A stretch of 64,000 nucleotides of DNA, from IMG/VR virus record IMGVR_UViG_3300042307_002096, positions 1 to 64,000 of that record; one strand, 5' to 3'. Below, piece after piece: positions 1 to 64,000 of the stretch. The DNA is from a virus. The position numbers were made by a program, and so were the translations under genes. The number at the start of each line of letters is the position of its first letter. Within the stretch, counting starts at the first letter, position 1. The notes under the pieces are model-generated. The model was not told the origin of the DNA and searched no databases. It saw only the letters and a program-made list of their open reading frames with translations.

Positions 1-72
1 AATTGGTCTTTTTATGGTTGTTAAAGATTTAGAGAAACAGATTCAAGCAATAAGAAAAAAATATTACGGAGA

Positions 73-428
73 ATAAATAAACTCATGAAGTCCAAAGACC
101 AACAATTGTTAGAAGAAGCTTACGGAGAAGTAACACTCAGACAAGCAGCTTCACCACGCGTGCAATCAATACTAGACTATAGTAAAAAGGTACTAGACGA
201 AACAGCAGAGACTGGAGAAAACTATCTCGAAGCATTAGATTATATTGCTACAAATATGAAGATTAAGCCAGGAATCTTAAAAAGTTTATTGCTTTTTCAT
301 AAGCTTATAACTGTAGAACAAGGATATGAGTATCAGAAATATGTTGACGGGGAAGAGTTTGCAAACGAGCAATAATTTATAAATAAACTCATGAAGTCCA
401 AAGACCAACAATTGTTAGAAGAAGCTTA
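73..428 (+). repeat. Exact 50-bp direct repeat (73-122 and 379-428) covering promoter plus leader-coding DNA
   Basis: ataaataaactcatgaagtccaaagaccaacaattgttagaagaagctta occurs twice. Confidence 0.9.
85..375 (+). CDS. Small protein with MKSKDQQLLEEAY leader (putative virion internal protein)
   Basis: Shared 13-aa N-terminus; TAAATA 5 nt upstream. Confidence 0.7.
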   Translation: MKSKDQQLLEEAYGEVTLRQAASPRVQSILDYSKKVLDETAETGENYLEALDYIATNMKIKPGILKSLLLFHKLITVEQGYEYQKYVDGEEFANEQ

Positions 429-621
429 TGTTAAGATCAATGAGATGCATGCTCCTGTAGCAGGCATTGATCCAGAGACCCAAGAGATGTATTGGGCTGC
501 TTTTGAGAAGTTTAAGAACGATGAGATCACTGCTCAGCAATGGTATGACATATGTGCAAAGCTTCTCGGAGACTTGATGGAGAAGAACAAGGACGTCTTT
601 GTTCGCCTTAAGCATAGATAA
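391..621 (+). CDS. Leader-family small protein
   Basis: MKSKDQQLLEEAY; TATAAATA upstream. Confidence 0.7.
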   Translation: MKSKDQQLLEEAYVKINEMHAPVAGIDPETQEMYWAAFEKFKNDEITAQQWYDICAKLLGDLMEKNKDVFVRLKHR

Positions 622-629
622 ATAACATC

Positions 630-839
630 ATGAAGTCCAATGATCAGACCCTCTTAGAAGAAGCTTACGAAAAAGTCTTGTTTGATAAAGGCAAACAAAG
701 CATCGAAGAACTTACTAAAGAAATCGACAAGCTTAAAGAGAGGCTTAAGAATGCTCATGACGAGAATGATAAGAAGCAATTGAATAAGATTCTTAAAGCT
801 AAGATGGAGAAGAGAGCAGAACTGGTTGGTAACAAATAA
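630..839 (+). CDS. Leader-family coiled-coil protein
   Basis: MKSNDQTLLEEAY; TAAATA at 619-624. Confidence 0.7.
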   Translation: MKSNDQTLLEEAYEKVLFDKGKQSIEELTKEIDKLKERLKNAHDENDKKQLNKILKAKMEKRAELVGNK

Positions 840-843
840 CCTT

Positions 844-1095
844 ATGAAATCAAAGTTCAATAGCATCATTAATAAGGTTTTAAACGAGTCTGCTGATCAG
901 TTTAGTATAGGAAACGAGTTGTATAATTTGTATACAAATTTGGACCCCAAAGCTAGAACAAAGTCTGGAGCGCTGGTATCAGAAGTACTCAAGAATATTT
1001 TGGATGAGTATGTTCAGATTATTGACCGAGCCAAACAAAATGCCGATCAGCCTGAAGCGATTCAATCATTGTTGCGGCAGCTGAGTTTGGATTAA
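844..1095 (+). CDS. Small protein with variant leader MKSKFNSIINKVLNE
   Basis: ATG at 844 preferred; CAAATA 5 nt upstream. Confidence 0.6.
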   Translation: MKSKFNSIINKVLNESADQFSIGNELYNLYTNLDPKARTKSGALVSEVLKNILDEYVQIIDRAKQNADQPEAIQSLLRQLSLD

Positions 1096-1112
1096 AAAAA
1101 AAATAAAATAGC

Positions 1113-1448
1113 ATGAAAAATAAAGATACACAATTGTTAGAAGAAGCTTATGGTAAAGTTGCCAAAGGTTCGTCGATGACTCCAGTCGATTCAAAATATA
1201 TATATTTCACCAACGAAAAGGAATTCTTTCGTTTGCATCCTTATAAGTTAATCCTTCCTGAGGATCCTGAAATGAAGAACATATCCAAAGACAAGAATGA
1301 TTGGAATGATGTACATGTTGCTGTTGGAGAAGACATTAAGGAACTTGGCTATGGAGACGAATCTATTGTTAACGATCGGTGGTACATTGTAGACAATTCA
1401 TTCCCAATGGACCATAAACACAGAGCGTTTATTAGTAAGAACAAATAA
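1113..1448 (+). CDS. Leader-family protein
   Basis: MKNKDTQLLEEAY. Confidence 0.7.
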   Translation: MKNKDTQLLEEAYGKVAKGSSMTPVDSKYIYFTNEKEFFRLHPYKLILPEDPEMKNISKDKNDWNDVHVAVGEDIKELGYGDESIVNDRWYIVDNSFPMDHKHRAFISKNK

Positions 1449-1452
1449 ACCC

Positions 1453-1794
1453 ATGAAGTCCAAGGACCAGACACTATTAGAAGAAGCTTATGATGAGATT
1501 GCTCGCAGACAACACGATTCGGATAATCGTTTGCCTCATATTACTAAAGCTTTGGAAGACAATAAAGATTTAAAATTCGAGAGTAATAGGGAATTTTATA
1601 AATGGTCAGAGAGACATTTGCCAGGCCTTTGGAATTATAGCCAAAGTGATCTACATCCTGTACTTGGACCCGAACTTCAGAAAGCTTACGAAGCTGGTTA
1701 TAATTCAGAAGATTATACATGTCCTTTTTCTGAAAAGACTCTTTGGTGGTGGATGGCAGAAGATGCTGCGGGTCAAGGCGCGGCGGACGTTTAA
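1453..1794 (+). CDS. Leader-family protein
   Basis: MKSKDQTLLEEAY. Confidence 0.7.
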   Translation: MKSKDQTLLEEAYDEIARRQHDSDNRLPHITKALEDNKDLKFESNREFYKWSERHLPGLWNYSQSDLHPVLGPELQKAYEAGYNSEDYTCPFSEKTLWWWMAEDAAGQGAADV

Positions 1795-1809
1795 AATAAT
1801 CCTTTTTAG

Positions 1810-1835
1810 TTGACTTGTCCATAGTCTGATATGAT
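1810..1835 (+). promoter_or_regulatory. Early-type promoter TTGACT-TGTCC
   Basis: Recurrent TTGnnn-TGTCC motif; -10 spacing irregular in this copy. Confidence 0.5.
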
Positions 1836-1844
1836 TATGGCAAC

Positions 1845-2075
1845 ATGAGCAATGTTATTAAAGACTACCTGGAGGCCTTGGATGAGAGGGCTAGTCAGGT
1901 AGGAGGGCTTAATCAAGGCCAGCAGTATATTATTGGATTCCTCTATGGGACATTAAAGAAACTTCAGCTACAGGGACACTATCTACATATACTTGAACGG
2001 GATACTAGACAGCTCAAGGGAATGATCCAATGGGAGAAAGACTGGAACGAGAGGAGAATGAATGACAACAACTGA
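1845..2075 (+). CDS. Hypothetical protein
   Basis: ORF downstream of promoter motif. Confidence 0.6.
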   Translation: MSNVIKDYLEALDERASQVGGLNQGQQYIIGFLYGTLKKLQLQGHYLHILERDTRQLKGMIQWEKDWNERRMNDNN

Positions 2076-2256
2076 ATACTTGGTGAATTGCCTTGACGAG
2101 GCACATGGATCTCTAGTGGCTGCTGCTAAGATTGCTCACCTTGAGAAGCATCCAGAGGCTGCAGCAATCTCTAAACTAATTGATGCACTGGAAGATATTC
2201 ATTGCAATGTATCACCTGACTGGTATAATATAAAGGAGTTAACAAATGACAAATAA
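2062..2256 (+). CDS. Hypothetical protein
   Basis: Overlaps upstream ORF end. Confidence 0.55.
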   Translation: MTTTEYLVNCLDEAHGSLVAAAKIAHLEKHPEAAAISKLIDALEDIHCNVSPDWYNIKELTNDK

Positions 2257-2413
2257 ACAAACTAACGGCCAATTCGAGACCACAGTGAAAGATCTTCAAC
2301 AGATCTTGGAGACACTCCAGCGTGCCGACCAACAATGGCGCAATGTACATCTGCAATGAGAAAAAAGAAAGGCTCAAAGAGAATTTCCTGGAAGAAGTCT
2401 TAAATAAAATAGC

Positions 2414-2896
2414 ATGAAGTCCAAAGATCAAATCCTCTTAGAAGAAGCATATCAGACTGTTGTTGAGGGCAGGTATATAGATAGTTACGGTAGATTTAAA
2501 TATCCCAGTAAATATAAAAACAGAGGAGTCACTGGCGATCCAGACTTAGACGTCCGTGAAGCTGATCGTAACGCTGGCCTAGAAGATGACTTTGTACCTT
2601 CAGAAAATCAAATGCCTGAACTTTCTGCTCCTGTTGCTTCTTCGACTCCAACAGAGCCGAATCAAACAATTGATCCTGCACTGCTGGCAGGCAAAAAAAT
2701 CTCCTTTACTGTATGGGATCCCGGCGAATATGTAATTACAATGGATGGTAAACCAACTGGTGGTACGTTTTCAAAAAACGAAGCAGAACAAGTAACTATA
2801 GCATTATCATCTGCAGAAAACAATCCGGAATCCTTAAACCATCCCCTGGTTCAAAAGTGGGTCCGTACAGCCAAAAATCTTGGCCACATAAAATAA
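2414..2896 (+). CDS. Leader-family protein
   Basis: MKSKDQILLEEAY; TAAATA upstream. Confidence 0.7.
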   Translation: MKSKDQILLEEAYQTVVEGRYIDSYGRFKYPSKYKNRGVTGDPDLDVREADRNAGLEDDFVPSENQMPELSAPVASSTPTEPNQTIDPALLAGKKISFTVWDPGEYVITMDGKPTGGTFSKNEAEQVTIALSSAENNPESLNHPLVQKWVRTAKNLGHIK

Positions 2897-2929
2897 ATTA
2901 GTTACTCTGATAGCGGTTTTTAATTTTTG

Positions 2930-2958
2930 TTGGCTTGTCCTGTATAATGACCTAAACT
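2930..2958 (+). promoter_or_regulatory. Early-type promoter TTGGCT-TGTCC...TAAACT
   Basis: 17-nt spacer. Confidence 0.55.
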
Positions 2959-2967
2959 GTATTCATT

Positions 2968-3117
2968 ATGAAATTATTTCATTTTGTGTTAGCAGTTTAT
3001 TCCTTACTTGTAGTGACGTTGTTGGCCTCTTGTGCGTATAAAGTTAATAATGATTTGCAGCTGCAGTCAATCAAACGTGCAGCAAAATTTGTTTTAAATA
3101 CTCCAAACTTGCAATGA
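2968..3117 (+). CDS. Small lipoprotein-like peptide (49 aa, not in ORF track)
   Basis: MKLFHFVLAVYSLLVVTLLASC lipobox. Confidence 0.5.
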   Translation: MKLFHFVLAVYSLLVVTLLASCAYKVNNDLQLQSIKRAAKFVLNTPNLQ

Positions 3118-3281
3118 ATACAACAAAGAAAGAAATCAAAATACAAATTGGTAAGTTGTGCGATCGAATTGATTCCACGCCTGTAGGAACTCCGGCTTAT
3201 AAAAAGGCTTTATTGAAGATCAAAAATTTACAAAAGCTTTTAATTGCAACTTACACAAGACCAGCGGACTATAGTGGCTAG
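3114..3281 (+). CDS. Hypothetical 55-aa protein (not in ORF track)
   Basis: ATGA overlap with upstream ORF. Confidence 0.5.
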   Translation: MNTTKKEIKIQIGKLCDRIDSTPVGTPAYKKALLKIKNLQKLLIATYTRPADYSG

Positions 3282-3387
3282 CGACAGTCAACTTCTGACT
3301 AACGCATATGCTCAATATATAATAATCCTGCAGAAATGCTTATTAAAAGTTGACATGTCCAACAATTCACAGGAAGGTATATAAACA

Positions 3388-3675
3388 ATGAAACATTCAC
3401 TACTACTTTTGATTTCAACTACTGCTTTGGTAATGACAGGTTGCGTTGCTACTGATCCATACTATAGCGGATATCGATATATTCCTAGGAATTGCCAACC
3501 AGTTCCATATGCCCAGCGCATTCAAAGCCAAAGTTATTATCAGACTCCTCCTCAGTATTACAGAGTACGAGATTATAGTTGCAATCCTAATACTCGTTAC
3601 AGGAACTACTCAAATGCTCCTCTAATCGTTGAGCGTCCATCTGGAACAATAATTGTTCCGCGGAGCTGGGATTGA
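3388..3675 (+). CDS. Tyr/Pro/Arg-rich lipoprotein
   Basis: Signal peptide with LVMTGC lipobox; TTGACATGTCC at 3350-3360. Confidence 0.6.
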   Translation: MKHSLLLLISTTALVMTGCVATDPYYSGYRYIPRNCQPVPYAQRIQSQSYYQTPPQYYRVRDYSCNPNTRYRNYSNAPLIVERPSGTIIVPRSWD

Positions 3676-3678
3676 TAT

Positions 3679-3951
3679 ATGACTCGCAGGAAGTTTGTAA
3701 AGCAACAGAAACAATTTTCAACAAAAATTATAATTGCCATAACCGTTGCGATCAACTTAGGACTAGCAGGAGCAATCCAGTTAACTCCTATTGTTACCAA
3801 GATGGTTGTTTCATTCTGGAACGCTCCTATAGAAATTAAAAAATCTACTGTAACAGCTCCGTACTCGGATGCACTTGAGAAAGCATTTACTGCATTAAAA
3901 TTAAGCAAAGAACCAAAACCTAACAATCTACCAAAACAAAAAAATAGTTAA
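3679..3951 (+). CDS. Single-TM membrane protein
   Basis: Basic N-terminus plus hydrophobic stretch. Confidence 0.55.
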   Translation: MTRRKFVKQQKQFSTKIIIAITVAINLGLAGAIQLTPIVTKMVVSFWNAPIEIKKSTVTAPYSDALEKAFTALKLSKEPKPNNLPKQKNS

Positions 3952-4080
3952 CATGCAACTAAATTATAACGGAGGACATTGCTAATAATATGGATATGAC
4001 TAACATTCTTCTACTGTTGATTGTAGTGATACTGATCATTAAAAAATAACTTATACCGTAATTGCCTTGGTGACCGGATA

Positions 4081-4632
4081 ATGAAAAAAACTTCAACAAA
4101 AATACACGATGCGTGGTTGTTAACTCCTACTAAGTTTGGGGACGAACGCGGGTTTTTCATGGAAACATGGAACCACCAAACATTTAGCGAGATGGGGCTT
4201 GAGTTGACCTTCGTGCAAGACAATCACAGTCGCTCGTCTAAACATGTGCTCCGCGGACTGCATTATCAATCTGGTGAAGCGGCGCAAGGCAAACTAGTTT
4301 GGGTAACTTCTGGTATTGTGTTTGATGTGTTAGTTGATCTTAGACAAAGTTCTCCCACTTACGGCGTATGGGATGGGTACATGCTCGATTGTGCAGAACA
4401 CAAACGTTTGTGGGTGCCTCCTGGATGTGCACACGGATTTCTTGTACTAAGTGATATTGCAGACTTTAATTATAAAGTTACAGCTCCGTATCGCCCACAA
4501 ACAGAGAAGGCACTATTGTGGAATGATAAAACGCTAAACATTGAATGGCCTCTAGAGGTTGGAGTTGAGCCTTTAGTTTCCCCAAAAGATGCTCAAGCTG
4601 CTACGTATATTAATTGCGAAAAGTATAACTGA
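4081..4632 (+). CDS. rmlC: dTDP-4-dehydrorhamnose 3,5-epimerase
   Basis: GDERGFFMET, QDNHSRS, LRGLHYQ, PGCAHGF motifs. Confidence 0.95.
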   Translation: MKKTSTKIHDAWLLTPTKFGDERGFFMETWNHQTFSEMGLELTFVQDNHSRSSKHVLRGLHYQSGEAAQGKLVWVTSGIVFDVLVDLRQSSPTYGVWDGYMLDCAEHKRLWVPPGCAHGFLVLSDIADFNYKVTAPYRPQTEKALLWNDKTLNIEWPLEVGVEPLVSPKDAQAATYINCEKYN

Positions 4633-4684
4633 GAATTTTATCGTTGATTATTCTAACAGTATACCGGAGAGTAATAACTCATAT

Positions 4685-5587
4685 ATGATAACTGGAGCAA
4701 CTATTAATAACGGAGACATTCAACTATGGGAAAACAATATTGTTCAACGGACAATTAATGGACCATTTACAGCTGTTGCATCAAACGGTACACACGTGTA
4801 TGGTCTACACAAGGGTGGAAATGTCCTAGTTTACGAAATAAGAGAAAAAGGCAAGTCAACCGATACCATGAAGTCGTTTCAGCCGCGACTAATTCGGACC
4901 GAATCTGTTGGCCATGGAGCAATTTCAGTCTCATGCGGAGGAGGCTCAGAATCGTTTCGAGTAGAATATAATGACGGTAGAACATATGTAAAAAATAGCT
5001 CAGGTGCTACGATGGAGGGAAGGACTAAAGCTGCATTAAATGAAGCATCTAAGAAGACGGAATCAAACAAATTAAACTCAGAGTCCACGCAATCTAAACC
5101 AACCTATGAAGTTAGCGAGGAAGCCATACAGCACTTTGATAGCAAGTTGTCTGAGGTTTGGTATATTCTCAAAAAAACATGTCGTACCAGGCAACATTGG
5201 ATTCTTACTACGCTTGCTGCATGTTTTTGTGTATCAACATTATATGGAGTTGGCAGCGTCGCGTTTGCTGTATGGAGCAGGGATAATATGTGGATCGCGT
5301 TGCTAGTCACTTCTCTTTCAGCAATATTTTTAGGGCTTACATATAACCTTATTGCGCAAATTATTAAGCGTAGCTGGTATAGTCTTCCAGCACTAATCCT
5401 GTCATTGTTTATTATGGATAAGGTACACGATGTAGCGGGATTGGTGTGTGTCGTTTTGTCGATTGGGCTGTGGTGTTGGCCTGCATGGCCATTTATAGCA
5501 TTGTTTTTTTTGATCCTAGCTAAGATTGCATGCAATTATAAAGGCGGTGATTCCCATATGTTTGGTACCAAGATGGCTGGAAGGTAA
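4685..5587 (+). CDS. Multi-pass membrane protein with soluble N-terminal domain
   Basis: About 4-5 hydrophobic segments in the C-terminal half; start uncertain. Confidence 0.6.
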   Translation: MITGATINNGDIQLWENNIVQRTINGPFTAVASNGTHVYGLHKGGNVLVYEIREKGKSTDTMKSFQPRLIRTESVGHGAISVSCGGGSESFRVEYNDGRTYVKNSSGATMEGRTKAALNEASKKTESNKLNSESTQSKPTYEVSEEAIQHFDSKLSEVWYILKKTCRTRQHWILTTLAACFCVSTLYGVGSVAFAVWSRDNMWIALLVTSLSAIFLGLTYNLIAQIIKRSWYSLPALILSLFIMDKVHDVAGLVCVVLSIGLWCWPAWPFIALFFLILAKIACNYKGGDSHMFGTKMAGR

Positions 5588-5603
5588 TTTCATTATACAA
5601 CAG

Positions 5604-5622
5604 AAAAGCCACTGGCTTTTTT
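5604..5622 (+). terminator. Probable intrinsic terminator
   Basis: aaaagcc-act-ggctttt followed by T run. Confidence 0.5.
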
Positions 5623-5636
5623 GATAATTAGGTTTA

Positions 5637-5915
5637 ATGAATTTGGAGGATAATATTACTGAACTCAGCAACAATTGGTACGAATTAATTGCTGACGACC
5701 ATAAAGATAACGATTGCCATTGGTGCATAGAAGCTCGTTGGAGCTACGGATATCCTCCAGTATATACCGTAACTCATTTTGGACGCCTCTTTGATCGTAT
5801 CGAAGAAGAATGCGAAACTTATGAGGAAGCATTACGGTTGCTTGACAAGTACCTAAGGTGTGCTATTACAGAAAAGCTAGTCGACCAAGAAGCAAATAAT
5901 TCCGAAGAGTTGTAA
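5637..5915 (+). CDS. Hypothetical protein
   Basis: ORF track. Confidence 0.6.
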   Translation: MNLEDNITELSNNWYELIADDHKDNDCHWCIEARWSYGYPPVYTVTHFGRLFDRIEEECETYEEALRLLDKYLRCAITEKLVDQEANNSEEL

Positions 5916-5929
5916 TAGGTAAATTAAAT

Positions 5930-6520
5930 TTACCAAGGATAAATTTGAATACCTTTTTCTTGAAGCGACTGTATAATTTTATTCTTTCTAGCGGCTGCAG
6001 CAGTTTTATCTTTCATTGCCCAATCATGAAATTCAACCCAGAACACCTTAAAATTTTTGAGTTTGTCTTCATTAATCATTTTTTCTAGGATATCAAACTC
6101 GCAACCTTCAATATCCATCTTGCAGTAGATTTCACAATCCGCTCCAAACTTTGATTCAACCCATTGCGGAAAATTGATACACTCAACATCAACTTGGTTT
6201 TTATATTTGTGTAGCGTTGATTCTGGAGCCCATTCATTCATGCTCAGTATTGTTGATCCCATTCCAGTTTCAACATCCTCGTACTCGTCAACGGTTTCAA
6301 TATTCATTTGAACAACTCCGTCCTTAGTGCCAACTGCTTTATTGTGAAATGTGATATTTAGTCCACTTTTAGCTGACCTTTGCTGGCCATTTAAATAATC
6401 ATATGTACGTGGATTTGCTTCAAAAGTATGAACTTCCCACGTATTATCAATTTGTAATATTTGCATGAATCTTTTTAATCCTTCTGCAAAGTGGGTGCCT
6501 AAATCCAAAAAAACTTTCAT
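5930..6520 (-). CDS. FkbM-family SAM methyltransferase
   Basis: FLDLG, FEANP, KMDIEGCE, VEFH motifs. Confidence 0.85.
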   Translation of the reverse strand: MKVFLDLGTHFAEGLKRFMQILQIDNTWEVHTFEANPRTYDYLNGQQRSAKSGLNITFHNKAVGTKDGVVQMNIETVDEYEDVETGMGSTILSMNEWAPESTLHKYKNQVDVECINFPQWVESKFGADCEIYCKMDIEGCEFDILEKMINEDKLKNFKVFWVEFHDWAMKDKTAAAARKNKIIQSLQEKGIQIYPW

Positions 6521-6561
6521 GCATAAACTTAATAAATTTTAACAATAATACAACTTGTTTA

Positions 6562-6590
6562 TTGCAATGTCCATTATATTTTCGTATAAT
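6562..6590 (+). promoter_or_regulatory. Early-type promoter TTGCAA-TGTCC...TATAAT
   Basis: 17-nt spacer; ATG 6 nt after -10. Confidence 0.65.
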
Positions 6591-6596
6591 ATTGGC

Positions 6597-7115
6597 ATGA
6601 TTAAACAGAAAAAAGTATCGATGAACCGCAAGAGCATTAATTCTCCATACTTTGCAATTCGAAAGCAAAAGGTTAAATGGCCAACAATTAGACATGCTTA
6701 TATGAACGATTCTAACGTAGAAGTTTTGAAAAATTTTGTTACTAAGAAAGGTCGGTCTATTATTTTTTTGGACGGGAAGTATGACACTACTCTAAATCGC
6801 TACAAGAACCTTCCTTCTGAAGAGCGAGCGGTTTGTTGGGAGTTTATGTGTAGAGAGAAAGGAGTTAAGGGAGGTATTTTTATGCTCTGTTGGCTTGGGA
6901 ACTTTCATAATGGTTGTATCTTCCATGCTTCTCCTCAGTTCCCTCAGATCCAATGTTGGTATGAAGCAATGGGATATGAACAAGCTAATTTATTTTTCGA
7001 AAGACAAGCGTTTAAGATCTATAAAGAAGTAGTATCAATTGTGCACAACGGAGAAAAGATTGTTGACAAAGAAGTAGAGGAATTTATTAATAACGGAATG
7101 AATTCTATTAAATAA
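6597..7115 (+). CDS. Hypothetical protein
   Basis: Start placed after promoter. Confidence 0.6.
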   Translation: MIKQKKVSMNRKSINSPYFAIRKQKVKWPTIRHAYMNDSNVEVLKNFVTKKGRSIIFLDGKYDTTLNRYKNLPSEERAVCWEFMCREKGVKGGIFMLCWLGNFHNGCIFHASPQFPQIQCWYEAMGYEQANLFFERQAFKIYKEVVSIVHNGEKIVDKEVEEFINNGMNSIK

Positions 7116-7119
7116 ACTT

Positions 7120-7779
7120 ATGAAATCCAAAGACCAAATTCTTCTAGAACAAGCATATTTGAAAGTGCTTATTAAAGAAGAATCTATTCTTGTTCCAAGA
7201 AGGTCTAGAGAAGAGCGAGAAAAGAACTATAAAATAGCCATTTTAAGAAAGATTCAAGAATATATTAAAAACGGCTCTACAGGAGATTTAAATTTATACA
7301 ATACTCCAATTGCTTCTCTTCCAAATAATTTAAAAGTTAGTGGAAGTTTAAATTTAAACAATACTCCAATCACCTCTCTTCCAAACAATTTAAAAGTTGG
7401 TGGAGATTTAAATTTAGCCAATACTCCAATTACCTCTCTTCCGAATGGTTTAGAAGTTGGTGGAAGTTTATATTTAATAAAAACTCCAATTGCTTCTCTT
7501 CCAAACAATTTAAAAGTTAGTGGAGATTTAGATTTAAGTAATACTAAAATTACTTCTCTTCCAAATAATTTAAAAGTTGGTGGATATTTAGATTTAAACA
7601 ATACTCCAATCACTTCTCTTCCGACTGGTTTAGAAGTTGATAGCCATTTAATTTTAAACAATACTCCAATCACTTCTCTTCCAAACAATTTAAAAGTTGG
7701 TGGAAGTTTGGATTTAATTAATACTAAAATTACTTCTCTTCCAAATAATTTAAAAGTTAGTGGAGAGATTTATAGATAA
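7120..7779 (+). CDS. Leader-family protein with eight 20-aa LRR-like repeats
   Basis: MKSKDQILLEQAY plus GxLxLxNTPITSLPNNLKVx repeats. Confidence 0.85.
   Translation: MKSKDQILLEQAYLKVLIKEESILVPRRSREEREKNYKIAILRKIQEYIKNGSTGDLNLYNTPIASLPNNLKVSGSLNLNNTPITSLPNNLKVGGDLNLANTPITSLPNGLEVGGSLYLIKTPIASLPNNLKVSGDLDLSNTKITSLPNNLKVGGYLDLNNTPITSLPTGLEVDSHLILNNTPITSLPNNLKVGGSLDLINTKITSLPNNLKVSGEIYR
7282..7761 (+). repeat. Intragenic tandem repeat, 8 x 60 bp
   Basis: Repeat aligns line to line at a 60-nt period. Confidence 0.95.
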
Positions 7780-7788
7780 ATATTTAGA

Positions 7789-8565
7789 ATGAAATCCAAA
7801 GACCAAACACTATTAGAAGAAGCTTATAACTACGTAATAGAAAAGATATCTACAGCAAAATCTCTTTTACAACAAGGAAAATTAAGTCAAGAAGACTTCG
7901 AAAATATAGTAAACTCCGACTTAACTAAACAAAAAAAATACGTTGGTTGGATGGCCAGTCAATGGGTTGCTGGTAATATTTCTGATATAGATGTTTTAAG
8001 AAATACTATAGAAGAATATGATTCTTTTGTTAACAGAAATAAAGTCAAAAACAAAGACATATATCAATATAAATCATTTAATGAATTAAAAAAAGAGATT
8101 GATCGTCTTAACGAAACTGGTGAAAACATTTCCGTAAAAGATTTAGAAAGCGATTATGATATTGTTAGAGATGATGACTCCCTTTTAATTGCTTCGCCAC
8201 ACACACACGAAGCATCTAGAAAGTTAGGTCTATCTCAATTTGCATATAGAAGCTGTGAAGGAGGAGGGAAAGATTCTGCTTGGTGCACAACATACAAAGC
8301 CCCCAACCACTTTAATGATTACTATTACACGCATAACGTAACGTTTTATTATATAAAGGTTAAGTCTTCAGAAATTTTAAAAAAATTACAACAATCTGGT
8401 TTTGGACCGGAATTTAGCGTTGCTGCTATTGCAGTTTTAGACCAAGAAACGTCTAAAAAAGCTTCTAAAAGGGGATATAAAAACATGGATGGTTATGATG
8501 GCCAAGACAAACAATTTAAAGGGGAAAAACTAAAAAAATACTTGGATATAATCGGAATTAGCTAA
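7789..8565 (+). CDS. Leader-family protein with WCT-motif domain
   Basis: MKSKDQTLLEEAY; DSAWCTT..HFNDYY. Confidence 0.7.
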   Translation: MKSKDQTLLEEAYNYVIEKISTAKSLLQQGKLSQEDFENIVNSDLTKQKKYVGWMASQWVAGNISDIDVLRNTIEEYDSFVNRNKVKNKDIYQYKSFNELKKEIDRLNETGENISVKDLESDYDIVRDDDSLLIASPHTHEASRKLGLSQFAYRSCEGGGKDSAWCTTYKAPNHFNDYYYTHNVTFYYIKVKSSEILKKLQQSGFGPEFSVAAIAVLDQETSKKASKRGYKNMDGYDGQDKQFKGEKLKKYLDIIGIS

Positions 8566-8593
8566 AAGCAATTGAACATAAATTAATATTGTC

Positions 8594-8956
8594 ATGAAGT
8601 CAAAAGATCAAATTTTACTCGAAGAAGCATATAATCAAATTACTCAAAATACAATTAACCAAAATTCTTTTTTAACTGAATCTGCTATAGACAGCGAAAT
8701 TAAAGATTGCGAAGATGTTATTAAAAAGCTTGCTAGTGGAAAATTCAAAAACGAATCAGACGAGGTAATTGAACACATTAAGAAGTGCAAACATGTTTTT
8801 TCTATTACTCAAGACAGCAACGGACAATATACTATTATCATTAAAGACTCCGCTCTCCGTAATGTCGAAAAAGCCTATCCAGAACTAGTGGGCAAATTTA
8901 AATCTGCAGCTGATTGCAAAAAAGACGTAGCAAAATGCAGAAAAGATAAGCTTTAA
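8594..8956 (+). CDS. Leader-family protein
   Basis: MKSKDQILLEEAY. Confidence 0.7.
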   Translation: MKSKDQILLEEAYNQITQNTINQNSFLTESAIDSEIKDCEDVIKKLASGKFKNESDEVIEHIKKCKHVFSITQDSNGQYTIIIKDSALRNVEKAYPELVGKFKSAADCKKDVAKCRKDKL

Positions 8957-9002
8957 GCAAAAAAGCTAAGCTTTACTTAATTGAGCTTATAAAAATTAAA
9001 TT

Positions 9003-9533
9003 TTAATACCAATCCGGCTTTGAGCAATTTGTCCAAGTTGCAAACGGTTTGTCTAGCTTAATATACCATTGATATTGTTCTGTAATTGGAATGTTGTTGA
9101 AACCTGCTACTCGTGACCTACAATTCATATCATTGTTAATTGCAATTGCAAACGGAGTTAAATTTGTTTGTTTGCAGTAAAGAGTCTTATCGATATTGTC
9201 TCGGCACCATTCGATGAACGTTTTTGTAAAATGTGGAGCTGATTTTGGCCAACGTCTATCCCTTTCATTAAACATTTCTAAAGCATGTTCAACAAGCCAT
9301 TTAAAATTTTGCTTCGATTCTCGAACCCATACAGCGCAAGGGTGATTAAAATATCCCTTACCTGCTTTGCGAGGAGTACCTTTTTTTGTAAGAGGAGCAC
9401 TTAAAAGAGTTTCATTATCAAAACAATGTTGGAGAAGTATTGCTGACTCTATTTGCATCTTAGAACGGCAATGTTGATCGCAAAGTTCACGAGCTGCTAT
9501 AACCGGGTTTATATTTGTTACGAATATGTTCAC
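9003..9533 (-). CDS. Pyrimidine-dimer DNA glycosylase-like protein
   Basis: MNIF..P...A..LCD.H..KM..E..., NHPC..W.RES..N..WL. Confidence 0.7.
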   Translation of the reverse strand: MNIFVTNINPVIAARELCDQHCRSKMQIESAILLQHCFDNETLLSAPLTKKGTPRKAGKGYFNHPCAVWVRESKQNFKWLVEHALEMFNERDRRWPKSAPHFTKTFIEWCRDNIDKTLYCKQTNLTPFAIAINNDMNCRSRVAGFNNIPITEQYQWYIKLDKPFATWTNCSKPDWY

Positions 9534-9626
9534 TAGACAATTCTAGTAGCATGCGTTGATTAAGTCAACTATTTTTTAATAAATTGACATTGTTAATATT
9601 TAGTCGATTATATGCTAATTACAAAC

Positions 9627-10238
9627 ATGAAAGTATTTTTGGACATGGACGGAGTGCTGGCTAATCTTTTTGACAGAGTTGCACAAGAAATTCATCATAA
9701 ACCATATAAAAATATTACTGCAGAAGAAAAAGCAGAAGCTAAAAAAATTTGGTCAAATAAAAAAGATGCAGCTAAATTTTTTAATCATCTTGGAGGAGTA
9801 GAGCATTTTTTTGCAACTCTTCCTACCTTTGGAGATAGAACTCAAGCGGTAGTCGATACAGCAATAAAGGTTGCTGGAGAATATAGGATTTGTTCACATC
9901 CAGCATCCATAGATAGAGAAGCTTCGAAAAAAGGAAAAATTACATGGATTAATAAGCATTTGAGCCCTCAGCCAATTGAGATGTTTTTTCCTCAAAATAA
10001 AGCAGATTATGCCATTGATAGAGACGGTACTCCCAACATATTAATAGATGATTTTCCTCCATATATTAATGCTTGGAGAAATGCTGGTGGGACTGCAATC
10101 GAGATGCGCACAGATAACTTCAATAATGCTCAGGAAGTTAAACTATTTTTAGAAAAAGAATTAACAAACGCAATTAAAACTCCCACCAAAGAATCATTTG
10201 ATGTAGTTATTCAACGACTACAAGAGCAATTAAATTAG
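9627..10238 (+). CDS. 5'(3')-deoxyribonucleotidase (HAD, NT5C-like)
   Basis: FLDMDGVLA, ILIDD, W..AGG motifs. Confidence 0.85.
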   Translation: MKVFLDMDGVLANLFDRVAQEIHHKPYKNITAEEKAEAKKIWSNKKDAAKFFNHLGGVEHFFATLPTFGDRTQAVVDTAIKVAGEYRICSHPASIDREASKKGKITWINKHLSPQPIEMFFPQNKADYAIDRDGTPNILIDDFPPYINAWRNAGGTAIEMRTDNFNNAQEVKLFLEKELTNAIKTPTKESFDVVIQRLQEQLN

Positions 10239-10244
10239 ATTTGA

Positions 10245-10457
10245 TTAACTATTAAAACGTTCTCTTAAACGATTTTGACGAGCAATTTTTTCTTTTTTGT
10301 GATTAGATTTGAGCTTGCGCTTCTTGCGTTGTTGTGGGGTTTCGTATGAACGGAGTCTACGGAGTTCGTCCATCATACCATCCGCATCAATTTTGCCCTT
10401 CAATCGTTTGAGTGCTCTATCAATTGGTTCGTCTTTTCTTAATTTAACTTCAAACAT
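10245..10457 (-). CDS. rpsU: 30S ribosomal protein bS21
   Basis: EPIDRALKRLK..., R..YETP..RK.RK. Confidence 0.85.
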   Translation of the reverse strand: MFEVKLRKDEPIDRALKRLKGKIDADGMMDELRRLRSYETPQQRKKRKLKSNHKKEKIARQNRLRERFNS

Positions 10458-10519
10458 ATGAGCTTTTATTTATTTGTTTAAAAACAAAATTTCTCTAATA
10501 TTTTTTAAAACCGTTAGTC

Positions 10520-13009
10520 TCATTCCTTTGTTTTCTTTTTTATTTGAGTTTTCTTTGGTTTTACTTCTTTAAAGGTCAACACCTCGCCTTCCTTTTCTGC
10601 GTTTACTAAGCTTCCTGGCTTGAACGTGTCTTTAAGTATTTCTTCTGCCATGGGATCTTCGATATATTTTTCGACTGCACGTCTCATTGGTCGAGCTCCG
10701 TATGTAGGATCATATCCTTTTTCAATTAAAAGCTCTTTAGCTGAATTACTCAACACAAGTTCAATTCCTCGTTCTTTTAATCTGCTTGTAATTTTTTGAA
10801 TTTCTAAATCTACAATTTTAATAAGTTCTGGTTTATCCAGCGAACGGAACACAATCATGCTATCCAAACGATTGATCAATTCTGGTTTAAAATGCATTTT
10901 AGCTTCTGCTAGAATTTTTTCTTTCATTGATTCGTGGTCACTAGACGGTTCAGCTTTAACGCCAAAGCCGAGACTCGTTTGCTTTTTGGCCATGGTAGCT
11001 CCGACATTAGAAGTCATGATGATAATCGTATTGCGAAAATCTACTTTTCTTCCAAACGAGTCAGTTACCTTTCCCTCTTCCAATATCTGCAAAAGAAGAT
11101 GAAGTGCATCCGGATGTGCTTTTTCTACTTCATCAAATAAAACAACGGAGTACGGTTTACGTCGAATTGCTTCAGTAAGCTGTCCTCCTTCTTCATATCC
11201 AATGTATCCTGGAGGAGGTCCGATCAACCGAGATACTGAAAATTTTTCCATGTATTCGCTCATGTCGATTTGAACAATAGATTCTTTTGTTCCAAATATA
11301 AGTTCTGCAAGAGATTGAGTAAGATGTGTTTTTCCTACACCAGTTGGACCTAAAAACAAAAATGAACCAATAGGACGTCTGGGGTCTTTGAGGTCTGCGC
11401 GCGCTCGGCGCATCGCTTTACTGATAGAAGCAACTGCCTCGTCTTGGCCAATAACCTTCTCCTCTAAATCTTTTTCCATCGTCAACAGTTTTGCTGCTTC
11501 CTTTTGTTCAATTTTAGTCAAAGGGATTCCTGTCCATTTAGCAAGAACTTGCATAATTTGATCTTCTCCTACTACGACTTCTTTTTCATGTTTGTCTTTG
11601 TTCCACTGCTCAATTGCGTCTTTTAGTAAATTTTGAACATTTCGTTCTTGGTCTCTAATGTCAGCTGCTTCTTCAAATTTTTGAGAAGAAATTGCATTAA
11701 GCTTTTGTTTGTTTAACTCTGAAATAGAATTTTCAAACGCACTAAAGTTCGGAGAAGGTACGCGAGCATCTATTCGTGCTCGGGAACCAGCTTCATCCAT
11801 AAGATCGATTGCTTTATCGGGAAGAAATCTATTAGAAAGATATCGCTCTGACAGTTTCGCAGCAGCCTCTAAAGAGCTGTCAAGAAATTTGGCTTTATGG
11901 TGTTGTTCATACTTTGGTCTAATTCCTTGTAGGATCTTTATTGTTTGTTCAATCGAAGGAGCATCTACTTTAATTTGCTGAAATCTTCTTTCTAAAGCAG
12001 CATCCTTTTCAATGTATTTTCTGTATTCGTTGAGAGTAGTTGCCCCGAGTAGTTGCAATTCGCCTCTGCTTAATGCTGGCTTAAAAATGTTTGATGCATC
12101 CATCGAGCCAGAAGCAGCCCCTGCTCCGACCATAGTGTGAATCTCATCTATAAACAAAATAACATTTCCTTCTGTCTTGACCTCGGTCATTATTGATTTA
12201 ATGCGTTCTTCGAATTGTCCTCTGTACATGGTTCCAGCAACAATCAATGCTAAATCCAATGCAATAACACGTTTATTTAAAAGAAGGTCAGGTACATTTT
12301 TTGAGGCAATTGATTGAGCTAATCCTTCAGCAATAGCCGTTTTACCTACACCAGCTTCTCCTATTAATATTGGATTATTTTTAGTACGACGACAGAGAAT
12401 TTGAATTGCTCTCTCAATTTCTTCTTCTCTTCCAATCACAGGATCCAATTCATTTTTTTCTGCTAGCTCAGTCAAGTCTTTTCCGTAAGTTGCAAGAGAA
12501 GAGCTTTTCTTTTTGGATTTTTCTTTTTGCGGTTTTTCCTCACCAGCTGGAACAAGCTCATTGGGTTTATAATTGGGATCGAGTTTGTTTAAAATTTCTT
12601 CTTTTACGGAATCGTAATCCAATCCGAGTTTGTTTAAAGTAATCGCTGCAGTTCCGTTTCCTTCGACAATGATACCAAGAAGAATATGCTCAGTGCCAAC
12701 ATACGTATGACTCATTTTTTTTGACTCTTTATCTGCTAAAGCAAGAACTTTTTTTACTCTTGGAGTCATCTGGATATTGTTTTGTTGAGTAATTTTGTCG
12801 TCATTTGGTTCGAGCTCCTCAATCAATTCGTAAATATCCTCAAGCTCTATGTCAAAATTTTTTAAAACACTAGCAGCAAGTCCTTGACCAATTTTTATTA
12901 AACCAACCAAAAGATGTTCCGTGCCTATGTAATTATGTTTAAGACTTTCAGCTTCTTTTCTGGCTAATGCTAGCGCTTGCTGAGCTCGAGGCGTAAAATT
13001 GTTTGACAT
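10520..13009 (-). CDS. clpC: ClpC AAA+ unfoldase
   Basis: Two Clp_N repeats, GEAGVGKT and GPTGVGKT Walker A, UVR middle domain (FEEAADIRD), SLGF ClpP-docking loop. Confidence 0.95.
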
Positions 13010-13154
13010 CTAGAAAAATTTATATGATTTAAATATTTTTTCAAGGATCAAATTAGTTTTCCTTGTCTTTCAATGACTTCTCTGCGTTTAAAAAATTGCT
13101 CATGAACTTATTTAATAAACTAATAAATAACCGCAATAATTTAATAAGCTTATT

Positions 13155-13231
13155 GGAGCTGTAGCTCAATTGGTTAGAGCGTCGCCCTGTCACGGCGAAG
13201 GTTGCGGGTTCGAACCCCGTCAGCTCCGCCA
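13155..13231 (+). tRNA. tRNA-Asp(GTC)
   Basis: Cloverleaf, TTCGA, encoded CCA. Confidence 0.95.
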
Positions 13232-13271
13232 GTTCCATTAAATAATATTAAGTATATGCGAATAAATTTAC

Positions 13272-13358
13272 GGAGGAGTGTCTGAGCGGCTTAAAGAGTC
13301 AGTCTTGAAAACTGAAGAGGTATAAAAGCCTCCGTGGGTTCGAATCCCACCTCCTCTT
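13272..13358 (+). tRNA. tRNA-Ser(TGA)
   Basis: tcagt-CTTGAAA-actga, long variable arm; no encoded CCA. Confidence 0.85.
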
Positions 13359-13573
13359 GATCTTCCACGTGGAATAAACAACCTGTGCCTTTTGTTTGCG
13401 GTCATATTGATGGCAATCCAACAAACAACAATTATAGCAACTTTTGAATTGTTTGTTGCAATTGTGATGCTCAGCTACCAACATATAAGTCCAAAAATTG
13501 TGGTAAAGGTAGACAATACGACAGAGAAAGATATGATATTTTCAATAAATAAACATATCATTGCAAACGAGAC

Positions 13574-13645
13574 GGGGGTGTGGTGCTAATGGTAACACAT
13601 GGCCTTTGCAAGGCTGAGTTAAGAGTTCGATTCTCTTCACCTCCA
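13574..13645 (+). tRNA. tRNA-Ala(TGC)
   Basis: G3:U70 pair; loop TT-TGC-AA. Confidence 0.85.
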
Positions 13646-13699
13646 CATTTTAACAGGGTTTAACAAGATTTACAGCAAGGTTTTTTGATAAGTAATATC

Positions 13700-14041
13700 A
13701 TGAACTTCAACTCTGCAACTTATAATGCAATTATTACTTTTAATACTGCATCGAAAGCTGGCAAAGGATTTGGCTTGTTTAATCAATGGGTTAAAAAAGC
13801 TTTGTATGGAACTTTGTTAAAAAAGGAAGGAGAGAACGGAGAGTATTCTATATACGGGCTAAATTATCAAGATGGTAAAGATTATGTTACATTTAATATA
13901 GAATCTGCTTCTTCAGAAAATATTTACTGGCAGCTAAACAATATTAAAAATTTTGTGAAAACTCTTTCAGGAGCATTAGAATTTCATGCTGATGTGCTCA
14001 TTAAATCCAAAAAAGTCTTTTGGTCTGCAGGAGAAGAATAA
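13700..14041 (+). CDS. Hypothetical protein
   Basis: TAAGTA 5 nt before ATG 13700. Confidence 0.6.
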   Translation: MNFNSATYNAIITFNTASKAGKGFGLFNQWVKKALYGTLLKKEGENGEYSIYGLNYQDGKDYVTFNIESASSENIYWQLNNIKNFVKTLSGALEFHADVLIKSKKVFWSAGEE

Positions 14042-14082
14042 TTTGTGTTGACTTATATTTTATATAAATTAACATCAACGGT

Positions 14083-14622
14083 GTGAATCAAGAACCATTA
14101 TATCATATCGATACAACTCCCGAAGAAGACAAGTTGTTTCAAGACATGCCGACAACCAAGTCTGACGCTCCTAAAAAAGGTGCATTTGCAAAAATATTTT
14201 GCATTGTTCTTAGCTTGCATGTTGCAGTAGCTGGCATCATAGGAATGAGCGCAACTAGCGCTAGCGCAAATGCAGCTTCAGAAAAATCTCAAAATTTGTC
14301 TTCTGTCACAGAGACGTTTGAGTCAACCAACTCAACTACATCAAAAATTGCTACTGTAGAGCCAACACCAAAACCAACGCCATTAAACACTCCTGCGCCT
14401 TTAAAAAAAGAACAGGCTACTACGAGCGCAAAAAAGTTACCAACAGCAACTCCACCAAAGTCAACTAACCTATTGTATACAAAAGAATATGTGGTCAAGC
14501 AAGGAGACACCATTTACAGCATTTCTAAAAAATACAAACTTAGTGTGGACCGATTAATCAAAATAAATAACATCAAAGATGTCAATAAAATACAAATTGG
14601 ACAAACTTTGAAGTTTATGTAA
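14083..14622 (+). CDS. Membrane-anchored LysM protein
   Basis: TM, Thr/Pro linker, C-terminal YVVKQGDTIYSISKKY...IQIGQTL. Confidence 0.9.
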   Translation: MNQEPLYHIDTTPEEDKLFQDMPTTKSDAPKKGAFAKIFCIVLSLHVAVAGIIGMSATSASANAASEKSQNLSSVTETFESTNSTTSKIATVEPTPKPTPLNTPAPLKKEQATTSAKKLPTATPPKSTNLLYTKEYVVKQGDTIYSISKKYKLSVDRLIKINNIKDVNKIQIGQTLKFM

Positions 14623-14631
14623 TTTGAAGCA

Positions 14632-15438
14632 ATGATCTTTAAAAATTTCTTGTCCACACTGACAAAGCACAAAATATTTAACGACAAGGGACTAACGTTT
14701 AAAGGAGCTCTTACTGCTGTAATTATGTTGCATCTAGTTGGTGCGGGATTTATTTATGGATATGTAAAGTACCAATCTTATAGATATCAAATCGTAAAAC
14801 AAAAATACAACGAACGACTACAACAAGTAGATCCTAATAAAATAGATTGGAATAACGATAAGTTAAAATTAAAAATAGTGGCTGTGCCTAGCCCAAAGCC
14901 AGCTATTAAAAAAACTAATGACACTAAATTTAACTATGCTTTACCTATTAAAGCACTATCAGATGCTACATTGAATTTTTTTATTACAGTACAATCGACA
15001 TTTAATGCAACTGTTGCTTTTGTTAATAAAGAAATCAATGACTTAACAATAAAACAACAAAGGCCGCAAACAACAATTCCGACAAAGAAACAACAAAAAG
15101 AGACGCCGTGGAAATTAGCAGCAGATAATCGTCAAACAAAACATACACAAGTAAAAAAAGTTGAACTTTCTGAAGCAGAAAAGCGATTAGCCAAGGTGCT
15201 GGAGCACGACAAGAAAAAAGCTAAAACTGAAACTATTACTATTACAGTACCACCTTCTGTATCTAGATCTATTCCGCCTATAAAAATAAAAAACCCAGTG
15301 AATACAAGACCTTTAAACAATGACTGTTTGACAGAAAAACAAATAATAAACTCAAACGAAATTAGCAGTCCTTTGAGGTATACCAGCGAAATTAATCAGC
15401 AAACAAGCGAGATAATACATACTTTTTACTCTTATTAA
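14632..15438 (+). CDS. Single-TM protein
   Basis: VIMLHLVGAGFIYG TM resembling that of the upstream gene. Confidence 0.6.
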   Translation: MIFKNFLSTLTKHKIFNDKGLTFKGALTAVIMLHLVGAGFIYGYVKYQSYRYQIVKQKYNERLQQVDPNKIDWNNDKLKLKIVAVPSPKPAIKKTNDTKFNYALPIKALSDATLNFFITVQSTFNATVAFVNKEINDLTIKQQRPQTTIPTKKQQKETPWKLAADNRQTKHTQVKKVELSEAEKRLAKVLEHDKKKAKTETITITVPPSVSRSIPPIKIKNPVNTRPLNNDCLTEKQIINSNEISSPLRYTSEINQQTSEIIHTFYSY

Positions 15439-15441
15439 AAT

Positions 15442-15699
15442 ATGAAAAATAATACACATCAACATAACTTCTTTAAATCGCAAATTACAGCAACCTTGGT
15501 TTCTATTTGGGCATTATTGCTACTAGTGGTAGCAATACTTTGGCCTCTTGGAGTAATTTGGGCAATGAATACACTTTTTGGTCTCGGTATTGCATACACA
15601 TTTTGGAATTGGCTAGCGGCTACGGTTTTGATTTTTACCATTCAAGGAGCTCTACGTATTTCTAAAAAAACAATTGATACTAGCAATTATGGAAAATAA
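15442..15699 (+). CDS. Small membrane protein
   Basis: Two hydrophobic segments. Confidence 0.6.
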   Translation: MKNNTHQHNFFKSQITATLVSIWALLLLVVAILWPLGVIWAMNTLFGLGIAYTFWNWLAATVLIFTIQGALRISKKTIDTSNYGK

Positions 15700-16213
15700 C
15701 ATTGACAGGATTCTATACAGCGAACAAACTATTTTATCAAGACTGGACAGTCTTGGCTCACAAATTAGCAATGATTATCAAGGAAAAGATCTTACGGTAA
15801 TAGCCATTATGAATGGCAGTATTATGTTTATGTCAGATTTGCTTAAACGAGTAAACATTCCTCTACAAATTGACTGTTGGAGCATTTCGAGTTATCATGG
15901 CTGTAAGTCGACAGGAACTATTAATTTTCGACAGCACGAAATAGTCGATGTCACCAACAGACACGTGTTACTTTTAGATGATATCTTAGATTCTGGATTA
16001 ACGCTACATACAATTAAAAATAAAATTTTTAATGAAACGCAAGCTTTGTCCATAAAATCTTGTGTGTTACTGTCTAAAAAAATTACACGAGCAGAAAATA
16101 TTGAAGCAGATTATATTGGATTTAAAATAGACAACGAATTTGTTGTTGGCTATGGTTTAGATTACAATGAACATTATAGAAATTTACCATATATAGGGGT
16201 CTTAAAAAACTAG
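15689..16213 (+). CDS. hpt: Hypoxanthine phosphoribosyltransferase
   Basis: VLLLDDILDSGLTL, FVVGYGLDY..YRNLPYIG. Confidence 0.95.
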   Translation: MENNIDRILYSEQTILSRLDSLGSQISNDYQGKDLTVIAIMNGSIMFMSDLLKRVNIPLQIDCWSISSYHGCKSTGTINFRQHEIVDVTNRHVLLLDDILDSGLTLHTIKNKIFNETQALSIKSCVLLSKKITRAENIEADYIGFKIDNEFVVGYGLDYNEHYRNLPYIGVLKN

Positions 16214-16248
16214 TTGACTGTCCGTTTTATTGAGTGATAATATTAGCT

Positions 16249-17253
16249 ATGAAACTAGCAACAATTGAAACAATCAAATCGCTAAAGAAGCATCCAAACG
16301 CTGACAAGCTTGAAATTGCTCAGATTCTTGGCTGGCAATCAGTTGTCCAATCTGGGATACACAAAGAGGGAGATAAAGTCGTCTTTATTGTAATTGACTC
16401 GATTGTTCCTCGTTGTCAATGGTCCGAATTTTTAGTCGATCAAAAAAATCCAGACAAACCAATTCGTTTGAAGATGATCAAGCTCAGAGGAGAACACTCT
16501 GCTGGTATTGTTATTCCGCTTAGTCAGCTTCCAGCTTCTTTTGAGTTGTATGATACTGGAACAGACGTTACTGAATTACTTGGCGTGCAAAAATATATTA
16601 AAGAACTTCCTGCTAGTCTTGGTGGAGAAAATGTTGGAAACTTTCCTACACACATTGCTTCCAAAACAGACGAAGATAACGGATTGTCTGATCCTAAACT
16701 CGTAGAGGAAGTTATTAAACAACATTTAACCATTACTCAAAAATTGGATGGATCAAGCTGTACGGTTGTTGTAGAAGACGGAGTCATTACACAAGTTTGT
16801 TCTCGTAATTTATCAAAGAAAGAAACTGATAAGAGTGCATTCTGGAATGCTGCAAAAAAACTTTCTATTTTGCCTGGATTTACTGGAGTTATCCAAGGAG
16901 AGCTTTGTGGACCTGGTATTCAGCAAAATACTCTTCGTCTTTCTGAGCCGGAACTTTTTGTATTTCAAGTTAAAAAACAAGACGGCAATTATATGAACTA
17001 CCAAGAGATGAAAGGGTTCTGTAATGTGGAATTAAAATGCAATGTCGTGCCTCTTATTGTTGAAACGTCATTTGTTGGATGTGATACTGACGTGGCTATC
17101 TCAAAGCTTCAAGATCTGGCTGACCAACAATTACTTCCAAACAAGAATCCAGCAGAAGGAATTGTAGTTCGCCCTACGGCTTATCCTAGGTCGTACGAGA
17201 GCCGGAGGCCACTGGGATTTAAAATTATTAACAGAAATTATAAAGATACCTGA
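16249..17253 (+). CDS. RNA ligase, DRB0094/Rnl5-like
   Basis: N-terminal HPNADKLE OB-like domain, KTDE, TQKLDGSS, QGELCGPGIQ, EGIVVR. Confidence 0.85.
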   Translation: MKLATIETIKSLKKHPNADKLEIAQILGWQSVVQSGIHKEGDKVVFIVIDSIVPRCQWSEFLVDQKNPDKPIRLKMIKLRGEHSAGIVIPLSQLPASFELYDTGTDVTELLGVQKYIKELPASLGGENVGNFPTHIASKTDEDNGLSDPKLVEEVIKQHLTITQKLDGSSCTVVVEDGVITQVCSRNLSKKETDKSAFWNAAKKLSILPGFTGVIQGELCGPGIQQNTLRLSEPELFVFQVKKQDGNYMNYQEMKGFCNVELKCNVVPLIVETSFVGCDTDVAISKLQDLADQQLLPNKNPAEGIVVRPTAYPRSYESRRPLGFKIINRNYKDT

Positions 17254-17287
17254 TAAATAGGTACGAAACTTTGATCTTTGAAATTAT

Positions 17288-17751
17288 GGGGGTGTACTGG
17301 TTTCGACAAATGGTTGAAATTAAAAGTGCATGTAGAGGTTGATCGATGGCCTCTTTAAAAATCGATTAAAAAAACTAAACGCAGAATCTAATAATTCTGA
17401 TCTCCTAACTGAAGCTGAATATATCTTCAACAACGCCGACGAAATTCTCGCTGGTGCTGAAGAGTTTTCACTAGCAGCCTAAGAGCCTTATACTGGATCC
17501 TCTAAAAGTATTTGGAAAATGCAGAGGGGTTGCAGTGAGTAGGTGTCTAGCAACAGAAAAGCAACAAGACCTATCGGCAATGGATGTACGATAATATCCA
17601 TAGGTAGACATAAAATACGCGGTTAGTACAACCAAACGACCTAGTGTCCGTGTTACCGCAAGGTGATTGAAACGTTGAATGTACTCAAGCATGTGAAGAT
17701 CTTTTAACGTAAGTTATTTGGACAGGGGTTCGATTCCCCTCACCTCCACCA
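17288..17751 (+). ncRNA. ssrA: tmRNA; tag ORF 17381-17482
   Basis: GGGGGTG..TTTCGAC 5' end, G3:U70, GGTTCGATTCC..CACCTCCACCA 3' end, tag ends LAA-stop. Confidence 0.95.
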
Positions 17752-17777
17752 ATTTCAAATGATTAAATAAAATAAAA

Positions 17778-17868
17778 GGACAGATGGCAGAGTTGGTCTA
17801 TTGCATCTGACTAGAAATCAGAAGTGCTCGAAAGGGCACCGTGGGTTCGAATCCTACTCTGTCCGCCA
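17778..17868 (+). tRNA. tRNA-Ser(AGA)
   Basis: tctga-CTAGAAA-tcaga, long variable arm, G73, CCA. Confidence 0.85.
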
Positions 17869-17869
17869 C

Positions 17870-17968
17870 TTATTTCTTTTTTTTATTAGCTCCTTTTTGA
17901 GAAGATTTGGAACCTGGTTGTTTTGGTTTCTTTTTTTCTTTTTTTTGTGAGAGATTTCCTTTAGCCAT
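17870..17968 (-). CDS. 32-aa Lys-rich peptide (not in ORF track)
   Basis: MAKGNLSQKKEKKKPKQ...; TAAGTA upstream. Confidence 0.45.
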   Translation of the reverse strand: MAKGNLSQKKEKKKPKQPGSKSSQKGANKKKK

Positions 17969-18025
17969 AGTAATATTACTTATTTTTTTCTTGACAATTT
18001 TTTTAATTCAACTAGTATATAAATC

Positions 18026-18337
18026 ATGCAACCAACCATCAAAACATTAAGGCAAAGTGGATATAAAGTGCGAGTGATTCATACTCGAAATTATAAGATC
18101 GTTAAAAAAATAAGCGGAGATCATTGTGAAATTTTGGCGCGAGGAGGAAGCACAACAATTCAAATTACAACTCCTGACAAAAAATACGATGCACAAGGAG
18201 TTGCTGAATGCTCCGACAAAGACAATTTTAGCAAAAAAACCGGAAACTTTATTGCTGTTGGACGAGCACTAAAAGAACTAAAAGAAATGATGGAAAACGA
18301 TTGCATTTCCAATGAAGATTTTAATAATATTGGTTGA
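18026..18337 (+). CDS. Small phage protein with GxAxCxxxDxFxxxxGxxIAxxRA motif
   Basis: GVAECSDKDNFSKKTGNFIAVGRAL; TTGACA promoter upstream. Confidence 0.65.
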   Translation: MQPTIKTLRQSGYKVRVIHTRNYKIVKKISGDHCEILARGGSTTIQITTPDKKYDAQGVAECSDKDNFSKKTGNFIAVGRALKELKEMMENDCISNEDFNNIG

Positions 18338-18362
18338 TCTGTCCACTATTTAATAGTAGAGT
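18334..18362 (+). promoter_or_regulatory. Early-type promoter TTGATC-TGTCC...TAGAGT
   Basis: 17-nt spacer; precedes tRNA block. Confidence 0.55.
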
Positions 18363-18370
18363 ATAAAAAC

Positions 18371-18598
18371 GCTCGAGTGGAGTAGAGCAGTTAAAGAAGA
18401 CCTAGCTTCTATAAAATTCTAGAAAGATTTTTGAAAAATTAATTTTTACGCCTCCATGATGAAATTGGTAAACATTGTCGACTTAAAATCGACTGCTCTT
18501 GAGCTTCCCGGTTCGAATCCGGGTGGAGGTACCATTTTTTTTGTCAATTATTTATACAAAAAAAAAAAATTAAATTTCGAGTCCCTTCTCGAGTACCA
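18371..18598 (+). pseudogene. Disrupted tRNA: 5' end 18371-18380 and 3' end 18576-18598 flanking tRNA-Leu
   Basis: GCTCGAG pairs with CTCGAGT-A-CCA; TTCGAGTCCC T-loop fragment. Confidence 0.55.
18450..18534 (+). tRNA. tRNA-Leu(TAA)
   Basis: gtcga-CTTAAAA-tcgac, variable arm, CCA. Confidence 0.9.
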
Positions 18599-18608
18599 AT
18601 TTAACAAA

Positions 18609-18695
18609 GGGTTACTATACCGTTAAAGAGACGGTCCGGACTGTAAATCCGGCATGCATCGCATTCGCTAGGAGCATTACCTAGGTGGCCCACCA
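18609..18695 (+). tRNA. tRNA-Tyr(GTA), atypical T- and D-loops
   Basis: ccgga-CTGTAAA-tccgg, paired acceptor stem, CCA; T-loop AGCATTA. Confidence 0.75.
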
Positions 18696-18698
18696 TAC

Positions 18699-18772
18699 GC
18701 GGGATTAGTTTAATGATAAAACAGGAGTTTTCCAAACTTCGGTTGGGAGTTTGATTCTCCCATCCCGCACCA
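18699..18772 (+). tRNA. tRNA-Gly(TCC)
   Basis: Loop TT-TCC-AA; CCA. Confidence 0.85.
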
Positions 18773-18792
18773 TTTTACACAAACACACAATT

Positions 18793-18969
18793 ATGACACA
18801 AACAGAAAACACAACCGAAGGAAAAGTATATCAACTATGCCAGGAGCTAGATGATATCAAGAAGCGCAAAAAAGCTTTTGTTAAAGCCTATAACGTCGAA
18901 ATTAGGCGCATTCAAGACGAAATTCAAGATATTCTTAATCCGGAAGAAGCTGTAGTAGAACTTCCATAA
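18793..18969 (+). CDS. Small coiled-coil protein
   Basis: Start moved downstream of tRNA-Gly. Confidence 0.55.
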   Translation: MTQTENTTEGKVYQLCQELDDIKKRKKAFVKAYNVEIRRIQDEIQDILNPEEAVVELP

Positions 18970-18980
18970 ATAAACTAAAT

Positions 18981-19057
18981 AGACTTGTAGCTCAGTTGGT
19001 TAGAGCATCTCGTTGATAACGAGAGGGTCGTAGGTTCAAGTCCTACCAGGTCTACCA
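18981..19057 (+). tRNA. tRNA-Ile(GAT)
   Basis: Canonical cloverleaf, CCA. Confidence 0.95.
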
Positions 19058-19062
19058 AGATT

Positions 19063-19137
19063 GCTCCCATAGTGTAACGGTTAGCACACCACCCTCTCAC
19101 GGTGGTAGTAGGGGTTCGAATCCCCTTGGGAGTGCCA
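19063..19137 (+). tRNA. tRNA-Glu(CTC)
   Basis: ccacc-CTCTCAC-ggtgg, CCA. Confidence 0.95.
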
Positions 19138-19145
19138 TACTATAT

Positions 19146-19292
19146 ATGAAGGTACAAAAAACAACTTCTGCCCAAATGCCCTTCAAAGACCACTTTAAAA
19201 AAGAACAACAAAAGAAAAAAGAGCAAGAAAAGAAAAAAGCTGTTGATAAGTCCGACAAAAAGACAGATAGTAATTTTATTGGATGGGCATAA
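19146..19292 (+). CDS. 48-aa Lys-rich peptide (not in ORF track)
   Basis: Open frame exactly filling the tRNA-tRNA gap. Confidence 0.4.
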   Translation: MKVQKTTSAQMPFKDHFKKEQQKKKEQEKKKAVDKSDKKTDSNFIGWA

Positions 19293-19304
19293 GTAATTTC
19301 ATAA

Positions 19305-19391
19305 CCCGGAGTGTGAGAAGTCTGGTATCTCAGTGCGCTCATAACGCACCGCCTACGTGCCTCGCAGGTTCAAATCCTGCCTCCGGAACCA
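19305..19391 (+). tRNA. tRNA-Met(CAT), initiator-like, atypical
   Basis: C1:A72 mismatch, CTCATAA loop, TTCAAAT T-loop, 14-nt variable region. Confidence 0.8.
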
Positions 19392-20130
19392 TTTGACAAA
19401 ATTTGTTAAATTCTTGTTCAACAAATTTTTTATTAAATTTTCCTAAATCTTTTATAATGTACGGAACGTAACCGTTTTTTACAATTGCTAGTTGTTTTAA
19501 ACGGTCTCGATTTTGAACTTGTAATAAAGAATGTCGTTTAGTTATTTGTTTATAATGCCAAGCACCGTTCCACAAAATTGCAATTTTAAAATCTGGTATT
19601 ATAACATCAGCGTCCCATCCCTCAAACAAAGGCTCATTGTGAAGTACGTTTGCAAATTTGGCTTTACAAAGTTCATAAAAATATATTTCATTTTTGCTCC
19701 GTTTAATTTGTCTGGATGCGGAAACCAACCCTCCAATTCTAGCTCCTTCTTTTTTTCTTTGGGTCGAGCAACCTTCAGAACATGTTTTTCTTTTATGCAA
19801 AGATTCAATTTTCGTCTTACAAACAACGCACTCATACGTCTTCAATGTTTTTGCTTTATATTTTTTATATACTTTTTTTGTTGAAAAAGGAGTTGTCTTT
19901 GTTCGTTGTTTGTTATTAAAAGTTGCAGCACAAGAACGAGAGCAAAATTTTGTATTTTTTCCGTTATTTCTTAATTGCTGATAAGACAATATGCTGTTGC
20001 AGTTTAAGCAGCTTTTAGGATTAGATTTGTACTCTTCTACTCTTTTTTGGTATTGTTCTTTTTGATACTTGCCGGCTCCATTGATATATCTATGGTCCGG
20101 TTTGTTGTTTAACTCTAATCTGTTTTTCAT
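19339..20130 (-). CDS. Free-standing homing-type endonuclease (Zn-ribbons plus PD-(D/E)xK/DUF559-like domain)
   Basis: CxxC/CxxxC repeats; WDADVIIPDFKIAILWNGAWHY..RD..K. Confidence 0.7.
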   Translation of the reverse strand: MKNRLELNNKPDHRYINGAGKYQKEQYQKRVEEYKSNPKSCLNCNSILSYQQLRNNGKNTKFCSRSCAATFNNKQRTKTTPFSTKKVYKKYKAKTLKTYECVVCKTKIESLHKRKTCSEGCSTQRKKEGARIGGLVSASRQIKRSKNEIYFYELCKAKFANVLHNEPLFEGWDADVIIPDFKIAILWNGAWHYKQITKRHSLLQVQNRDRLKQLAIVKNGYVPYIIKDLGKFNKKFVEQEFNKFCQMVPEAGFEPARHVGGAL

Positions 20131-20269
20131 AATTATATTCGAGAGGACAGCTAGTTCTTAATCTGTCTAGTTTCTTTAAAGTTCGTACCTTTAAAGATTA
20201 CTCTCATAAATTATTTATCTTTTTGTGTTGCAATTACAAGAATGTGTAAATAATTATATTCAATTAAAC

Positions 20270-20376
20270 GCCCTGTTAGCTCAGAGGTAGAGCAACGGTT
20301 TTGTGAGTTGTCAGCCTTTTGTCGGACAATTCTCATAAACCGTCGGTCATCCGTTCAAATCGGATACGGGGCTCCA
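20270..20376 (+). tRNA. tRNA-Thr(TGT) with 32-nt anticodon-loop insertion (20305-20336)
   Basis: G1-C72/C2-G71, intact D and T arms, CCA; acggt/accgt stem encloses the insert. Confidence 0.8.
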
Positions 20377-20382
20377 ATTTAA

Positions 20383-20457
20383 TCCTAGGTAGCTCAGCGG
20401 AAGAGTCGTCGGCTGTTAACCGATTGGTCGTAGGTTCGAATCCTACCCTAGGAGCCA
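20383..20457 (+). tRNA. tRNA-Asn(GTT)
   Basis: Loop CT-GTT-AA; G73; CCA. Confidence 0.95.
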
Positions 20458-20479
20458 CGTCTGTTCGTCAGTTACTCAG

Positions 20480-20508
20480 TTGACTTGTCCGTCATTCAAT
20501 AGTATCCT
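20480..20508 (+). promoter_or_regulatory. Early-type promoter TTGACT-TGTCC...TATCCT
   Basis: 17-nt spacer. Confidence 0.6.
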
Positions 20509-20524
20509 TATCTCATAATAAAAA

Positions 20525-20599
20525 GTCTCGATCGTTCAACGGATAGGACAGAGCTCTTCTAAAGCCCTAATGTAGGTTCGATTCCTACTCGAGACACCA
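20525..20599 (+). tRNA. tRNA-Arg(TCT)
   Basis: Loop CT-TCT-AA; CCA. Confidence 0.9.
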
Positions 20600-20613
20600 C
20601 TTTCTAAACACAC

Positions 20614-21714
20614 ATGACACTACCTACACTATACGCAAGAACAAATACAGGAGCTATCCAACAATGGACTATTGAAGCTCATAATAACTCATACCGAACA
20701 ACTTTTGGTCAAGTTGACGGTAAGCTTCAAACAACTAATTGGACAGAGTGCTATGAAACTAATACCGGGCGTTCTAATCAAAGAACACCAGAACAGCAAG
20801 CACTGTTTGAAGCTAAGGCTCTTTGGAAAAAGAAAAAGGACTCAGGATATTTTGAAAGCGTTGATGAAATCGATAAGCCAACTTTTGTTGAGCCGATGTT
20901 AGCTAAAAATTACGAAGATTATAAAGACGCCATCAAATTTCCTGTTTTTAGTCAACCAAAGTTGGATGGCATTAGGTGTATTGTAACAAAGAATGGAATG
21001 TTCACGAGAAACGGAAAGTGTATAGAATCTTGTCCTCACATCTTCAACGATCTGCAGAAATTTTTTGTTAATCAACCAACACTAGTGTTTGACGGAGAGC
21101 TCTACAATCACGATCTTAAGCATGACTTTAATAAAATTGCATCTTTGGTAAAAAAGACCAAACCAACAATTGAAGATATTAAAGAATCTTTACAATTAGT
21201 TCAATATTGGATATATGATATAGTCGATACAAATAAATCGTTTAAGGAGCGAATTAAATGGATTATTGACAACATTCAAGGCAGTCATGATTTATCTTTA
21301 ATTGCTGTTCCAACTGCTTTTCCTTCCGACCAACAACAATTGGATAACTTTTACGAAGATTACACTAAACACGGTTTTGAAGGACAGATGATTCGTTTGG
21401 ATACGAGATATGAAAACAAACGTTCAAAGAATCTTCTTAAGCGCAAAGAGTTTCAAGATAGAGAATACGTAATTCTTGATATTATTGAAGGGGAAGGAAA
21501 CAAAGCCGGCATGGCCGGAGCCATGGTATTTCAAAACGAGCTCGGAATTAATTTTAATAGCAATATTAAGGGGTCTCGAGACTTTTTAAAAGAAATTTGG
21601 AAAAACAAAAACCAGTTGATCGGACAACAAGCTACTGTTAAATTCTTTAACTTAACTCCAGATAATAAAGTTCCAAGATTTCCTTATGTCATGTCTATCA
21701 GAAATTATGAATAA
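20614..21714 (+). CDS. ATP-dependent DNA ligase
   Basis: PMLA, QPKLDGIRC, FDGELY, EGQMIR, LLKRK, PRFP. Confidence 0.95.
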   Translation: MTLPTLYARTNTGAIQQWTIEAHNNSYRTTFGQVDGKLQTTNWTECYETNTGRSNQRTPEQQALFEAKALWKKKKDSGYFESVDEIDKPTFVEPMLAKNYEDYKDAIKFPVFSQPKLDGIRCIVTKNGMFTRNGKCIESCPHIFNDLQKFFVNQPTLVFDGELYNHDLKHDFNKIASLVKKTKPTIEDIKESLQLVQYWIYDIVDTNKSFKERIKWIIDNIQGSHDLSLIAVPTAFPSDQQQLDNFYEDYTKHGFEGQMIRLDTRYENKRSKNLLKRKEFQDREYVILDIIEGEGNKAGMAGAMVFQNELGINFNSNIKGSRDFLKEIWKNKNQLIGQQATVKFFNLTPDNKVPRFPYVMSIRNYE

Positions 21715-21901
21715 ACCTATGTATAAAGTCGAACGAACAACTGGGAAAGGTTGGTATGAAGTAATGCTATCTCCGTTTAAAACGCCAGAAGACACAGCAA
21801 GTTATATTAGCAAATATAAATGCTACTATCCAAAAGAAGATCGGAAATATAAAATTACCAATCTTTTAACTGGCATTACAACGTTTTTTGACGCAAATTA
21901 A
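21707..21901 (+). CDS. Hypothetical protein
   Basis: Overlaps ligase stop. Confidence 0.5.
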   Translation: MNKPMYKVERTTGKGWYEVMLSPFKTPEDTASYISKYKCYYPKEDRKYKITNLLTGITTFFDAN

Positions 21902-22281
21902 ACGTAACCAAGATTGCGTAATCTTAAGAAGCGTTGTTTTCCTGTTTCAGGATAGATTGCAAAATTGCTGAACGGAATAGTTTCGGCAGTAACGGTTAAA
22001 GTGGCAGCGTTTGATGTTACGGTTGCTTGTGAAAAAGTACCTGCAGCAGTTGCTGACAAAGCTGACACAGCCACAGTAAATGATTTGCCGTTATCTCCAA
22101 TAACCGGATCAATAAAATAACTAGAGCTTGTGGCTCCTGCAATATTGACAGTATTGAGCTTCCATTGATAAGCATATGTAGCTGAAGCAAAGTCTGCTGA
22201 AGGAGTTACAGAAAAAGTGGAGTTTTGTCCAGGAATTGCTGATAGTGATACCGGTTGTGTGGAAATAATAACTGTTGCCAT
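21898..22281 (-). CDS. Ig-like domain protein (probable virion surface protein)
   Basis: ISTQPVS..., YAYQWK...IAGATSSSY..., TSNAATLTV; TAAATA 5 nt upstream. Confidence 0.8.
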   Translation of the reverse strand: MATVIISTQPVSLSAIPGQNSTFSVTPSADFASATYAYQWKLNTVNIAGATSSSYFIDPVIGDNGKSFTVAVSALSATAAGTFSQATVTSNAATLTVTAETIPFSNFAIYPETGKQRFLRLRNLGYV

Positions 22282-22317
22282 ATTTTTATTTATCAAAAAC
22301 GGACAATTTTTTTGTAG

Positions 22318-22346
22318 TTGAGCTGTCCAACTAGTTGGTATATGAT
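22318..22346 (+). promoter_or_regulatory. Early-type promoter TTGAGC-TGTCC...TATGAT
   Basis: 17-nt spacer. Confidence 0.6.
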
Positions 22347-22355
22347 TATTACACA

Positions 22356-22904
22356 ATGAAGACAAAACAACGATTGGTCAAAGGAAACAAAGCAGCAATG
22401 ATTAAAATTCAATCAAAACCTCTTACTGAGGAGCAAATTCAAGAATTTGTGAATTACTATAATAAAAACAAATCGTTTCCTGGCTCTAAAATTCCTTGTA
22501 CTGTAACCGGAAAATTGACTACGTGCGTTGGACCGTGGATGGTGAAAAAAATTAAAGAATTTGGTAGTCCTGAGAAGCTGCTCCGCAATTATAAATGCCG
22601 TGGAGCGCTAAAGACAGAAAGGCAAATAATTAAACCAGTGTGTACTAAAACTAAACGCAAAACTAAAATTCGTGAACTTAAAGACGAACAAAAAAATTGG
22701 AATATTCCAAAAGTTAAATTTGCTCCACCACGACCGTTGACAGCACTAGAGCTTACCGAGACTTCAAAAACTTCATGTCTCCGTCCTGACATATTTCTCA
22801 CAAACGGCCGACACTGCGAAGGTTGCAAATATTACGATATTTGCGTCAATCGACTCAAATGTCTTCCAAAGTGGATTAATGAGGACAAAAAAAAGAAAAA
22901 ATAA
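22356..22904 (+). CDS. Basic Cys-rich protein (possible metal cluster)
   Basis: C..HCEGCKYYDIC....KC; Lys-rich. Confidence 0.6.
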   Translation: MKTKQRLVKGNKAAMIKIQSKPLTEEQIQEFVNYYNKNKSFPGSKIPCTVTGKLTTCVGPWMVKKIKEFGSPEKLLRNYKCRGALKTERQIIKPVCTKTKRKTKIRELKDEQKNWNIPKVKFAPPRPLTALELTETSKTSCLRPDIFLTNGRHCEGCKYYDICVNRLKCLPKWINEDKKKKK

Positions 22905-22942
22905 CGTTGCAAAATAATTTAGCAGATTTAGAATATACACAA

Positions 22943-23137
22943 ATGAATAATACATACGAACAACCAATGCTGTTTCCTGATATGAGTCCTATTAATGGAT
23001 ATCAAAAATATCAAATTAAAAACTATGATGATCCAACATTTGGCATTACACTAAACATTAATGAGGATCAAGATCCCGAAACGTTGGCTCTAGAGAGTCT
23101 TGGATATTTTGTGGTATCTGAAAATTTTATTGACTGA
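22943..23137 (+). CDS. Hypothetical protein
   Basis: ORF track. Confidence 0.5.
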   Translation: MNNTYEQPMLFPDMSPINGYQKYQIKNYDDPTFGITLNINEDQDPETLALESLGYFVVSENFID

Positions 23138-23142
23138 ACGAC

Positions 23143-23355
23143 ATGTTAAATTCTATTGCTTCGTTTTTGCTCGATCATCCTCCTCTTGATGAAATAGGAG
23201 GACCTGTAACAGAAGTTATAGAAAATTATCGATATGGTTTGATATCAAAAGAAGAAGCTTGTTACATGCTCAATACTAAATTTAAATTTTTTTTAGAAAA
23301 ATGTTATAAACAACAGGAAGAAATTCAGCAGTTGAGTTTTGAATATGATTCATAA
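23143..23355 (+). CDS. Hypothetical protein
   Basis: ORF track. Confidence 0.5.
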   Translation: MLNSIASFLLDHPPLDEIGGPVTEVIENYRYGLISKEEACYMLNTKFKFFLEKCYKQQEEIQQLSFEYDS

Positions 23356-23426
23356 ATAGTGCACACTCTCGACGAAAGCCAAATAGCTTAGCATTAAAAA
23401 ATAAACCAATTTGCCTAAGTATGATT

Positions 23427-24032
23427 ATGCACGACATAATCAAGGTTTTTTTGGTTTTAAGTTTGGTTTTATTTACAACTTCTTGTACTGTATATACAGA
23501 AAAACAATCAGAAGCATTGTCGAGCTCAATATATGCAGCTAAGGACTCCATGGATGTGGCTAGAATTGATTTAGCTGACAAATATGTTGCTGAATCAACA
23601 AGACTTGTTAAACCACCCAAAAAAAGAATTGACATTCAATCCGTATATAAAAAAAGCGTAGATATTTCGTCTAATGGCAAATTAAATCAAGCGAGTGTTG
23701 TTAAGCAAAGAGTAGTAGTTATTCCCGAAAAATATAGAACTGATGCAGTAATTGTTGTTAGTTCTGCTGAATATCAAAAGTTATTAGAAGACAAAGAAAC
23801 GTACGAACAAATTAAAAAAGACAATTTGAGTTTAGTTGAGGTTAAAGCAGCAGTCGACAGCGAACTAATTCGACAAACGGACAATAGAGATAAGATGGTT
23901 AATGATCTCAATATAATGCAAAAAAAATTAATTGAGAAAGATTTGGCTATACTTCGTCGCAATATTTTTATTGTTGCGTTGATTGGAACAATTGGTGCAG
24001 GTGCTTATTTAAGATTGAAAGGAATATTATAA
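23427..24032 (+). CDS. Putative unimolecular spanin
   Basis: N-terminal lipoprotein signal (LFTTSC), coiled coil, C-terminal TM; adjacent to holin and lysozyme. Confidence 0.6.
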   Translation: MHDIIKVFLVLSLVLFTTSCTVYTEKQSEALSSSIYAAKDSMDVARIDLADKYVAESTRLVKPPKKRIDIQSVYKKSVDISSNGKLNQASVVKQRVVVIPEKYRTDAVIVVSSAEYQKLLEDKETYEQIKKDNLSLVEVKAAVDSELIRQTDNRDKMVNDLNIMQKKLIEKDLAILRRNIFIVALIGTIGAGAYLRLKGIL

Positions 24033-24463
24033 TGTTTCCATTTATAAAAAACATAACATTGTCAGCTATTGCTTTTTTAAGCAGTAACAAAGTTCCTCCA
24101 AACACACCGCCAGAGGATTGTGATAGGTTAAAATCAATAAATCACATGGAATCTAAAAAATTCTTTATTGTGTTAACATCTGTTTTTATTCTTGCTTTTT
24201 TTTATTTTGTTAGCGTTGGTGTGCTATTCATGTTACCTCATAATGCACCTGAATTTGTTAGTGGTTTTGTAACGCTGTTTTCAAAAACAATTGAAATTTT
24301 AGCTGTTGTTATAGCTTCGTATGTTGGAGCACAAGCTGTTGTTGATTTAAAATACGCTAGCAATTCTAGTGCTTCTTTAGCAGGGGATACGCACACAGAA
24401 AACACACAAAATGTTACTGTGATACAAACAAACATGAAAGAGGATGATTATGAACTCGTCTAA
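24032..24463 (+). CDS. Putative holin
   Basis: SKKF-TM1...TM2-YVGAQAVVD; TAATG-coupled; directly upstream of lysozyme. Confidence 0.65.
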   Translation: MFPFIKNITLSAIAFLSSNKVPPNTPPEDCDRLKSINHMESKKFFIVLTSVFILAFFYFVSVGVLFMLPHNAPEFVSGFVTLFSKTIEILAVVIASYVGAQAVVDLKYASNSSASLAGDTHTENTQNVTVIQTNMKEDDYELV

Positions 24464-25067
24464 GCCTTCTGAAAAAACATTAGAATTACTACTCCGGTAT
24501 GAAGTTGGTGGAGGTAAGCCATATTATGAAAAATATCTTTCAAAATTTACTTGGCCTGGCGGAGCATCAGGACCAACAATTGCTATTGGAGTAGATTGTG
24601 CTTATTATTCAGAAAGTGAATTATTTAAAATATTTTCATTTCTTCCAAAAAATCAATTAATTCAAGTTCAAGGAGCTTCGGGAAAATCTGGAGAAAAGGG
24701 AAGGTTGTATACGGTTAAATTAAGAGCTGCAGGAATTACTGTAACTTGGGATAAAGCTCTTGAAATTTTTGAGCAACTTACGTGGCCAAAATTCACAAAA
24801 TTAGCAGAAAAAACGTTTCCTGGATTGGAAAATTTGCACCCAGATGCTTACGGAGCCATTATATCTTTGGTGTTTAATAGAGGCACAAGTCTTGTTGGAG
24901 AAAAGCGAAAGGAAATGGCTAACATTAAAAATTTGATTTCTACAAAAAAATACAAACAAATTGCACAAGAGGTTCGTAACATGAAACGTATTTGGGTTGG
25001 AAAGGGTTTGGACGGTTTGATAGAAAGAAGAGAATCTGAGGCAAGATTAATTGAATCAGTCATATGA
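24450..25067 (+). CDS. Endolysin, lysozyme (GH24/pesticin-like) fold
   Basis: YEV...WPGGASGPTIAIG, SLVFNRG, GLIERRESEA. Confidence 0.8.
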   Translation: MNSSKPSEKTLELLLRYEVGGGKPYYEKYLSKFTWPGGASGPTIAIGVDCAYYSESELFKIFSFLPKNQLIQVQGASGKSGEKGRLYTVKLRAAGITVTWDKALEIFEQLTWPKFTKLAEKTFPGLENLHPDAYGAIISLVFNRGTSLVGEKRKEMANIKNLISTKKYKQIAQEVRNMKRIWVGKGLDGLIERRESEARLIESVI

Positions 25068-25981
25068 ATAAAACGCCTAAAAAAAAGTTGACTTCGTGCG
25101 AAAATGAAGAAATTTTAAAAAGCATCGAAACTAGACAAAATTCTTTGAATAGCTTGTCTAAATATTTGTCAGAATTAGAAAGTCAGCTTGCTTTGGTGTT
25201 TGCTTCGTCACCTGATATAATCGTGTTCTTAGATCAAGATTCTACGATATTAAAAATAAGTGATGCAGCTTTTACTATATTGGGTTATACACGATCAGAT
25301 TTAGTTGGTAGGCCAATATGGGATTTTATTGATTCAGAAGATGCTATAGAAACTCGTAAAAAATTTTTAGAATTAAGAGAAAAAAAAGTAATGTACTTTG
25401 ATGGGCAAAAAGCACTCGTCAATCATTGGATATCTAAAAGCGGAAACAAAGTAAAGTTAGTATGGAGATTTTCTTTGTGTGACGAGAGAGAAAATCAAAC
25501 AATTGGTATTGCATCTGACATTACTCAGTTTAGTCCAAATAATGCTTATAGCTATAAATTGCTAGAAAAAGCAGTAGAGTCTTCAACAGACGGAATTGTG
25601 ATTACAGATGCACAACACCCGGACAATGTAATGGTGTATGTTAATAGCGCTTTTGAGAAAATTACGGGATATACGAGTAACGAATTAATAGGCAACAACT
25701 GCAGAATGCTGCAGACGGACGACACAAAAAGTTCCAGAGCACTTAAAACTCTGAGATCTTGTATTAAATCCGGAAAAAATTGCGACGTATTGCTGCAAAA
25801 TAAAAGAAAAAACGGAGAAGTATTTTATTCTAGATTAGCAATATCGGCTGTTATTGAACACGGAGTAGTTGTTAACTTTATTGGAGTAGTCAGGGATATA
25901 ACAGATAAAATTGACGTAAAATATGAGTGGTCTCCAAACGCAGAAAGCGGATTTATACATTTAAGCAATCGCCATGAATAA
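25064..25981 (+). CDS. PAS + LOV sensor protein with no output domain
   Basis: Coiled coil, PAS ending DIT, LOV with DGIVITDA..PDN.MVYVN.AF..ITGY and GNNCRMLQ. Confidence 0.9.
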   Translation: MNKTPKKKLTSCENEEILKSIETRQNSLNSLSKYLSELESQLALVFASSPDIIVFLDQDSTILKISDAAFTILGYTRSDLVGRPIWDFIDSEDAIETRKKFLELREKKVMYFDGQKALVNHWISKSGNKVKLVWRFSLCDERENQTIGIASDITQFSPNNAYSYKLLEKAVESSTDGIVITDAQHPDNVMVYVNSAFEKITGYTSNELIGNNCRMLQTDDTKSSRALKTLRSCIKSGKNCDVLLQNKRKNGEVFYSRLAISAVIEHGVVVNFIGVVRDITDKIDVKYEWSPNAESGFIHLSNRHE

Positions 25982-26378
25982 CAAATTTGAACAAAGCAAC
26001 ATAAATCATTATGAAGGGAACGGCTGGTCTAAATATCAGCTGATGGTGTTGCAACAATTAGAAGACCATCACAGATTGTTGCAAAATCTAAACAAAGATA
26101 TTAATGAGTTAAGACAAGCAAACGCAGTGTCAGATACAGAGCTAAAAATGTGGAGATCTCAAACAATGATTACCGTTCAAAAGTTGGAAGAGGAAGTTGA
26201 TGAAATACTGTATGATGAAAAAGGACTAAACTCTAAAGTATCAACAATTGAGAGAGAGCTGAATATAGAAGAACAAGCAAGTACTAAATGGAAGGCCACA
26301 TTGGCTCTTTATGGTTCTATAGCAGTATTTTTACTAAATACCATTGTGCAAATAGTTACAGCATATATTAAAAAGTAA
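25974..26378 (+). CDS. Coiled-coil protein with C-terminal TM (lysis-associated?)
   Basis: Heptad-rich; TM ALYGSIAVFLLNTIVQIVTAYI; overlaps the LOV gene. Confidence 0.65.
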   Translation: MNNKFEQSNINHYEGNGWSKYQLMVLQQLEDHHRLLQNLNKDINELRQANAVSDTELKMWRSQTMITVQKLEEEVDEILYDEKGLNSKVSTIERELNIEEQASTKWKATLALYGSIAVFLLNTIVQIVTAYIKK

Positions 26379-26379
26379 T

Positions 26380-26568
26380 ATGTTTTTTATTGGCAATCAA
26401 GGGCCTGTAATTGAAAGGGATCCAACCATTCAACAGCTTAAACAAAATGTTGCTGATAGATTGTGGGATATTGTTAAAGAAGAACCAGTAAGTACACAAG
26501 AAAATAAAATAAAATTTGTGTCTTTCGAAGATGCTTTAAACGAATTAATTGCTGTAAATAGTCTTTGA
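26380..26568 (+). CDS. Hypothetical protein
   Basis: 1 nt after upstream stop. Confidence 0.5.
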   Translation: MFFIGNQGPVIERDPTIQQLKQNVADRLWDIVKEEPVSTQENKIKFVSFEDALNELIAVNSL

Positions 26569-26639
26569 TTGTTTAATTTTTTTTTTTGTTGCCTTGTTTG
26601 TTTAATTGCCGTATAGTGGTCCTTGTAACAATCAAACAT

Positions 26640-27488
26640 ATGACTACACTAACACTTGAACAAGCCACGACAATAGTCCCAGCAATTGGAGCAAATTCCC
26701 CATCCGACCGCGTATCCAATCGCTATCAATTTGTGTCGACCCGAGACATTCTTGAACGTGTACAGCAAGACGGGTGGACAATTACGAACGCAACCGCTCA
26801 AAACCGTTCTCCTTATGCTCAACACCGAATCACTTTGGTACACCAAAATGATCTCAGTACAGCAAATGATTCTAATTCAGAGGGTATTCCTCGTATTGAA
26901 ATGTTTAACTCTCATGACCGAAGCAAACGGTTGATGTTTGCAATTGGTTTTTTTCGTTTTGTTTGTTCAAACGGTCTTATTGTAGCTTCCGGTCCTGCTG
27001 AAACAATTCGAATTAAGCATCGTTTTTCAGGAGACCGTTTGTCTGAAATTATGGAGCAAGTTTCTCAAATTTCTAGTCGTTTTCCTACAATTCAAAATAC
27101 AATTAATAATTTTAAGTCCCGCGAGATGGCTGAAGATGAGCAAGTTTTGTTTGCTCAATACGCAATTAAGGGTCGTTTTAATTATCGACCAGCAATGCCT
27201 AAACGTTTTCAAGATACAGAACGTACCGTAGAACGGCTTTTGCAATCACGTCGAGATGCTGATTCTGGTAATTCCGTTTGGCAGGTATACAACCGCGTTC
27301 AAGAAAACCTTATTAGTGGCATGGAGGGTTTCTCCCGTCCTATCCGAGGATATTTTGACAACGTTCGAGTAAACCAACTTTTGTGGAAAGGTGCTGAAAC
27401 CACGCTTCGGTTTGACAAACAACAACTCCGCTCTGCATTAATGGATCTTATTACTAAAGACGGCAAAAAAAATAAAATATCTGCTTGA
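26640..27488 (+). CDS. DUF932/DUF945-family protein
   Basis: S.RY.FVST, NSHD.S, FRFVCSNGL, W.VYNRVQEN. Confidence 0.85.
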   Translation: MTTLTLEQATTIVPAIGANSPSDRVSNRYQFVSTRDILERVQQDGWTITNATAQNRSPYAQHRITLVHQNDLSTANDSNSEGIPRIEMFNSHDRSKRLMFAIGFFRFVCSNGLIVASGPAETIRIKHRFSGDRLSEIMEQVSQISSRFPTIQNTINNFKSREMAEDEQVLFAQYAIKGRFNYRPAMPKRFQDTERTVERLLQSRRDADSGNSVWQVYNRVQENLISGMEGFSRPIRGYFDNVRVNQLLWKGAETTLRFDKQQLRSALMDLITKDGKKNKISA

Positions 27489-27522
27489 TAAAAATAAAAG
27501 AATAATTCTTAAGCTTCTGAAT

Positions 27523-27738
27523 ATGACTAGAGGAAAGATTCAATATTATTTTAAAGGAATAAAAATGAAAGAAGAGCCAGGAATTGTAGTTAACTCTACT
27601 TGTTGTGAAGTAACTGTTTCTAGGGATATTGATGGACAAATAATAAATTTTGTTCATCAAGAAGGTAAGTGGTTGTTGTCAGGCAATACAACTTCTAATA
27701 GTCTTCTATTTGGCACTCAGTTTATTTTTAATCATTAA
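27523..27738 (+). CDS. Hypothetical protein
   Basis: ORF track. Confidence 0.5.
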   Translation: MTRGKIQYYFKGIKMKEEPGIVVNSTCCEVTVSRDIDGQIINFVHQEGKWLLSGNTTSNSLLFGTQFIFNH

Positions 27739-28167
27739 ATGAAATTTTTTAACCAGAAGCTTACCAAAAAACAGCTTAGAGTGACAATTTGCAAGTTTGC
27801 TAAACAAATAGGTGTAAAAAAAGTAATTTTTAATAATAACGGAAAAAATGTTAACGGTACATACAATTCGAAAACGCAAGTATTGTACCTCAACAACAAA
27901 CAGATTAAATCCAGAATGTTGTGTACGTTTTTTCATGAACTTGGACATCATACAGCAGTTGAGCAAAATAAATGGAAAAAATATCACCATTGCTTAGTTC
28001 CGTTTATGACAGTGGATGCAATTTTTAATATTGAAAATAAAATAGATCAAATTGGTAAAAAACTTTGGCACAAACACGTTGACATCAAACAGTGGGGGAT
28101 GTATAAATACGGGTATCCAAAATCACAAAAAAATAATATTATAAAAAATTTTATCAGCAAACAATAA
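27739..28167 (+). CDS. HExxH zincin-like protein
   Basis: TFFHELGH with downstream E. Confidence 0.6.
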   Translation: MKFFNQKLTKKQLRVTICKFAKQIGVKKVIFNNNGKNVNGTYNSKTQVLYLNNKQIKSRMLCTFFHELGHHTAVEQNKWKKYHHCLVPFMTVDAIFNIENKIDQIGKKLWHKHVDIKQWGMYKYGYPKSQKNNIIKNFISKQ

Positions 28168-28382
28168 TGAGTAACCTAACAGCATACGTATACAAAGATG
28201 GAGACAAATTTTATTTTGACTCCGAAAACTACAACGATAATGGACTAAGTCTGTCAATTGATTACGAAGACGGAGACATGATTAAGTGGACTTGGGAAGG
28301 CAAAAAAATGACGGGAATTTTGAGAGAAGAAGGTCGAAATCTAGGTCTCTTTGCCATTGAAAATACGATGGTTCACGGATGA
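28167..28382 (+). CDS. Hypothetical protein
   Basis: TAATG coupling. Confidence 0.55.
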   Translation: MSNLTAYVYKDGDKFYFDSENYNDNGLSLSIDYEDGDMIKWTWEGKKMTGILREEGRNLGLFAIENTMVHG

Positions 28383-29173
28383 GAGTATTTACAGAACTAT
28401 CAATTTTTAACAGAATCACATTTGTTGAAAAAACACATTCTTACTTGATAGACGGACAACCAGCAAATAAATTGTCTGTCACGAGGTTGTTAAAAAAATT
28501 TAAAAAAGAATTTGATAAACAGGGTTCTGCAGAGCGAGTTGCTAAAAGGACAAGAACAACAGTGCAAGCCGTATTGGCTGATTGGGAGCTTGGTAATCTT
28601 TATTCAACTACGTTGGGATCAATGCTGCACAAATATATTGAAAATTATTATTGCAACAAGCGTGTAGAATTCGAGGGAAATTTTAATGGGCTGGGGTTTG
28701 ATGAAAAAAAGAAAATTGGTGAAACTCTACCAACACTAATTGGTTATTTTCAAAATTTTTATAACGACAACAAACATTTAATTTGCGTTAAAACCGAAAT
28801 TGTGCTCGGTGACATCAATGACACTAAGGTTTGTGGTATGTCAGATCTTCTTTGTTATAACACAGAAACAGATCAATTAGAGATATTAGACTTTAAGACG
28901 AACAAACGAATGGAAAAAAAGAGTCCATATGGAGATTTATTTTATCCATTTGATGATATGTCCGAAGGCGAAATTAATGAATATACAATACAGTTAAACA
29001 CATACAAATATTTTGTAGAAAAATACACAAATTTAAAAATCGATAAACTAAAAATTGTTTGGTTTAATGTCGTGAACGACAATTATAAAATTTTCGAGCT
29101 AGAGGATATTCAGCCAAAAATTAAATTAATGTTTGATAAATTCAAAGCAGCTTCTTTATTTGAAGAACAATAA
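28379..29173 (+). CDS. PD-(D/E)xK exonuclease
   Basis: SVT, G..LH..IE, E...CG.SD, ILDFKT, Y..QL..Y. Confidence 0.85.
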   Translation: MRVFTELSIFNRITFVEKTHSYLIDGQPANKLSVTRLLKKFKKEFDKQGSAERVAKRTRTTVQAVLADWELGNLYSTTLGSMLHKYIENYYCNKRVEFEGNFNGLGFDEKKKIGETLPTLIGYFQNFYNDNKHLICVKTEIVLGDINDTKVCGMSDLLCYNTETDQLEILDFKTNKRMEKKSPYGDLFYPFDDMSEGEINEYTIQLNTYKYFVEKYTNLKIDKLKIVWFNVVNDNYKIFELEDIQPKIKLMFDKFKAASLFEEQ

Positions 29174-29504
29174 ACAACGATAATATATACACTGGTGCTG
29201 CTATAATAATATTAGAACACACTAGAGCAGACATAACAGATAACCAAAATATTAAACAAAGTGGGCAACTAACCATCTTTAATATAAACTTGAAATATCT
29301 ATTATTTGAGCCCAATGAAAGATCGTATAAAAAATCAGGAAAATATTTAGTCGGGTCATTTTTAATAAAAGAAGTGTATTTTAGTCTAACATTTTCAGCA
29401 ATTTTTAATAGCTGACTGTAGTGAATAAACCAATCCGTATAAAACCAAATAATTGATATTGCAGAAATCCAAAATGTGCAGTAAAAAATTTCTACAATTA
29501 GCAT
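29142..29504 (-). CDS. Membrane protein with CPLC..FW motif
   Basis: Hydrophobic segments; start uncertain. Confidence 0.55.
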   Translation of the reverse strand: MLIVEIFYCTFWISAISIIWFYTDWFIHYSQLLKIAENVRLKYTSFIKNDPTKYFPDFLYDLSLGSNNRYFKFILKMVSCPLCLIFWLSVMSALVCSNIIIAAPVYILSLFIVLQIKKLL

Positions 29505-29523
29505 AAATAAATATAACTTAATT

Positions 29524-29916
29524 ATGAAATTTGATGATCTATACAACAGAGTGGTTTTTGTCGAGCAAGAAAATACAGAGGTTGCTCATCCGGATGATTT
29601 TAATGACGTCGAGCCAATGCCTCTTGCTGAGCCATCTTTAGAGTCAGACGAACCTGCTCTAGCAGCCGACACTCAAGCAACTTCAGGACTTACTGATTAT
29701 ATCAAATTAACGTTAGATTTTGTTAAAAAGTTACAAGACTCGGATGGAGGAGAGTCTTTACAAACATTAGTAAAGCGTTTGGATTTTCCTGGTTCTGGGT
29801 TTGATGGTATTAGTTCAGGAATGAGTTCAAAAATTTTAGCCGCAGTCAAAGCTGTCCAAGACGTTACAGCTGAACTAGTTTCTCGCAACATTCACGCTGC
29901 TAAAAACAACTCTTGA
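29524..29916 (+). CDS. Acidic protein with MKFDDLYNRVVFVE leader
   Basis: TAAATA upstream. Confidence 0.6.
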   Translation: MKFDDLYNRVVFVEQENTEVAHPDDFNDVEPMPLAEPSLESDEPALAADTQATSGLTDYIKLTLDFVKKLQDSDGGESLQTLVKRLDFPGSGFDGISSGMSSKILAAVKAVQDVTAELVSRNIHAAKNNS

Positions 29917-29946
29917 TTAATTTAGGTATTCACGTATCTTAAAAAC

Positions 29947-30963
29947 GTGGAGCTAAATCAAGAATTTCTTATAGAGACGTTTTATTCTTATTGCAAAAGA
30001 CCTTTGCATAGGAAGTATCAGAACGTTTTTAATGCAGAATGTCCCGTTTGTAAGGAAGGAAAGTCCGCCGGTAGATCTAGGCGTTTATTTTATTTTCCTC
30101 ATAAGCAGTATTTCTTTTGTCATAATTGTTCTAAGTCCTGGAAACCTTTTGAATGGGTCAAAGAAGTAACTACTCTTACTGTTCCAGAAATTATAAAAAG
30201 AAATAACGAAAAATCCGGAGAGATTACAAAATACACAAAACTCAACAAAGTTACTCCTTTAAGTGCTAACTTTGTTATACCTGATCTTCCAGAAAGTAGT
30301 ATTGAGCTCACAGACCCAACTCAAGTAGAGTTTTATAAAGACAATAAGTTTATTAAATTAGCTTTAGAGTATTGTCAAAACAGACGATTGTTGACAGCTG
30401 TTAATACATGCAAACGGTTTTTCTTGTCATTAGAAGACAAAGTACATAAAAACCGTTTGGTTATTCCTTTTTATGATAATTCAAATAAGGTAGTATGTTA
30501 CCAAACCCGATCTTTAACTAAACACCAATTTCCTAAATACCTGACAAAGTTTGGAGAAAAAGAATTATTTGGAACTAATAACATTGATTCAGAAATTCCT
30601 TATGTTTTTGTTTTCGAAGGTCCAATTGATTCTATGTTCGTAAAAAATGGAGTAGCAATGGCTTCTTTAGCACCTACTGAAAAGCAAATGCAGCAGTTAA
30701 GCAATTTGTTTGGTTATGAGCAAATTTATGTTTTTGATAACGACAAAAATAATAAACAGACAGCTAAGAAAATTGAAAAGTATATTAAAGAAGGAAAAAG
30801 GATCTTTATTTGGCCAAAAGAATTTTCCAAGTTTAAAGACTTCAATGAAGTTTGTTGCAATTTAGGATTAGATGAAATTCCGTGGAAGTTTGTTTTGAAG
30901 AATTCTGCAGAAGGACCAGAAGCATTAATAAAGCAAAAACTTCTTAGGTCCCAGCCATTTTAG
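29947..30963 (+). CDS. DNA primase (T4 gp61-like)
   Basis: CPVC..CHNC zinc finger, RLVIPF, FEGPIDS, VFDND, KDFNE. Confidence 0.9.
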   Translation: MELNQEFLIETFYSYCKRPLHRKYQNVFNAECPVCKEGKSAGRSRRLFYFPHKQYFFCHNCSKSWKPFEWVKEVTTLTVPEIIKRNNEKSGEITKYTKLNKVTPLSANFVIPDLPESSIELTDPTQVEFYKDNKFIKLALEYCQNRRLLTAVNTCKRFFLSLEDKVHKNRLVIPFYDNSNKVVCYQTRSLTKHQFPKYLTKFGEKELFGTNNIDSEIPYVFVFEGPIDSMFVKNGVAMASLAPTEKQMQQLSNLFGYEQIYVFDNDKNNKQTAKKIEKYIKEGKRIFIWPKEFSKFKDFNEVCCNLGLDEIPWKFVLKNSAEGPEALIKQKLLRSQPF

Positions 30964-32494
30964 TTCCAAGCATACCAGCTTGAGCTATTTGAGTTGCTGC
31001 TCCAAGTTTTCCTGACCAATCCGTTGGTTCTCCTTCTCGAATATAATTTCCTAAGTCTCGAATTTTGTTTATTAAGTCTTCAGCTGAATCGTTTCCGGAT
31101 TTGGATTGAACGTCGATATTAGCTAACGTATACCCTCCTTTAGGTATTGACATGTTTTGTTCGCTCGAAGAAAGAGATGAGTCTGTAGTATTAATAGGGG
31201 TATCGGTTTGTGTTTGTTCGCTCGAAGAAAGAGATGAGTCTGTAGTATTACTGGGGGTATCAGTTTGTGTTTGTTTGCTTTTTGAAGAAGCCTGAGTAGC
31301 AGCGTTTTGCAATAAAGAATTAAACGAATCGTTCTTGTTGCTCGAAAGAGATAGTACAGAAGCTGAAGGACTTGACATTCCTGTCAATTTTAATAATTCT
31401 TCCTCAGAAATTTTAGCTATTTCTTGGTTCTGTGTTTGGTTTATTACTGTAATAGTTTTATTAATTTTATCATGAATAATTTGTGTTTTTTCGTCCCCAA
31501 TATTAGGGCCGGCCATGATGGATTTAGTAGCTGTCGCTTCTGTTAAAATTTTGCAGTAGTTTAATACAGATCTATTAAAATTTGACAAACGTTTTTCAAA
31601 AACAAAATTACCATCTTTAAGTGTATTTTTTACAAATATTTCTAAATTATTTGGTTTAATTGTGTCAGAAGCAAATTGTGCGACTTGATTGTTATAATAT
31701 TTGCGAATAGCATTTCCGAGTTCCAACAATTTTTCGACTGAAGCCTTATCGTAAAGTCTTGCGTATTTTCCTTTTATGAGTTGGCCTCCTCCTGCATAAG
31801 AGTTAATATTTCCATATAAAATGTCGTTTATAAATGAATTTGCGGCTGGTACCGTGTTCATTGGATCTCTAACTTTTTTGCGAGCCGACAGCAATCCTAG
31901 TACTGTTGTGTAAATACTTGCTTTTGGATCTTTTAAATATTTTTCTAAAGCTAATTCTCCTATAACGTTTTCGGTTAATTTTTTGCGAAGACCTGATTCC
32001 AGCATGCGAGCTTGAACAGTCAATGATGAGTAATCTAATGGCCATCCATTTTCTTTGGCTTGTTTATTAAAATATTCTATATATTCGTTAATACTTTCGG
32101 TTTGCTGCTCAATATTTATTACGCTTAAATTTTTTTCAAAATCATTAAACAGCGCTTTGTTTTTGCCGCTTAATTTTTGCACAATGTACAAAATAAAATC
32201 CACGAGAGGAAATGCCTCAACATACCGTGTAAACGGCGCAATTGTAAGTTGGTTTTTGTCAGCAGATTGTCTTATTGTTGATATAAGTGTTTTTAAATCA
32301 TTCGTGCTTTGGAGAACTGGTTTTTTATAAATTTTTTGATACGCAGAATTAAATAGTTCATACGGTGTTTGATTATTATTAATTTTTGTTTCGGCAAAAA
32401 ACCCATAACTAAGATCAGAAGAGCTACTGGTGGTCTGAATCACTTCCTCAACCTCGTTCAACAAACTTTCAACAATGCTTTCAAAATCAATCAT
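30944..32494 (-). CDS. Large hypothetical protein with MIDFESIVESLLNE leader
   Basis: TAATTA 5 nt before ATG; Ser/Thr-rich segment. Confidence 0.65.
   Translation of the reverse strand: MIDFESIVESLLNEVEEVIQTTSSSSDLSYGFFAETKINNNQTPYELFNSAYQKIYKKPVLQSTNDLKTLISTIRQSADKNQLTIAPFTRYVEAFPLVDFILYIVQKLSGKNKALFNDFEKNLSVINIEQQTESINEYIEYFNKQAKENGWPLDYSSLTVQARMLESGLRKKLTENVIGELALEKYLKDPKASIYTTVLGLLSARKKVRDPMNTVPAANSFINDILYGNINSYAGGGQLIKGKYARLYDKASVEKLLELGNAIRKYYNNQVAQFASDTIKPNNLEIFVKNTLKDGNFVFEKRLSNFNRSVLNYCKILTEATATKSIMAGPNIGDEKTQIIHDKINKTITVINQTQNQEIAKISEEELLKLTGMSSPSASVLSLSSNKNDSFNSLLQNAATQASSKSKQTQTDTPSNTTDSSLSSSEQTQTDTPINTTDSSLSSSEQNMSIPKGGYTLANIDVQSKSGNDSAEDLINKIRDLGNYIREGEPTDWSGKLGAATQIAQAGMLGTKMAGT
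31157..31274. repeat. Intragenic tandem duplication, 2 x 57 bp
   Basis: QTQTDTP.NTTDSSLSSSE twice. Confidence 0.85.
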
Positions 32495-32548
32495 TATGTT
32501 AATTATCATTTTGAGGTGAAAATTGCACACAAACTATTAAATAAGAAT

Positions 32549-32848
32549 ATGACAAAGACGTTCGATCAAATTTGCAAAGGAATTCTTGGAGAGATGGTGA
32601 CTACTCCCACGACACCTACAGTGACTCCGGGACAGACTCCAAAGCCAGGAACGCCAGCTCCTAGTCAACTAACTACACAAAATCAGCAAAATTCTTCTCA
32701 TGACCTTCCAGAAGAAGTTACTAAATTGTTCATCGCTGCTAAAACTCCACAAGAAGTCAATGCTGCTTATTTAAAGCTTCAAGAGCTAAACAAAACAAAA
32801 CCAACTCAGCCTGCACCACAACCAAATGCAGCCAACCAACAAGCCTAA
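32549..32848 (+). CDS. Pro/Thr/Gln-rich protein with MTKTFDQICKGILGE leader
   Basis: TAAATA at 32538-32543. Confidence 0.6.
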   Translation: MTKTFDQICKGILGEMVTTPTTPTVTPGQTPKPGTPAPSQLTTQNQQNSSHDLPEEVTKLFIAAKTPQEVNAAYLKLQELNKTKPTQPAPQPNAANQQA

Positions 32849-33443
32849 GACTCAAAGAAGTCGTTGCACTTTTTGCGGATCTACGGATCGAGGCAAAGGA
32901 TGTCGATTTGGTCCTCATGGAGTACATTTTCATCCAGATGATACAACAAAATGTGCATATTGCGGGTCATCGGATTACGGAAAAGGTTGTAGAATAAATC
33001 CAACAAGCAATTTGCATATTCACGGTTCGGTTTATAATAATATGTACAAAGAAACAGTTCAAAGCTTCTTAGATAACAATATATTGCTGAAAGAACTTAA
33101 AAAAAATTACAAAGAATTTCAATGTTACGCTTTAGGTATTATTGATGAAAACGGAAACAAGATTAAAAATCCTGTAACAGAGTCAGAACAACTTTCGTAT
33201 ACCCCATTTACTAAAACTGTTTTAAAACTTAAAAAGTACCTTGGTTCTAAAATAGAATTAATGGAAGCAAGTGAGTGTTTGGATACAGCAATCAATCTTA
33301 ATGAAAACATTGAACATTATAAAAAAGTTTTGATGTATCAAGATAAAGTGGAATCTATTGTTAACGAATTATATAAAACATTAGATGAAGCTCAGCAGGA
33401 TGGATTACCTTTAGAAGATATTAAAAAGTTAGTAAAAGCTTAA
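32826..33443 (+). CDS. Protein with two Cys/His repeats and an LGIIDxxG domain
   Basis: CxxCGSxDxGKGC...HxH twice. Confidence 0.65.
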   Translation: MQPTNKPKTQRSRCTFCGSTDRGKGCRFGPHGVHFHPDDTTKCAYCGSSDYGKGCRINPTSNLHIHGSVYNNMYKETVQSFLDNNILLKELKKNYKEFQCYALGIIDENGNKIKNPVTESEQLSYTPFTKTVLKLKKYLGSKIELMEASECLDTAINLNENIEHYKKVLMYQDKVESIVNELYKTLDEAQQDGLPLEDIKKLVKA

Positions 33444-33453
33444 ATAAAATTAT

Positions 33454-33762
33454 ATGAAATTCCAATTTGATCAATTAGTATTAGAGTTATTAAAGGAAAA
33501 CAAAAATTATGATCCAGGAGCTGATGGGTATTTAGAATCAAAAAATTTCAATTTAACTAAAGAAATTAAAGAAACCGTAGCAAGTATGCTCAAAGGAGAG
33601 TTTTCCTTACATGGAGTATATAACACGGACATAATTCAAAATCTCAGATTTGAAGAAGGAGTTATTAAAGGTACGCACTTTACTGGCGGCAATTTTGCTT
33701 GTAAGCTTAATAATATTAAGCCACAAAACGTATCCGTAGCAGTTAAAAATAAAACAAAGTAA
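33454..33762 (+). CDS. Hypothetical protein with MKFQFDQLVLELLKE leader
   Basis: TAAATA upstream. Confidence 0.6.
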   Translation: MKFQFDQLVLELLKENKNYDPGADGYLESKNFNLTKEIKETVASMLKGEFSLHGVYNTDIIQNLRFEEGVIKGTHFTGGNFACKLNNIKPQNVSVAVKNKTK

Positions 33763-33810
33763 GGGTTAGTAAAAGCTTGACATAAACAAGAAGTATTGTA
33801 AACTTCTTAC

Positions 33811-34092
33811 ATGTCTAAAGAAACATTAAACATCACACTCACAGAAGAAGGTCTTGCTTCAGTAATTTCCGCTTTGCTTTTTTCTTGTTCCGTCAACGTC
33901 ACTTCAAATACAAACGAAGAATATCAGCAAGAATTGTTTGCTGTAGCTAAACAACTCAAAAAAGTTAAGCCAGATATCAAGCTTGACAATATCCAATTTT
34001 TGAAGGAAGATGATTATGAGGACTCACTTTCTGCTGATCTTTTGAAAGAATTTAAAAATAATTTAGAAGTGACTTCGTTTGATAATATTTGA
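33811..34092 (+). CDS. Hypothetical protein
   Basis: TTGACA...TAAACT promoter immediately upstream. Confidence 0.6.
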   Translation: MSKETLNITLTEEGLASVISALLFSCSVNVTSNTNEEYQQELFAVAKQLKKVKPDIKLDNIQFLKEDDYEDSLSADLLKEFKNNLEVTSFDNI

Positions 34093-34093
34093 T

Positions 34094-34540
34094 ATGGGAA
34101 ATTATACTTCTACTAAAATTATTGAATTGGGTTCTTGTGCTTTTAGGCAATGGAAAGCTGACGGAACTCATTGTCGGTTCTTGCATGGGTATCGCTTGAT
34201 GGCTAAGTTTTGGTTTGAATGTTCTGAATTAGATCACCGCAATTGGGGAGTCAATTTTGGAGGACTGAAAGAACTCAAACAAATCCTTCAAAAGCAATTT
34301 GATCATACTTTATGTATATCTGCTGATGATCCTCTTCTTGCTATATTTAAAATGTTGGACGGACAAGGTGGGTGCGAACTCCGAATTATGGATGGTGTAG
34401 GAATTGAAAAAACAGCAGAGTGGTGTTTTAATGCAGCTCAATTATTTTTAGAATCAAACGAAGAAACCCGCAATCGTTGCTGGGTTTCAAAAGTAGAAGT
34501 TTGGGAACATGAACAAAACAGTGCAATTTATACAAAATAA
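34094..34540 (+). CDS. queD: 6-carboxytetrahydropterin synthase
   Basis: HCRFLHGY, FDH, E..A, V.VWE...NSA.Y. Confidence 0.85.
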   Translation: MGNYTSTKIIELGSCAFRQWKADGTHCRFLHGYRLMAKFWFECSELDHRNWGVNFGGLKELKQILQKQFDHTLCISADDPLLAIFKMLDGQGGCELRIMDGVGIEKTAEWCFNAAQLFLESNEETRNRCWVSKVEVWEHEQNSAIYTK

Positions 34541-34547
34541 AAAAAAT

Positions 34548-35312
34548 ATGGATAACAACACAGAAGAAAATTATTTGCTGATTAGTGACGATGGACCTGG
34601 TTTTTTTACAATTGAGGGAGAAGGCGAGTACGTAGGACAACCGAGCGTTTTTATGAGATTGTTTGGTTGCAATCTTTCTTGCAAAGCATTCGTTTCAGAG
34701 AGTTCCCCTTATGGGTGTGATTCTTTTATTTCTTGGTCAAAAAAGAACAAATATTCGTTTGAAGAAATTTTTAATTTTTACGAAGAAAAGAATTTTATTG
34801 AACATCTTAGAAATAGAGCTATTTTTAAAATTACAGGAGGAGAACCTACACTCAGACAAGAACCGTTACTCAAATTTATTGACGCTTTTGTCATCCGTTA
34901 CGGTTTTATTCCAAGAATTGATTTTGAAACCAATGCTACCATTCAACCTGATGAACGTTGGGTTACTAAGTTTGGAGCAACCTTCACAACATCTCCAAAA
35001 TTAACTACAAACGGAGATCCAGAAGAAAAAACATACAAACCAGAAGTTCTCAAATGGCATGTTGATCACAATTCGGGTTTTAAATTTGTCATTACTTCAG
35101 ATCGGGACATTGAAGAAATTTGGAGAAAGTATGTAGAGGATTTTGAGGGTATCAACGTACCATTACAACGCATTTGGTTTATGCCTTGTTGCGGTTCAAG
35201 AGAAGAACACATTGAAAGAGCACAAGCTGTAGTAGAATATGCAAAAGCAATGCATGTCAATTTTAGTCCTCGTCTTCACTTACTCGTTTATGACATGGCA
35301 CTCAAGGTTTGA
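34548..35312 (+). CDS. queE: 7-carboxy-7-deazaguanine synthase (radical SAM)
   Basis: TIEGEG...G.PSVF.R..GCNL.C..CD, ITGGEP, ETN, SPK, SPRLH. Confidence 0.9.
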   Translation: MDNNTEENYLLISDDGPGFFTIEGEGEYVGQPSVFMRLFGCNLSCKAFVSESSPYGCDSFISWSKKNKYSFEEIFNFYEEKNFIEHLRNRAIFKITGGEPTLRQEPLLKFIDAFVIRYGFIPRIDFETNATIQPDERWVTKFGATFTTSPKLTTNGDPEEKTYKPEVLKWHVDHNSGFKFVITSDRDIEEIWRKYVEDFEGINVPLQRIWFMPCCGSREEHIERAQAVVEYAKAMHVNFSPRLHLLVYDMALKV

Positions 35313-35342
35313 TTTAATTTAAAACATCTTTAAATAAACTTT

Positions 35343-36014
35343 ATGAAAATCGCATTGATGGGTGCTCACTGTGTAGGGAAATCTACATTAATTGAAGAAT
35401 TTATTAAACATTGGCCAATGTACAAAAAGCCAGAAAAAACTTACAGAGACATTATTAAGGAAAAAAATCTTAATATTAATATGCAAGGAGACAAAGAGTC
35501 ACAAAGAGCAATTCTTAATGCCTTAGTTGATGAAGCTCAGCTTGCGAGTACGTCTGACGACAAACATATTATTTTTGATAGATGCCCAGTAGACAACATT
35601 GCTTATACACTCTGGCATTACGCAAAAGGGACGGAAGGATTTACTCCGGAGTTTGTAATGACTTGCAAGGACATTGCGGCTCTTTCCTTGAAACATATTG
35701 ATCTTATTTTTTATGTTCCAGCTCGTAAAGAAATTCCTATTACTCCGAGAGAAGGAAGAGAAACAAACGAAGCATTTCGAGAAGAAATTGACAATATTTT
35801 TGACTCATTGGTAGAGTCTTACGAAAAAAATACTGGAGCATTTTTTCCTTCAGAAGATTGTCCTGCTGTGATTCGTCTTGAAGGTCCACCAGATATGAGA
35901 ATTCCTCAGATCAAGCTTTATATTAAAGACAATGGTAACTGCTTTGGAGAAGAAGATGGTTCTTTAATTGACGCTTCTAAGGTTGTATTAGACGCAGAAA
36001 AACAACCTTTTTAA
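35343..36014 (+). CDS. P-loop nucleoside/nucleotide kinase-like (NadR/AAA_28-like)
   Basis: GAHCVGKST, IFDRCPVD..AY. Confidence 0.75.
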   Translation: MKIALMGAHCVGKSTLIEEFIKHWPMYKKPEKTYRDIIKEKNLNINMQGDKESQRAILNALVDEAQLASTSDDKHIIFDRCPVDNIAYTLWHYAKGTEGFTPEFVMTCKDIAALSLKHIDLIFYVPARKEIPITPREGRETNEAFREEIDNIFDSLVESYEKNTGAFFPSEDCPAVIRLEGPPDMRIPQIKLYIKDNGNCFGEEDGSLIDASKVVLDAEKQPF

Positions 36015-36433
36015 GTAGTAGGTTTTAACTTTAACCTCAAAGCAAAGTCATTAAACTTCCTTTGAGGTTTTTGTCGTTTAAGGCTGTTTTCAGCAGCGCT
36101 TTCAAGGTCTGGAGAATTAAGATCAAACTTACCACAATATGGTATTGGAAGCTGGCTCATCATTCCGTCAAAATAACTATCTACAAAGTTGCCAATCCTT
36201 TTTGTAATAGCTTTTTTAGAAATACACAACACTTTTGGAAACGGACTTTGGGTTGTTTTATAAGTGGATTCAATACTCTTAAAACAAAATCCTAGAATAA
36301 TACGTCTTCCATCTGCACTGTTAAGTTGAATGTTATTTTTACGAGCAAAATCAGTAGCAAATCTCAATCCTTGTTCAAAAGAAGGATAAATATCAATTAC
36401 ACAAATTCTGGATTTTGGAAATGTTTTGATCAT
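36011..36433 (-). CDS. Hypothetical protein
   Basis: Coupled to upstream minus-strand gene. Confidence 0.55.
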   Translation of the reverse strand: MIKTFPKSRICVIDIYPSFEQGLRFATDFARKNNIQLNSADGRRIILGFCFKSIESTYKTTQSPFPKVLCISKKAITKRIGNFVDSYFDGMMSQLPIPYCGKFDLNSPDLESAAENSLKRQKPQRKFNDFALRLKLKPTT

Positions 36434-36849
36434 AGCTTAAAGTTTTTAGGTGGCTTACCAATACGCACGTTTAATATACCATTATAGAAATGCTCACTTA
36501 ATATTACGTCTTGTTCAATTTGACGCTTTATTTCTTTATATCCCAATTCCCATTTAGATCCACCCCACTCTAAAATAGTAAATGTAAATTTGTCTTTGCC
36601 ATACTTAGCAATATCTTCGTTTAGCTCTTTTGACGAGCCAGTATAAGTCTTCCAATCGCTTTCCTTATGGTCAATACGGTTTCTTGTCTTTCCTTTCAAT
36701 GGTTTTCTTTTAACTCGAGAAATGCATTGTTTTTTGCCAATGTATTTTTTGGGTTCCGTCAACGCGTTGTTGCTGATTTCGTAAATGAAACCAAAAGCCT
36801 CTTGATTATAGTTCAATCCTTCAGCAAGTTGCCAGTGTCCTAAATCCAT
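36430..36849 (-). CDS. GIY-YIG nuclease-like protein
   Basis: GFIY...KYIGKK, W..Y.GSS, E...Q, FYN. Confidence 0.8.
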   Translation of the reverse strand: MDLGHWQLAEGLNYNQEAFGFIYEISNNALTEPKKYIGKKQCISRVKRKPLKGKTRNRIDHKESDWKTYTGSSKELNEDIAKYGKDKFTFTILEWGGSKWELGYKEIKRQIEQDVILSEHFYNGILNVRIGKPPKNFKL

Positions 36850-36855
36850 AAAAAT

Positions 36856-37083
36856 TTATTTGGATTTCTTTTTGTTTTTGGATTTTTTCTTGCGCTTGTT
36901 CATACCGGAGCGTGTAATAACCCCACCAAATAAACTTTTGGGAGTGCGAGCATCTCCGGGAGCATAATTATCCCCGCTAAATTCAGTGGCAGTAGCTCCA
37001 ACGTTTGGTCCAAAAGCGGATCCAGCTCCACCAGCAACTACGTCTTCGTTAAGGACTTCTTCAACTATTTTTTGAAATTCCAT
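36856..37083 (-). CDS. Small protein with MEFQKIVEEVLNE leader and basic tail
   Basis: TAATTA 5 nt before ATG. Confidence 0.6.
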   Translation of the reverse strand: MEFQKIVEEVLNEDVVAGGAGSAFGPNVGATATEFSGDNYAPGDARTPKSLFGGVITRSGMNKRKKKSKNKKKSK

Positions 37084-37138
37084 AAAAGTAATTAAGAAAA
37101 ATAGTTGACAATTATACTAAGTAAACGATATTAACTAC

Positions 37139-37470
37139 ATCACTGTTAGTGCCACCCAAAGCGTAATAGCGGGGCTTAGTAGTAAGATAAACAAACAGGA
37201 GTCAGTGATTAATAAATTAAAAACACATCTCGAAGTGCGCTAATTGCGTGACCGTTGTTTAGCATTTTTGCTAGGACCGCTCAAGCCAGCCCTTATAGGA
37301 CAACCGAGGGGGCATACTAATCACAAGATTTTTTGAAGCTTGTTACACCCGACTGAGACTCGTTTTATACGGAGTATTAAAGATTGGAGGTTTTCCCTAA
37401 TAACGGGGGACCTCCCTCCTTCAATCTGAATTGCCGGAATATAAAGATATATTATAAAAGGGCGGGAGAA
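37139..37470 (+). ncRNA. Candidate structured ncRNA or origin-associated element
   Basis: Largest ORF-free gap in the core region; GC-richer; several stems; TTGACA at 37105. Confidence 0.45.
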
Positions 37471-37516
37471 AGAAAAGTAGATTTTTTATTTTTTTGGTTT
37501 ATTGTTTATAAATTAA

Positions 37517-37930
37517 ATGGAAGAAAATACCTCTAAAGATTTGTTTATTGAATACCATCAAAAGATAGAAGAATTTCTTAAAATTGATGAATTGAATATG
37601 AAAGACGCACAAATGGCTCTTCCTTCAGTTAGGCATTATTGGGTTGGACGTTTAATGTTCCATAAACAACAAATCAACAAACTCAAAAAGGCTAAAGAAA
37701 AAGCTACAAAAACCCTTCGTGTAAAATTAGAAAATGAATCTCCTATTGGGTTGAGTCCAAAAACAATTGCTGAATCTATTTCTAAGCATGAAATAATGCA
37801 AAAAATTGATGATCAAATTATTGACAATGAATTGCTCGTGGAGTATTTGACCAAAGTAGAATCTAATTTTAGAGATGCTCAATACGGAATGAACAATCTT
37901 ACAAAAATTATCACGCTAGAAACAACATAA
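37517..37930 (+). CDS. uvsY: Recombination mediator UvsY-like
   Basis: Size, helical pattern and position upstream of UvsW. Confidence 0.65.
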   Translation: MEENTSKDLFIEYHQKIEEFLKIDELNMKDAQMALPSVRHYWVGRLMFHKQQINKLKKAKEKATKTLRVKLENESPIGLSPKTIAESISKHEIMQKIDDQIIDNELLVEYLTKVESNFRDAQYGMNNLTKIITLETT

Positions 37931-39369
37931 TGGAAGTAATTTTTGATTTTGATACGGTTGCTAGAAAACCTAAAATCATTTCCGAATATCTTGATCAGAT
38001 CAGGGAACATTTTTCAATTGAAGATAAAGCTCTAGTATTCCTAAGAAAAAGAACAGGCCGAAATATGCCAGTCAGAAAATACGCAATATCCAACAAAGGA
38101 TATTTCGACCTTCCTTTTTTTGATGAAATTTGTAATGAAATTAAAATAAACTTTCCGTCATTGCAAATAAAAGTTACTTCTAAACTTACAGAAAAAATTA
38201 ACGCAAACCCTATAGCTGATCAGCACGTACCTCTTAATTTAACCCCTAGAGATTATCAAACAGAATCAGCAAACGAGGCTTTGCGTAAAGGTAAGGGCAT
38301 AATTGTGCTTCCAACATCTGCAGGAAAGACACTTGTAATTGCTCTCATTGCTTCAACAATCCTTAAAGAAAAGGATTATAATATACTTGTCCTTGTTCCA
38401 GATATTCAATTGGTTCAACAAACGTATCAGGATTTTTTAGATTACGGTATTTCAAAAGACTTAATTTCTAAATGGACAGGAAATTATGAATTTTCCCCAA
38501 CTAAAATTGTTGTTGCTAACAATCAAATATTGCTTTCAAAAAAACAAAATACCGATATTTTGGAAAGATTTCAAACAATTATATGCGATGAGTGCCATAA
38601 AATTTCCACGGCACATAAAATTTCAAATCTTGTTAAATCTTTAAAAGCGGAACATATGTTTGCGTTTACGGGTTCGTTGCCAGAAAGTAAATTTGATGTG
38701 TGGACAATTAATAGAATTTTTGGATCTGTGATTTATTATAAAAAATCAATTGAATTAAGACAAGATAAGTTTATTTCAAAAGTAAGAGTTGTTGCTCTTG
38801 AATTAAATTACAAAAACATTCCGCAATTCACAAAGCCTTCAATGTCAGAACCCACAGCTGGATACGAAGAAGAAACTACATGGTTGCACACAAATGAATA
38901 TAGAAATTCTGTTATCGCAAAACTTATAAACAAGCTTGAAACAAACACACTTGTTCTTGTTGATCGTATTGTACATGGAGAACATTTGCTGGAATTTTTG
39001 AAAACTACAACAAACAAACAAATATTTTTTATTCAAGGTTCTGTTGAGGTAGAAGAGCGAGAAAAAATGAGAGCTTTAATGGAAGAAACCTCTGGTGTTG
39101 TATGTATTGCTATTTCTAAAATATTTTCTACTGGTATTTCAATTAAAAATTTGCATAATATAATTTTTGCATCTATCGGAAAAGCTCGTATTAAAATTAT
39201 TCAATCAATTGGAAGAAGTTTGCGTTTGCATCACACTAAACAAATTGCTACTATTTTTGACATAGCAGATGTGTGTTTAAAATACGGATACACTCATTTT
39301 GAGGAAAGAAAGCGTTTATATGAAACGGAAAATATTCCATTAATTTCTTCTGAGCTTGTTGAAAAATAA
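37930..39369 (+). CDS. uvsW: SF2 helicase UvsW
   Basis: PRDYQ, PTSAGKT, DECH, TGS, QSIGRSLR. Confidence 0.9.
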   Translation: MEVIFDFDTVARKPKIISEYLDQIREHFSIEDKALVFLRKRTGRNMPVRKYAISNKGYFDLPFFDEICNEIKINFPSLQIKVTSKLTEKINANPIADQHVPLNLTPRDYQTESANEALRKGKGIIVLPTSAGKTLVIALIASTILKEKDYNILVLVPDIQLVQQTYQDFLDYGISKDLISKWTGNYEFSPTKIVVANNQILLSKKQNTDILERFQTIICDECHKISTAHKISNLVKSLKAEHMFAFTGSLPESKFDVWTINRIFGSVIYYKKSIELRQDKFISKVRVVALELNYKNIPQFTKPSMSEPTAGYEEETTWLHTNEYRNSVIAKLINKLETNTLVLVDRIVHGEHLLEFLKTTTNKQIFFIQGSVEVEEREKMRALMEETSGVVCIAISKIFSTGISIKNLHNIIFASIGKARIKIIQSIGRSLRLHHTKQIATIFDIADVCLKYGYTHFEERKRLYETENIPLISSELVEK

Positions 39370-39396
39370 TACAATACATATATAATCCACTTTTAC

Positions 39397-39885
39397 ATGA
39401 ATCCAGCCATACCGCAAAAAAGAGTCCGAAGAACAAAAGAGGAATTGAAAGATGTTTATATTGATCCGACTGAAATGGAAACATTAATAGAGCAATATTA
39501 TGCTTCTGAGGAAGATATTATTTCCGAACGTCTTGCTGAAATGATTCAAATGATTGCAGTACGCTTAGGTCTTGCGCGTAATTTTTATTCGTATAGTTTC
39601 AAAACCGAGATGCAAGGAGATGCCATTGTCAAAATGATGACTGCGCTAAGGCGCAAGCGGTTCAAGTGTAATTCTGGGTACAATCCATTTTCTTATTTTA
39701 CTAAAGTTGCTTATCACGCTTTTCAAAATTGCATTAAGAAAAACAAAAAAGATTTTGAAACGCTTAAACGATACCAAGAAGAAATATACGAAAATCATGT
39801 TTGTAGTGGGTATATTCCCTCTAGAAAAAATACACACAATATTTCTAGCGACGATTATACACAAAACGGTCACTATGAAGGTTAA
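39397..39885 (+). CDS. Late sigma factor (T4 gp55-like)
   Basis: NF.SYSFK.EM.GDA, NPFSYFT..AY.AF...IKK.KK. Confidence 0.85.
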   Translation: MNPAIPQKRVRRTKEELKDVYIDPTEMETLIEQYYASEEDIISERLAEMIQMIAVRLGLARNFYSYSFKTEMQGDAIVKMMTALRRKRFKCNSGYNPFSYFTKVAYHAFQNCIKKNKKDFETLKRYQEEIYENHVCSGYIPSRKNTHNISSDDYTQNGHYEG

Positions 39886-40933
39886 TCCTAAAAACAATAA
39901 AGTTCTTTTTTTCTCAGATTTGCATTTGGGGGTGCATCAAAATTCCCAAACCTGGCACAAGATTTGTTTAGATCTTGCTGAGTGGATTAATGTAGTAATG
40001 AAAGAACAAAAGCTAGATACTATATTTTTTGCTGGTGACGTATTTCATGATCGACATGAAATTGGTGTTAACACTCTTCATACTGCAAAAAAATTCTTTG
40101 ATACGCTAAAAGAATATCAAATTCACATTGTTCCTGGTAACCATGATGCGTTTTTGTCATCAACAGTTGAAGTCAATTCGGTAGAAATTCTTGAACAAAC
40201 AAACATCCATGTTTACACTAATCCAACCACTATAGAAGTTAATGATAAACTTGTCACGTTTTGCCCGTGGAAAACAGTTGTAAAAGATCTTGAAAAGGTT
40301 GATATGTTAGTTGGTCATTTTGAAATTGCTAACTTTAAAATGAATGCCACAAAAATTTGTGATCACGGAGATTCATCTACGGATCTTTTAGAAAAAGCAA
40401 ATGCTGTAATAACGGGACATTTTCACTATAAAGAAACCAGAAATTATGAAGGGAATAAATACGTAATGTATTTGGGTTCTCCATATGAAATGGATTTTGG
40501 AGATCGAGATCAACAAAAAGGAGTCACTGTTATTGATTTTGATGATTTAACTAAATTTGAATTTATTGAGAACAATATTACTCCAAAACATTTTCGATTA
40601 AAAATTTCAGAGCTAGTTCAGAAAAAATATCAAGATTTGCCAGCTCTTATTAAGGGTAATATTATTAGTGTGTATGTTGATATTAAAATAGACACATTAA
40701 CTCTTGATTTGCTAATATCTAAATTAACTCAATACGGACCATTGCAATTTAGAACTGAGTTTAATATTTTAGATACTGCTCAAATTGATACTAAAGATGT
40801 TAAAAAGTTATCTATCGATATTGAAACAGCTTTTCATGAATTTGTAGATCATGTTGACACTAGAGCTACCAAAAAAGAAGTACTTGATAAATGTCTAGAG
40901 TTGTATAAATTATGTCAAACATCTCATGAGTAA
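39875..40933 (+). CDS. Recombination nuclease (gp47/Mre11-like)
   Basis: SDLHLG, GDVFH, GNHD, GHFH, YLGSP. Confidence 0.9.
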   Translation: MKVNPKNNKVLFFSDLHLGVHQNSQTWHKICLDLAEWINVVMKEQKLDTIFFAGDVFHDRHEIGVNTLHTAKKFFDTLKEYQIHIVPGNHDAFLSSTVEVNSVEILEQTNIHVYTNPTTIEVNDKLVTFCPWKTVVKDLEKVDMLVGHFEIANFKMNATKICDHGDSSTDLLEKANAVITGHFHYKETRNYEGNKYVMYLGSPYEMDFGDRDQQKGVTVIDFDDLTKFEFIENNITPKHFRLKISELVQKKYQDLPALIKGNIISVYVDIKIDTLTLDLLISKLTQYGPLQFRTEFNILDTAQIDTKDVKKLSIDIETAFHEFVDHVDTRATKKEVLDKCLELYKLCQTSHE

Positions 40934-41777
40934 TACAAAAGAAAAAATTGGGGTCGGTATCGTGACTCATGAAAGGTTAAATTATTTAAAAACTTTGTTG
41001 GAATCGTTGCTTCCTTGCAGAGATGTCATTGACGAACTTGTGGTAGTTAATGACGGAAAACCAATTGATAACTTTAAATTAAAATTTGGAGAATGGCTAC
41101 AAAATGAAACCAATCAAGGTGTTGCTAAGTCCAAAAACAGAGCAATGAAGCATCTTTTTGATAAAGATTGTGATTATATTTTTATCATCGAAGATGACAT
41201 GATAATTAAAGATAATTCAATTTTTCAAAAATATGTGGAAGCTCATAAGGTTAGCGGTATACATCACTTCAATTACGGCCCTGGTTCTCCATTTAACCGC
41301 AAACAAACTATTAAAGACTTTGATTTGCACAATAGACACTTGCTTGACGAGAAAACTGAACCAAACCCAAAACTAATTGTAGATTATAAAGTGTGCAAAA
41401 TTGCACTATACGAGCACACTGTTGCTATGTTCTCATTTTTTACAAAAACCTTGTTAAAGCAAGGTTTAGGTTATATGTGTGAGGATTTTGATAATTGTTG
41501 GGAACATGTGTCAAGTACAAACTACATTATTAGAGCAGGATATCATCCTCCGTTTTGGTGGTTTGCTGATTTAGCTAATAGCCACGATTTAATTACAGAG
41601 GCTCCTGGAGCAATTGAAAACTCGTCAATTGCTAAAGATAAATCCGAATGGATGAAGAAAGTAATGGCTGGCAGAGAAATTTACAAAACCAAGCATGGGT
41701 ACTATCCAAATCAACCTCCTTTGTATACTGAAGAGCAAGTTATAGAAGTTTTAAAACAATTAAAGAAAAATAAATGA
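40926..41777 (+). CDS. Glycosyltransferase, GT-A/GT2-like
   Basis: VVVNDG, N.GVA..KN, IEDD. Confidence 0.8.
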   Translation: MSNTKEKIGVGIVTHERLNYLKTLLESLLPCRDVIDELVVVNDGKPIDNFKLKFGEWLQNETNQGVAKSKNRAMKHLFDKDCDYIFIIEDDMIIKDNSIFQKYVEAHKVSGIHHFNYGPGSPFNRKQTIKDFDLHNRHLLDEKTEPNPKLIVDYKVCKIALYEHTVAMFSFFTKTLLKQGLGYMCEDFDNCWEHVSSTNYIIRAGYHPPFWWFADLANSHDLITEAPGAIENSSIAKDKSEWMKKVMAGREIYKTKHGYYPNQPPLYTEEQVIEVLKQLKKNK

Positions 41778-42550
41778 ACGAAATTATTACATTTGGAAAA
41801 GGATATAATCTAAGTCCAGGCATTAAAGTATTTGTAAAAAGTGCAAAACAATTTTGCAATAAGCTAACAATTATCTGCTCGAGTTTAACTTCCGAATTAA
41901 TGGAATTTTTAAAACAAAATGAAGTTAATATTGTAAGCGCTGACGATATTGCTAAAACTCACAACGTACAAATTAATATTTCTCCTTATACACTAAAGGT
42001 TATTTTCTTTTACTTGTATTGCAAACATTATTGTACTAGTAGTAATGTGTATTTGTGCGATTTTACTGATGTTTGTTTTCAAAAAAATTTATTTGAAATA
42101 ATTGCAAACGAAAAGCCCTATGTGACAAGTGAAAACTATTTGATTGCAAATTGCCAAACCAATACTACTTGGATTAATCTTTGTTATAATGCAGATATTT
42201 ATAATCTTCTTAAAAAATACGAAATTGTTAATGGTGGGAGCATTCTCGGAAAACTGCCTTTAACTATCGATTTGCTTAAAGAAATGTGTATAGACATGAC
42301 ACAAATTATTTCGAGAATCGGGAACTATCAAAACATTGATCAGGCTTCGTTAAACAAAGTAGTTTATTTTGATCAAGCTCGTTATAATATTTTAAACAAC
42401 TTAGAAATAGCAAATCTAGCTCATTTTGGAAATGCTGATACAGTATTAGAAAAAAATAAAGTATGTATTAATAAAAAACAACCATACGTACTTCATCAAT
42501 ACGATGTTATTAAACCTTTAGAAAATTTTTTATATGAGCAATTTAACTAA
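41774..42550 (+). CDS. Putative glycosyltransferase, GT-A-like
   Basis: DFTDV.FQ, N.G.I.G, DQA.LN, VLHQYD. Confidence 0.65.
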   Translation: MNEIITFGKGYNLSPGIKVFVKSAKQFCNKLTIICSSLTSELMEFLKQNEVNIVSADDIAKTHNVQINISPYTLKVIFFYLYCKHYCTSSNVYLCDFTDVCFQKNLFEIIANEKPYVTSENYLIANCQTNTTWINLCYNADIYNLLKKYEIVNGGSILGKLPLTIDLLKEMCIDMTQIISRIGNYQNIDQASLNKVVYFDQARYNILNNLEIANLAHFGNADTVLEKNKVCINKKQPYVLHQYDVIKPLENFLYEQFN

Positions 42551-43283
42551 TAAGTTTGATGTAATTGTTTTGTCATTAGCTGTTGACAAACAAACATTCG
42601 AAACCACTAAAACTTGTGTAGATTCGTATATTAGCACAGCTGATGAGCTTATTAATAAAATTTATGTCGTTGAAACTAATCAGGAATTTGATGAAGATTA
42701 CAATCAACCAAAAGTTGAAGTAATAAAGCCAGGGGAGCAATTTAATTACAACAAATTTTATAATATTGCGTTGGAAAAATGCGAGGCTGAATTTATTATC
42801 GGTCCAAATAACGACTTAATAATTCAACCAAATTGCTTGCAAACAATTGTTAAGGAATTTAATAATACCAATGCAATTCAGTCAATTTCGCCAATTGATA
42901 GAAACTGGCACAGACATACAAAAATGTATTTGCCGTCTGAAAATAAAATTTACTATGGAACAGAGGTGTCTTTACATATGTATGGTTGTATTTTTTGTTG
43001 CAGAAGATCTGTTTTTGAAAAAATTGGTTATCTGGATGAAACATTTTACTTCTTTTACCAAGACAACGACTATGTCATGTCACTGGAAAGGTGCGGCTTG
43101 CTTCACGGGGTTCATACAGGTGCAAGAGTAACTCATCAATCAGGTCATTCGAACAAATATGCTGAAGAGCGACTCCAGTACACTCCAAAAAATATGAACG
43201 ATCAAGGCAATCTTTTGGCTAACAAATGGAATAGCGAACCGTTTAAATCCGGAGGTTATAAACAATTTAGACAATACAAATGA
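42534..43283 (+). CDS. GT2 glycosyltransferase
   Basis: FNYNK..N, NNDL, IG.LDE.F.F...DND. Confidence 0.8.
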   Translation: MSNLTNKFDVIVLSLAVDKQTFETTKTCVDSYISTADELINKIYVVETNQEFDEDYNQPKVEVIKPGEQFNYNKFYNIALEKCEAEFIIGPNNDLIIQPNCLQTIVKEFNNTNAIQSISPIDRNWHRHTKMYLPSENKIYYGTEVSLHMYGCIFCCRRSVFEKIGYLDETFYFFYQDNDYVMSLERCGLLHGVHTGARVTHQSGHSNKYAEERLQYTPKNMNDQGNLLANKWNSEPFKSGGYKQFRQYK

Positions 43284-44230
43284 AAACAATTGCATTTCAT
43301 TCTAATCAATTAGGCATTAGAGGGACGGAAGTTGCTTTATATGATTATGCTCTTTATAATGAAGAAATTTTAAACAATAAATCATACATTATTTCTTGCG
43401 CAAAAGCAGATCTTGCTACTTTAAAAAAATTTCAAAATAAATTTGAAGTATTTTTGTACGATCAATTTCATGATTGTTTTGATTTTGTTAAAGACAAAAA
43501 TATTGAATATGTGTATTATATTAAAGCTGGAGATAACGACGGAAAAATAATTCCTAAGGTTAAAAATTTAATTCATGTTGTATTTCAAAACAAAGACGTG
43601 CATGGAGACAAATACGCATATATTTCAAATTGGTTAGCCAACAAAATGAATATGGAAAGCAGTTATGTACCTCATATTGTTTCTTTACCGGAACCAGAAA
43701 CAAATTACAGAAAACAATTAGGTATTTCCAAAAAAAATATCGTTATTGGAAGATACGGAGGATACGATGAATTTGATCTTCCGTTTGTTCATAAAGAAAT
43801 TTATAATATATTGCAATTAAGAAGCGATATTAAATTTTTGTTTATGAATACAAGACCGTTTGGACCAGAACATTCAAATATTATTTACATCAACGGAACT
43901 CACAACATTCAAAACAAGTCTAATTTTATTAATACATGTGATTATATGATTCACGGAAGAAATCATGGAGAAAGTTTTGGTTTAGCAATTTGTGAATTTT
44001 TGTATGGCGGAAAACCTGTTATTAGTTGGAAAGACGGATTAGATAGACACCACATTGAATTGTTAAAAAACAAAGGAATATGGTACGAGAATTCAATTCA
44101 ATTATATAATATTCTTATTAACCTTGATAAACAATACAAAGATATTACATCAAGTGATTGTAAAATGTTAGTTAAACAATTTTCCCCAAAAAACGTTATG
44201 GACCGTTTTAATAAAATATTTTTGCAATGA
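43280..44230 (+). CDS. GT-B (GT4-like) glycosyltransferase
   Basis: RGTE..LYDYA, GESFGLAICE. Confidence 0.8.
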   Translation: MKTIAFHSNQLGIRGTEVALYDYALYNEEILNNKSYIISCAKADLATLKKFQNKFEVFLYDQFHDCFDFVKDKNIEYVYYIKAGDNDGKIIPKVKNLIHVVFQNKDVHGDKYAYISNWLANKMNMESSYVPHIVSLPEPETNYRKQLGISKKNIVIGRYGGYDEFDLPFVHKEIYNILQLRSDIKFLFMNTRPFGPEHSNIIYINGTHNIQNKSNFINTCDYMIHGRNHGESFGLAICEFLYGGKPVISWKDGLDRHHIELLKNKGIWYENSIQLYNILINLDKQYKDITSSDCKMLVKQFSPKNVMDRFNKIFLQ

Positions 44231-45084
44231 AAATTTTATATTTGACTAAAGGAGATCACGTAGATTATCAAAATGATTGTTTGCTTATCGGATTTAAAGA
44301 ATTATTTGGATCAGATGTAGTGGATTACAATAAGCAATCTCACAATTACGTTACATATGATGAGCAAGCAGCTAAAAGTTTGTACGGAATGGGAATGTCC
44401 GTTACAAGAATACTACCGGATTTAGAAGTAGATAGAACAGACATTACTGCTAAAATTAAAAATAAATATTTTGATTATATTGTATACGGCTCGATTTGGA
44501 GATGTAACGACTACATTCAAACAATTCTTGAATATTACCCAAAACATAAGGTTATTGTTGTTGATGGAGAAGACGAATCCAATATTCACAAAATTTTTGA
44601 TTTAGGAATTTTATACTTTAAAAGAGAATTGCAATATAAGCATGAAAGATTGTTTCCAATATCTTTTGCTATACCTACCTCTAAAGTAAATTTTATCAAA
44701 AATAAAACAAGAGATATTGCTATCTGTAATCCTGCAGACCGCTCAACTTACATTTATAAAAATGAAAAAGATTATTATGAAGGTTATCAAGAGTCTCGTA
44801 TTGGTATTACTATGAAAAAAGCCGGCTGGGATTGTATGCGGCATTATGAAATTTTGGCTAATGGTTGTTTACCATATTTCATTAATATTGATAAGTGTCC
44901 TAATTTTACGATGACGTCTTTTCCAAAACAATTATGCATAGATTTAATCAATAATGCAAAAAATGTTAATGCTCAAACATTATATGATCAATTTGCTGAC
45001 AAATTCGAGAATCATTTGTTAACGCACAATACCACGAATGCTTTAGCAAAATACGTAACTAATTGTTTGTTAACTAACATATGA
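44227..45084 (+). CDS. Putative glycosyltransferase
   Basis: DGED, YFKREL, KKAGWDCMRHYEILANGC.PYF. Confidence 0.65.
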   Translation: MKILYLTKGDHVDYQNDCLLIGFKELFGSDVVDYNKQSHNYVTYDEQAAKSLYGMGMSVTRILPDLEVDRTDITAKIKNKYFDYIVYGSIWRCNDYIQTILEYYPKHKVIVVDGEDESNIHKIFDLGILYFKRELQYKHERLFPISFAIPTSKVNFIKNKTRDIAICNPADRSTYIYKNEKDYYEGYQESRIGITMKKAGWDCMRHYEILANGCLPYFINIDKCPNFTMTSFPKQLCIDLINNAKNVNAQTLYDQFADKFENHLLTHNTTNALAKYVTNCLLTNI

Positions 45085-45695
45085 CAACAAACGTATTTTA
45101 TCATTTATCTTCTTTAAATGATTACAAAGCGCGGTTTTGCTCTACTTACGAAAAGATCATGAAGAGTGGATTACTTGACAAGATTAATAACTTCTTTGTT
45201 ATTACAGACTCTACTTCTGCTCATTTTTTAAATATGTTAAACGTCAATGTTATTAAGGTTGACAGCTTAATGGCGAGCGAGCGCCCAACGTTAATGTTTT
45301 TAAAAAATTTTGCTTTAGAGAATGAAGGATACAGTTTATATTTGCATTGTAAAGGTTCGTCTCGACCATACGATCAACGTATTCAGGATTGGATAAATAT
45401 GCTTGAGTATTTTTGCATTGAGCAATTTGAACGATGTATTGAAGAGTTAAAAAACAATTATAATGTTGTAGGATGCAATTTTAAAAAAGATGCTGATGAG
45501 CCACATTTTTCTGGTAATTTTTGGTGGGCCAATAACAATTATCTTGCTACACTACCAGAATTAAATTCTGACGATAGAATAAGATGCGAAATGTGGATAG
45601 GTAAAGGAGTAAATTTAAAAGCTAAAACCTTACACGATTCACCAATAAACCACTATAACAAAACATATCCAGCCAGTAAATATACAACAAATTAA
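45081..45695 (+). CDS. Glycan-cluster-associated protein
   Basis: E.PTL, LYLH.KG, HFSGNFWW, EMWIG. Confidence 0.6.
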   Translation: MTTNVFYHLSSLNDYKARFCSTYEKIMKSGLLDKINNFFVITDSTSAHFLNMLNVNVIKVDSLMASERPTLMFLKNFALENEGYSLYLHCKGSSRPYDQRIQDWINMLEYFCIEQFERCIEELKNNYNVVGCNFKKDADEPHFSGNFWWANNNYLATLPELNSDDRIRCEMWIGKGVNLKAKTLHDSPINHYNKTYPASKYTTN

Positions 45696-45699
45696 CATT

Positions 45700-46293
45700 A
45701 TGGAAAGAACAGAAATTATTAATCGTCTTATTGCAAAACACAACTACAAAAATTATCTTGAAATAGGAGTTCAATACGGTCACAATTTTAGAGACATAAA
45801 TTTACCAAGAAAATGCAAAACCGCTGTTGATATTAAAAAGCAAATTCTAGATTTTGAATATTTTCTAGACCACGAGACCACGAGTGACGAATTTTTCAAA
45901 CAAAATACAAAAAAATACGACATTATTTTTATTGACGGGGACCATAGCTTCGAACAATCATATTTAGACGTAACAAATGCTTTGCAGTGTTTAAATCTTG
46001 AAGGAACTATTGTTTGCCACGATTGCTATCCAACAACAGAAGAGCTTGCTAGCTTTAGTTTTATGGGAACGGTATACAAGACCATTTTAAAGTTGCGGAT
46101 GACAAGAACTGATTTAAATATTTTTGTTGTAAATACTGATTGTGGTTGCGGAGTAATACAACGTTGTGCTCCGCAAGAAAAACCACCCGTTCAACATGAT
46201 GAATCATTATATGTTTACAAAAATTTTATAACAAGAGCAAAAGAATATTTAAATTTAAAAGAAACCAGCGAGTTTATTTCAACGTTAAATTAA
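45700..46293 (+). CDS. Class I SAM methyltransferase (Methyltransf_24-like)
   Basis: YLEIG, DIIFIDGDH, G.IV.HDC. Confidence 0.85.
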   Translation: MERTEIINRLIAKHNYKNYLEIGVQYGHNFRDINLPRKCKTAVDIKKQILDFEYFLDHETTSDEFFKQNTKKYDIIFIDGDHSFEQSYLDVTNALQCLNLEGTIVCHDCYPTTEELASFSFMGTVYKTILKLRMTRTDLNIFVVNTDCGCGVIQRCAPQEKPPVQHDESLYVYKNFITRAKEYLNLKETSEFISTLN

Positions 46294-46299
46294 TAAATT

Positions 46300-46848
46300 A
46301 TGATTAATAAAGAAAAATGGACCTTGAAAAGAAGAGATGGCGTATCTTCAGCATGGAAAGGTTTGGAAGATTACATCAATCCAATTATTAAGAATTTTAA
46401 CATACAACCCAACACTGCCTTAGAATTTGGAGTAGATCTTGGTTACAGTGCTGATATTTTTTCACAAGTATTTAATAAAGTTGTTGGGGTTGATTCGTTT
46501 ATTGGAGACGTTCACATTAGACACGAGCAAGGAGATGGTTTTTATCACTCTGTTAAAAATTCTTTTATTGACACAAACGTAGAAATCATTAGATCCTCTT
46601 TTGAAGACTTTATTGCGAATAACAAAAATCAATATGATTTAGTTCATATAGATATTGTTCATGAATATGCTCCAACTTTTGCATGTGCTGACTGGGCTAT
46701 TCAACACAGTAATGTAGTTATTTTACATGACACTGTTTCATTTCCGGAAATTTATAAAGTCTGTGAAGATATTTCCTGTAAACACAACGCTAAATTTTAC
46801 AACATAACTGATCATTTTGGTTTGGGAATTCTATACAAAAATAGTTGA
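46300..46848 (+). CDS. Class I SAM methyltransferase
   Basis: LEFGVD.GYS, DLVHID..H.Y, HDT. Confidence 0.8.
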   Translation: MINKEKWTLKRRDGVSSAWKGLEDYINPIIKNFNIQPNTALEFGVDLGYSADIFSQVFNKVVGVDSFIGDVHIRHEQGDGFYHSVKNSFIDTNVEIIRSSFEDFIANNKNQYDLVHIDIVHEYAPTFACADWAIQHSNVVILHDTVSFPEIYKVCEDISCKHNAKFYNITDHFGLGILYKNS

Positions 46849-46880
46849 AAAATAAAATAGCTACTGTACTCTAGTAACAG

Positions 46881-48677
46881 ATGCGATTTATTACGTTTAA
46901 AACCCTCGAAGGTAGAAATTTTTTATCTTTTGGAGACAGTCTTGTTCATGTTGATTTAAGGCCAGGCGTTAACGCTATTATTGGTACCAATTACGACAAA
47001 GAAGATTCTAAAAACGGAGCTGGTAAATCTAGTATTACCGAATTACTTTACTATTCGTTGTATGGCAATACGCTTCGAGAAATTTCTAAAGATCATATTC
47101 AAAATAGTTTAACTAAAAAACGTTGTGAAGTATCATTAGAATTTGACGTCACCTCAAATAGTGTGACTGATTCTTATAAAATTGTAAGGATGCTTAATCC
47201 AACAAAATGTTTGCTTCTTAAAAACGGACAAGATGTAACTAGATCAACTCTTGCTAAAACAAATGCTTTAATTCAAGAATTAATTCATACTCCAGCTACA
47301 GTTTTTCAAAACTCAGTTATTATGTCAGTAAATACTGCATTGCCGTTTATGGCTCTGCCAAAAACAGACAAAAGAAAGTTTATTGAAAGCGTTCTTGGAC
47401 TTGAAGTATTTACTCAAATGGTTCTTAAAGCCAGAGATGATTATAGTATCGCCAAAAAAGATTATGAAATAGCTTATACAAAATTTGAACAAACTCAAAC
47501 AGAACTTGCTTTTAATCAATCTCAATTTGATAACTATAAAACGTTAAAAACAGAACGTCTAAATAAATTAAACGATAAAAAAACTACTCTCTTAGGTGAT
47601 ATCCAAAATCTTAAATCTAAAATTGCTAAATTTGACACTCTAACAACAGAAGAGGATAAAAATAAAATTGTACATTTTGAAGAACAACTTTGTGAGTTAA
47701 GTGAAAAGAAAAGCAATTTACAATCTAAAATTAACGTAATTCAAACTGAAATTAATTCCGAAAACAAACAAATAAAAAATTTACAAACAAATAAAGATAC
47801 ATGTCCAACATGCTCAAGAGAATATTCCGAAGAGCATGTAGTGCACGTATCCAATTTAATTGCTAACCATAATCTTAATATTGAAAAATTTTCCAAAGCA
47901 GAAGGTAAGGTCAAAGAGTCGTTATTAAAAATTGAAAACGACATTACTAATATTCAAGCTACTAAAAAAATTTGTGCAGAAAATATAGATCAAATTAAAC
48001 AACTCATTAGCAACAATAAATCATTTGAATTAAGCATTAATCATTTAGAGTCAAATTTAAAGGACGTAGAAGAAGATATTGAGGTTGTTGCTAAGGAGCA
48101 AAACAATGAACTTAAAGGAAAAATTACTACTTTAAAAACAACAACTGATGAACTTCAACAAAAAGTAGATAAGCTAAATAACGACTTAAATGTGTTAGAA
48201 ACCGTAAAGTTTGTTATTTCAGAAGAAGGAATTAAATCATTTATTGTAAAAAAAATTCTTAAAGTATTAAATTCGAGACTGGCATTTTATCTTAAAAAGC
48301 TTGAAGCAAATTGTCTTTGCCAATTTAACGAATTTTTTGACGAAGAAATTATTGATGAAAGCTCAAACCAAAAATCATATTTTAATTTTTCTGGTGGAGA
48401 GCGCAAACGAATTGATTTAGCTTGTTTATTTGCTTTTGCTGACATTCGCAGACTTCAAGGAGATGTTAATTTTAGTACCGTATTTTATGACGAACTTCTT
48501 GATTCGTCTTTGGACGATAAAGGCGTCTCATTAACTCTTAAAGTTCTTCGGGAACGTTTTAATGAAAATAACGAATCTTGTTATATTATTACTCACAGAG
48601 GACCTGAAGTAACAACAAAAGCAGAGCATACGATCCATGTAATAAAACGCAATGGTATCTCAGCTGTTTCGTGCTAG
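46881..48677 (+). CDS. Recombination ATPase (gp46/Rad50-like)
   Basis: NGAGKS, CPTC hook, FSGGE, DELLD, ITH. Confidence 0.95.
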   Translation: MRFITFKTLEGRNFLSFGDSLVHVDLRPGVNAIIGTNYDKEDSKNGAGKSSITELLYYSLYGNTLREISKDHIQNSLTKKRCEVSLEFDVTSNSVTDSYKIVRMLNPTKCLLLKNGQDVTRSTLAKTNALIQELIHTPATVFQNSVIMSVNTALPFMALPKTDKRKFIESVLGLEVFTQMVLKARDDYSIAKKDYEIAYTKFEQTQTELAFNQSQFDNYKTLKTERLNKLNDKKTTLLGDIQNLKSKIAKFDTLTTEEDKNKIVHFEEQLCELSEKKSNLQSKINVIQTEINSENKQIKNLQTNKDTCPTCSREYSEEHVVHVSNLIANHNLNIEKFSKAEGKVKESLLKIENDITNIQATKKICAENIDQIKQLISNNKSFELSINHLESNLKDVEEDIEVVAKEQNNELKGKITTLKTTTDELQQKVDKLNNDLNVLETVKFVISEEGIKSFIVKKILKVLNSRLAFYLKKLEANCLCQFNEFFDEEIIDESSNQKSYFNFSGGERKRIDLACLFAFADIRRLQGDVNFSTVFYDELLDSSLDDKGVSLTLKVLRERFNENNESCYIITHRGPEVTTKAEHTIHVIKRNGISAVSC

Positions 48678-48708
48678 ATTAAAATCAACACACCTTTTAA
48701 ATAACACT

Positions 48709-49938
48709 ATGACCACACCTGTTCAACTAGGCATTCAAAATCTTCCTGGAGCTCCAATGGGCATTCCTCTTGGCGTGCCAACTCAAACTTACTTAAACTC
48801 AACTCCAGCACCAAAATCTGAGTTGCCTCCTCCAGAAGTACCATCTCAAGGACTAAAAAGAGCGTTGAACTATCTAGCTGATTATGGTGGATGTGGTTAT
48901 TATCGCTGCATTGCTCCAAATCTTTTATTGAATTTGCACGAAAAGGCTGTCGTGATAGAATCGACGGCAATGATTTTAGATCCTAAATTTTACGGAACAG
49001 TAGAAGCAGTTAAACTTCAAAGACAGGCTACTCCTAACCAAAGAGACTTTGTTAAAATGTTAAAACAAATATCATCACACAAACCGCTTAAATTGATATA
49101 TGAAGTAGATGATGTAATTTTTGCTGAAGATATTCCATTATATAATCGCAATAGATCCGCATTTACTGCTCCAGAAATTCAAAATTCCATTAAAGAAATT
49201 TTGTCTATGATGGATGAAATTGTCGTTACTTGTGATTATTTTAAAGATTATATGATTGAAAAATCAGGTAATAAAAACGTAACTGTTGTTCCTAATTATT
49301 TAATGAAATGGTGGTTTGATCGCTATTACAACCTTGGTGACCTGGTTAAAAAATACGACAAAAATAAGAAGAAGCCAATTGTTGCTATTTTTGCATCAGG
49401 GACTCATTGCGATGTAGCAAATCAAGCAAATCAACAAGACGATTTTGCTCACGTCGTACAGCATATTATTAAAACAAGAACCGAATTTAACTGGCATTTT
49501 TACGGATCATTTCCTTTAACGCTAAAACCGTACATTGATAACGGGCAGATAAAATTTTTTCCGTGGACCAAATTGCCTGATTTTCCGCAAGCTGTAGCTA
49601 ATTCCGGAGCACAAATTACGTTTGCAGCGCTGCAAGAAAATAATTTTAATTTATGTAAAAGCAATATCAAGCTTATTGAGTCTGGAGCTATAGGATTACC
49701 TTGCGTATGTCCTGACATGGCTACATATAAAGACGCATTTTTAAAATACAAAACGGGAGATGAATTTATAGATTGCTTAAAAACAGCTCTAAAAAATCAA
49801 ACAGTATATGCAGATTTTTGCAAAAAATCTCGAGCTTACGCTGAAAAATTTTGGCTAGATGATGAGAAAAATTTAATGAAACATCATGAAATTTATTTTA
49901 CTCCTCATGGGTCACCGGAACGCAAATATATAGCTTGA
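48709..49938 (+). CDS. GT-B glycosyltransferase-like protein
   Basis: GCGYYR, YEVDD, FN.CKSNIK..E. Confidence 0.75.
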   Translation: MTTPVQLGIQNLPGAPMGIPLGVPTQTYLNSTPAPKSELPPPEVPSQGLKRALNYLADYGGCGYYRCIAPNLLLNLHEKAVVIESTAMILDPKFYGTVEAVKLQRQATPNQRDFVKMLKQISSHKPLKLIYEVDDVIFAEDIPLYNRNRSAFTAPEIQNSIKEILSMMDEIVVTCDYFKDYMIEKSGNKNVTVVPNYLMKWWFDRYYNLGDLVKKYDKNKKKPIVAIFASGTHCDVANQANQQDDFAHVVQHIIKTRTEFNWHFYGSFPLTLKPYIDNGQIKFFPWTKLPDFPQAVANSGAQITFAALQENNFNLCKSNIKLIESGAIGLPCVCPDMATYKDAFLKYKTGDEFIDCLKTALKNQTVYADFCKKSRAYAEKFWLDDEKNLMKHHEIYFTPHGSPERKYIA

Positions 49939-49969
49939 TTTTGTTAATTTTTTTGGTATTATAAAACGC

Positions 49970-52522
49970 ATGTATAGAGCTGCATGCTATAACCCTTTTA
50001 ATGAATCTGTGTTTCTCCGAACATGGTCCGAAGAAGGAGTTCGAATTGATACGGAAATTTCTTTTCGTCCTTATTTGTATTTGGAAAAAGATGGAGCTGA
50101 AGATGCAATGTCCATCTTTAAGACTTCTTTAACAAAAAAATCTTTTAGAAATAGTATTGAACGCAGAAAATTTGTAGACAATACATCCAATAAAAGAATA
50201 TTTCACAATCTTGGCCCAGAGCAGCAATTTTTAATTGAAATGTATAAGGATCAAAACGGAGATCCTTCATTTTCACAATTTCCTTTAAAAGTGTTCTTAT
50301 TGGATATTGAAGTCGATACAACACTTGATTCGTCCTTTCCTACTCCAGAACGAGCAGCAGTGCCAATTAATTTAATTACTATTTACGATACTCTTACTAA
50401 ATCTACTCACACATGGGGGTTGGAAAAGCAATATACTCCAACATTACCCGATTGCATATATCACCGTTGCAAGAATGAACAAGATTTAATTCTACAATTT
50501 GTCGACTTTTGGAAAAGCGATTATCCAGACATTGCATCTGGTTGGAATAGCAGTGGCTTTGATTTTCCGTATATTATTAACAGATTTATGAAATTATTTG
50601 GAGAGGATTTTATAAATCAACTTTCTCCTGTTGGAGTTGTAAGAGGCAGAAAGGTATTTACCGACATGGGTAAAGAGGTAACAGTGTGGTCAATTGGTGG
50701 AGTATCGTTGATTGACTATATGGATTTGTATAAAACGTTTTCGCCTGGAGAAAAAGAATCTTTTAGCTTAAATTATATTTCAGAACTTGAGTTGGGAGAA
50801 GGTAAAATTGCATTCAATGCAGTTAGTTTAGGAGAGCTAGCTCATACGGACTGGAAATTGTTTGTTGACTACAACATACAAGACGTACACTTGCTTGTTA
50901 AGTTGGAAGAAAAGCTTAAATTTTTGGAAATTGCTCGAATGCTTTCTTACAAAGGATGTACTAACTTTGAATCAGCTTTAGGAAAAGTTTCAATAGTAAC
51001 AGGAGCTGTTGCTATACAAGCACATAAACAAGGATTTATTATTCCAACATTTTCTAATAAACAAGAAAGAGAATCTTATGAGGGTGGATTTGTCAGAGAC
51101 CCAGAAAAAGGAATACAAAAATCTATTGTCAGTTTTGACGTGAACTCACTTTACCCAAACACTATCATTACTCTCAATATTTCTCCGGAAACTAAAATTG
51201 GCAAAGTTGTTACAGGAGAGGTTGGAATAACTCCAGAAGTCACCATACGGCTAGTAAACGGAAAACTTCATACGCTAACCTCAGATAAATTTAAGTCATT
51301 TTTAATAAAGGAGCAAATTTCGTTATCTAAAGCTGGTGTAATGTATTCACAAAAAACAAAAGGAGTAATTCCAAATTTGATTGATCAAATTTACGAGGAA
51401 CGCGTTAATACAAAAAAACAATTAACTAAACTTAAAAAAACAGGAAAAAAAGACAAGGATAGTTTGTTGAAGCTCACATATTATGATACGTTACAATATA
51501 CGCTAAAAATTCTTTTAAATTCAATTTACGGTACATTTGCAAACAAACATTCTTCGTTAATGGACATTGATCACGCAATGTCTATTACCGTTACTGGGCA
51601 AAATGTATCAAAAGCTGGCGGTCATATTTTGGATGATTTTGTAAAACAAAAATACAATGTAAACGAATCAATTACTAAATATGGAGATACGGATTCAGTT
51701 TATATATCCATAGACTCAATTCTCAAAAAACAAAATATTGAGTTAGTTGTTAATGGTATTATTAATCCAAAAGTTCATGAAATTGTTGACGAGTTAGATA
51801 GGCATGTTAATACAGAAATTTTGAATTGGGCTCGAAATGAATTGTTTTCGATAGATCCGCGATTTGTATTTAAACGAGAAGTTATTTCAGATGTAGGAAT
51901 TTTTCTTCAAAAAAAGCGATACATTCTTCATATATTGGACGAGGAAGGTGTTGCGGTAAATAAATTTAAGTATACTGGAATTGAATTAGTTCGTTCTACA
52001 ACTCCAAAAAAAGTTAAAAAATTTATCGAGAATATTATTCAAACTGCTCTTCTTACACAAAATTTAAAACAAACAAATGAAGTGTATAGACAAGGATATT
52101 CTGATTTTTTGAATTTAGATCCTAATGATGTTGCTGCAAGAACTTCAATTAACAATTTACAAAAATATTCAGAAGGAGCTTCTTTATATAAATTTAAAAA
52201 CGCCACACCTTCCCATGTTAAAGGAGCTATTGCTTATAATATTCTTATTAAAGAATTAAAAATTGACGATAAATTTGAAGAGATTCAAACAGGACAAAAA
52301 GTCAAAAAATTATATTGTGCAAAAAACAAGTACGGATTGGATGCCATTACATATGTGTCGTCATTGCCTACAGAGTTTGGGATTACTATTGATTGGGATA
52401 AAATGTTTATGAAATTGGTTACTCAACCAACGGAGCGTTTGTACGAAGCAATTGGTTGGTCGTTACCGGAAATAGGAAAAGAAGTTCAAACTGATTTATT
52501 TGAAATGTTTGGTATGAGTTAA
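49970..52522 (+). CDS. Family B DNA polymerase (gp43-like)
   Basis: DIE exonuclease motif, FDVNSLYP, K..LNS.YG, YGDTDS, KKRY. Confidence 0.97.
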   Translation: MYRAACYNPFNESVFLRTWSEEGVRIDTEISFRPYLYLEKDGAEDAMSIFKTSLTKKSFRNSIERRKFVDNTSNKRIFHNLGPEQQFLIEMYKDQNGDPSFSQFPLKVFLLDIEVDTTLDSSFPTPERAAVPINLITIYDTLTKSTHTWGLEKQYTPTLPDCIYHRCKNEQDLILQFVDFWKSDYPDIASGWNSSGFDFPYIINRFMKLFGEDFINQLSPVGVVRGRKVFTDMGKEVTVWSIGGVSLIDYMDLYKTFSPGEKESFSLNYISELELGEGKIAFNAVSLGELAHTDWKLFVDYNIQDVHLLVKLEEKLKFLEIARMLSYKGCTNFESALGKVSIVTGAVAIQAHKQGFIIPTFSNKQERESYEGGFVRDPEKGIQKSIVSFDVNSLYPNTIITLNISPETKIGKVVTGEVGITPEVTIRLVNGKLHTLTSDKFKSFLIKEQISLSKAGVMYSQKTKGVIPNLIDQIYEERVNTKKQLTKLKKTGKKDKDSLLKLTYYDTLQYTLKILLNSIYGTFANKHSSLMDIDHAMSITVTGQNVSKAGGHILDDFVKQKYNVNESITKYGDTDSVYISIDSILKKQNIELVVNGIINPKVHEIVDELDRHVNTEILNWARNELFSIDPRFVFKREVISDVGIFLQKKRYILHILDEEGVAVNKFKYTGIELVRSTTPKKVKKFIENIIQTALLTQNLKQTNEVYRQGYSDFLNLDPNDVAARTSINNLQKYSEGASLYKFKNATPSHVKGAIAYNILIKELKIDDKFEEIQTGQKVKKLYCAKNKYGLDAITYVSSLPTEFGITIDWDKMFMKLVTQPTERLYEAIGWSLPEIGKEVQTDLFEMFGMS

Positions 52523-52530
52523 ATAACATT

Positions 52531-52809
52531 ATGTATGCTGCTGAACAACTTTTTCAGGCGCTTTCATACGAAGAGCTCTATTACACTCTTCGAAGCATTG
52601 CTGATGAAGATTCGTATTTTGATGATTTTTTAGACAATAAAATTTTAGAAGATTTTTTGTACATGCTGGAAATTTATGATATATTATTTTTATCTTCAGA
52701 TGGCAGAGTATTGCTTACGCAAAAAGGAGAAAAGGTTTTGCAGTATGTCGGGCGCATTGTTGATTTAGATAAAATTAATAATAAGGTAAAAAGGAAAAAA
52801 TATGAGTAA
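52531..52809 (+). CDS. Hypothetical protein (possible winged helix)
   Basis: LTQKGEK motif; TAAATA 5 nt upstream. Confidence 0.55.
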   Translation: MYAAEQLFQALSYEELYYTLRSIADEDSYFDDFLDNKILEDFLYMLEIYDILFLSSDGRVLLTQKGEKVLQYVGRIVDLDKINNKVKRKKYE

Positions 52810-53158
52810 CACTAACAAAGAGCTTACGGTCTTCCTGGACAATATTGGAAGAACAATTATTGGAAAAATTACAAAACAAGATGGCACTACATTGTCTATT
52901 GAGAATCCAGCATTGGTTCACATTCAAGCCAATTCTCAAACAAGCCAACTTCAACTTCAAATTCTTCCTTTGTTTTTCAAAGAATTCCAATCAGATAGAA
53001 ATCAACCAACAGTTTGGAATTTTAAAAAAGCAAATATTACAACATCCGAGTCTATTCCTTTTGCACCACAGTTTGCTGCGCAATATGAACAGTTGTTTGC
53101 TGCTGCTCAACCGGCTCAAAATGAACCTAAAGTAGTCCGATTATTTGATGACGAATAA
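52802..53158 (+). CDS. Hypothetical small beta-barrel protein
   Basis: GRTIIG...IENP pattern. Confidence 0.55.
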   Translation: MSNTNKELTVFLDNIGRTIIGKITKQDGTTLSIENPALVHIQANSQTSQLQLQILPLFFKEFQSDRNQPTVWNFKKANITTSESIPFAPQFAAQYEQLFAAAQPAQNEPKVVRLFDDE

Positions 53159-53180
53159 TTTAGTTTAAGAGTCAACTGCG

Positions 53181-53212
53181 AAAAAAAGACCTCTTCAGGG
53201 GTCTTTTTTTTT
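53181..53212. terminator. Intrinsic terminator, likely bidirectional
   Basis: A-run, gacctc-ttca-ggggtc, T-run. Confidence 0.85.
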
Positions 53213-53250
53213 GTTGAAAAGAAAAATAAAGAAGGGATAGTATCAATTGT

Positions 53251-54405
53251 ATGGCTAAAATTAAAAAAAATAACAATGACGACGACTTAAAAGACTCCGT
53301 TACTAATTCAATTCAAGATGCTTTTAAAATATTGGACAAACTTAATTCTAATGCAGCTTTTTTGGACAACAATAGTTTGTCCACTGTCAACGAATGGATT
53401 GATACGGGTTCATATGCCCTTAATGCAATTATTTCCGGATCCCTTTTTGGAGGAGTGCCAATGGGCAGACTTACTGCGTTTATTGGAGCAGAAAGCTGTG
53501 GAAAAACTTTAATGGCCAACAAAATTATGGCCAATGCTCAAAAGAAAGGAATGTATGTTGCTTATTTTGATACAGAAGGAGCACTAGATGAAGCAACAGC
53601 TAAAAGATTGGGTTGTGATACATCAAAAATTAAGCATGTTCCCTCAGAAATCACAGAGCAATGTCGAAATGAAATTGTGCAATTTTTAGATTCAATTTTA
53701 ACAAACAATCTACAAGGAAAAGTTTTAATTGTTATTGACTCTCTTGGAAATTTAATTACATCTCAAGAAAAAAAGAAAATCGAGGAGGGGTCAGAAACAT
53801 TGGATATGGGAAATAGAAGCAAACAGTTAAAAAGCTTGATGCGTGCCGTAACTCACGCTGCAGCGAAAGCAAATTGTCCTGTAATTTTTACGAACCACGT
53901 TTATGAAGATCCTTCGCAACTTCACCCTTCCGCAATTAAAAAGCAAGCAGGAGGATCTGGACCTCTTTATATGTCTTCTGTAATTGTTCAAATGGCAAAG
54001 AAAACAGAACGAGCTGAAGATTCAAAAAACAAAGATGCTAATACGGAAACTACTCTTATTTCCAAAGGAATTAACGGCGTTACTTTAAGAGCACTTACTA
54101 CCAAAAACCGCTTTGTGACCCCATTTTTGGAAATTGAAATGTATTTAAATTTTCGTACTGGTTTAAATAAATTTTCCGGTCTTCTTGAAATGGCCGAAGG
54201 ATATGGAGTTATAGAGCGCCGCGGCCACCAATTTGCGTTTCAAGGAGAGCTACTTGGTTATTACAAAGATTGGAAAGAAGACGAAACAGTTTGGGATAAA
54301 ATTCTTCCAGTATTAGAAAAAAAGCTTCAAACTGAATTGTGCTTTAAAAACGAATCTCAAATTGAGGAAGAAGAAAACGAAGCCCAATGCGAAGTTTGTG
54401 ATTAA
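53251..54405 (+). CDS. uvsX: RecA-like recombinase UvsX
   Basis: DTGSYALNA, GAESCGKT, DTE, IDSLG, TNH, KNRF. Confidence 0.92.
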   Translation: MAKIKKNNNDDDLKDSVTNSIQDAFKILDKLNSNAAFLDNNSLSTVNEWIDTGSYALNAIISGSLFGGVPMGRLTAFIGAESCGKTLMANKIMANAQKKGMYVAYFDTEGALDEATAKRLGCDTSKIKHVPSEITEQCRNEIVQFLDSILTNNLQGKVLIVIDSLGNLITSQEKKKIEEGSETLDMGNRSKQLKSLMRAVTHAAAKANCPVIFTNHVYEDPSQLHPSAIKKQAGGSGPLYMSSVIVQMAKKTERAEDSKNKDANTETTLISKGINGVTLRALTTKNRFVTPFLEIEMYLNFRTGLNKFSGLLEMAEGYGVIERRGHQFAFQGELLGYYKDWKEDETVWDKILPVLEKKLQTELCFKNESQIEEEENEAQCEVCD

Positions 54406-54455
54406 ATATTTAAGGCTAAAGCAATTATTTTAATGCTAAAGCCTTAAATAAAAGC

Positions 54456-55553
54456 ATGAATCTCATCGAAGCTAAATTTATTGAATCAGGATTGAAATAC
54501 AAATCCAATTTTGAAGTGTCAAAATTAACCAATATTGTTGCGCACGAGCAACAAAAAAATTGCAATCAATACTACAAATGGTATGCAACGTATGAAAATA
54601 TAGTATACCCAATTAATTTAACTAGAAACAAAACATTTTTAATTGATGTTTTTTGTAACGAGTGCGACAAAATAATTAAAAAGGATGCTAGATTAAGCTC
54701 AATGTTCACGTTTTCTATTTGCTGTGAGAGCAATTTAAAGTATTCAGAGTCTTTTTCTGTCCGATGCAAAAAATGTTCTAGCAGGAAAAACGGGTCAGAA
54801 ACCGTGCAAAAAGGAGTTAATACTCGTCTACAACGTTATGGGTGTGCATATACGTTTCAAATGCCAAATTATGCTAGAGACGCTCACATAACTAAAACGT
54901 TGAAATACGGAGTTGATTATAAAAAAATTTGTTCAAAAAAGGGACAAAAGAGGTATTTCGATAAAACAGGTTATAATCACAACATGAAAAACCCTGAATG
55001 TGTAAATGTTCACAAACAAAAAAGAAAACAGACTATTTTAAATTGGACACCAGAACGTAAAACAGAAATAAATACAAAAAGGTTATTATCATATCAAAAA
55101 GAAAGTTCGGATGGTCTTTTTGGAAAAAAAAGTAAAAATCCTAGAAGCAAAATATCTATAGATTTTTACGAACAATTTTACAAAGCAACCGACTATTCGA
55201 TATGCATTGAAGAACAAATTGGTAGATATATTGTAGATTTTTTAATACCAAATATGTGTATTATTGAATTTTATGGTACATTTTGGCATGCAGATCCAAG
55301 AAAATACAAAGCTGGTGACATCCTTAAGCGAGGAAATAGTGAAAAATATCATGTAACAGCTCAAGAAGTATGGCAAAAAGATTACGAAAGAATCACAGAA
55401 TTAGTGGAAAACACTAAACTTCCTTGTATAATTGTTTGGGAGAATGATTATAGAAAAAACAAAGGAGCGACAATCCAAACCGTTTTGCAAAAAATAATAA
55501 AATTTAAAAACATCCACTTAGCACAGAATGAGCAAAGAACCAATTCCATCTAA
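54456..55553 (+). CDS. Free-standing homing-type endonuclease (Vsr/DUF559-like C-terminus)
   Basis: CxxC, KYG-type repeats, YIVDF....IIEFYG.FWHADP, VWE. Confidence 0.75.
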   Translation: MNLIEAKFIESGLKYKSNFEVSKLTNIVAHEQQKNCNQYYKWYATYENIVYPINLTRNKTFLIDVFCNECDKIIKKDARLSSMFTFSICCESNLKYSESFSVRCKKCSSRKNGSETVQKGVNTRLQRYGCAYTFQMPNYARDAHITKTLKYGVDYKKICSKKGQKRYFDKTGYNHNMKNPECVNVHKQKRKQTILNWTPERKTEINTKRLLSYQKESSDGLFGKKSKNPRSKISIDFYEQFYKATDYSICIEEQIGRYIVDFLIPNMCIIEFYGTFWHADPRKYKAGDILKRGNSEKYHVTAQEVWQKDYERITELVENTKLPCIIVWENDYRKNKGATIQTVLQKIIKFKNIHLAQNEQRTNSI

Positions 55554-56886
55554 ACTAGATTTAGATTTTTTCGAAAATATATTACTATTCAATGCTCTTA
55601 CAGATCAAGAATATTTGAGTTCTATTATTGGTTATATAGATCCGTCTTTTTTTACTGATAAGAGTATTGGAAAAGTAATTGGGGGAATTAGTAAATTTTT
55701 CACAGAAAGAGGAACTGTTCCAACTATTACGGAAATTAAAGCCAGATTAACTTCAGAAGAAGACAAAAAAGCTCTAGCTGACGTTAAGCCAAAAATAGCA
55801 CAACTCGAAGGACCGTTCAACAAAGAAGAGCTTATTGAAAACACAGAGAAGTTTCTTAAAGAACGGTGTGTTTACAAAACAATTCTTAATGTAGCGGAGA
55901 AGTTTTCGGATCAATCTTTTTCTATTGAAGAAGTACTAGTAGATTTTGAAAAAGCTTATAACATCACTCTAAAAGAAAATCTTGGGCATTGGTATTTCGA
56001 AGATGTAGACAAGCACATTAAAGACCTAATAACCGTTTATAATCCAATTCCAACAGGATGGGATTTTTTTGATAACAAAACCGAAGGAGGGTTGTTTCCA
56101 AAAACTTTGACTGTGTTTGCAGGACAAGTTAATGTCGGCAAATCAATTGTTCTCGGAAACATTGCGACGAATATGCTTCTTGCTGATAAGAATGTTTTGT
56201 TAATATCTTTGGAAATGTCGGAGTTTATGTACTCTAAACGTATTAGTACTCAACTTACTCAAATTCCTCATAACGATCTTAAAACATTTACTGACGAGCT
56301 TAAAGAACAATTGTTGCATATTAAGAAAAATATTAACAGCAAATTGGTTGTAAAGGAATATCCACCAAAAACTGTTACTGTTCGTCATATTGATTCATTT
56401 ATGACAAAGTTGAAGCATAAGGGATTTAGTCCTGATATTGTGGTGATTGATTATATTAATCTTATTCATCCAATTGCTAAGAATCTTAATTCATATGAAT
56501 CGGTTAAGGAAATTGCTGAACATTTGAGAGCATTATCATTCAAGTACAACATACCAATTGTTTCAGCAACTCAGTTGAATAGAGGCAGCTTTAATACAGC
56601 GTCTCCAGGAATGGAAGGTATTTCTGAGAGCATTGGCCTTGCTGCTACCTGTGATGTGATATGCTCGCTTTGGCAAGAAGAAGAAGACAGAGAGCTGGGA
56701 GTTATTAACATGGGAATGCAGAAAAATAGGTTTGGTCCTAATTTTGGTAGTGCAGCATTTAAGTGCAATTATAACACACTGACACTTAAAGAAACAAATT
56801 CTGATTATTTTGAAGCAGATGGAGACTCAACAGAAGACACTGTAAAAAATGCTGATAGAGCACTAAATAGTCTAATCGATGAATAA
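55528..56886 (+). CDS. Replicative helicase (gp41/DnaB-like)
   Basis: GQVNVGKS, SLEMSE, IDY, SATQLNR, KNRFG. Confidence 0.95.
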   Translation: MSKEPIPSKLDLDFFENILLFNALTDQEYLSSIIGYIDPSFFTDKSIGKVIGGISKFFTERGTVPTITEIKARLTSEEDKKALADVKPKIAQLEGPFNKEELIENTEKFLKERCVYKTILNVAEKFSDQSFSIEEVLVDFEKAYNITLKENLGHWYFEDVDKHIKDLITVYNPIPTGWDFFDNKTEGGLFPKTLTVFAGQVNVGKSIVLGNIATNMLLADKNVLLISLEMSEFMYSKRISTQLTQIPHNDLKTFTDELKEQLLHIKKNINSKLVVKEYPPKTVTVRHIDSFMTKLKHKGFSPDIVVIDYINLIHPIAKNLNSYESVKEIAEHLRALSFKYNIPIVSATQLNRGSFNTASPGMEGISESIGLAATCDVICSLWQEEEDRELGVINMGMQKNRFGPNFGSAAFKCNYNTLTLKETNSDYFEADGDSTEDTVKNADRALNSLIDE

Positions 56887-57763
56887 CCAAAAAATACAAG
56901 TTTTTACTCATTTAGATTTGGATGGTGTGGTGAGTTATCTAGTTCTTTGCTGGCTTTATGGGAAAAAATTAGATGTAATCGGAACTACTCCAATGAAGCT
57001 TGAACAAGATTATGACAAGCTTATTGCATCAGGAAAAACTTGGGACAAATTATATTTTTTAGATTTAGATGTTTCTAAAATTGGGGAAAAGGTTGACCAG
57101 AAAACTACTGTAATTCTTGATCATCACAAAACAAATGTATATCAATTTAAAAATGCAATTGCTAGAATTTATAATGAGACTAGCTGCGCAAAATTAATTT
57201 ATGATACGTTTTTTAAAGCCGCAGGAAAAACAATCAATTCTGCTCAAAAAACTCTTATTGCTTTGGCAGATGATTGGGATTCTAATACAAAAGCTACTCC
57301 TTTGTCAGAAAGCTTAAACATTGTATATCATTCAATGTCAGATAAATTTAATTCGTTTGTTGAAGATTATTACGAAGGATTCAAGCCTTTTGATAAATTT
57401 AAAGAAAACACAATTCTTCTTTATAAAAAACACCGCAAAGAATATATTGACACCCTAAACCCATTTTTTGGCAATATCGAATTCGAAGGACAAAAAAATA
57501 TAAAAGTCGGTGCTGTATTTTGCAATAAGTTTGTGCAAGAATGCTGCGATTGGTTGTTTAGGAGATTTGAAGTGGATGTCGCAATTGCTGTTTTGATTGA
57601 TCAAAAAAGAATTGCTGTTCGCCGAAGCTCTAACAACACAACAGTGGATGTTTCTAAATTTGTTCAACGAATTGCCTCTGGTGGCGGACATGAAGCCGCT
57701 GCTGGTGGAAATCTTACTGACGAATTTATTGAATTCACAAAAATGTTGAAGCCTTTAAATTAA
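56879..57763 (+). CDS. DHH-family phosphoesterase
   Basis: THLDLDG, LDHH, GGGH..AAG. Confidence 0.85.
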   Translation: MNNQKIQVFTHLDLDGVVSYLVLCWLYGKKLDVIGTTPMKLEQDYDKLIASGKTWDKLYFLDLDVSKIGEKVDQKTTVILDHHKTNVYQFKNAIARIYNETSCAKLIYDTFFKAAGKTINSAQKTLIALADDWDSNTKATPLSESLNIVYHSMSDKFNSFVEDYYEGFKPFDKFKENTILLYKKHRKEYIDTLNPFFGNIEFEGQKNIKVGAVFCNKFVQECCDWLFRRFEVDVAIAVLIDQKRIAVRRSSNNTTVDVSKFVQRIASGGGHEAAAGGNLTDEFIEFTKMLKPLN

Positions 57764-57779
57764 CGCCTAAGTAGCTTAA

Positions 57780-58160
57780 ATGCCACAGGATAACATTACC
57801 GGGTTGGAACATTCTAATGCGTCTCCTGTCGATCAAATTCTCATGAGAGAGTTTGTAGACGGAGCTTTAAAAGCAGGATCATTAATATCAATGATCGAAA
57901 ATAAAAAAATTAACACTACTATGTTATTTTCATTGCTTTTAGAAAAATCTGAATATCAAGAATTTTTTACTGAGATTACTTCTTCTGATTCTTTCAAAGA
58001 ATCAATATTTACACTGTTGCTTTTATATCCAAATTTAGTAAAATCAAAGATTACAAAATCTGTAGTAAGAAAATTAAATGGCAAACCAAAGTCAAATTAC
58101 CGAGCTGGAAAAGCACCTATTCAACAAACACTTAGCGGTATCAAGAAGCGAAAAAAATAA
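57780..58160 (+). CDS. Hypothetical protein
   Basis: TAAGTA upstream. Confidence 0.5.
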   Translation: MPQDNITGLEHSNASPVDQILMREFVDGALKAGSLISMIENKKINTTMLFSLLLEKSEYQEFFTEITSSDSFKESIFTLLLLYPNLVKSKITKSVVRKLNGKPKSNYRAGKAPIQQTLSGIKKRKK

Positions 58161-58755
58161 ACCGTTTAAACTCAAAAAGGATTTTTCCAATATCGTAGAT
58201 ACCGACAAACACAAATTTTTAAAAAGAATTTCTACTCTATTCGAAAAGCACCCGGAAATTAATCCGGATTTATTTTTTAAAGCACCATATAAATTGTACC
58301 CAGATGTAGAATATTTTGGTTTAGATTACTTTTCTACAATGCGAGCAGTCAAGTCGTATACGACCTATAAAAAACAAATATTTTTACAGGATCCAGACAG
58401 TCAATTAGAACAAATTAAAGAATCGTTGACGTTTATTACAAAGTTTTGTATTGAAAATAACATATATTTTCACCAATACCCACAACACCGTTCTTCTGAT
58501 TTATTTACGTGGATGCAACATTACAAACAAAATAAAATTAACATTTACAGCGTTATGGGGTTTCCTAATATATTTTCTTCTGCTAAGAGCTTGGCAGAAG
58601 ATGTTCAAAAATTCTTTGTTAGCGAATTTATAGATCAATTTCAAAATCTTTATATTTTGTATAACAAATCAGCAGAGCTCAAACCATACATCCAAAAAAT
58701 AACACCTGTTCTTTCAAATTTTGTTGAAAAACAGTTGACCAAACCAACAAACTAG
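58078..58755 (+). CDS. Hypothetical protein, gp59-like by position
   Basis: Size and position directly upstream of gp32-like SSB; synteny only. Confidence 0.4.
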   Translation: MANQSQITELEKHLFNKHLAVSRSEKNKPFKLKKDFSNIVDTDKHKFLKRISTLFEKHPEINPDLFFKAPYKLYPDVEYFGLDYFSTMRAVKSYTTYKKQIFLQDPDSQLEQIKESLTFITKFCIENNIYFHQYPQHRSSDLFTWMQHYKQNKINIYSVMGFPNIFSSAKSLAEDVQKFFVSEFIDQFQNLYILYNKSAELKPYIQKITPVLSNFVEKQLTKPTN

Positions 58756-58776
58756 TCTATTATTAAAAACGAAATT

Positions 58777-59730
58777 ATGAGTATTAACACTAAATCAATG
58801 TTCGAAGCAATCAAGCAATCTCTTTCCTCAGATAAGAAGGAAGGTAACGGAAACGGTCTTTATAAAGAAATTATGAAGTTTTCCGCTGGTAATACATATC
58901 AGGTCCGCTTGGTACCAAATCCAAATTCTCCTAAAGAGACAATCTTTCATTATTACAATCACGGCTGGAATTCTAACGCGACAGGCAAGTATGTGACAGC
59001 ACTTTGTCCAACTACATTTGGAGATACGTGCCCAATTGATGCTTATTATCTAAAAACATACCGTACTGGTACCGAATCAGAAAAAGAAGCAGCTCGTGTT
59101 TTGTCGCGAAAAGAAGCCTGGATGGTTAACGTATATGTTATTTCAGATCCAGAAAATCCCGAGAACGAAGGAAAGGTTAAAATTCTTCGTTACGGAAAAG
59201 AGCTAGCTAAAATTATTGACTCTGCTCTTGAAGGAGATGATGCTGCAGAATTTGGAGTCGAGAAGGTATTTGACACTGCTAATGGGAGTACACTTCGTAT
59301 TAAGTGCGAAAGCCGTACTGGTGCTGGCCGTGGAAACAAGCAAATGGTTACGTATGCTTCCTCTAAGTTCTTGGCGCCAACTGCACTGGATCTAGATGAA
59401 ACTGCTATCGAACAAATTTACGGCACAGTACATGACCTTAAAGCTGTAAACAAGCAAACTACTCCAGCTGAAATGCAACGCTTGCTTGACGAACATTTCT
59501 TTAATTTGACTACAGGTTCTGTAGTTGAAGATGATTCTGACGATGAATATGCTCCAATTCGTAACGAAAAGCCCTCGTCAGTTAAGAAAACAGCAGAAGT
59601 AATTGAGAGCGTTTTTGAAGATGTTGAAACACCATTTAAACCTGCTGCTAAAATTTCCGCAAAAGAAGAAATTAATGAAACAGACGAGTCCACTGATGAA
59701 GCTTTGAAAAAATTGCTTGCTGATCTGTAA
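58777..59730 (+). CDS. ssDNA-binding protein (gp32-like)
   Basis: VRLVP, H..., CP....CPI, NVYV..DP.NPENEGKV, acidic tail. Confidence 0.9.
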   Translation: MSINTKSMFEAIKQSLSSDKKEGNGNGLYKEIMKFSAGNTYQVRLVPNPNSPKETIFHYYNHGWNSNATGKYVTALCPTTFGDTCPIDAYYLKTYRTGTESEKEAARVLSRKEAWMVNVYVISDPENPENEGKVKILRYGKELAKIIDSALEGDDAAEFGVEKVFDTANGSTLRIKCESRTGAGRGNKQMVTYASSKFLAPTALDLDETAIEQIYGTVHDLKAVNKQTTPAEMQRLLDEHFFNLTTGSVVEDDSDDEYAPIRNEKPSSVKKTAEVIESVFEDVETPFKPAAKISAKEEINETDESTDEALKKLLADL

Positions 59731-59752
59731 TATTAGATTAATCTTTAAAAAT

Positions 59753-60400
59753 ATGGAACTACTTAAAAAAGCTAACGGTAATATTGTTCGTACAGCAGAA
59801 GAAAAAGCTCATATGATTGAGCAAGCTGCTGAATATTATGGAAAATTTTTGACCTCTTTGGGTTTTGATTGGGCAGCTGATCCTCATTCTGCAAACACTC
59901 CTCGCAGAGTTGCTAAAGCATGGGTGAATGATTTAATTTCCGGGTCAATCAGCCCAGAACCAGAAGTTACTGCATTTCCCAACGATGAAGGTTATACCGG
60001 TTTGATTTGTCAGACTCGCATTCCAGTAGTTAGTATGTGTGCTCATCACAATTTGATGTTTTCGGGAGTTTGTCACGCGGCTTACATCCCTGGTAAAAGC
60101 ATAACTGATATGGTTATTGGTTTGAGTAAACTTAATCGTATTGTAGACTTTTACTCCAGACGGCCAAACATTCAAGAGAGTTTGACAAAGCAGATTCACG
60201 ATCATATTAACCGGCTGTGTATAGGTAATAGAGGAACAGCTGTTGTAATTGAGAGTCAACACAATTGTGTAAAGTGCCGAGGAATCAAGCATGACAGCGT
60301 CATGAAAACTAGCCAAATGTCTGGCTACTTTTTTTCCAACGAAATTGGTACAAGGCAAGAGTTCTTTAATTTGATTGATCACAGCAGATTTGGATCATAA
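59753..60400 (+). CDS. folE: GTP cyclohydrolase I
   Basis: TPRRVAK, SMCAHH, GLSKL.R, QE.LT, H.C...RG. Confidence 0.95.
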   Translation: MELLKKANGNIVRTAEEKAHMIEQAAEYYGKFLTSLGFDWAADPHSANTPRRVAKAWVNDLISGSISPEPEVTAFPNDEGYTGLICQTRIPVVSMCAHHNLMFSGVCHAAYIPGKSITDMVIGLSKLNRIVDFYSRRPNIQESLTKQIHDHINRLCIGNRGTAVVIESQHNCVKCRGIKHDSVMKTSQMSGYFFSNEIGTRQEFFNLIDHSRFGS

Positions 60401-60481
60401 ATTAGTCTAGATCACAAATGCCCTTTAATGACCAACAATATCATTGACTTATTTAAAAATTCATTTAAACTTATCCGCAAT

Positions 60482-60940
60482 ATGTTTACAGAAGACAACC
60501 TCGCCACAGCTCAAATAGCTCAATTATTTGGCTCTGAACTACTCAAAGTGCAACAAAACGCTACTACTGATTCAGGTTCTCAGCCCAATATTGTCAACAT
60601 CGATCCAAAGCAATTTCTTGTAAATGCTCCTCAATATCAGTCTGCAAAGAAAATAGAAGAGCAGCGTCTTATTCAGATGTTGCAAAGAGAAGCTGAACTG
60701 GCGTGCCCGTTGCCTGATTCTGGTTCTTCTCCTTTGCTCTCTGTTGATCCAGTGCCAGTAGTTCCTGTCAGCACAATTAACTCTCCACTCACAAATCGAA
60801 CAATAACTCCTATTGGTGCGGATAATTCAACTGGGGAAGTTTGGGAAAAAATTAACAAAAATCTTGAACGTATTGCAAACCGACTGGAAAATGTTGACAT
60901 AACTATCAAGAAAAAAAGGGCAAAACGTACCACCAAATGA
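60482..60940 (+). CDS. Hypothetical protein
   Basis: TTGACT...TAAACT promoter upstream. Confidence 0.55.
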   Translation: MFTEDNLATAQIAQLFGSELLKVQQNATTDSGSQPNIVNIDPKQFLVNAPQYQSAKKIEEQRLIQMLQREAELACPLPDSGSSPLLSVDPVPVVPVSTINSPLTNRTITPIGADNSTGEVWEKINKNLERIANRLENVDITIKKKRAKRTTK

Positions 60941-61653
60941 AGCTAACTATTAATAAAAACGATTTTGTTAATAACGTTCTAGGACCTGTTTCTAAGCTTG
61001 CTGACAATCTTTTGTTGGAGTTTGTGCAAGACACAAAAGCCAAGACGATGGTTAATTCGTCAGACAATTCTGTAATTCTTCTTGGAAGTGTTCCTTGTCA
61101 AGTTAAGGAACCATTTAAATGTGTAATTCCTGATTGCAAAACTTTTTTAAGATTGTTTTCAGGAATTGAGAAAGAAACGATCACTTTAGAAGTGGAGTCA
61201 AACGTAATTAAATACCAAGACATTTCCTTTTCTTTCAAGTATCATTTACTTGACGAGAGTTATATTGTAAATAAAAAATCAATTAGTGAAGAAAAACTCA
61301 ATCAGTTAGTATACGATACTGTTTTTGTGATGACCAAACAAAAGCTTTCTGAAATTATTAAATTCAACAGTATAGTTCCGGATGCAGAAAAGCTTTATTT
61401 TATTTCTGAAAACAACAAAATTTTAGCAAAACTAGGAGACGAACAAAAAGCTAATACAAACGAAATCGTTACAGAAATTAGTAGCGAATTTAGTGGAAAA
61501 CATTTGACCGAAAAGTTTCCGATTAATATTCAAAATATTCTTTTGTTTTCTTTTAGTTCAGAAGAAATTAAAATTAGTATTAACCATCAACTTAAAGTCT
61601 TTAAGTTTGAGAGTCCTCTTTTAAGTTATATTGTATCTGGACTTGTAAAGTAA
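60937..61653 (+). CDS. Sliding clamp-like (gp45/PCNA fold) protein
   Basis: 238 aa, MKLTI start, two-domain alpha/beta pattern; replication context. Confidence 0.55.
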   Translation: MKLTINKNDFVNNVLGPVSKLADNLLLEFVQDTKAKTMVNSSDNSVILLGSVPCQVKEPFKCVIPDCKTFLRLFSGIEKETITLEVESNVIKYQDISFSFKYHLLDESYIVNKKSISEEKLNQLVYDTVFVMTKQKLSEIIKFNSIVPDAEKLYFISENNKILAKLGDEQKANTNEIVTEISSEFSGKHLTEKFPINIQNILLFSFSSEEIKISINHQLKVFKFESPLLSYIVSGLVK

Positions 61654-61671
61654 ACAGCCTAAATAAATTTT

Positions 61672-62013
61672 ATGGCTAATAAACTAACAACTCTTGGATA
61701 TACACTTAAACGTTTTCGTGATTCTGGGTACATGGCAAATAAATTATTTGCTGAATACAGAGACTTAGATCCAAGAGCTTGGACAATAATGATCGAACCA
61801 AACGTGGCTTCTGTTTTTTGTACATGTTACATAAACGACCCATATATTGGTGAAACATTTTTTGAGCTCTATGATGGAAATCAATACATTCCCGGTAGAC
61901 TTAAGATTCAAACATCATCATTCGAGGTTATTGTTGAACATCTAGTAAAATACGGCATTATTGGTAGCAAAGCTTCTCAAAAAGAAGAGCCATTGAAAAA
62001 CTCAACCTTCTAG
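61672..62013 (+). CDS. Hypothetical protein
   Basis: TAAATA 6 nt upstream. Confidence 0.6.
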   Translation: MANKLTTLGYTLKRFRDSGYMANKLFAEYRDLDPRAWTIMIEPNVASVFCTCYINDPYIGETFFELYDGNQYIPGRLKIQTSSFEVIVEHLVKYGIIGSKASQKEEPLKNSTF

Positions 62014-62025
62014 CTAAATAGGTCT

Positions 62026-62361
62026 ATGGCAACGCCCAAAAAGAAAACTGTAAAGAAGACACTACACCCATCTTCTGAATCAAACATTCCAAAAGCAGAA
62101 AAAATTAATATAGAACAACTGTTTGAGCAAGCCGTACTAAGACACAAAAAAGACGAGCTATTAGATAAAAAAGTTAAACACAAGGAAATAGCTCATCTTT
62201 CTTTAATTGCTGAAGAATATTTAAGCAGCTTTGCCTTAATTGGATTTTCCTTGCAAGATGAAGAGGTTGTAGTATTTAACGTGCCAACCCGAAAAGACGA
62301 AGCAGCACTAGCTGATTTATTAAGAGCCACGTTTATTGACATGGCTAGTAATCGTCCCTAA
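62026..62361 (+). CDS. Hypothetical protein
   Basis: TAAATA 5 nt upstream. Confidence 0.6.
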   Translation: MATPKKKTVKKTLHPSSESNIPKAEKINIEQLFEQAVLRHKKDELLDKKVKHKEIAHLSLIAEEYLSSFALIGFSLQDEEVVVFNVPTRKDEAALADLLRATFIDMASNRP

Positions 62362-62369
62362 TTACTTCC

Positions 62370-64000
62370 ATGCTGGAAGATAACGCAGAAGAACAAAAAG
62401 GACGTAGAGGCCGTCCTAAGGGATCAAAAAATAAACCTAAAAGAGGCCGTCCTAAAGGATCAACAATTTCCAAAAAACCAACTCTGAGTCTCAAAAAAGA
62501 GACAAAGCTCAATAAAATTGGGGTTGCAGAAAACTCAACAACGTACAAATCAGAAGAAGATGCATTAAATTCGGTTTTAGACGAAAATAAATTTACGGAA
62601 GCTGGGTACAATACCGACACAAATAAAATAATTAACCAAGAGCCTGTTGATTCTTCTTACTATTACAGAGGATCCAAGCACGTTCCTGTAGCCGGAGCTC
62701 AATATGAGTTTACAGCGGACATGGTTGAAGAGCTAAGAAGATGCAAAAACAGCGTCGTGTATTTTGCTGAAAATTTCTTTTATATTGTTAGTTTAGATAG
62801 AGGCAAGGAAAAAATTAAATTATATAATGCCCAAAAACAAATGCTGGAAAATATGGTATCTCATAGATTTACAGCAAATTTAGCATCCAGACAAAGTGGT
62901 AAAACTTCTCTTTTAACTATATTTGCTTTATGGATGGTTTGCTTTAACGACGACCATAGAGCAGCAATTGTTGCTAACAAAGAAGCAACAGCCATTAATA
63001 TTTTTAAACGCGTGAGGATGGCATACGAACAGCTTCCAAATTATATTAAGCCTGGTGTTAAAGATTATGGAAAGACTGGAATGACTCTTGGCAACGATTC
63101 AAGTATTATAGTTTCTACAACTACTGCTACATCGATCCGCGGTGACAGTCTTAATACCATTTGTTTGGATGAAGCGGCGTTTATTGAACCTCATTTGCTT
63201 GAAGAGTTTTGGGCATCAGTTATTCCAGCAATTTCTTCTGGTAAAAATTCTAAAATTTTAATGGTGTCTACACCAAATGGCGTAGGTAATAAATTTTATG
63301 AAATATTTTCCGGAGCCGAAAGCGGCAAGCTACCTCAATGGAAAGCATCAAGAATTGATTGGTGGGATAGACCAGAAAGAGATGAAAATTGGAAGCAAGA
63401 CATGATTGCTGTACTTGGTTCAGAAGAAAAATTTCAACAAGAATTTGGCAATATGTTTTTAGATGATGCCGCCGCTGCAGTTGGAGCATCTATTATTGAA
63501 CGATTTAAAACGCAAAAAATAAATCCTATTTGGTCATCAGATGATGGAGAGTATGTAGTATTTGAATATCCAGATAGTAACAGATTATATGTAGTTGGCG
63601 TTGATGTTGGAGAAGGTATCGGCAGAGCTTCGTCTGTAGCTCAAATTTTAGACGTAACAGACCTCCAAAATATTAAACAAGTAGCTGTGTACGGTTCTGC
63701 TAAAATTGAACCATATCACTTTGCTAATAAACTGTCGGTTATTGGTCAATCATGGGGATTGCCTCCAATTTTAATCGAAAGAAATAATTGTGGAGCTCAA
63801 GTCATTGATGCATTACATCACAATCACAATTACGAAAAAATTGTATCATATTCTAAGATTTCAGAGCAAGACAAATATAATAAAACAAGAAACATGGGTG
63901 TTCTTTCCCATACAAATATTCGTTTTGATGGTATCCAAAATATGAGGTATTGGATTAACCATCTCCAAACTGTACACATAAATGATCCTCAAACAATTTC
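62370..64000 (+). CDS. Terminase large subunit (gp17-like), runs off window end; absent from ORF track
   Basis: Manual translation: ASRQSGKT, ICLDEAAF, VSTPNG, GVDVGEG nuclease motif. Confidence 0.93.
   Translation, partial: MLEDNAEEQKGRRGRPKGSKNKPKRGRPKGSTISKKPTLSLKKETKLNKIGVAENSTTYKSEEDALNSVLDENKFTEAGYNTDTNKIINQEPVDSSYYYRGSKHVPVAGAQYEFTADMVEELRRCKNSVVYFAENFFYIVSLDRGKEKIKLYNAQKQMLENMVSHRFTANLASRQSGKTSLLTIFALWMVCFNDDHRAAIVANKEATAINIFKRVRMAYEQLPNYIKPGVKDYGKTGMTLGNDSSIIVSTTTATSIRGDSLNTICLDEAAFIEPHLLEEFWASVIPAISSGKNSKILMVSTPNGVGNKFYEIFSGAESGKLPQWKASRIDWWDRPERDENWKQDMIAVLGSEEKFQQEFGNMFLDDAAAAVGASIIERFKTQKINPIWSSDDGEYVVFEYPDSNRLYVVGVDVGEGIGRASSVAQILDVTDLQNIKQVAVYGSAKIEPYHFANKLSVIGQSWGLPPILIERNNCGAQVIDALHHNHNYEKIVSYSKISEQDKYNKTRNMGVLSHTNIRFDGIQNMRYWINHLQTVHINDPQTI

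Follow-up and report, generated by a model that had tools for sequence, protein, structure and literature searches.

The closest described counterparts of the cassettes analysed here are the internal-protein (IP) loci of T-even phages, whose conserved leader and promoter-bearing flanks were described by Repoila et al. 1994, according to the accounts of that work in PMC3012670 and PMC12373910. The cassette idea is therefore not new in kind. T-even IPs, like cassette products, are small unrelated proteins whose loci vary between close relatives, and for both, shuffling through common promoter and leader DNA has been proposed (PMC3012670, PMC12373910). The T-even capsid-targeting sequence (CTS) and the cassette leader are both N-terminal, 10–19 amino acids long, start with MK, are hydrophobic at residue 8 and have Glu at residue 10. 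In T4 IPIII, targeting needs residues 4 and 7 and processing needs residues 8 and 10; the proteases of T-even phages and of the leader-bearing clade are also alike, being of gp21 type with cleavage after (L/I)xE (PMC9026906). T4 Ip1, Ip2 and Ip3 act against GmrSD restriction enzymes, each of them disabling a specific one (PMC12373910). Unlike the T-even CTS, the cassette leader has conserved residues past the cut site (EAYxK[IV]L), and whereas T4 ip genes have AAAGGAAA upstream, the cassette box abuts the ATG without a Shine-Dalgarno sequence. The leader set is also much larger than that of the T-evens: at least 9–15 copies occur per partial genome, whereas T4 has 3 and the T-evens as a whole about 10 types. 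The leader sequence shows no homology to theirs beyond M-K and LxE.

Many head-internal proteins of phiKZ-like giant phages (201phi2-1, phiKZ gp175, SPN3US) are likewise cut C-terminal to Glu, in their case by a diverged gp21-like protease (PMC9026906, PMC5694885). Their propeptides differ from the leader in being long and protein-specific, and the motif given for them is no more than a short sequence with Glu at its end. Polymorphic bacterial effectors (T6SS MIX/PAAR, T7SS LXG) place one conserved N-terminal delivery module before many interchangeable cargos. They share the logic of the cassettes but serve cellular secretion and have much larger N-terminal domains, which are unrelated to the leader in sequence and machinery. 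PeSLs are reportedly non-coding early promoters with stem-loops. As in the leader cassettes, promoter repeats flank novel ORFs in hyperplastic regions of T4-type phages in the PeSL cassettes, for which modular shuffling has also been proposed (Arbiol, Comeau, Krisch 2010; PMC2839356). The cassette repeat differs from a PeSL in joining a late box to 13 coding codons, with only a late-type box upstream, so that the exchanged unit also carries a protein tag.

Our preferred reading, to which we give a probability of roughly 65%, is that the leader is a lineage-specific capsid-targeting propeptide on polymorphic internal proteins, which would be packaged, cleaved and injected. The region would then be a hypervariable late-gene array of an uncultured T4-like myovirus, with each unit consisting of a late-promoter box, 5–7 nt, a 13–19-residue leader and an arbitrary cargo. 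This interpretation, first put forward in an initial annotation of the same DNA, is supported at every step that is open to sequence analysis.

The cassette array and its promoter box

The window (the whole 64,000-nt stretch analysed, IMG/VR record IMGVR_UViG_3300042307_002096) belongs to a 78-kb contig, 37% complete, of a deep-branching T4-like phage. The contig's DNA polymerase is 32% identical to its best GenBank phage match, with about 31% identity to any isolate, and a nucleotide search of GenBank phages with positions 1–9000 gave no match. A complete relative, G001, has a DNA polymerase 83% identical to that of the contig. The contig lacks the head module, and portal, protease and capsid genes were not found on it.

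Nine ORFs had been claimed to start with a common leader and then to diverge, and all nine do so, with the start MK[SN][KN]D[QT]xLLE[EQ]AY, within positions 73–8956 on the plus strand (ORFs at 85–375, 391–621, 630–839, 1113–1448, 1453–1794, 2414–2896, 7120–7779, 7789–8565 and 8594–8956). A six-frame scan found no LLE[EQD]AY elsewhere in the window, and a looser leader pattern added no cassette in the 78-kb contig. Nine is nevertheless a minimum, because the array reaches the 5' end of the contig. The proposed exact 50-bp block was found as described: positions 73–122 equal 379–428, and these 50 nt lie within a 53-nt repeat family with nine copies.

The cassettes and anchor genes are all on the plus strand. 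Cassette 1 (73..375) has the box AATAAATA, 5 nt, an ATG at 85, the leader MKSKDQQLLEEAY and an acidic, orphan cargo of 83 amino acids. Cassette 2 (379..621), with a perfect TATAAATA, 5 nt and an ATG at 391, shares the 50 nt of cassette 1; its cargo family is also found behind the leader in a second relative, G006. The box of cassette 3 (618..839; GATAAATA, 5 nt, ATG at 630; leader MKSNDQTLLEEAY) overlaps the stop codon of cassette 2, and the cargo is basic and coiled-coil-like. A possible tenth cassette may follow at 832..1095 (ACAAATA, 5 nt, ATG at 844); after an MKSK start it has a divergent N-terminus, FNSIINKVLNE|S, with an LxE of its own. Cassette 4 (1099..1448), with a degenerate box and the leader MKNKDTQLLEEAY, carries an orphan cargo with only two relatives (90–95%) among 5.8 billion proteins, and cassette 5 (1441..1794; ACAAATA, 5 nt, ATG at 1453) an acidic orphan cargo of 100 amino acids. 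Two conserved non-leader anchor genes (1845..2256; 48–76% amino acid identity to G001 and G006) precede cassette 6, which together with its shared upstream flank spans 2315..2896 (TAAATA, 7 nt, ATG at 2414) and encodes a leader helix, a disordered linker and a small C-terminal domain. Ordinary non-cassette genes occupy the interval 2.9–7.1 kb, and a further conserved anchor gene without leader (6567..7115) has 83–84% amino acid identity in G001 and G006. Cassette 7 (7109..7779; TAAATA, 5 nt, ATG at 7120) has a Q11 leader (LLEQAY) and eight leucine-rich repeats (LRRs) of 20 residues. Cassette 8 (7776..8565; GATAAATA, 6 nt, ATG at 7789) carries a WCTT-motif domain from a large conserved phage family, and cassette 9 (8580..8956), with the variant box TAAATTA, a Cys-containing cargo of 107 amino acids that is 53% identical to a leader-bearing G006 ORF.

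The upstream box named in the initial annotation, TAAATA, is exact at six of the nine ORFs, with a spacing to the ATG of 5 nt at 85, 391, 630 and 7120, 6 nt at 7789 and 7 nt at 2414; the ORFs at 1113, 1453 and 8594 have the variants AAAATAAA, ACAAATA and TAAATTA, respectively. Late expression had also been proposed, and the cassette box does precede the sheath (65037) and tube (67214) genes with the same spacing, as (A/G/T)ATAAATA, then 5–6 nt, then ATG. Because they have this box in common with the sheath and tube genes, the cassettes can be classed as late genes. Of 74 ATAAATA sites in G001, 36 are directly upstream of ORFs; the sheath gene is one of these, and several encode more than 1000 amino acids. 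The T4 late box spans -13 to -6 (PMC1524935), so a 5-nt spacer sets the transcript start on the A of the ATG. The leader ORFs have their box 5–7 nt from the ATG and no Shine-Dalgarno sequence, and cassette transcripts are probably leaderless mRNAs.

Leader anatomy and a gp21-type protease

The T4-type context assumed in the initial annotation is borne out by the complete relatives: G001, G002 and G003 each have a Peptidase_S77 (gp21-type) prohead protease, and at the propeptide boundary their capsid proteins have the [L/I]xE sites CLRE|G, CIEE|G and CLNE|T (bars mark inferred cuts), compared with FLTE|A in T4 gp23. The proposed anatomy of the leader also held, as the invariant L8 and E10 occupy the positions that govern processing of T4 IPIII (PMC9026906). 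Both residues are invariant in 146 matches to a leader profile; in a set of 65 distinct leaders they were fixed by the scan pattern. T4 ipII and ipIII begin MKTYQEFIAE|A, with I8 and E10, and gp24 begins MAKINELLRE|S. Comparison of the T-even leader, MKT(Y/F)(Q/K)EF, with the cassette leader leaves only M1, K2 and the LxE spacing in common, so the cassette leader does not belong to the T-even sequence family. It may nevertheless work like the T-even leader.

An amphipathic helix is predicted for the leader, MKSKDQxLLEEAYxK(I/V)L, which is helical in both AlphaFold models (cassettes 8 and 6). As the counterpart of the T4 capsid-targeting sequence in this lineage, the leader would dock a new protein into the prohead scaffolding core, where the gp21-type protease would cut it after L8-L9-E10, or after L9-E10-E11 before A12. 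Once released, the cargo would remain in the head until it entered the host together with the DNA. Beyond the proposed cut, A12, Y13, K15 and I/V16 are strongly conserved, which a simple removable tag does not require; this could mean another cut site or no cleavage.

Conservation past the cut is also what lends weight to a rival explanation that we consider unlikely but serious, in which the leader is not a head-internal packaging tag but a docking helix, maybe uncleaved, for another common partner: a baseplate, neck or decoration position, the phage's ClpC-type unfoldase or a host target. The conserved residues form a continuous hydrophobic stripe at 8, 9, 12, 13, 16 and 17, as a binding helix would, and the motif is doubled in some proteins, internal copies included (P0002, P0059, P0073). 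The phage encodes a Clp-type ATPase of 829 amino acids (10520–13009), as does G001; targeting of proteins to ClpC by an N-terminal peptide tag is not known to us. A docking helix fits less well with the presence of an invariant L-x-E at residues 8–10, as in the T4 IPIII and gp24 propeptides (PMC9026906), and with the gp21-type protease of the clade. The cargos, too, resemble T-even internal proteins in their small size, varied charge and lack of relationship to one another.

If the leader is a packaging tag, its 13-residue motif finds candidate virion-internal, injected proteins straight from metagenomes, and by analogy with the T4 Ips these would form a candidate list for counter-defence screens. 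Capsid targeting as a principle would then reach beyond the T-evens to a deep uncultured branch, and a second, independent tag would be available for packaging foreign proteins into phage heads.

A resemblance between leader and scaffold was considered as well. T4 gp22 (MLKEQLIAEA) resembles the T4 leader (FIAEA), and scaffolds of the leader-bearing clade have TIEEAF or AIAEAF near the N-terminus. The G001 scaffold is not among the leader-profile matches, so scaffold mimicry is unsupported and the resemblance unproven.

Selection on the peptide and its spread

A degenerate 39-nt leader pattern matched 51 stretches in IMG/VR and none in prokaryote genomes (GTDB, 596 Gb), which gave no clue to the host; the recurrence of the leader is far beyond chance, and the leader is phage-specific. 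Phages carrying it have DNA polymerases with 83% and 46% identity to that of the contig. Searched against 1.84 billion cluster representatives, the leader profile gave 458 matches, and 143 of the best 150 align from residue 1 onwards. By this profile, at least 458 protein clusters start with the leader, and the function of nearly all is unknown. In G001 the profile revealed a fourth leader ORF, at 206456. A G001 head-region ORF has three internal KDQxLxE(A)Y-like motifs, and a homolog search with it gave one weak match. The LLEEAY string was not found in the literature.

Conservation extends beyond the searched pattern, as AYxK[IV]L(E), and acts on the peptide: among the 65 distinct leaders, all six codons occur for Leu8 and again for Leu9, which argues for peptide-level selection, and all four for Ala12; the pairwise differences per site are 0.21, 0.11 and 0.38 at codon positions 1, 2 and 3, respectively. 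With synonymous sites varying so freely around invariant amino acids, it is very improbable that the peptide is incidental and that the 5' block acts as a nucleic-acid signal, whether as a recombination site or as an element for the translation initiation or stability of leaderless late mRNAs. Such a signal would suit the 50 identical nucleotides of two copies and the short spacer without a Shine-Dalgarno sequence, since the mRNA would begin with the first codons, but the sheath and tube genes have the same box and spacing without the leader.

Unrelated cargos and their turnover

The cargos had been described as unrelated, and in an all-against-all BLASTP with the leader removed they fall into nine separate clusters. 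More widely, 220 leader proteins gave 128 BLAST clusters and a second sample gave 51 cargo clusters. Cargos range from 56 to 443 amino acids with mixed charges, and their architectures include an LRR solenoid, an alpha/beta WCTT domain, a coiled coil and a disordered linker with a small domain.

Identical cargo sets in related phages, named in the initial annotation as a refutation of its reading, were not what we saw: the sets differ, and none of the nine cargos is present in the complete relative G001. The anchor genes shared with G001 and G006 adjoin different cassettes in each genome. The idea of recombination within the 5' block likewise stood up in the comparison of G000 with G006, in which homology is ~80% through the flank and leader and then falls to 36%; at cassette 6, G006 carries another cargo behind the ~80% identical flank and leader. 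Judged from these alignments, the 3' edge of the leader, where homology between relatives stops, is a recombination breakpoint. Tandem-leader scars are also present (P0005). The ~50 nt of box and leader codons common to all cassettes would be the site of homologous recombination, through which any coding sequence could acquire late expression and packaging and cargos could turn over as fast as they do. If so, a promoter-plus-tag module would be shown acting as a recombination handle.

Least probable of all is that the leader ORFs are one paralogous family with the N-terminus as functional core and C-terminal parts diverged past recognition: paralog expansion does typically produce small genes in tandem with similar starts, but the architectures and sizes differ too widely, DNA homology breaks off at the leader end, tandem-leader scars occur, and the WCTT family carries other N-termini in hundreds of phages.

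The cassette-8 cargo, of the WCTT family, has 807 homologs, mostly with other N-termini, which indicates fusion to the leader rather than common descent. The WCTT motif is invariant in the family, as is a second h-x-E site in cassette 8, V16-I17-E18. In lineages where the cassette-8 cargo has another N-terminus, essentially no neighbouring gene within 10 kb shares that N-terminus (74 loci scored; the one exception is L155), which speaks against the preferred reading.

Within the capsid-targeting reading, we also suggest, tentatively and as a doubtful extension, that the leader marks the largest known phage-injected repertoire, with hundreds of unrelated families, including LRR and PcfJ-like ones, from a widespread uncultured T4-like clade, kept by a recombination handle that is itself coding and also brings about leaderless late expression. 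Phages would then have their own counterpart to polymorphic effector systems, and the conserved EAYxK(I/V)L might have a second role after cleavage, for example in tail exit or in the first contact with a host target.

In searches of domain and structure databases, no cargo matched a known anti-defence protein or any solved fold. For the cassette-8 model (mean pLDDT 83), Foldseek against the PDB gave no match at E <= 0.001 and VIA-align a best Z of 6.3 over 75 helical residues; the best Z for the cassette-6 model (pLDDT 68) was 5.6, and cassette 5 had no match in the ESM Atlas. Pfam, PHROGs and NCBIfam returned nothing above curated cut-offs for the nine cargos, and only weak similarities (LRR, coiled-coil, SlrP-LRR). 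BFVD matches to the cassette-8 model were confined to uncharacterised phage proteins, weak PcfJ-like rows and the PA5oct structural protein. The one indirect hint of packaging is that a Pseudomonas phage PA5oct protein distantly related to one cargo was detected in virions by mass spectrometry.

Cassette array and late-type boxes

Nine plus-strand ORFs in the first 9 kb of the window (starts 85, 391, 630, 1113, 1453, 2414, 7120, 7789 and 8594; cassettes 1–9) share the N-terminus MK[SN][KN]D[QT]xLLE[EQ]AY and then diverge completely, as the initial annotation had described. The exact 50-bp block that it reported was also recovered, positions 73–122 being identical to 379–428 over 50 nt. A repeat search delimited nine copies of a 53-nt unit spanning the upstream box, the ATG and 13 codons, and a motif scan of the whole 78-kb contig left the count at nine, with no further leader copies elsewhere. 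The first cassette begins 73 nt in from the end of the contig, so part of the array may be missing.

Non-cassette genes are interspersed, including two lipoprotein-like ORFs, an RmlC-like cupin, a membrane protein and three conserved anchor genes (1845–2256 and 6567–7115). Moron-like genes, labelled from sequence reading alone, lie within the array at 2968–3117, 3388–3675, 4081–4632 and 5930–6520 (minus strand); the last resembles an FkbM-type methyltransferase, two in-array ORFs appear to carry lipoprotein-type signal peptides (…LLASC and …VMTGC) and one reads like an RmlC/cupin epimerase.

CheckV puts the completeness of the contig, whose first 64 kb make up the window, at 37%. Its gene content includes T4-type proteins of replication and recombination (gp43, gp41, UvsX and gp46-like) together with large terminase, sheath and tube proteins; genes for a portal, a prohead protease and a capsid protein were not found on these 78 kb, at that 37% completeness. 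Identity of its DNA polymerase to those of GenBank phages reaches no more than 32%, with no DNA-level match among these phages, and by these measures the source belongs to an uncultured T4-like lineage that branches deeply. An 829-aa Clp-type AAA+ ATPase at 10520–13009 (minus strand; PHROG 4871 'ATP-dependent protease', E 1e-259) is also carried by a related phage, G001, at 58% identity.

The box ATAAATA, followed by 5–6 nt and ATG, precedes cassettes 1, 2, 3 and 8, and also the genes for sheath (65037) and tube (67214), among other ORFs, with the sheath and tube boxes lying outside the window at contig 65024–65039 and 67202–67216. When relaxed to TAA[AG]TA, it precedes 24 ORFs on the contig. 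In G001, a complete genome of 217 kb with terminal repeats, 36 of the 74 ATAAATA sites lie 3–9 nt before an ORF, mostly at 5 nt, and the ORFs so preceded include the sheath gene and several of more than 1,000 aa. The T4 late box, TATAAATA, sits at −13 to −6 (PMC1524935), a position that, with a 5-nt spacer, would make the A of the ATG the first transcribed nucleotide. No Shine–Dalgarno sequence was seen upstream of late-box ORFs, and the natural inference is that late mRNAs are essentially leaderless. Judged by the genes that it precedes, the box is a late-gene signal of this phage, and the late expression proposed earlier for the cassettes is borne out at the sequence level by the same box ahead of the sheath and tube genes. 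Other late-type boxes, (A/G/T)ATAAATA or TAA(A/G)TA at 5–6 nt before ATG, occur in the window at 22281 (minus strand), 48709, 52531, 54456 and 62026.

A candidate capsid-targeting propeptide

The best reading of the leader, from its sequence and by analogy with T4, is a capsid-targeting propeptide. Complete or near-complete relatives encode a Peptidase_S77 (T4 gp21-type protease), with the G001 homolog at 108718–109395 on the minus strand, and their capsid proteins have CLRE/G, CIEE/G and CLNE/T at the site of FLTE/A in T4 gp23 (slashes mark inferred cuts). In the T4 record, ipII and ipIII start MKTYQEFIAE/A, ipI starts MKTFKEF...ITE/A and gp24 starts MAKINELLRE/S. T4 propeptides span 10–19 residues, and once one is removed the protein comes free of the core; in IPIII, residues 1–10 are enough for packaging, with residues 4 and 7 serving targeting and residues 8 and 10 processing (PMC9026906, a review). 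In the new leader, Leu 8 and Glu 10 are both invariant. T-even internal proteins are mutually unrelated save for their common leader (PMC3012670, PMC12373910), to which the new leader is not homologous.

In the proposed mechanism, the amphipathic leader would dock the cargo in the scaffold core, and the protease would then cut after the invariant E10, or after E11 before A12, the latter mimicking the E/A of T4. The freed cargo would stay with the DNA and be injected. The hydrophobic stripe of the leader comprises residues 8, 9, 12, 13, 16 and 17, the region is helical in both AlphaFold models, and conserved residues continue beyond the proposed cut site. The leader could instead be a helix that docks onto another partner, which we consider less likely. 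Scaffold mimicry by the leader was also considered: the likeness is at motif level only (gp22 of T4 has LIAEA and the T4 leader FIAEA; in this clade, TIEEAF or AIAEAF in scaffolds stands against LLEEAY in the leader), and a profile test did not support it.

A degenerate DNA pattern allowing all synonymous codons matched 51 stretches on about 40 IMG/VR contigs and had zero matches in 596 Gb of prokaryote genomes. Across 65 distinct leaders, all six codons are used at both Leu8 and Leu9 and all four at Ala12, and the third codon position varies most, so that selection acts on amino acids. This synonymous variation contradicts a purely RNA- or DNA-level signal in the 5' block; the leader is, on this evidence, a widespread, phage-specific peptide signal. 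Conserved sequence continues past the end of the search pattern to give AYxK(I/V)L(E). A 30-column profile search of 1.84 billion cluster representatives (E ≤ 0.001) yielded 458 proteins; among the best 150 matches, 143 begin at residue 1, and lengths range from 29 to 520 aa.

A 1994 study by Repoila et al. reportedly described polymorphic internal-protein loci in T-even phages, with a conserved leader and promoter-bearing flanks. The kind of arrangement is already known, and what stands out here is its scale and a sequence independent of the T4 leader; the late box abutting a start codon fused to the tag is a further distinctive feature. We found no paper containing the leader sequence and no cultured phage carrying it.

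Cargo turnover and recombination

The 85 leader ORFs from the first loci fell into 51 BLAST clusters, and 220 leader proteins into 128. There are four leader copies in complete G001, one in the complete relative G002, at least nine in this contig, and 15, in two arrays, in G006, a fragment of 66 kb. Its second array (44000–54000) has a variant one residue shorter, MNKDQKLLEEAY, or MNKDQ(K/R)LLEEAYxxICES, which points to leader subfamilies inside one genome. Polymerases of G001 and G004 are 82–83% identical to that of this phage and those of G002 and G003 46%; leaders in phages with polymerases only 46% identical indicate that the leader is old within the family.

The initial annotation had anticipated cargo turnover and recombination within the shared 5' block. 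None of the nine cargos was detectable in G001, though the anchor genes were (6567–7115 at 83%), and in G006 the same anchor genes are flanked by different cassettes; the identical cargo sets that, by the initial annotation, would refute the idea were found in neither. Signs of recombination were likewise found. About 100 nt of upstream flank and the 39-nt leader of cassette 6 are about 80% identical to G006, identity falls to 36% just past the leader's 3' edge, and the G006 cargo that follows is of the cassette-2 family. Among the profile-search proteins, P0005 has an intact leader that comes after a decayed copy, and P0002, P0059 and P0073 contain a second, internal copy; these double leaders look like recombination scars.

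The cassette-8 (WCTT) cargo family has 807 detectable homologs, most with other N-termini, such as MKFNNPKLLTENK..ILEN or MKTFKQLYSILLSES, before the same conserved body. Cassette 8 is, by this comparison, a leader fusion and does not share common descent with the other cassettes. Descent of all leader ORFs from one diverged paralog family is contradicted by these alternative N-termini, the differing cargo architectures and the homology breakpoint at the leader end. A hydrophobic-x-Glu motif is invariant across the family (V16-I17-E18 in cassette 8), and Pseudomonas phage PA5oct has a distantly related protein whose annotation as structural comes from ESI-MS/MS. Predicted fold relatives are uncharacterised phage proteins, some fused to LRR domains, and, weakly, PcfJ-like proteins. 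Comparison of the cargos with anti-defence proteins, suggested by the initial annotation, gave no match to any, nor to solved folds, in searches that included predicted-structure comparison. At 7120–8565 the LRR cargo lies directly upstream of the WCTT-domain cargo, and, among the fold relatives that BFVD gave for the WCTT domain, several carry LRR-protein annotations; cassettes 7 and 8 may be a split form of one LRR–WCTT architecture.

Other late-box N-termini

The ORF at 832–1095 has the box, spacing and MKSK start of the cassettes, followed by FNSIINKVLNE/S in place of DQxLLEEAY, and may be a tenth cassette that has diverged or decayed. A second T4-like N-terminus type (MTKTFDQICKGILGE, MKFQFDQLVLELLKE, MKFDDLYNRVVFVEQ and MVRFADFYKILTE/A) occurs on late-box ORFs at window 32549–32848, 33454–33762 and 29524–29916 and contig 70100–70939, with akin starts in G001 and G006 (MKKSFDQLFSE, MTKEFDTLLEQ, MSKFDTLLEA and MTPKFDQLCES). 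These may represent a second propeptide class for the prohead protease.

A late-box ORF of G001 about 3.4 kb from the capsid gene (102111–102668, minus strand; 2111–2668 of locus L067) encodes 185 aa with three internal leader-like motifs (FKDTQTLSGLYEGI, SKDQLIEQA and SKDQDMLAEAYNVI) and then a Lys-rich tail; its product could be a core protein of the prohead that is cleaved several times. Another G001 paralog set, mostly behind late boxes (111069, 175711, 177099, 178492, 180489 and 181616; 78–662 aa), has the common N-terminus ..GIPISEDQCIGDSL.Y.N.AF..LS and may comprise fibre or baseplate-attached proteins with a common anchor.

Follow-up and report, generated by a model that had tools for sequence, protein, structure and literature searches.

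Two promoter classes at the start codons of a distant T4-like phage predict leaderless first-gene mRNAs

The stretch of viral DNA analysed here (IMG/VR record IMGVR_UViG_3300042307_002096, positions 1 to 64,000; the window, 64,000 nucleotides long) is part of the genome of a distant, uncultured T4-like phage, and it carries promoter-like motifs immediately in front of many start codons. This arrangement raises the question of whether transcription begins on the start codon itself, as a first-pass annotation had proposed for nearly the whole genome. We found two promoter classes at start codons, and we consider it likely from this layout that the mRNAs of the first genes of transcription units are leaderless. 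Many mRNAs of the phage and its relatives probably begin at AUG with no ribosome-binding leader.

The first class is a late-type box, TAAATA(A) with the variants TAATTA and TAAGTA, that has no –35 element and is found before the late genes for terminase, tail sheath and tail tube. Its spacing is not single but ranges from N5 to N8. All of the N5 and N6 sites listed here had been reported by the first-pass annotation and were reproduced, with some starts (32549, 48709 and 22281, as well as 6597 and 16249 below) placed further downstream than the longest ORF would begin in order to match.
74–87 (+): TAAATA-N5-ATG, gene 85–375, MKSK family
380–393 (+): TAAATA-N5-ATG, gene 391–621, MKSK family
619–632 (+): TAAATA-N5-ATG, gene 630–839, MKSK family; TAA doubles as upstream stop codon
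2401–2416 (+): TAAATA-N7-ATG, gene 2414–2896, MKSK family
7109–7122 (+): TAAATA-N5-ATG, gene 7120–7779, MKSK family
7777–7791 (+): TAAATA-N6-ATG, gene 7789–8565, MKSK family
13689–13702 (+): TAAGTA-N5-ATG, start 13700
22279–22292 (–): TAAATA-N5-ATG, start 22281, 127 aa, Ig-like tail/decoration matches
23416–23429 (+): TAAGTA-N5-ATG, start 23427, first gene of the 23427–26378 cassette
32492–32505 (–): TAATTA-N5-ATG, start 32494
32538–32551 (+): TAAATA-N5-ATG, start 32549
33441–33456 (+): TAAATA-N7-ATG, gene 33454–33762
35331–35345 (+): TAAATA-N6-ATG, thymidylate-kinase-like gene 35343–36014
37081–37094 (–): TAATTA-N5-ATG, start 37083
48698–48711 (+): TAAATA-N5-ATG, glycosyltransferase-like gene, start 48709
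52520–52533 (+): TAAATA-N5-ATG, gene 52531–52809; TAA doubles as PolB stop codon
54445–54458 (+): TAAATA-N5-ATG, gene 54456–55553
61660–61674 (+): TAAATA-N6-ATG, gene 61672–62013
62015–62028 (+): TAAATA-N5-ATG, gene 62026–62361
62359–62372 (+): TAATTA-N5-ATG, large terminase, start 62370

The box is presumably recognised by a sigma factor of the phage's own.
39397–39885 (+): gp55-type late sigma factor gene; matches phrog_234 'late sigma transcription factor' (E 6e-18) and T4 gp55 chain 7D7C_F (E 5.5e-4)

TAAATA-N5-ATG was matched 13 times in the window, compared with 2.0 ± 1.45 times in 100 shuffles (largest value, 7), with three of the matches (6392, 13114 and 60455, the latter two on the minus strand) opening just 10–21 codons. 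When gene starts were called independently of the motif, TAAATA was present 5–6 nt upstream of 14 of 115 gene starts versus 6 of 2255 other ATGs (Fisher test, p = 5.5e-15). Among the 15 hexamers of composition A4T2, TAAATA is the rarest, yet it is the sole one that peaks sharply 5 nt before ATGs opening ORFs of at least 80 codons, with 10 cases at this distance in the contig and 29 in dereplicated clade loci; the composition-matched controls, including the TAA-initial TAAAAT and TAATAA, showed no peak before long-ORF ATGs. TAAATA is avoided genome-wide (ratio of 0.81 in the contig and of 0.68, z –9.6, in the clade, with shifted control hexamers near 1.0), and no hexamer is more under-represented than TAATTA (z –7.3).

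The second class is a sigma70-type pattern, TTGAnn-N16–18-TAnnnT, that ends 6–8 nt upstream of start codons. Such pairs at 6, 7 and 8 nt before long-ORF ATGs numbered 3, 5 and 1, respectively, in the contig and 20, 8 and 14 in the clade, and control –35/–10 pairs with the wrong spacer gave no 6–8 nt peak before long-ORF ATGs. Given that a scan with the generic sigma70 consensus yielded promoter-like sites no more often than in shuffles of this AT-rich DNA, the case for this class draws on where the motifs lie and how they are conserved rather than on how many there are. The –10 boxes previously noted 6–7 nt before 6597, 16249, 18026, 29947 (a GTG), 33811, 49970 and 53251 were recovered together with –35 partners.
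1810–1847 (+): TTGACT(tgtcc)-17-GATTAT-N6-ATG, gene 1845–2075
6562–6599 (+): TTGCAA-17-TATAAT-N6-ATG, start 6597
9531–9568 (–): TTGACT-17-TAGAAT-N6-GTG, start 9533
13007–13044 (–): TTGAAA-16-TAAATT-N7-ATG, ClpC-like gene, start 13009
14048–14085 (+): TTGACT-16-TAACAT-N7-GTG, start 14083
16214–16251 (+): TTGACT(gtcc)-16-GATAAT-N7-ATG, start 16249
17991–18028 (+): TTGACA-16-TAGTAT-N7-ATG, gene 18026–18337
29913–29949 (+): TTGATT-16-TATCTT-N6-GTG, start 29947
33777–33813 (+): TTGACA-16-TAAACT-N6-ATG, gene 33811–34092
46845–46883 (+): TTGAAA-16-TACTCT-N8-ATG, gp46/SbcC-like gene
49935–49972 (+): TTGATT-16-(TG)TATTAT-N7-ATG, family B DNA polymerase (PolB), start 49970
53214–53253 (+): TTGAAA-18-TAGTAT-N7-ATG, UvsX, start 53251
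58735–58779 (+): TTGACC-17-TATTAT-N13-ATG, gp32 SSB, start 58777; short SD-less leader predicted

Both layouts are kept gene by gene in relatives with 50–95% protein identity, the spacers having diverged. Of 82 orthologs of late-class genes, 73 have a TAA[AGT]T[AT] box no more than 22 nt from the start; it is retained in 19 of 23 orthologs of the glycosyltransferase-like gene at 48709 (mostly 5–8 nt before ATG) and in 10 of 10 of gene 61672–62013 (mostly 5–7 nt). Orthologs of gene 54456–55553 in loci L002, L022 and L036 have TAAATA-N5-GTG, and those of the large terminase in L026 and L179 have TAAATA at the position of TAATTA in the window. For PolB, the –35/–10 pair was found in 19 of 24 orthologs, with the –10 ending 6–8 nt before ATG in 16 and a diverged spacer sequence; for gp46, the pair was found in 13 of 15, with the –10 ending 6–9 nt before ATG in 11. 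The –10 ends 6–9 nt before ATG in all six UvsX orthologs, and its distance from ATG is 7–13 nt in those of gp32.

Where, then, would transcription start? The T4 late promoter TATAAATA occupies –13 to –6 (PMC2988020), so that TAAATA-N5 would put +1 on the A of ATG, as the first-pass annotation had reasoned. Extrapolation from T4 and sigma70 geometry predicts for both classes a +1 on, or approximately 0–3 nt from, the A (sometimes G) of the first start codon of the unit. It is rather unlikely that the promoters are real but initiate elsewhere, in or just after the box or several nt before the ATG, and so generate SD-less leaders of approximately 3–10 nt. Such an offset would suit the variable spacing (N5–N8 for late boxes; 6–9 and up to 13–18 nt for the sigma70 –10) and the divergence of the gp55-type sigma (~23 bits to T4 gp55), whose own geometry may differ, but the modal spacings of N5 and of 6–7 nt are those that place +1 on the start codon's A or G in known systems (PMC2988020, PMC6028130), and start codons are purine-initial (ATG, with GTG in orthologs), as for an initiating nucleotide. 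The variation in spacing does suggest that some transcripts carry short leaders: sigma70-type –10 boxes lie 9–18 nt before starts 39397 (TTGAAA-16-TATAAT, ending 10 nt before the ATG of the gp55-type gene), 52802 and 58777, with predicted leaders of approximately 4–12 nt.

The virtual absence of Shine-Dalgarno (SD) sequences, also remarked on earlier, was upheld: SD-like 4-mers at –20 to –4 precede 9 of 116 ORFs (7.8%), a background level (9.4% for all ATGs), and G is depleted at –12 to –4. Starts in general share an A-rich region at –11 to –5, and A follows start-adjacent boxes more often than other TAAATA copies (15/19 versus 34/104). These features, together with the A-rich contexts known in SD-scarce hosts (PMC6028130, group B), would be expected if TAAATAA-N4-ATG were a non-SD translation signal (for instance, an A/U-rich enhancer bound by S1, or a 'Kozak-like' context of the Bacteroidota type) and the mRNAs were leadered, with transcription beginning further upstream. 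We regard this explanation as improbable, however, given that the late hexamer is also found 8–28 nt upstream of 7 of the 12 tRNA and tmRNA genes, which are not translated, in agreement with the earlier annotation; a tRNA-Arg gene follows a sigma70-type pair.
13124–13129 (+): TAAATA, 25 nt before tRNA-Asp
13239–13254 (+): TAAATA and TAAGTA, 27 and 17 nt before tRNA-Ser(tga)
13546–13551 (+): TAAATA, 22 nt before tRNA-Ala
17254–17259 (+): TAAATA, 28 nt before tmRNA
17764–17769 (+): TAAATA, 8 nt before tRNA-Ser(aga)
18967–18972 (+): TAAATA, 8 nt before tRNA-Ile
19290–19295 (+): TAAGTA, 9 nt before initiator-like (Met-like) tRNA(CAU)
20480–20514 (+): TTGACT(tgtcc)-17-TATCCT, 16 nt from –10 to tRNA-Arg

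In addition, the box was found in none of 44 tightly coupled genes and in only 1 of 50 of their orthologs, where a general ribosome-binding site would be expected too; it is the T4 late promoter core in a genome that encodes a gp55 homolog and marks classic late genes with it; and a translation signal would leave unexplained the early-gene –35/–10 pairs with their 16–18 nt spacing. The presence of the box before tRNA and tmRNA genes, its absence within operons, its avoidance genome-wide and its gene-by-gene conservation thus support the view that the motifs act as promoters, not ribosome-binding signals.

The proposal of near genome-wide leaderless translation goes too far: approximately 38 of 91 ORFs in the window (~40%) are promoter-abutted, whereas 32 (~35–40%) are operon-internal and without a motif, and a few promoters have the short leaders predicted above. 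Operon-internal junctions are coupled (ATGA, TAATG), and these genes must be translated via SD-independent coupling. The gp41 helicase gene is an example, with a late box in 0 of 19 orthologs and ATGA or TGAATG junctions instead.
55528–55530 (+): operon-internal start without motif, gp41 helicase, overlapping the upstream gene

An artefact of AT-rich intergenic DNA, of upstream TAA stop codons within the motif or of upstream sequence duplicated within a single paralog family is highly improbable and was not supported when tested. Of the 14 TAAATA cases next to starts, 5 do overlap the stop of an upstream frame and 5 come from the MKSK family, and generic promoter matches do not exceed shuffles. 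Once both sets were removed, however, the enrichment did not vanish (7 cases left; odds ratio, 26; p = 4.7e-7), the peak is specific to TAAATA, and orthologs of gene 52531–52809 retain the box even with the stop codon elsewhere (for example, L026).

According to the leaderless explanation, early and middle genes (DNA polymerase, gp46, UvsX, ClpC and others) would be transcribed from host sigma70-type promoters, and late genes (terminase, sheath, tube, the MKSK internal-protein-like family and others) from the –10-like box. Ribosomes carrying initiator tRNA would bind the 5'-terminal AUG or GUG, and downstream genes of each unit, also SD-less, would be translated through termination-reinitiation where stop and start codons overlap or abut. 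The host probably belongs to Verrucomicrobiota, as the phage ClpC nests in this phylum in a phylogeny; within it, Akkermansia is SD-scarce (PMC10783764), with approximately 10% of its transcription start sites leaderless (PMC4782308). The annotation had also suggested a possible link to the phage bS21 and the initiator-like tRNA; for bS21, in E. coli, it is loss of uS2/bS21 that favours leaderless mRNA (PMC10491246), the opposite direction.

The late class resembles T4 late promoters, which gp55 recognises together with gp33 and the gp45 clamp (PMC2988020), in its core hexamer, the A/T-rich stretch that follows and the lack of a conserved –35. T4 lacks the layout, however: in a T4 control, the same box lay approximately 24–29 nt before ATGs with a GGAG SD between, compared with 5–7 nt and no SD here. 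Here the initial two bases of the T4 octamer show no conservation and the variants TAATTA and TAAGTA are used; a search of this partial contig found no gp33 and a weak gp45-like match. Mapped leaderless phage transcription is already known: a preprint (bioRxiv 10.64898/2026.04.20.719267, citing Sevostyanova 2007) describes most transcripts of the Thermus phages phiYS40 and Lalka27a as leaderless. These are also large phages; their promoters, a phage-specific late class among them, put the initiator A or G at the 5' end, and their host group uses leaderless mRNA. They are unrelated, neither T4-like nor equipped with gp55; TAGGGT is their late –10, a conserved C lies at –25, and their 5' ends were mapped experimentally whereas ours are predicted. 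In GeneMarkS-2 'group C' genomes (Actinobacteria, Deinococcus-Thermus), a Pribnow box likewise lies 6–8 nt before first-in-operon starts (PMC6028130, PMC12340547), both GTG and ATG; these are bacteria whose internal genes use SD sites, whereas the phage has overlapping stop/start junctions and an additional gp55-type promoter class. The lambda cI mRNA from PRM, the classic leaderless phage mRNA (PMC10491246), also begins on the A of AUG and is translated independently of SD, but it is the product of one regulatory gene, and both lambda and its host use SD sites; here, leaderless initiation would be the rule for promoter-proximal genes. Our literature search found no publication on a start-abutted late-box layout in the cultured SAR11 myophage HTVC008M, a T4-like Pelagibacter phage whose PolB ranks with the top isolate matches for that of the window, at an identity (30%) that indicates another lineage with another host. 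The first 50 kb of HTVC008M reproduce the layout, with TAAATA peaking exactly 5 nt before long-ORF ATGs (9 cases).

The window comprises positions 1 to 64,000 of one virus record of 78,040 bp (the contig). Its GC content is approximately 34%, and approximately 93% of it is coding (translation table 11). In addition to 11 or 12 tRNA genes and one tmRNA gene, it contains a T4-type module for replication and recombination:

49970-52522, family B DNA polymerase (PolB)
53251-54405, UvsX
58777-59730, gp32-like SSB
gp46/gp47-like nuclease subunits and a gp41-like helicase, part of the same module

Genes for the large terminase, tail sheath, and tail tube are located at the end of the window or just beyond it. 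PolB identity to isolates did not exceed approximately 32%, and many relatives were found in IMG/VR, with PolB identities of 57–95% and contigs of up to 217 kb. Given the 217-kb related contig, the full genome is probably larger than the 78-kb contig.

The first-pass annotation had described promoters that sit directly on start codons. We confirmed this observation, and every late box (TAAATA or the variants TAATTA and TAAGTA, shortly before a start) and sigma70-type site that it had listed was found again at its coordinate. The arrangement TAAATA-N5-ATG occurred 13 times, compared with 2.0 ± 1.45 times in shuffled sequences, and over the whole contig, the ATG after a TAAATA was most often 5 nt away (15 cases), with 6 nt next (5 cases). 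TAAATA was the rarest of the 15 hexamers of A4T2 composition (123 copies) and the only one of them to peak sharply 5 nt before ATGs opening at least 80 codons, the contig and dereplicated loci of the clade contributing 10 and 29 cases, respectively. TAATTA and TAAGTA also showed peaks 5–6 nt before ATGs. With the first ATG of every ORF taken as its start, a call that makes no use of the motif, a box at N5–6 preceded 14 of 115 starts, compared with only 6 of the 2255 remaining ATGs (p = 5.5e-15). Exclusion of five MKSK-family paralogs and five overlaps with stop codons left 7 cases (p = 4.7e-7), so that the enrichment persisted once TAA serving as the upstream stop codon, and the paralogs as well, had been removed. 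On the basis of the hexamer comparison and this filtered test, we rejected an artefact of stop codons, paralogs, or AT-richness. The small to medium ORFs of the MKSK family, which begin with ATG AAG/AAA TCC AAA, are located in the window at 85, 391, 630, 1113, 1453, 2414, 7120, 7789, and 8594. A late box lies upstream of most family members, which are not independent cases in the motif statistics, and their layout is reminiscent of the leader that targets T4 internal proteins to the capsid.

The hexamer had also been proposed to be more than a ribosome-binding signal, and its occurrence before tRNA and tmRNA genes together with its avoidance elsewhere in the genome bears this out. TAAATA was present 8–28 nt upstream of genes for tRNA-Asp, tRNA-Ser, tRNA-Ala, a further tRNA-Ser, tRNA-Ile, and tmRNA, TAAGTA upstream of a Met-like tRNA gene, and a TTGACT...TATCCT pair before the tRNA-Arg gene. 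The non-SD (non-Shine-Dalgarno) motif of GeneMarkS-2 group B (Bacteroidota type) precedes first and internal genes alike, whereas internal genes here are devoid of the motif: it was found in none of the 44 coupled genes of the contig (those overlapping the preceding gene or abutting it) and, among 50 orthologs of such genes, was missing from all but one. No hexamer of the contig was more strongly under-represented than TAATTA (62 copies, compared with 126 expected; z = –7.3). The ratio of observed to expected copies of TAAATA was 0.81 in the contig and 0.68 in a subset of the clade (z = –9.6), and that of TAAGTA was 0.6, with shifted or permuted hexamers yielding ratios near 1.0. TAATTA is a palindrome, and its depletion may result in part from restriction avoidance. 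GAATTC (32 copies, compared with 56 expected) and CTGCAA/TTGCAG were also strongly under-represented, a scarcity that suggests avoidance of restriction sites. Extension to TAAATAA was apparent for 15 of 19 start-adjacent copies, compared with 34 of 104 copies elsewhere, in agreement with the A/T-rich stretch that follows the box in T4 (PMC2988020). The reading of the boxes as promoters is thus well supported.

The contig encodes a candidate factor for recognition of these boxes:

39397-39885, gp55-family late sigma gene (phrog_234, E = 6e-18; T4 gp55 7D7C_F, E = 5.5e-4, residues 49–128)

In tblastn, this gene matched sequences annotated as late sigma factors in Cr30, S-B68, and RHph_I1_18. Late transcription of the T4 gp55 type has been studied for decades. 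The TAAATA(A) core of the T4 late box TATAAATA is conserved here, but the bases at –13 and –12 are not, and TAATTA and TAAGTA also serve as variants of the box. The first T of TATAAATA is at –13 (PMC2988020), which places the last A at –6, so that TAAATA-N5-ATG would put +1 on the A of ATG; the geometry proposed in the first-pass annotation would therefore agree with that published for T4. In T4, approximately 24–29 nt, including a GGAG, separate the box from ATGs, compared with 5 nt in the contig, whereas the first 50 kb of the cultured phage HTVC008M showed the same TAAATA peak 5 nt before ATGs. The box preceded the virion (late) genes for the large terminase, tail sheath, and tail tube as well as their orthologs, and no conserved TTGA was apparent upstream of the box in late-gene orthologs. 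The gene at 60937-61653 gave a weak match to a processivity-factor PHROG (E = 4.7e-4) and is a gp45 candidate, and gp33 was not found in the 78-kb contig, a piece of a probably larger genome.

Sigma70-type pairs (TTGAnn-N16-18-TAnnnT) before the ATGs of long ORFs peaked at 6, 7, and 8 nt, with 3, 5, and 1 cases, respectively, in the contig and 20, 8, and 14 in the clade, and controls with a wrong spacer or scrambled motif showed no peak at 6–8 nt. A –10 element that ends 6–7 nt before ATG would likewise put +1 on A, a layout that characterizes leaderless genes of "group C" genomes (PMC6028130). A generic consensus scan of 44–64 kb yielded 88 promoter-like sites, compared with 83 in shuffles, so that the sigma70-type argument rests on position and conservation, motif counts by themselves being no evidence; terminator-like sites in the same region were likewise not in excess (12, compared with 10 in shuffles). 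A subset of early-type promoters contains TGTCC abutting the –35 hexamer (TTGA-N1-2-TGTCC; 6 copies, compared with 1.2 expected), at 1810, 3350, 16214, 18334, 20480, and 22318 of the window, all on the + strand. The TGTCC box was also present in the PolB promoters of five relatives (L009, L019, L023, L025, and L028) and may denote a subclass of promoters under separate regulation.

Both promoter types were conserved among relatives. In orthologs of PolB, gp46, and UvsX, TTGAnn and TAnnnT remained in register with ATG while the intervening sequence had diverged, and the –10 element of promoter-bearing orthologs ended 6–9 nt before ATG in 17 of 19, 11 of 13, and 6 of 6 cases, respectively. A TAA[AGT]T[AT] box lying no more than 22 nt from the start was retained in 73 of 82 orthologs of the genes at 48709 (glycosyltransferase-like), 52531, and 61672 and of terminase, sheath, and tube, including some whose upstream stop codon is located elsewhere. 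Such a box was present in only 1 of 50 orthologs of operon-internal genes (gp41, 43280, 60937, 58078, and tube-1), which have ATGA, TGAATG, or TAATATG junctions in its place. In 8 of 11 orthologs, a TAATATG junction links the terminase stop to the start of the next, tail tube–like gene (L160:4375-4390; contig 64375-64390), and this conserved junction is, as judged from its sequence, a clean example of SD-free translational coupling. GTG replaces ATG at N5 after the late box in 54456 orthologs of L002, L022, and L036 and in the terminase gene of L171, which implies leaderless GUG initiation. Leaderless initiation at GUG has been reported for mycobacteria and Thermus phages.

SD sequences were essentially absent, as had been noted: SD-like 4-mers were at background level (7.8%, compared with 9.4%), and G was depleted upstream of starts. 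The –10 element ended approximately 6–8 nt before the start codons of first-in-operon genes, and leaderless mRNAs are the most likely consequence of this promoter layout, a conclusion that we hold with fair confidence. Among 116 ORFs of the contig, 25 had a late-type box 4–8 nt upstream, 19 had a sigma70-type pair (3–5 of them doubtful), 44 overlapped or abutted the upstream gene without a motif, and 28 fell in no class. The corresponding numbers for the window were 22, 16, 32, and 21, so that the description of leaderless translation as near genome-wide was too strong, although promoter-proximal genes do appear to be leaderless. In a few cases, the promoter would leave a short leader (10 nt for the sigma gene, approximately 14–18 nt for 52802, and 13 nt for gp32). 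Contig ends of 74 related IMG/VR loci did not pile up on start codons, and a preference for A at +4 did not set promoter-abutted genes apart from coupled ones. Several longest-ORF starts in the contig are probably off by 5–28 codons, and a promoter-aware start model of the "group C" type would correct wrong starts. For uncultured T4-like phages, the late box also provides a cheap means of predicting late genes and transcription units.

With regard to the host, the following gene was informative:

10520-13009, – strand, full-length ClpC-type ATPase (Clp_N, UVR, and two AAA domains)

It was 57–63% identical to ClpC of Verrucomicrobiota and at most 55% identical to others, and it was placed inside Verrucomicrobiota in a FastTree tree (SH-like support of 99). 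The phage bS21 gene is directly downstream of clpC, both within 10245-13009 on the – strand, and its product was 44–56% identical to bS21 of the ClpC-matching MAGs. Akkermansia is reported to be SD-scarce (PMC10783764) and to have approximately 10% leaderless transcription start sites with –35/–10 motifs (PMC4782308). These ClpC, bS21, and Akkermansia data fit a probable host in Verrucomicrobiota. The Chthoniobacterales MAG with the best ClpC and bS21 matches was rejected as the host because of its GC content of 55%; for start context, 312 kb of this MAG was analyzed, in which longest-ORF start calls were too poor for any signal.

The window also encodes an unusual tRNA:

19305-19391, initiator-like tRNA(CAU) with encoded CCA (tRNA-Met by ARAGORN; below the Rfam gathering threshold)

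Three G-C/C-G pairs form the base of its anticodon stem, its variable arm is long, and it has the C1.A72 mismatch that is a hallmark of initiators; TAAGTA is located 9 nt upstream. E. coli ribosomes without uS2 and bS21 favor leaderless mRNA (PMC10491246), a result that lends no support to a simple positive role of phage bS21. More tentatively, this freshwater T4-like clade, with a host probably in Verrucomicrobiota, might run a wholly SD-free program in which sigma70 early and gp55 late promoters are fused to start codons, the first mRNA of each unit is leaderless, internal genes are translated by reinitiation, and phage bS21, initiator-like tRNA, and tmRNA tune the ribosome pool. If RNA ends bear out the leaderless transcripts, gp55-type late transcription would have been rewired in aquatic T4-like phages, with mRNAs starting on AUG, and SD-independent leaderless initiation would be a major mode of phage expression in SD-scarce hosts. 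For the Thermus phages phiYS40 and Lalka27a, a preprint describes most transcripts as mapped leaderless (bioRxiv 10.64898/2026.04.20.719267), and our literature search returned no paper on leaderless late genes in T4-like phages. A 104-nt Rfam tRNA match (52 bits) at 20270-20373 was missed by ARAGORN, and its length suggests that it holds an insertion or intron.

What the first reader, a model, noticed from the sequence alone, without database searches (positions are those of the whole stretch)
20270..20376. tRNA-Thr with a 32-nt hairpin inserted at the anticodon, hiding an alternative CAT loop
Seen: the insert (20305-20336, or shifted 1 nt as TGAG...CTCA) extends the anticodon arm into a long hairpin (TTGTGAG/CTCATAA, TTGTC/GACAA) that sequesters the anticodon. 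Removing 32 nt gives TT-TGT-AA (Thr, matching the acceptor stem); removing 32 nt from the loop start instead leaves CT-CAT-AA. It is too short for a group I intron and is not at the canonical 37/38 site. An RNA ligase is encoded about 3 kb away. Inference: a protein-spliced phage tRNA intron, a nuclease-proof precursor, or a decoy.
Basis: partly seen in the sequence, partly recalled or inferred. Interest (0 to 1): 0.7.

Follow-up and report, generated by a model that had tools for sequence, protein, structure and literature searches.

The report
Hairpin mini-intron in phage tRNA-Thr
A threonine tRNA gene of a T4-like lake phage is interrupted in its anticodon by a conserved 32-base hairpin. 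The tRNA still evolves like a working gene, so bacterial viruses may have a tRNA cut-and-rejoin pathway that has not been demonstrated.

Summary
Window 20270-20376 is a good tRNA (Rfam 52.3 bits). Its anticodon loop holds exactly 32 extra bases (20305-20336, or 20304-20335) compared with the uninterrupted tRNA-Thr(UGU) at the same place in two related phages.

The insert is not a one-off. A homologous 29-32-nt insert sits at the same site of tRNA-Thr in four other metagenomic sequences. Across the five genes, acceptor and T stems differ by fully compensated changes (9 of 12 pairs). The insert keeps an 8-bp helix (one G-C to U-A swap), and a 3' tail pairs with the anticodon. Exons and insert have diverged to a similar degree.

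This fits a long-kept intervening sequence in a working tRNA gene, not a fresh disruption.

It is not a group I intron, not a bulge-helix-bulge intron, not a known ribozyme and not a repeat.

No RNA data cover the gene, so splicing is inferred, not shown, and the cutting enzyme is unknown. The phage encodes two RNA ligases.

The only published parallel I found is the "enigmatic" tRNA introns of Lak megaphages. Earlier notes of this scan report similar inserts in other phages.

The parts
20270..20304 (+). 5' exon of tRNA-Thr(UGU): acceptor 5' strand, D arm, anticodon stem 5' strand (20295-20299) and loop positions 32-36 (TTTGT)
   Evidence: Rfam RF00005 alignment; alignment with intronless orthologs
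20305..20336 (+). 32-nt insert (equally 20304-20335). Helix arms are 20305-20312 and 20325-20332, then an A.G layer and a G-C pair (20313-20314 with 20323-20324) and a variable apical part. The 3' tail is 20333-20336.
   Evidence: 32-column gap against L002/L004; MFE fold; pair counts on 5 homologs, one G-C to U-A compensatory pair
20333..20336 (+). 3' tail of the insert (T-C-A-T here, N-C-N-T in the family). The C pairs with anticodon G35 in 5 of 5 sequences, and the last T is invariant and bulged.
20337..20376 (+). 3' exon: positions 37-38 (AA), anticodon stem 3' strand (20339-20343), variable loop, T arm, acceptor 3' strand, discriminator T and encoded CCA (20374-20376)
16234..17253 (+). 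RNA ligase of the Naegleria gruberi RNA ligase type (N-terminal OB domain plus nucleotidyltransferase); candidate sealing enzyme
   Evidence: Pfam PF21189 and PF09414, PHROG 968, PDB 5cot E = 2.9e-33. Homolog in intron-bearing G001, none in complete intronless G002.
19339..20130 (-). HNH endonuclease gene 140 bp upstream of the tRNA, absent at this place in intronless relatives; possibly unrelated to the insert
   Evidence: PHROG 1271; synteny; homolog in G001, none in G002
19305..19391 (+). 87-nt tRNA(CAU) with a long extra arm, overlapped by the 3' end of the HNH gene (context, not part of the intron)
   Evidence: ARAGORN, RF00005 42.9 bits
20383..20457 (+). tRNA-Asn(GUU), uninterrupted here. 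Its ortholog in L017 carries a different 49-nt insert between positions 35 and 36.
20614..21714 (+). ATP-dependent DNA ligase, the synteny anchor used to find orthologous tRNA clusters

Best explanation
The 32 nt are a real intervening sequence (a hairpin mini-intron) in the phage's functional, and probably only, tRNA-Thr(UGU) gene. In the precursor the insert forms a helix of about 12 layers that stacks on the anticodon stem. Its 4-nt 3' tail pairs with the anticodon, so the precursor cannot decode. I infer that two endonucleolytic cuts, after U36 (or G35) and after the invariant bulged U at the insert's end, release the hairpin. An RNA ligase, most simply one of the phage's own two, then reseals the 7-nt loop TTTGT + AA. 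Shown here: the precise insertion, its conservation, its conserved fold, and tRNA-type evolution of the exons. Inferred: that it is removed at the RNA level, and that a ligase is involved. Guess: the nuclease. One option is recognition of the hairpin plus N-C-N-U tail as an acceptor-stem-like RNase P substrate for the 5' cut, which would leave ends that ATP-dependent ligases join. The other is an unidentified enzyme that measures from the tRNA body, since a neighbouring tRNA-Asn in a relative carries an unrelated insert at 35/36.
For: (1) The insertion is exact: one 32-column gap against syntenic intronless tRNA-Thr(tgt) in L002 and L004, with an identical anticodon arm. Removing it in silico gives a default ARAGORN tRNA-Thr(tgt) in 4 of 4 complete family members. 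(2) A homologous 29-32-nt insert sits at the same site in 4 further distinct sequences (L011 = IMG/VR record G001, L012, L016, L017), and a 29-nt-type variant contig occurs in run X3. (3) On the 5 sequences, 98.3% of 173 pair cells are standard pairs. 10 of 35 pairs change on both sides (shuffled mean 5.6; 1 of 500 shuffles reach 10). Acceptor stem: 4 of 7 pairs compensated. T stem: 5 of 5. Both stems are 100% paired. (4) The insert helix is 96.8% paired, with a G-C to U-A swap at its closing pair. The tail C pairs with G35 in 5 of 5. (5) Exon identity (0.71-0.83) and insert identity (0.62-0.88) are of the same order. That fits long joint descent rather than a recent spread of one element. (6) The complete related genome G002 has a single tRNA-Thr, at the orthologous place. 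No second tRNA-Thr is seen in the 78 kb of G000. (7) G000 has two RNA ligases. Intron-bearing G001 has the NgrRnl-like one. Complete intronless G002 has neither intact.
Against: No RNA evidence: the one metatranscriptome run laid (X24) has zero cover of the tRNA-Thr. No endonuclease candidate was found in 108 of 121 ORFs scanned against Pfam, nor in 19 ORFs scanned against PHROGs, though only about 37% of the genome is held. The ligase link is weak. Of 55 loci with ligase homologs, 0 carry a short-insert tRNA within 10 kb, and 4 of 4 examined (L074, L053, L058, L070) have an uninterrupted tRNA-Thr. If the insert entered already diverged tRNA genes independently, the exon covariation would predate it. 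The family is small: 5 sequences, two nearly identical. The RNase P idea lacks a T-loop-like apical loop, and the helix is 10-11 layers in the 29-nt form. No known enzyme is assigned to the 3' cut.
Confidence: 0.5

Rival explanations
1. Selfish or accidental DNA-level insertion that inactivates the tRNA. This could be a palindromic mini-element, or an insert that protects the site from a homing nuclease such as the neighbouring HNH. The gene would then be a pseudogene that the phage can afford to lose.
For: The insert is an inverted repeat. An HNH gene lies 140 bp upstream in the window and about 1.1 kb away in G001, and is absent from intronless G002. L015 shows broken tRNA-Thr copies with other inserts beside an intact copy. 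Earlier scan notes describe nuclease cassettes that break tRNA genes.
Against: There is no second copy of the insert in 78 kb. A motif scan found it in no other context: 9 of 9 viral hits and 6 of 6 genome hits are not tRNAs. All exon stems are perfectly paired with many compensated changes. The insert has diverged as much as the exons. L012, L016 and L017 show no HNH ORF in the 0.4-1.1 kb held beside the gene. The HNH pairs with a long tRNA(CAU), which points to the tRNA-Met site as its target.
Confidence: 0.2
2. The RNA is not spliced. The tRNA-shaped RNA with a long, closed anticodon arm acts as such, for example as a decoy for a host tRNA-targeting nuclease or another tRNA-binding factor, or as a stored precursor resistant to anticodon nucleases.
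For: The anticodon is paired in the conserved fold: G35-C in 5 of 5, U36-A in 4 of 5, U34 paired in 4 of 5. The tRNA body is conserved. Phage tRNAs are known to counter anticodon nucleases (recalled, not checked here).
Against: The loop letters that remain after removal are exactly those of the intronless orthologs in 5 of 5. A decoy would not need that. In the complete relative this is the only tRNA-Thr, so the phage lineage appears to use this gene for decoding.
Confidence: 0.15
3. An archaeal or eukaryal-type intron cut by a bulge-helix-bulge splicing endonuclease encoded by the phage or host.
For: Its size is typical (29-32 nt). An anticodon-intron helix places the 3' site at a bulge and the 5' site at the far end of that helix. 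This is the same topology as a bulge-helix-bulge motif.
Against: There are no 3-nt bulges and no 4-bp central helix. Reading the fold, there are 3 bp, a 1-nt bulge and no 5' bulge. The site is not 37/38. The host is bacterial, since the phage carries a tmRNA. No such endonuclease appears among the Pfam hits.
Confidence: 0.04
4. A self-splicing or self-cleaving RNA (a reduced group I intron or a small ribozyme).
For: Bacterial tRNA group I introns also sit in anticodon loops at non-canonical sites, and a U precedes the 5' site in one register.
Against: 32 nt cannot hold a group I core. The insert ends in U or A/U/G, not G. No Rfam family other than tRNA reaches E = 0.1 in 20200-20450. The apical part is variable.
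Confidence: 0.02

Closest known systems
'Enigmatic' introns in tRNA genes of Lak megaphages (Devoto et al. 2019, PMC6784885; passages read)
   Same: Inserts in phage tRNA genes, including a tRNA-Thr(TGT). They are present or absent among related phages, highly conserved where present, offset from the predicted canonical site, and removed by an unknown mechanism.
   Different: Those are about 540-kb Prevotella phages of guts. Their tRNA-Thr insert is described as possibly encoding a tRNA. Here the phage is a T4-like lake phage and the insert is a 29-32-nt plain hairpin with an anticodon-pairing tail. I did not compare sequences, because their supplementary tables were not read.
Protein-spliced tRNA introns of archaea and eukaryotes (bulge-helix-bulge, EndA/Sen endonuclease, RtcB or Trl1 ligase; PMC4090602 seen as abstract only, otherwise recalled)
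   Same: Short length, an anticodon-intron helix, the 3' site at a bulge, and the need for a nuclease plus a ligase.
   Different: No bulge-helix-bulge motif, the site is 35/36 or 36/37, the virus is bacterial, and no EndA or RtcB was found. The phage ligases are ATP-dependent types that join 3'-OH and 5'-phosphate ends.
Group I introns in bacterial tRNA anticodon loops (PMC3984707 seen in a search listing only, otherwise recalled)
   Same: They interrupt bacterial-type tRNA anticodon loops at non-canonical positions and show patchy distribution.
   Different: They are over 200 nt with a catalytic core and a terminal G. None of that is present here.
Phage T4 tRNA repair: cleaved anticodon loop healed by Pnkp and sealed by Rnl1 (recalled; PMC3400036 seen as abstract only)
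   Same: A T4-like phage with an Rnl1-type ligase (G000 73665-74753) that could seal a break in an anticodon loop.
   Different: In T4 the break is made by a host defence nuclease in a host tRNA. Here the break would be programmed, in the phage's own precursor. No Pnkp was seen in the 78 kb.
Free-standing homing endonucleases in phage tRNA clusters and 'collaborative homing' of an endonuclease-less intron (T4 SegB; cyanophage psbA intron with F-CphI; recalled)
   Same: An HNH gene lies next to the interrupted gene, and both insert and HNH are absent from the close intronless relative.
   Different: The HNH is linked to a long tRNA(CAU) in 4 of 15 relative loci plus the window and G001. It is absent beside three of the five family members as far as their short contigs show.

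Membership tests
tRNA (Rfam RF00005) | Score above the curated cut-off and a cloverleaf kept by compensatory changes | tested here: met
   52.3 bits against a cut-off of 29. Acceptor 4 of 7 and T stem 5 of 5 pairs are compensated, and both stems are 100% paired.
tRNA-Thr(UGU) | Anticodon TGT after removal of the insert, and orthology to annotated tRNA-Thr | tested here: met
   Syntenic orthologs are tRNA-Thr(tgt). In silico removal gives Thr(tgt). 18 of 28 GenBank phage matches to either exon are annotated tRNA-Thr. G1-C72 and C2-G71 are present; that these are ThrRS identity elements is recalled.
Group I intron | Conserved catalytic core (P3-P8), more than about 200 nt, and a terminal G at the 3' end | tested here: not met
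   The insert is 32 nt. Rfam gives no such match. The last letter is T, or A/T/G in the other register.
Bulge-helix-bulge (archaeal-type) tRNA intron | Two 3-nt bulges separated by a 4-bp helix, with the splice sites in the bulges | tested here: not met
   Read by eye from the conserved fold: a 3-bp anticodon-tail helix, one 1-nt bulge and no 5' bulge.
Bulge-helix-bulge (archaeal-type) tRNA intron | A splicing endonuclease (EndA family) in the genome or host | tested here: inconclusive
   None appears among the Pfam hits of 108 ORFs, but only about 37% of the genome is held and the host is unknown.
Lak-type 'enigmatic' phage tRNA introns | An insert in a phage tRNA anticodon loop that is exactly absent in related phages and conserved where present | tested here: met
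Lak-type 'enigmatic' phage tRNA introns | Sequence homology to the Lak inserts | not tested
   The Lak intron sequences are in supplementary tables that I did not read.
Dispersed palindromic mini-elements (REP or MITE-like) | Several copies per genome or in varied contexts | tested here: not met
   One copy in 78 kb. Core-motif scans gave no other tRNA or hairpin context: 9 of 9 and 6 of 6 hits were unrelated.
Known self-cleaving ribozymes (Rfam) | A match to a curated model | tested here: not met
   E-value mode on 20200-20450 gave only tRNA, plus an sRNA model at E = 0.15.

The most novel reading that the evidence does not exclude
T4-like lake phages carry out true enzyme-catalysed tRNA splicing in a bacterial cell. 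An endonuclease that measures from the tRNA body, or RNase P misled by an acceptor-like hairpin, cuts at anticodon position 35/36. It does so in at least two tRNAs with unrelated inserts: Thr with 29-32 nt and Asn with 49 nt in L017. A phage ATP-dependent RNA ligase reseals the loop. The anticodon-masked precursor could let the phage control when, or whether, its tRNA becomes available, for instance only once its own ligase is made, or out of reach of host anticodon nucleases.
Probability: 0.35. Interest if true: 0.85.

Novelty: new variant of a known kind. Interest (0 to 1): 0.62.

Why it matters
Protein-dependent tRNA splicing is textbook for archaea and eukaryotes. Bacteria and their viruses are thought to have only self-splicing group I introns in tRNAs. 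In four literature searches I found a single paper that reports short phage tRNA introns, and it calls them enigmatic.

This locus offers a compact test case:
- a 32-nt insert with a conserved fold;
- exact intronless orthologs;
- a small family showing covariation;
- two candidate ligases in the same genome.

If splicing is shown, it would define a new RNA-processing route in bacterial viruses. It would also give a biological role to phage RNA ligases beyond repair. tRNA finders run in bacterial mode miss such genes, as default ARAGORN did here.

Tried and rejected
- **RNA evidence.** One run search and one laying. The only RNA run (X24) has no cover over 20283-20339, so nothing can be said on splicing. 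No contig of DNA runs X2-X4 skips the 32 nt.
- **Exact 30-mer of the insert in viral contigs:** 0 hits.
- **Looser tRNA-anchored pattern in viral contigs:** 5 loci, of which 4 are not tRNAs (L006, L007, L009, L010) and 1 is G001 again.
- **Insert core motif in viral contigs:** 9 loci, 0 with a tRNA.
- **Loop-plus-insert motif.** In genome contigs there were 6 hits, none in a tRNA: 5 are one repeat in Acidobacteriota-type assemblies and 1 is in a Phocaeicola assembly. In viral contigs it found only G001.
- **GenBank phages.** 0 of 28 records match both exons. The 801-nt query matched only the tRNA-Asn part in the 40 rows listed of 642 records.
- **Ligase neighbourhoods.** 0 of 55 loci have a short-insert tRNA. 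ARAGORN proposed introns of 189-680 nt in 6 loci, which I did not examine and take to be false.
- **ARAGORN's own readings** (His(gtg) in the window, L016 and L017; Asn(gtt) in L011 and L012). Rejected, because they need a shifted stem and change between orthologs.
- **RNase III idea.** The cuts needed are offset by 3 bp plus a bulge, not the 2-nt stagger I recall for that enzyme.
- **Searching for a nuclease by presence in G000 and G001 and absence in G002.** This gave only the RNA ligase, the HNH, a lysozyme-like protein and a DUF7831 protein. PHROGs on 19 further ORFs named no nuclease.
- **HNH target.** The tRNA-Thr next to the HNH homologs in L083 and L090 has a different anticodon stem, so it says nothing on whether the HNH targets this site.

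Full report
**What is there.** The window is the first 64 kb of a 78,040-base IMG/VR virus record, rated about 37% complete. Its genes mark it as a T4-like myovirus:
- gp32-like protein, family B DNA polymerase, RecA/UvsX-like protein and DnaB-like helicase;
- Rad50/Mre11-like pair, T4-type large terminase and tail sheath;
- a SegE-type GIY-YIG nuclease.

It carries a tmRNA and a cluster of tRNA genes, so the host is a bacterium. Runs that hold the DNA are lake and freshwater metagenomes.

Rfam's tRNA model matches 20270-20373 at 52.3 bits (cut-off 29). Thirty-five letters stand where the model has three loop positions. Default ARAGORN does not report the gene. With introns allowed it calls tRNA-His(gtg) with a 30-nt intron, which needs a shifted anticodon stem.

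**Exactness of the insert.** I used the neighbouring DNA ligase (20614-21714) as an anchor and found three related phage loci. Two of them, L002 and L004 (77-79% identical ligase), have the order tRNA-Met, tRNA-Thr(tgt), tRNA-Asn(gtt), tRNA-Arg(tct), ligase. The window has the interrupted gene, then Asn, Arg and the ligase. The third locus (L003) has no tRNA.

The alignment gives one gap of exactly 32 columns inside an anticodon arm that is otherwise letter for letter the same. Because a T flanks both ends, the insert is either 20305-20336 (after position 36) or 20304-20335 (after position 35). Removing it in a script turns the gene into a default ARAGORN tRNA-Thr(tgt).

Matches of either exon in GenBank phages are mostly annotated tRNA-Thr (18 of 28 records). 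None of the 28 holds both exons around an insert.

Contigs of three other lake-water runs carry the region with no difference, so the insert is not an assembly error. No contig there skips it.

**It is a family.** A pattern anchored on the D arm and the two strands of the anticodon stem, with 15-45 free letters between them, found one further viral contig: G001, 49 kb. It also found seven metagenome loci:
- Four are tRNA-Thr genes with a homologous insert at the same site. L011 is the same contig as G001 and has 29 nt. L012 has 29 nt. L016 has 32 nt, and its tRNA is cut by the contig end. L017 has 32 nt.
- L013 and L014 are a different tRNA (anticodon TAT by ARAGORN) with a 27-nt insert.
- L015 is a broken tRNA-Thr copy beside an intact one.

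A contig of run X3 carries a variant of the 29-nt type. That gives five distinct sequences plus a fragment.

**Evolution of the exons.** The five tRNA bodies differ. On the alignment (A3), the cloverleaf with the extended anticodon arm gives these counts:
- 98.3% standard pairs over 173 cells;
- 10 of 35 pairs changed on both sides, against a shuffled mean of 5.6 (1 of 500 shuffles reach 10);
- slid controls at 27-45% paired;
- acceptor stem: 4 of 7 pairs compensated;
- T stem: 5 of 5 pairs compensated;
- no unpaired cell in either stem.

This is how working tRNA genes evolve, not how disrupted ones decay.

Exon identity between members is 0.71-0.83 and insert identity 0.62-0.88, leaving out the near-identical pair L011/L012. 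The insert has therefore diverged about as much as the gene around it. That fits long joint descent better than a recent spread of one element.

The caveats are the small sample and the possibility that the insert entered already diverged genes.

**The conserved fold.** The family keeps three features:
- An 8-bp helix formed by the first eight letters of the insert and letters 21-28. Its closing pair is G-C in three members and U-A in two.
- An A.G layer and a G-C pair above it, then a variable apical part (loops UUUU, UUCG, UUUA or AAAUU).
- A 4-nt 3' tail, N-C-N-U. Its C pairs with anticodon G35 in 5 of 5. The letter before it pairs with U36 in 4 of 5, the letter after it pairs with U34 in 4 of 5, and the last U is invariant and bulged.

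With U32-A38 and U33-A37, this makes a nearly continuous rod of about 20 pairs from the anticodon stem to the tip, and the anticodon is masked.

It fails in relatives: three of its pairs are unpaired in 2, 4 and 2 of 5 sequences, and it shows no compensated pair.

The other four read CTT, CGT, CGT and CGT at that place. ARAGORN's His and Asn readings likewise change between orthologs and can be dismissed.

**What it is not.**
- *Group I intron:* 32 nt, no Rfam match, no terminal G.
- *Known ribozyme:* nothing apart from tRNA reaches E = 0.1.
- *Bulge-helix-bulge intron:* the anticodon-tail helix has 3 pairs, the 3' bulge has one letter and there is no 5' bulge. The overall topology, with the 5' site at the far end of an anticodon-intron helix and the 3' site at a bulge next to the anticodon stem, is nevertheless the same.
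- *Dispersed repeat:* one copy in 78 kb. Scans with the insert core found only unrelated, non-tRNA places: 9 of 9 in viral contigs and 6 of 6 in genomes.

**Enzymes.**
- ORF 16234-17253 is an RNA ligase with the N-terminal OB domain of the Naegleria gruberi ligase type (PF21189 plus PF09414; PDB 5cot, E = 2.9e-33).
- Outside the window, at 73665-74753 of the record, lies an Rnl1-type ligase (PF09511; T4 Rnl1 structures at E about 5e-5). A metallophosphoesterase gene sits next to it.
- Among the Pfam hits of 108 of the 121 ORFs I chose, no family is named as a tRNA-intron endonuclease, ribonuclease III, RtcB or polynucleotide kinase.

The ligase distribution gives a weak hint:
- The insert-bearing G001 has the first ligase (64% identity).
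- The complete, intronless 217-kb relative G002 has neither that ligase nor an intact Rnl1. Only a 113-residue C-terminal remnant with a stop remains.
- Against this, homologs of the first ligase are common (55 loci). None of those loci has a short-insert tRNA within 10 kb.
- Four of those loci (L074, L053, L058, L070) have an uninterrupted tRNA-Thr.

So a ligase may be needed, but it clearly has other uses. Both ligase types are ordinary in T4-like phages (recalled).

**The neighbouring HNH gene.** ORF 19339-20130 (minus strand, PHROG 1271) lies 140 bp upstream, at the place where L002 and L004 have an ordinary 72-nt tRNA-Met directly before tRNA-Thr. Its 3' end overlaps an 87-nt tRNA(CAU) with a long extra arm.
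- The same convergent pair occurs in G001, about 1.1 kb from the interrupted gene.
- It also occurs in 4 of 15 loci with HNH relatives. Ten of those 15 loci lie in tRNA clusters.
- G002 lacks the HNH.

This looks like a nuclease cassette that brings its own tRNA-Met. A role in spreading the Thr insert (collaborative homing) cannot be excluded. However, L012, L016 and L017 show no such ORF in the 0.4-1.1 kb available.

**A second insert at the same site.** In L017 the gene after the interrupted tRNA-Thr is the ortholog of the window's tRNA-Asn(GUU). It is split unambiguously between positions 35 and 36 by an unrelated 49-nt insert with a T-arm-like hairpin. There too the 3' tail pairs with the 5' part of the anticodon loop. 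L014 has a tRNA-Gly(GCC) with a 42-nt insert at 37/38.

Unrelated inserts at the same position in two tRNAs suggest a machinery guided by the tRNA body or by the general architecture (hairpin plus anticodon-pairing tail), not by the insert's sequence.

**Mechanism.** What is shown: an exact, conserved and structurally constrained insert in a tRNA gene that evolves under tRNA constraints. By synteny with the complete relative, it is the lineage's only tRNA-Thr.

What I infer at about even odds: the precursor is cut on both sides of the hairpin and resealed.

My guess for the 5' cut is recognition of the 10-12-layer helix with its N-C-N-U tail as an acceptor-stem-like substrate of RNase P. The cut would fall just before the first helix pair, preceded by a U. 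Together with a 3'-OH/5'-phosphate cut at the bulged U, that would give ends which the phage's ATP-dependent ligases can join. This is not tested. The apical loops are not T-loop-like, and nothing known explains the 3' cut.

An RNase III-type cut fits poorly, because the two sites are offset by 3 pairs plus a bulge.

**Rivals.**
- An inactivating DNA-level insertion (0.2).
- An unspliced tRNA-shaped RNA used as a decoy or a protected store (0.15).
- A bulge-helix-bulge intron (0.04).
- Self-splicing (0.02).

**Comparison with what is known.** Four full-text searches returned one paper that reports short introns in phage tRNAs: Devoto et al. 2019 on Lak megaphages (PMC6784885; passages read). 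It states that such introns had not been reported before, calls them enigmatic, and includes a tRNA-Thr(TGT) whose insert is offset by one letter from the predicted site. I did not read its supplementary tables, so homology is untested.

Earlier notes of this scan, which are unchecked leads, describe 21-nt hairpin inserts in tRNAs of a huge sediment phage and a 51-nt tRNA-top-half-like insert in a phage tRNA-Asn. I had seen the L017 Asn insert before reading the second note. The scan has therefore met this kind of thing before on other DNA.

I file the locus as a new variant of a barely described kind.

**Verdict.** Interest is 0.62.

Noticed in passing
window 19305-20130; G001 47458-48007; L083, L089, L090, L095: An HNH endonuclease gene whose 3' end abuts or overlaps an 83-92-nt tRNA(CAU) with a long extra arm, on the opposite strand. 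The pair recurs in the window, in G001 and in 4 of 15 loci with HNH relatives. Intronless relatives (L002, L004) have an ordinary 72-nt tRNA-Met and no HNH at that place. It looks like a homing cassette that carries its own replacement tRNA-Met.
   Followed up: partly
L017 520-642: The ortholog of the window's tRNA-Asn(GUU) is split unambiguously between anticodon positions 35 and 36 by a 49-nt insert containing a T-arm-like hairpin. It lies directly after the interrupted tRNA-Thr.
   Followed up: partly
L014 2366-2478 and 2982-3083; L013 84-185; L094 3576-3661; L096 3582-3667: Further phage or metagenome tRNAs with short anticodon-loop inserts according to ARAGORN with introns allowed: Gly(GCC) with 42 nt at 37/38, a tRNA(TAT) with 27 nt, and an 86-nt tRNA(TAT) with 15 extra nt next to an HNH relative.
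   Followed up: no
L015 1-304: An intact tRNA-Thr(UGU) is followed by two partial copies of its 3' part, which carry other inserts in the anticodon loop and the T loop. This is a cassette-like arrangement, different from the window's.
   Followed up: no
window 17288-17751: A phage-encoded tmRNA (115.9 bits), conserved with a similar tag peptide in relatives L002, L004 and L058.
   Followed up: no
window 17778-17868: A tRNA-Ser with the unusual anticodon AGA (ARAGORN; 57.5 bits in Rfam).
   Followed up: no
G000 72620-74753 (outside the window) and G002 76239-77292: A metallophosphoesterase gene lies next to an Rnl1-type RNA ligase. In the complete relative G002 the esterase is kept, but only a C-terminal remnant of the ligase with an internal stop remains.
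   Followed up: partly
window 34079-34540 and 59717-60400: Genes for 6-pyruvoyl-tetrahydropterin synthase-like and GTP cyclohydrolase I proteins. These are the kind used for 7-deazaguanine modification (recalled).
   Followed up: no
L012 1691-2528: About 840 bp upstream of the interrupted tRNA-Thr with no ORF of 40 aa or more. No tRNA or tmRNA was found there.
   Followed up: no
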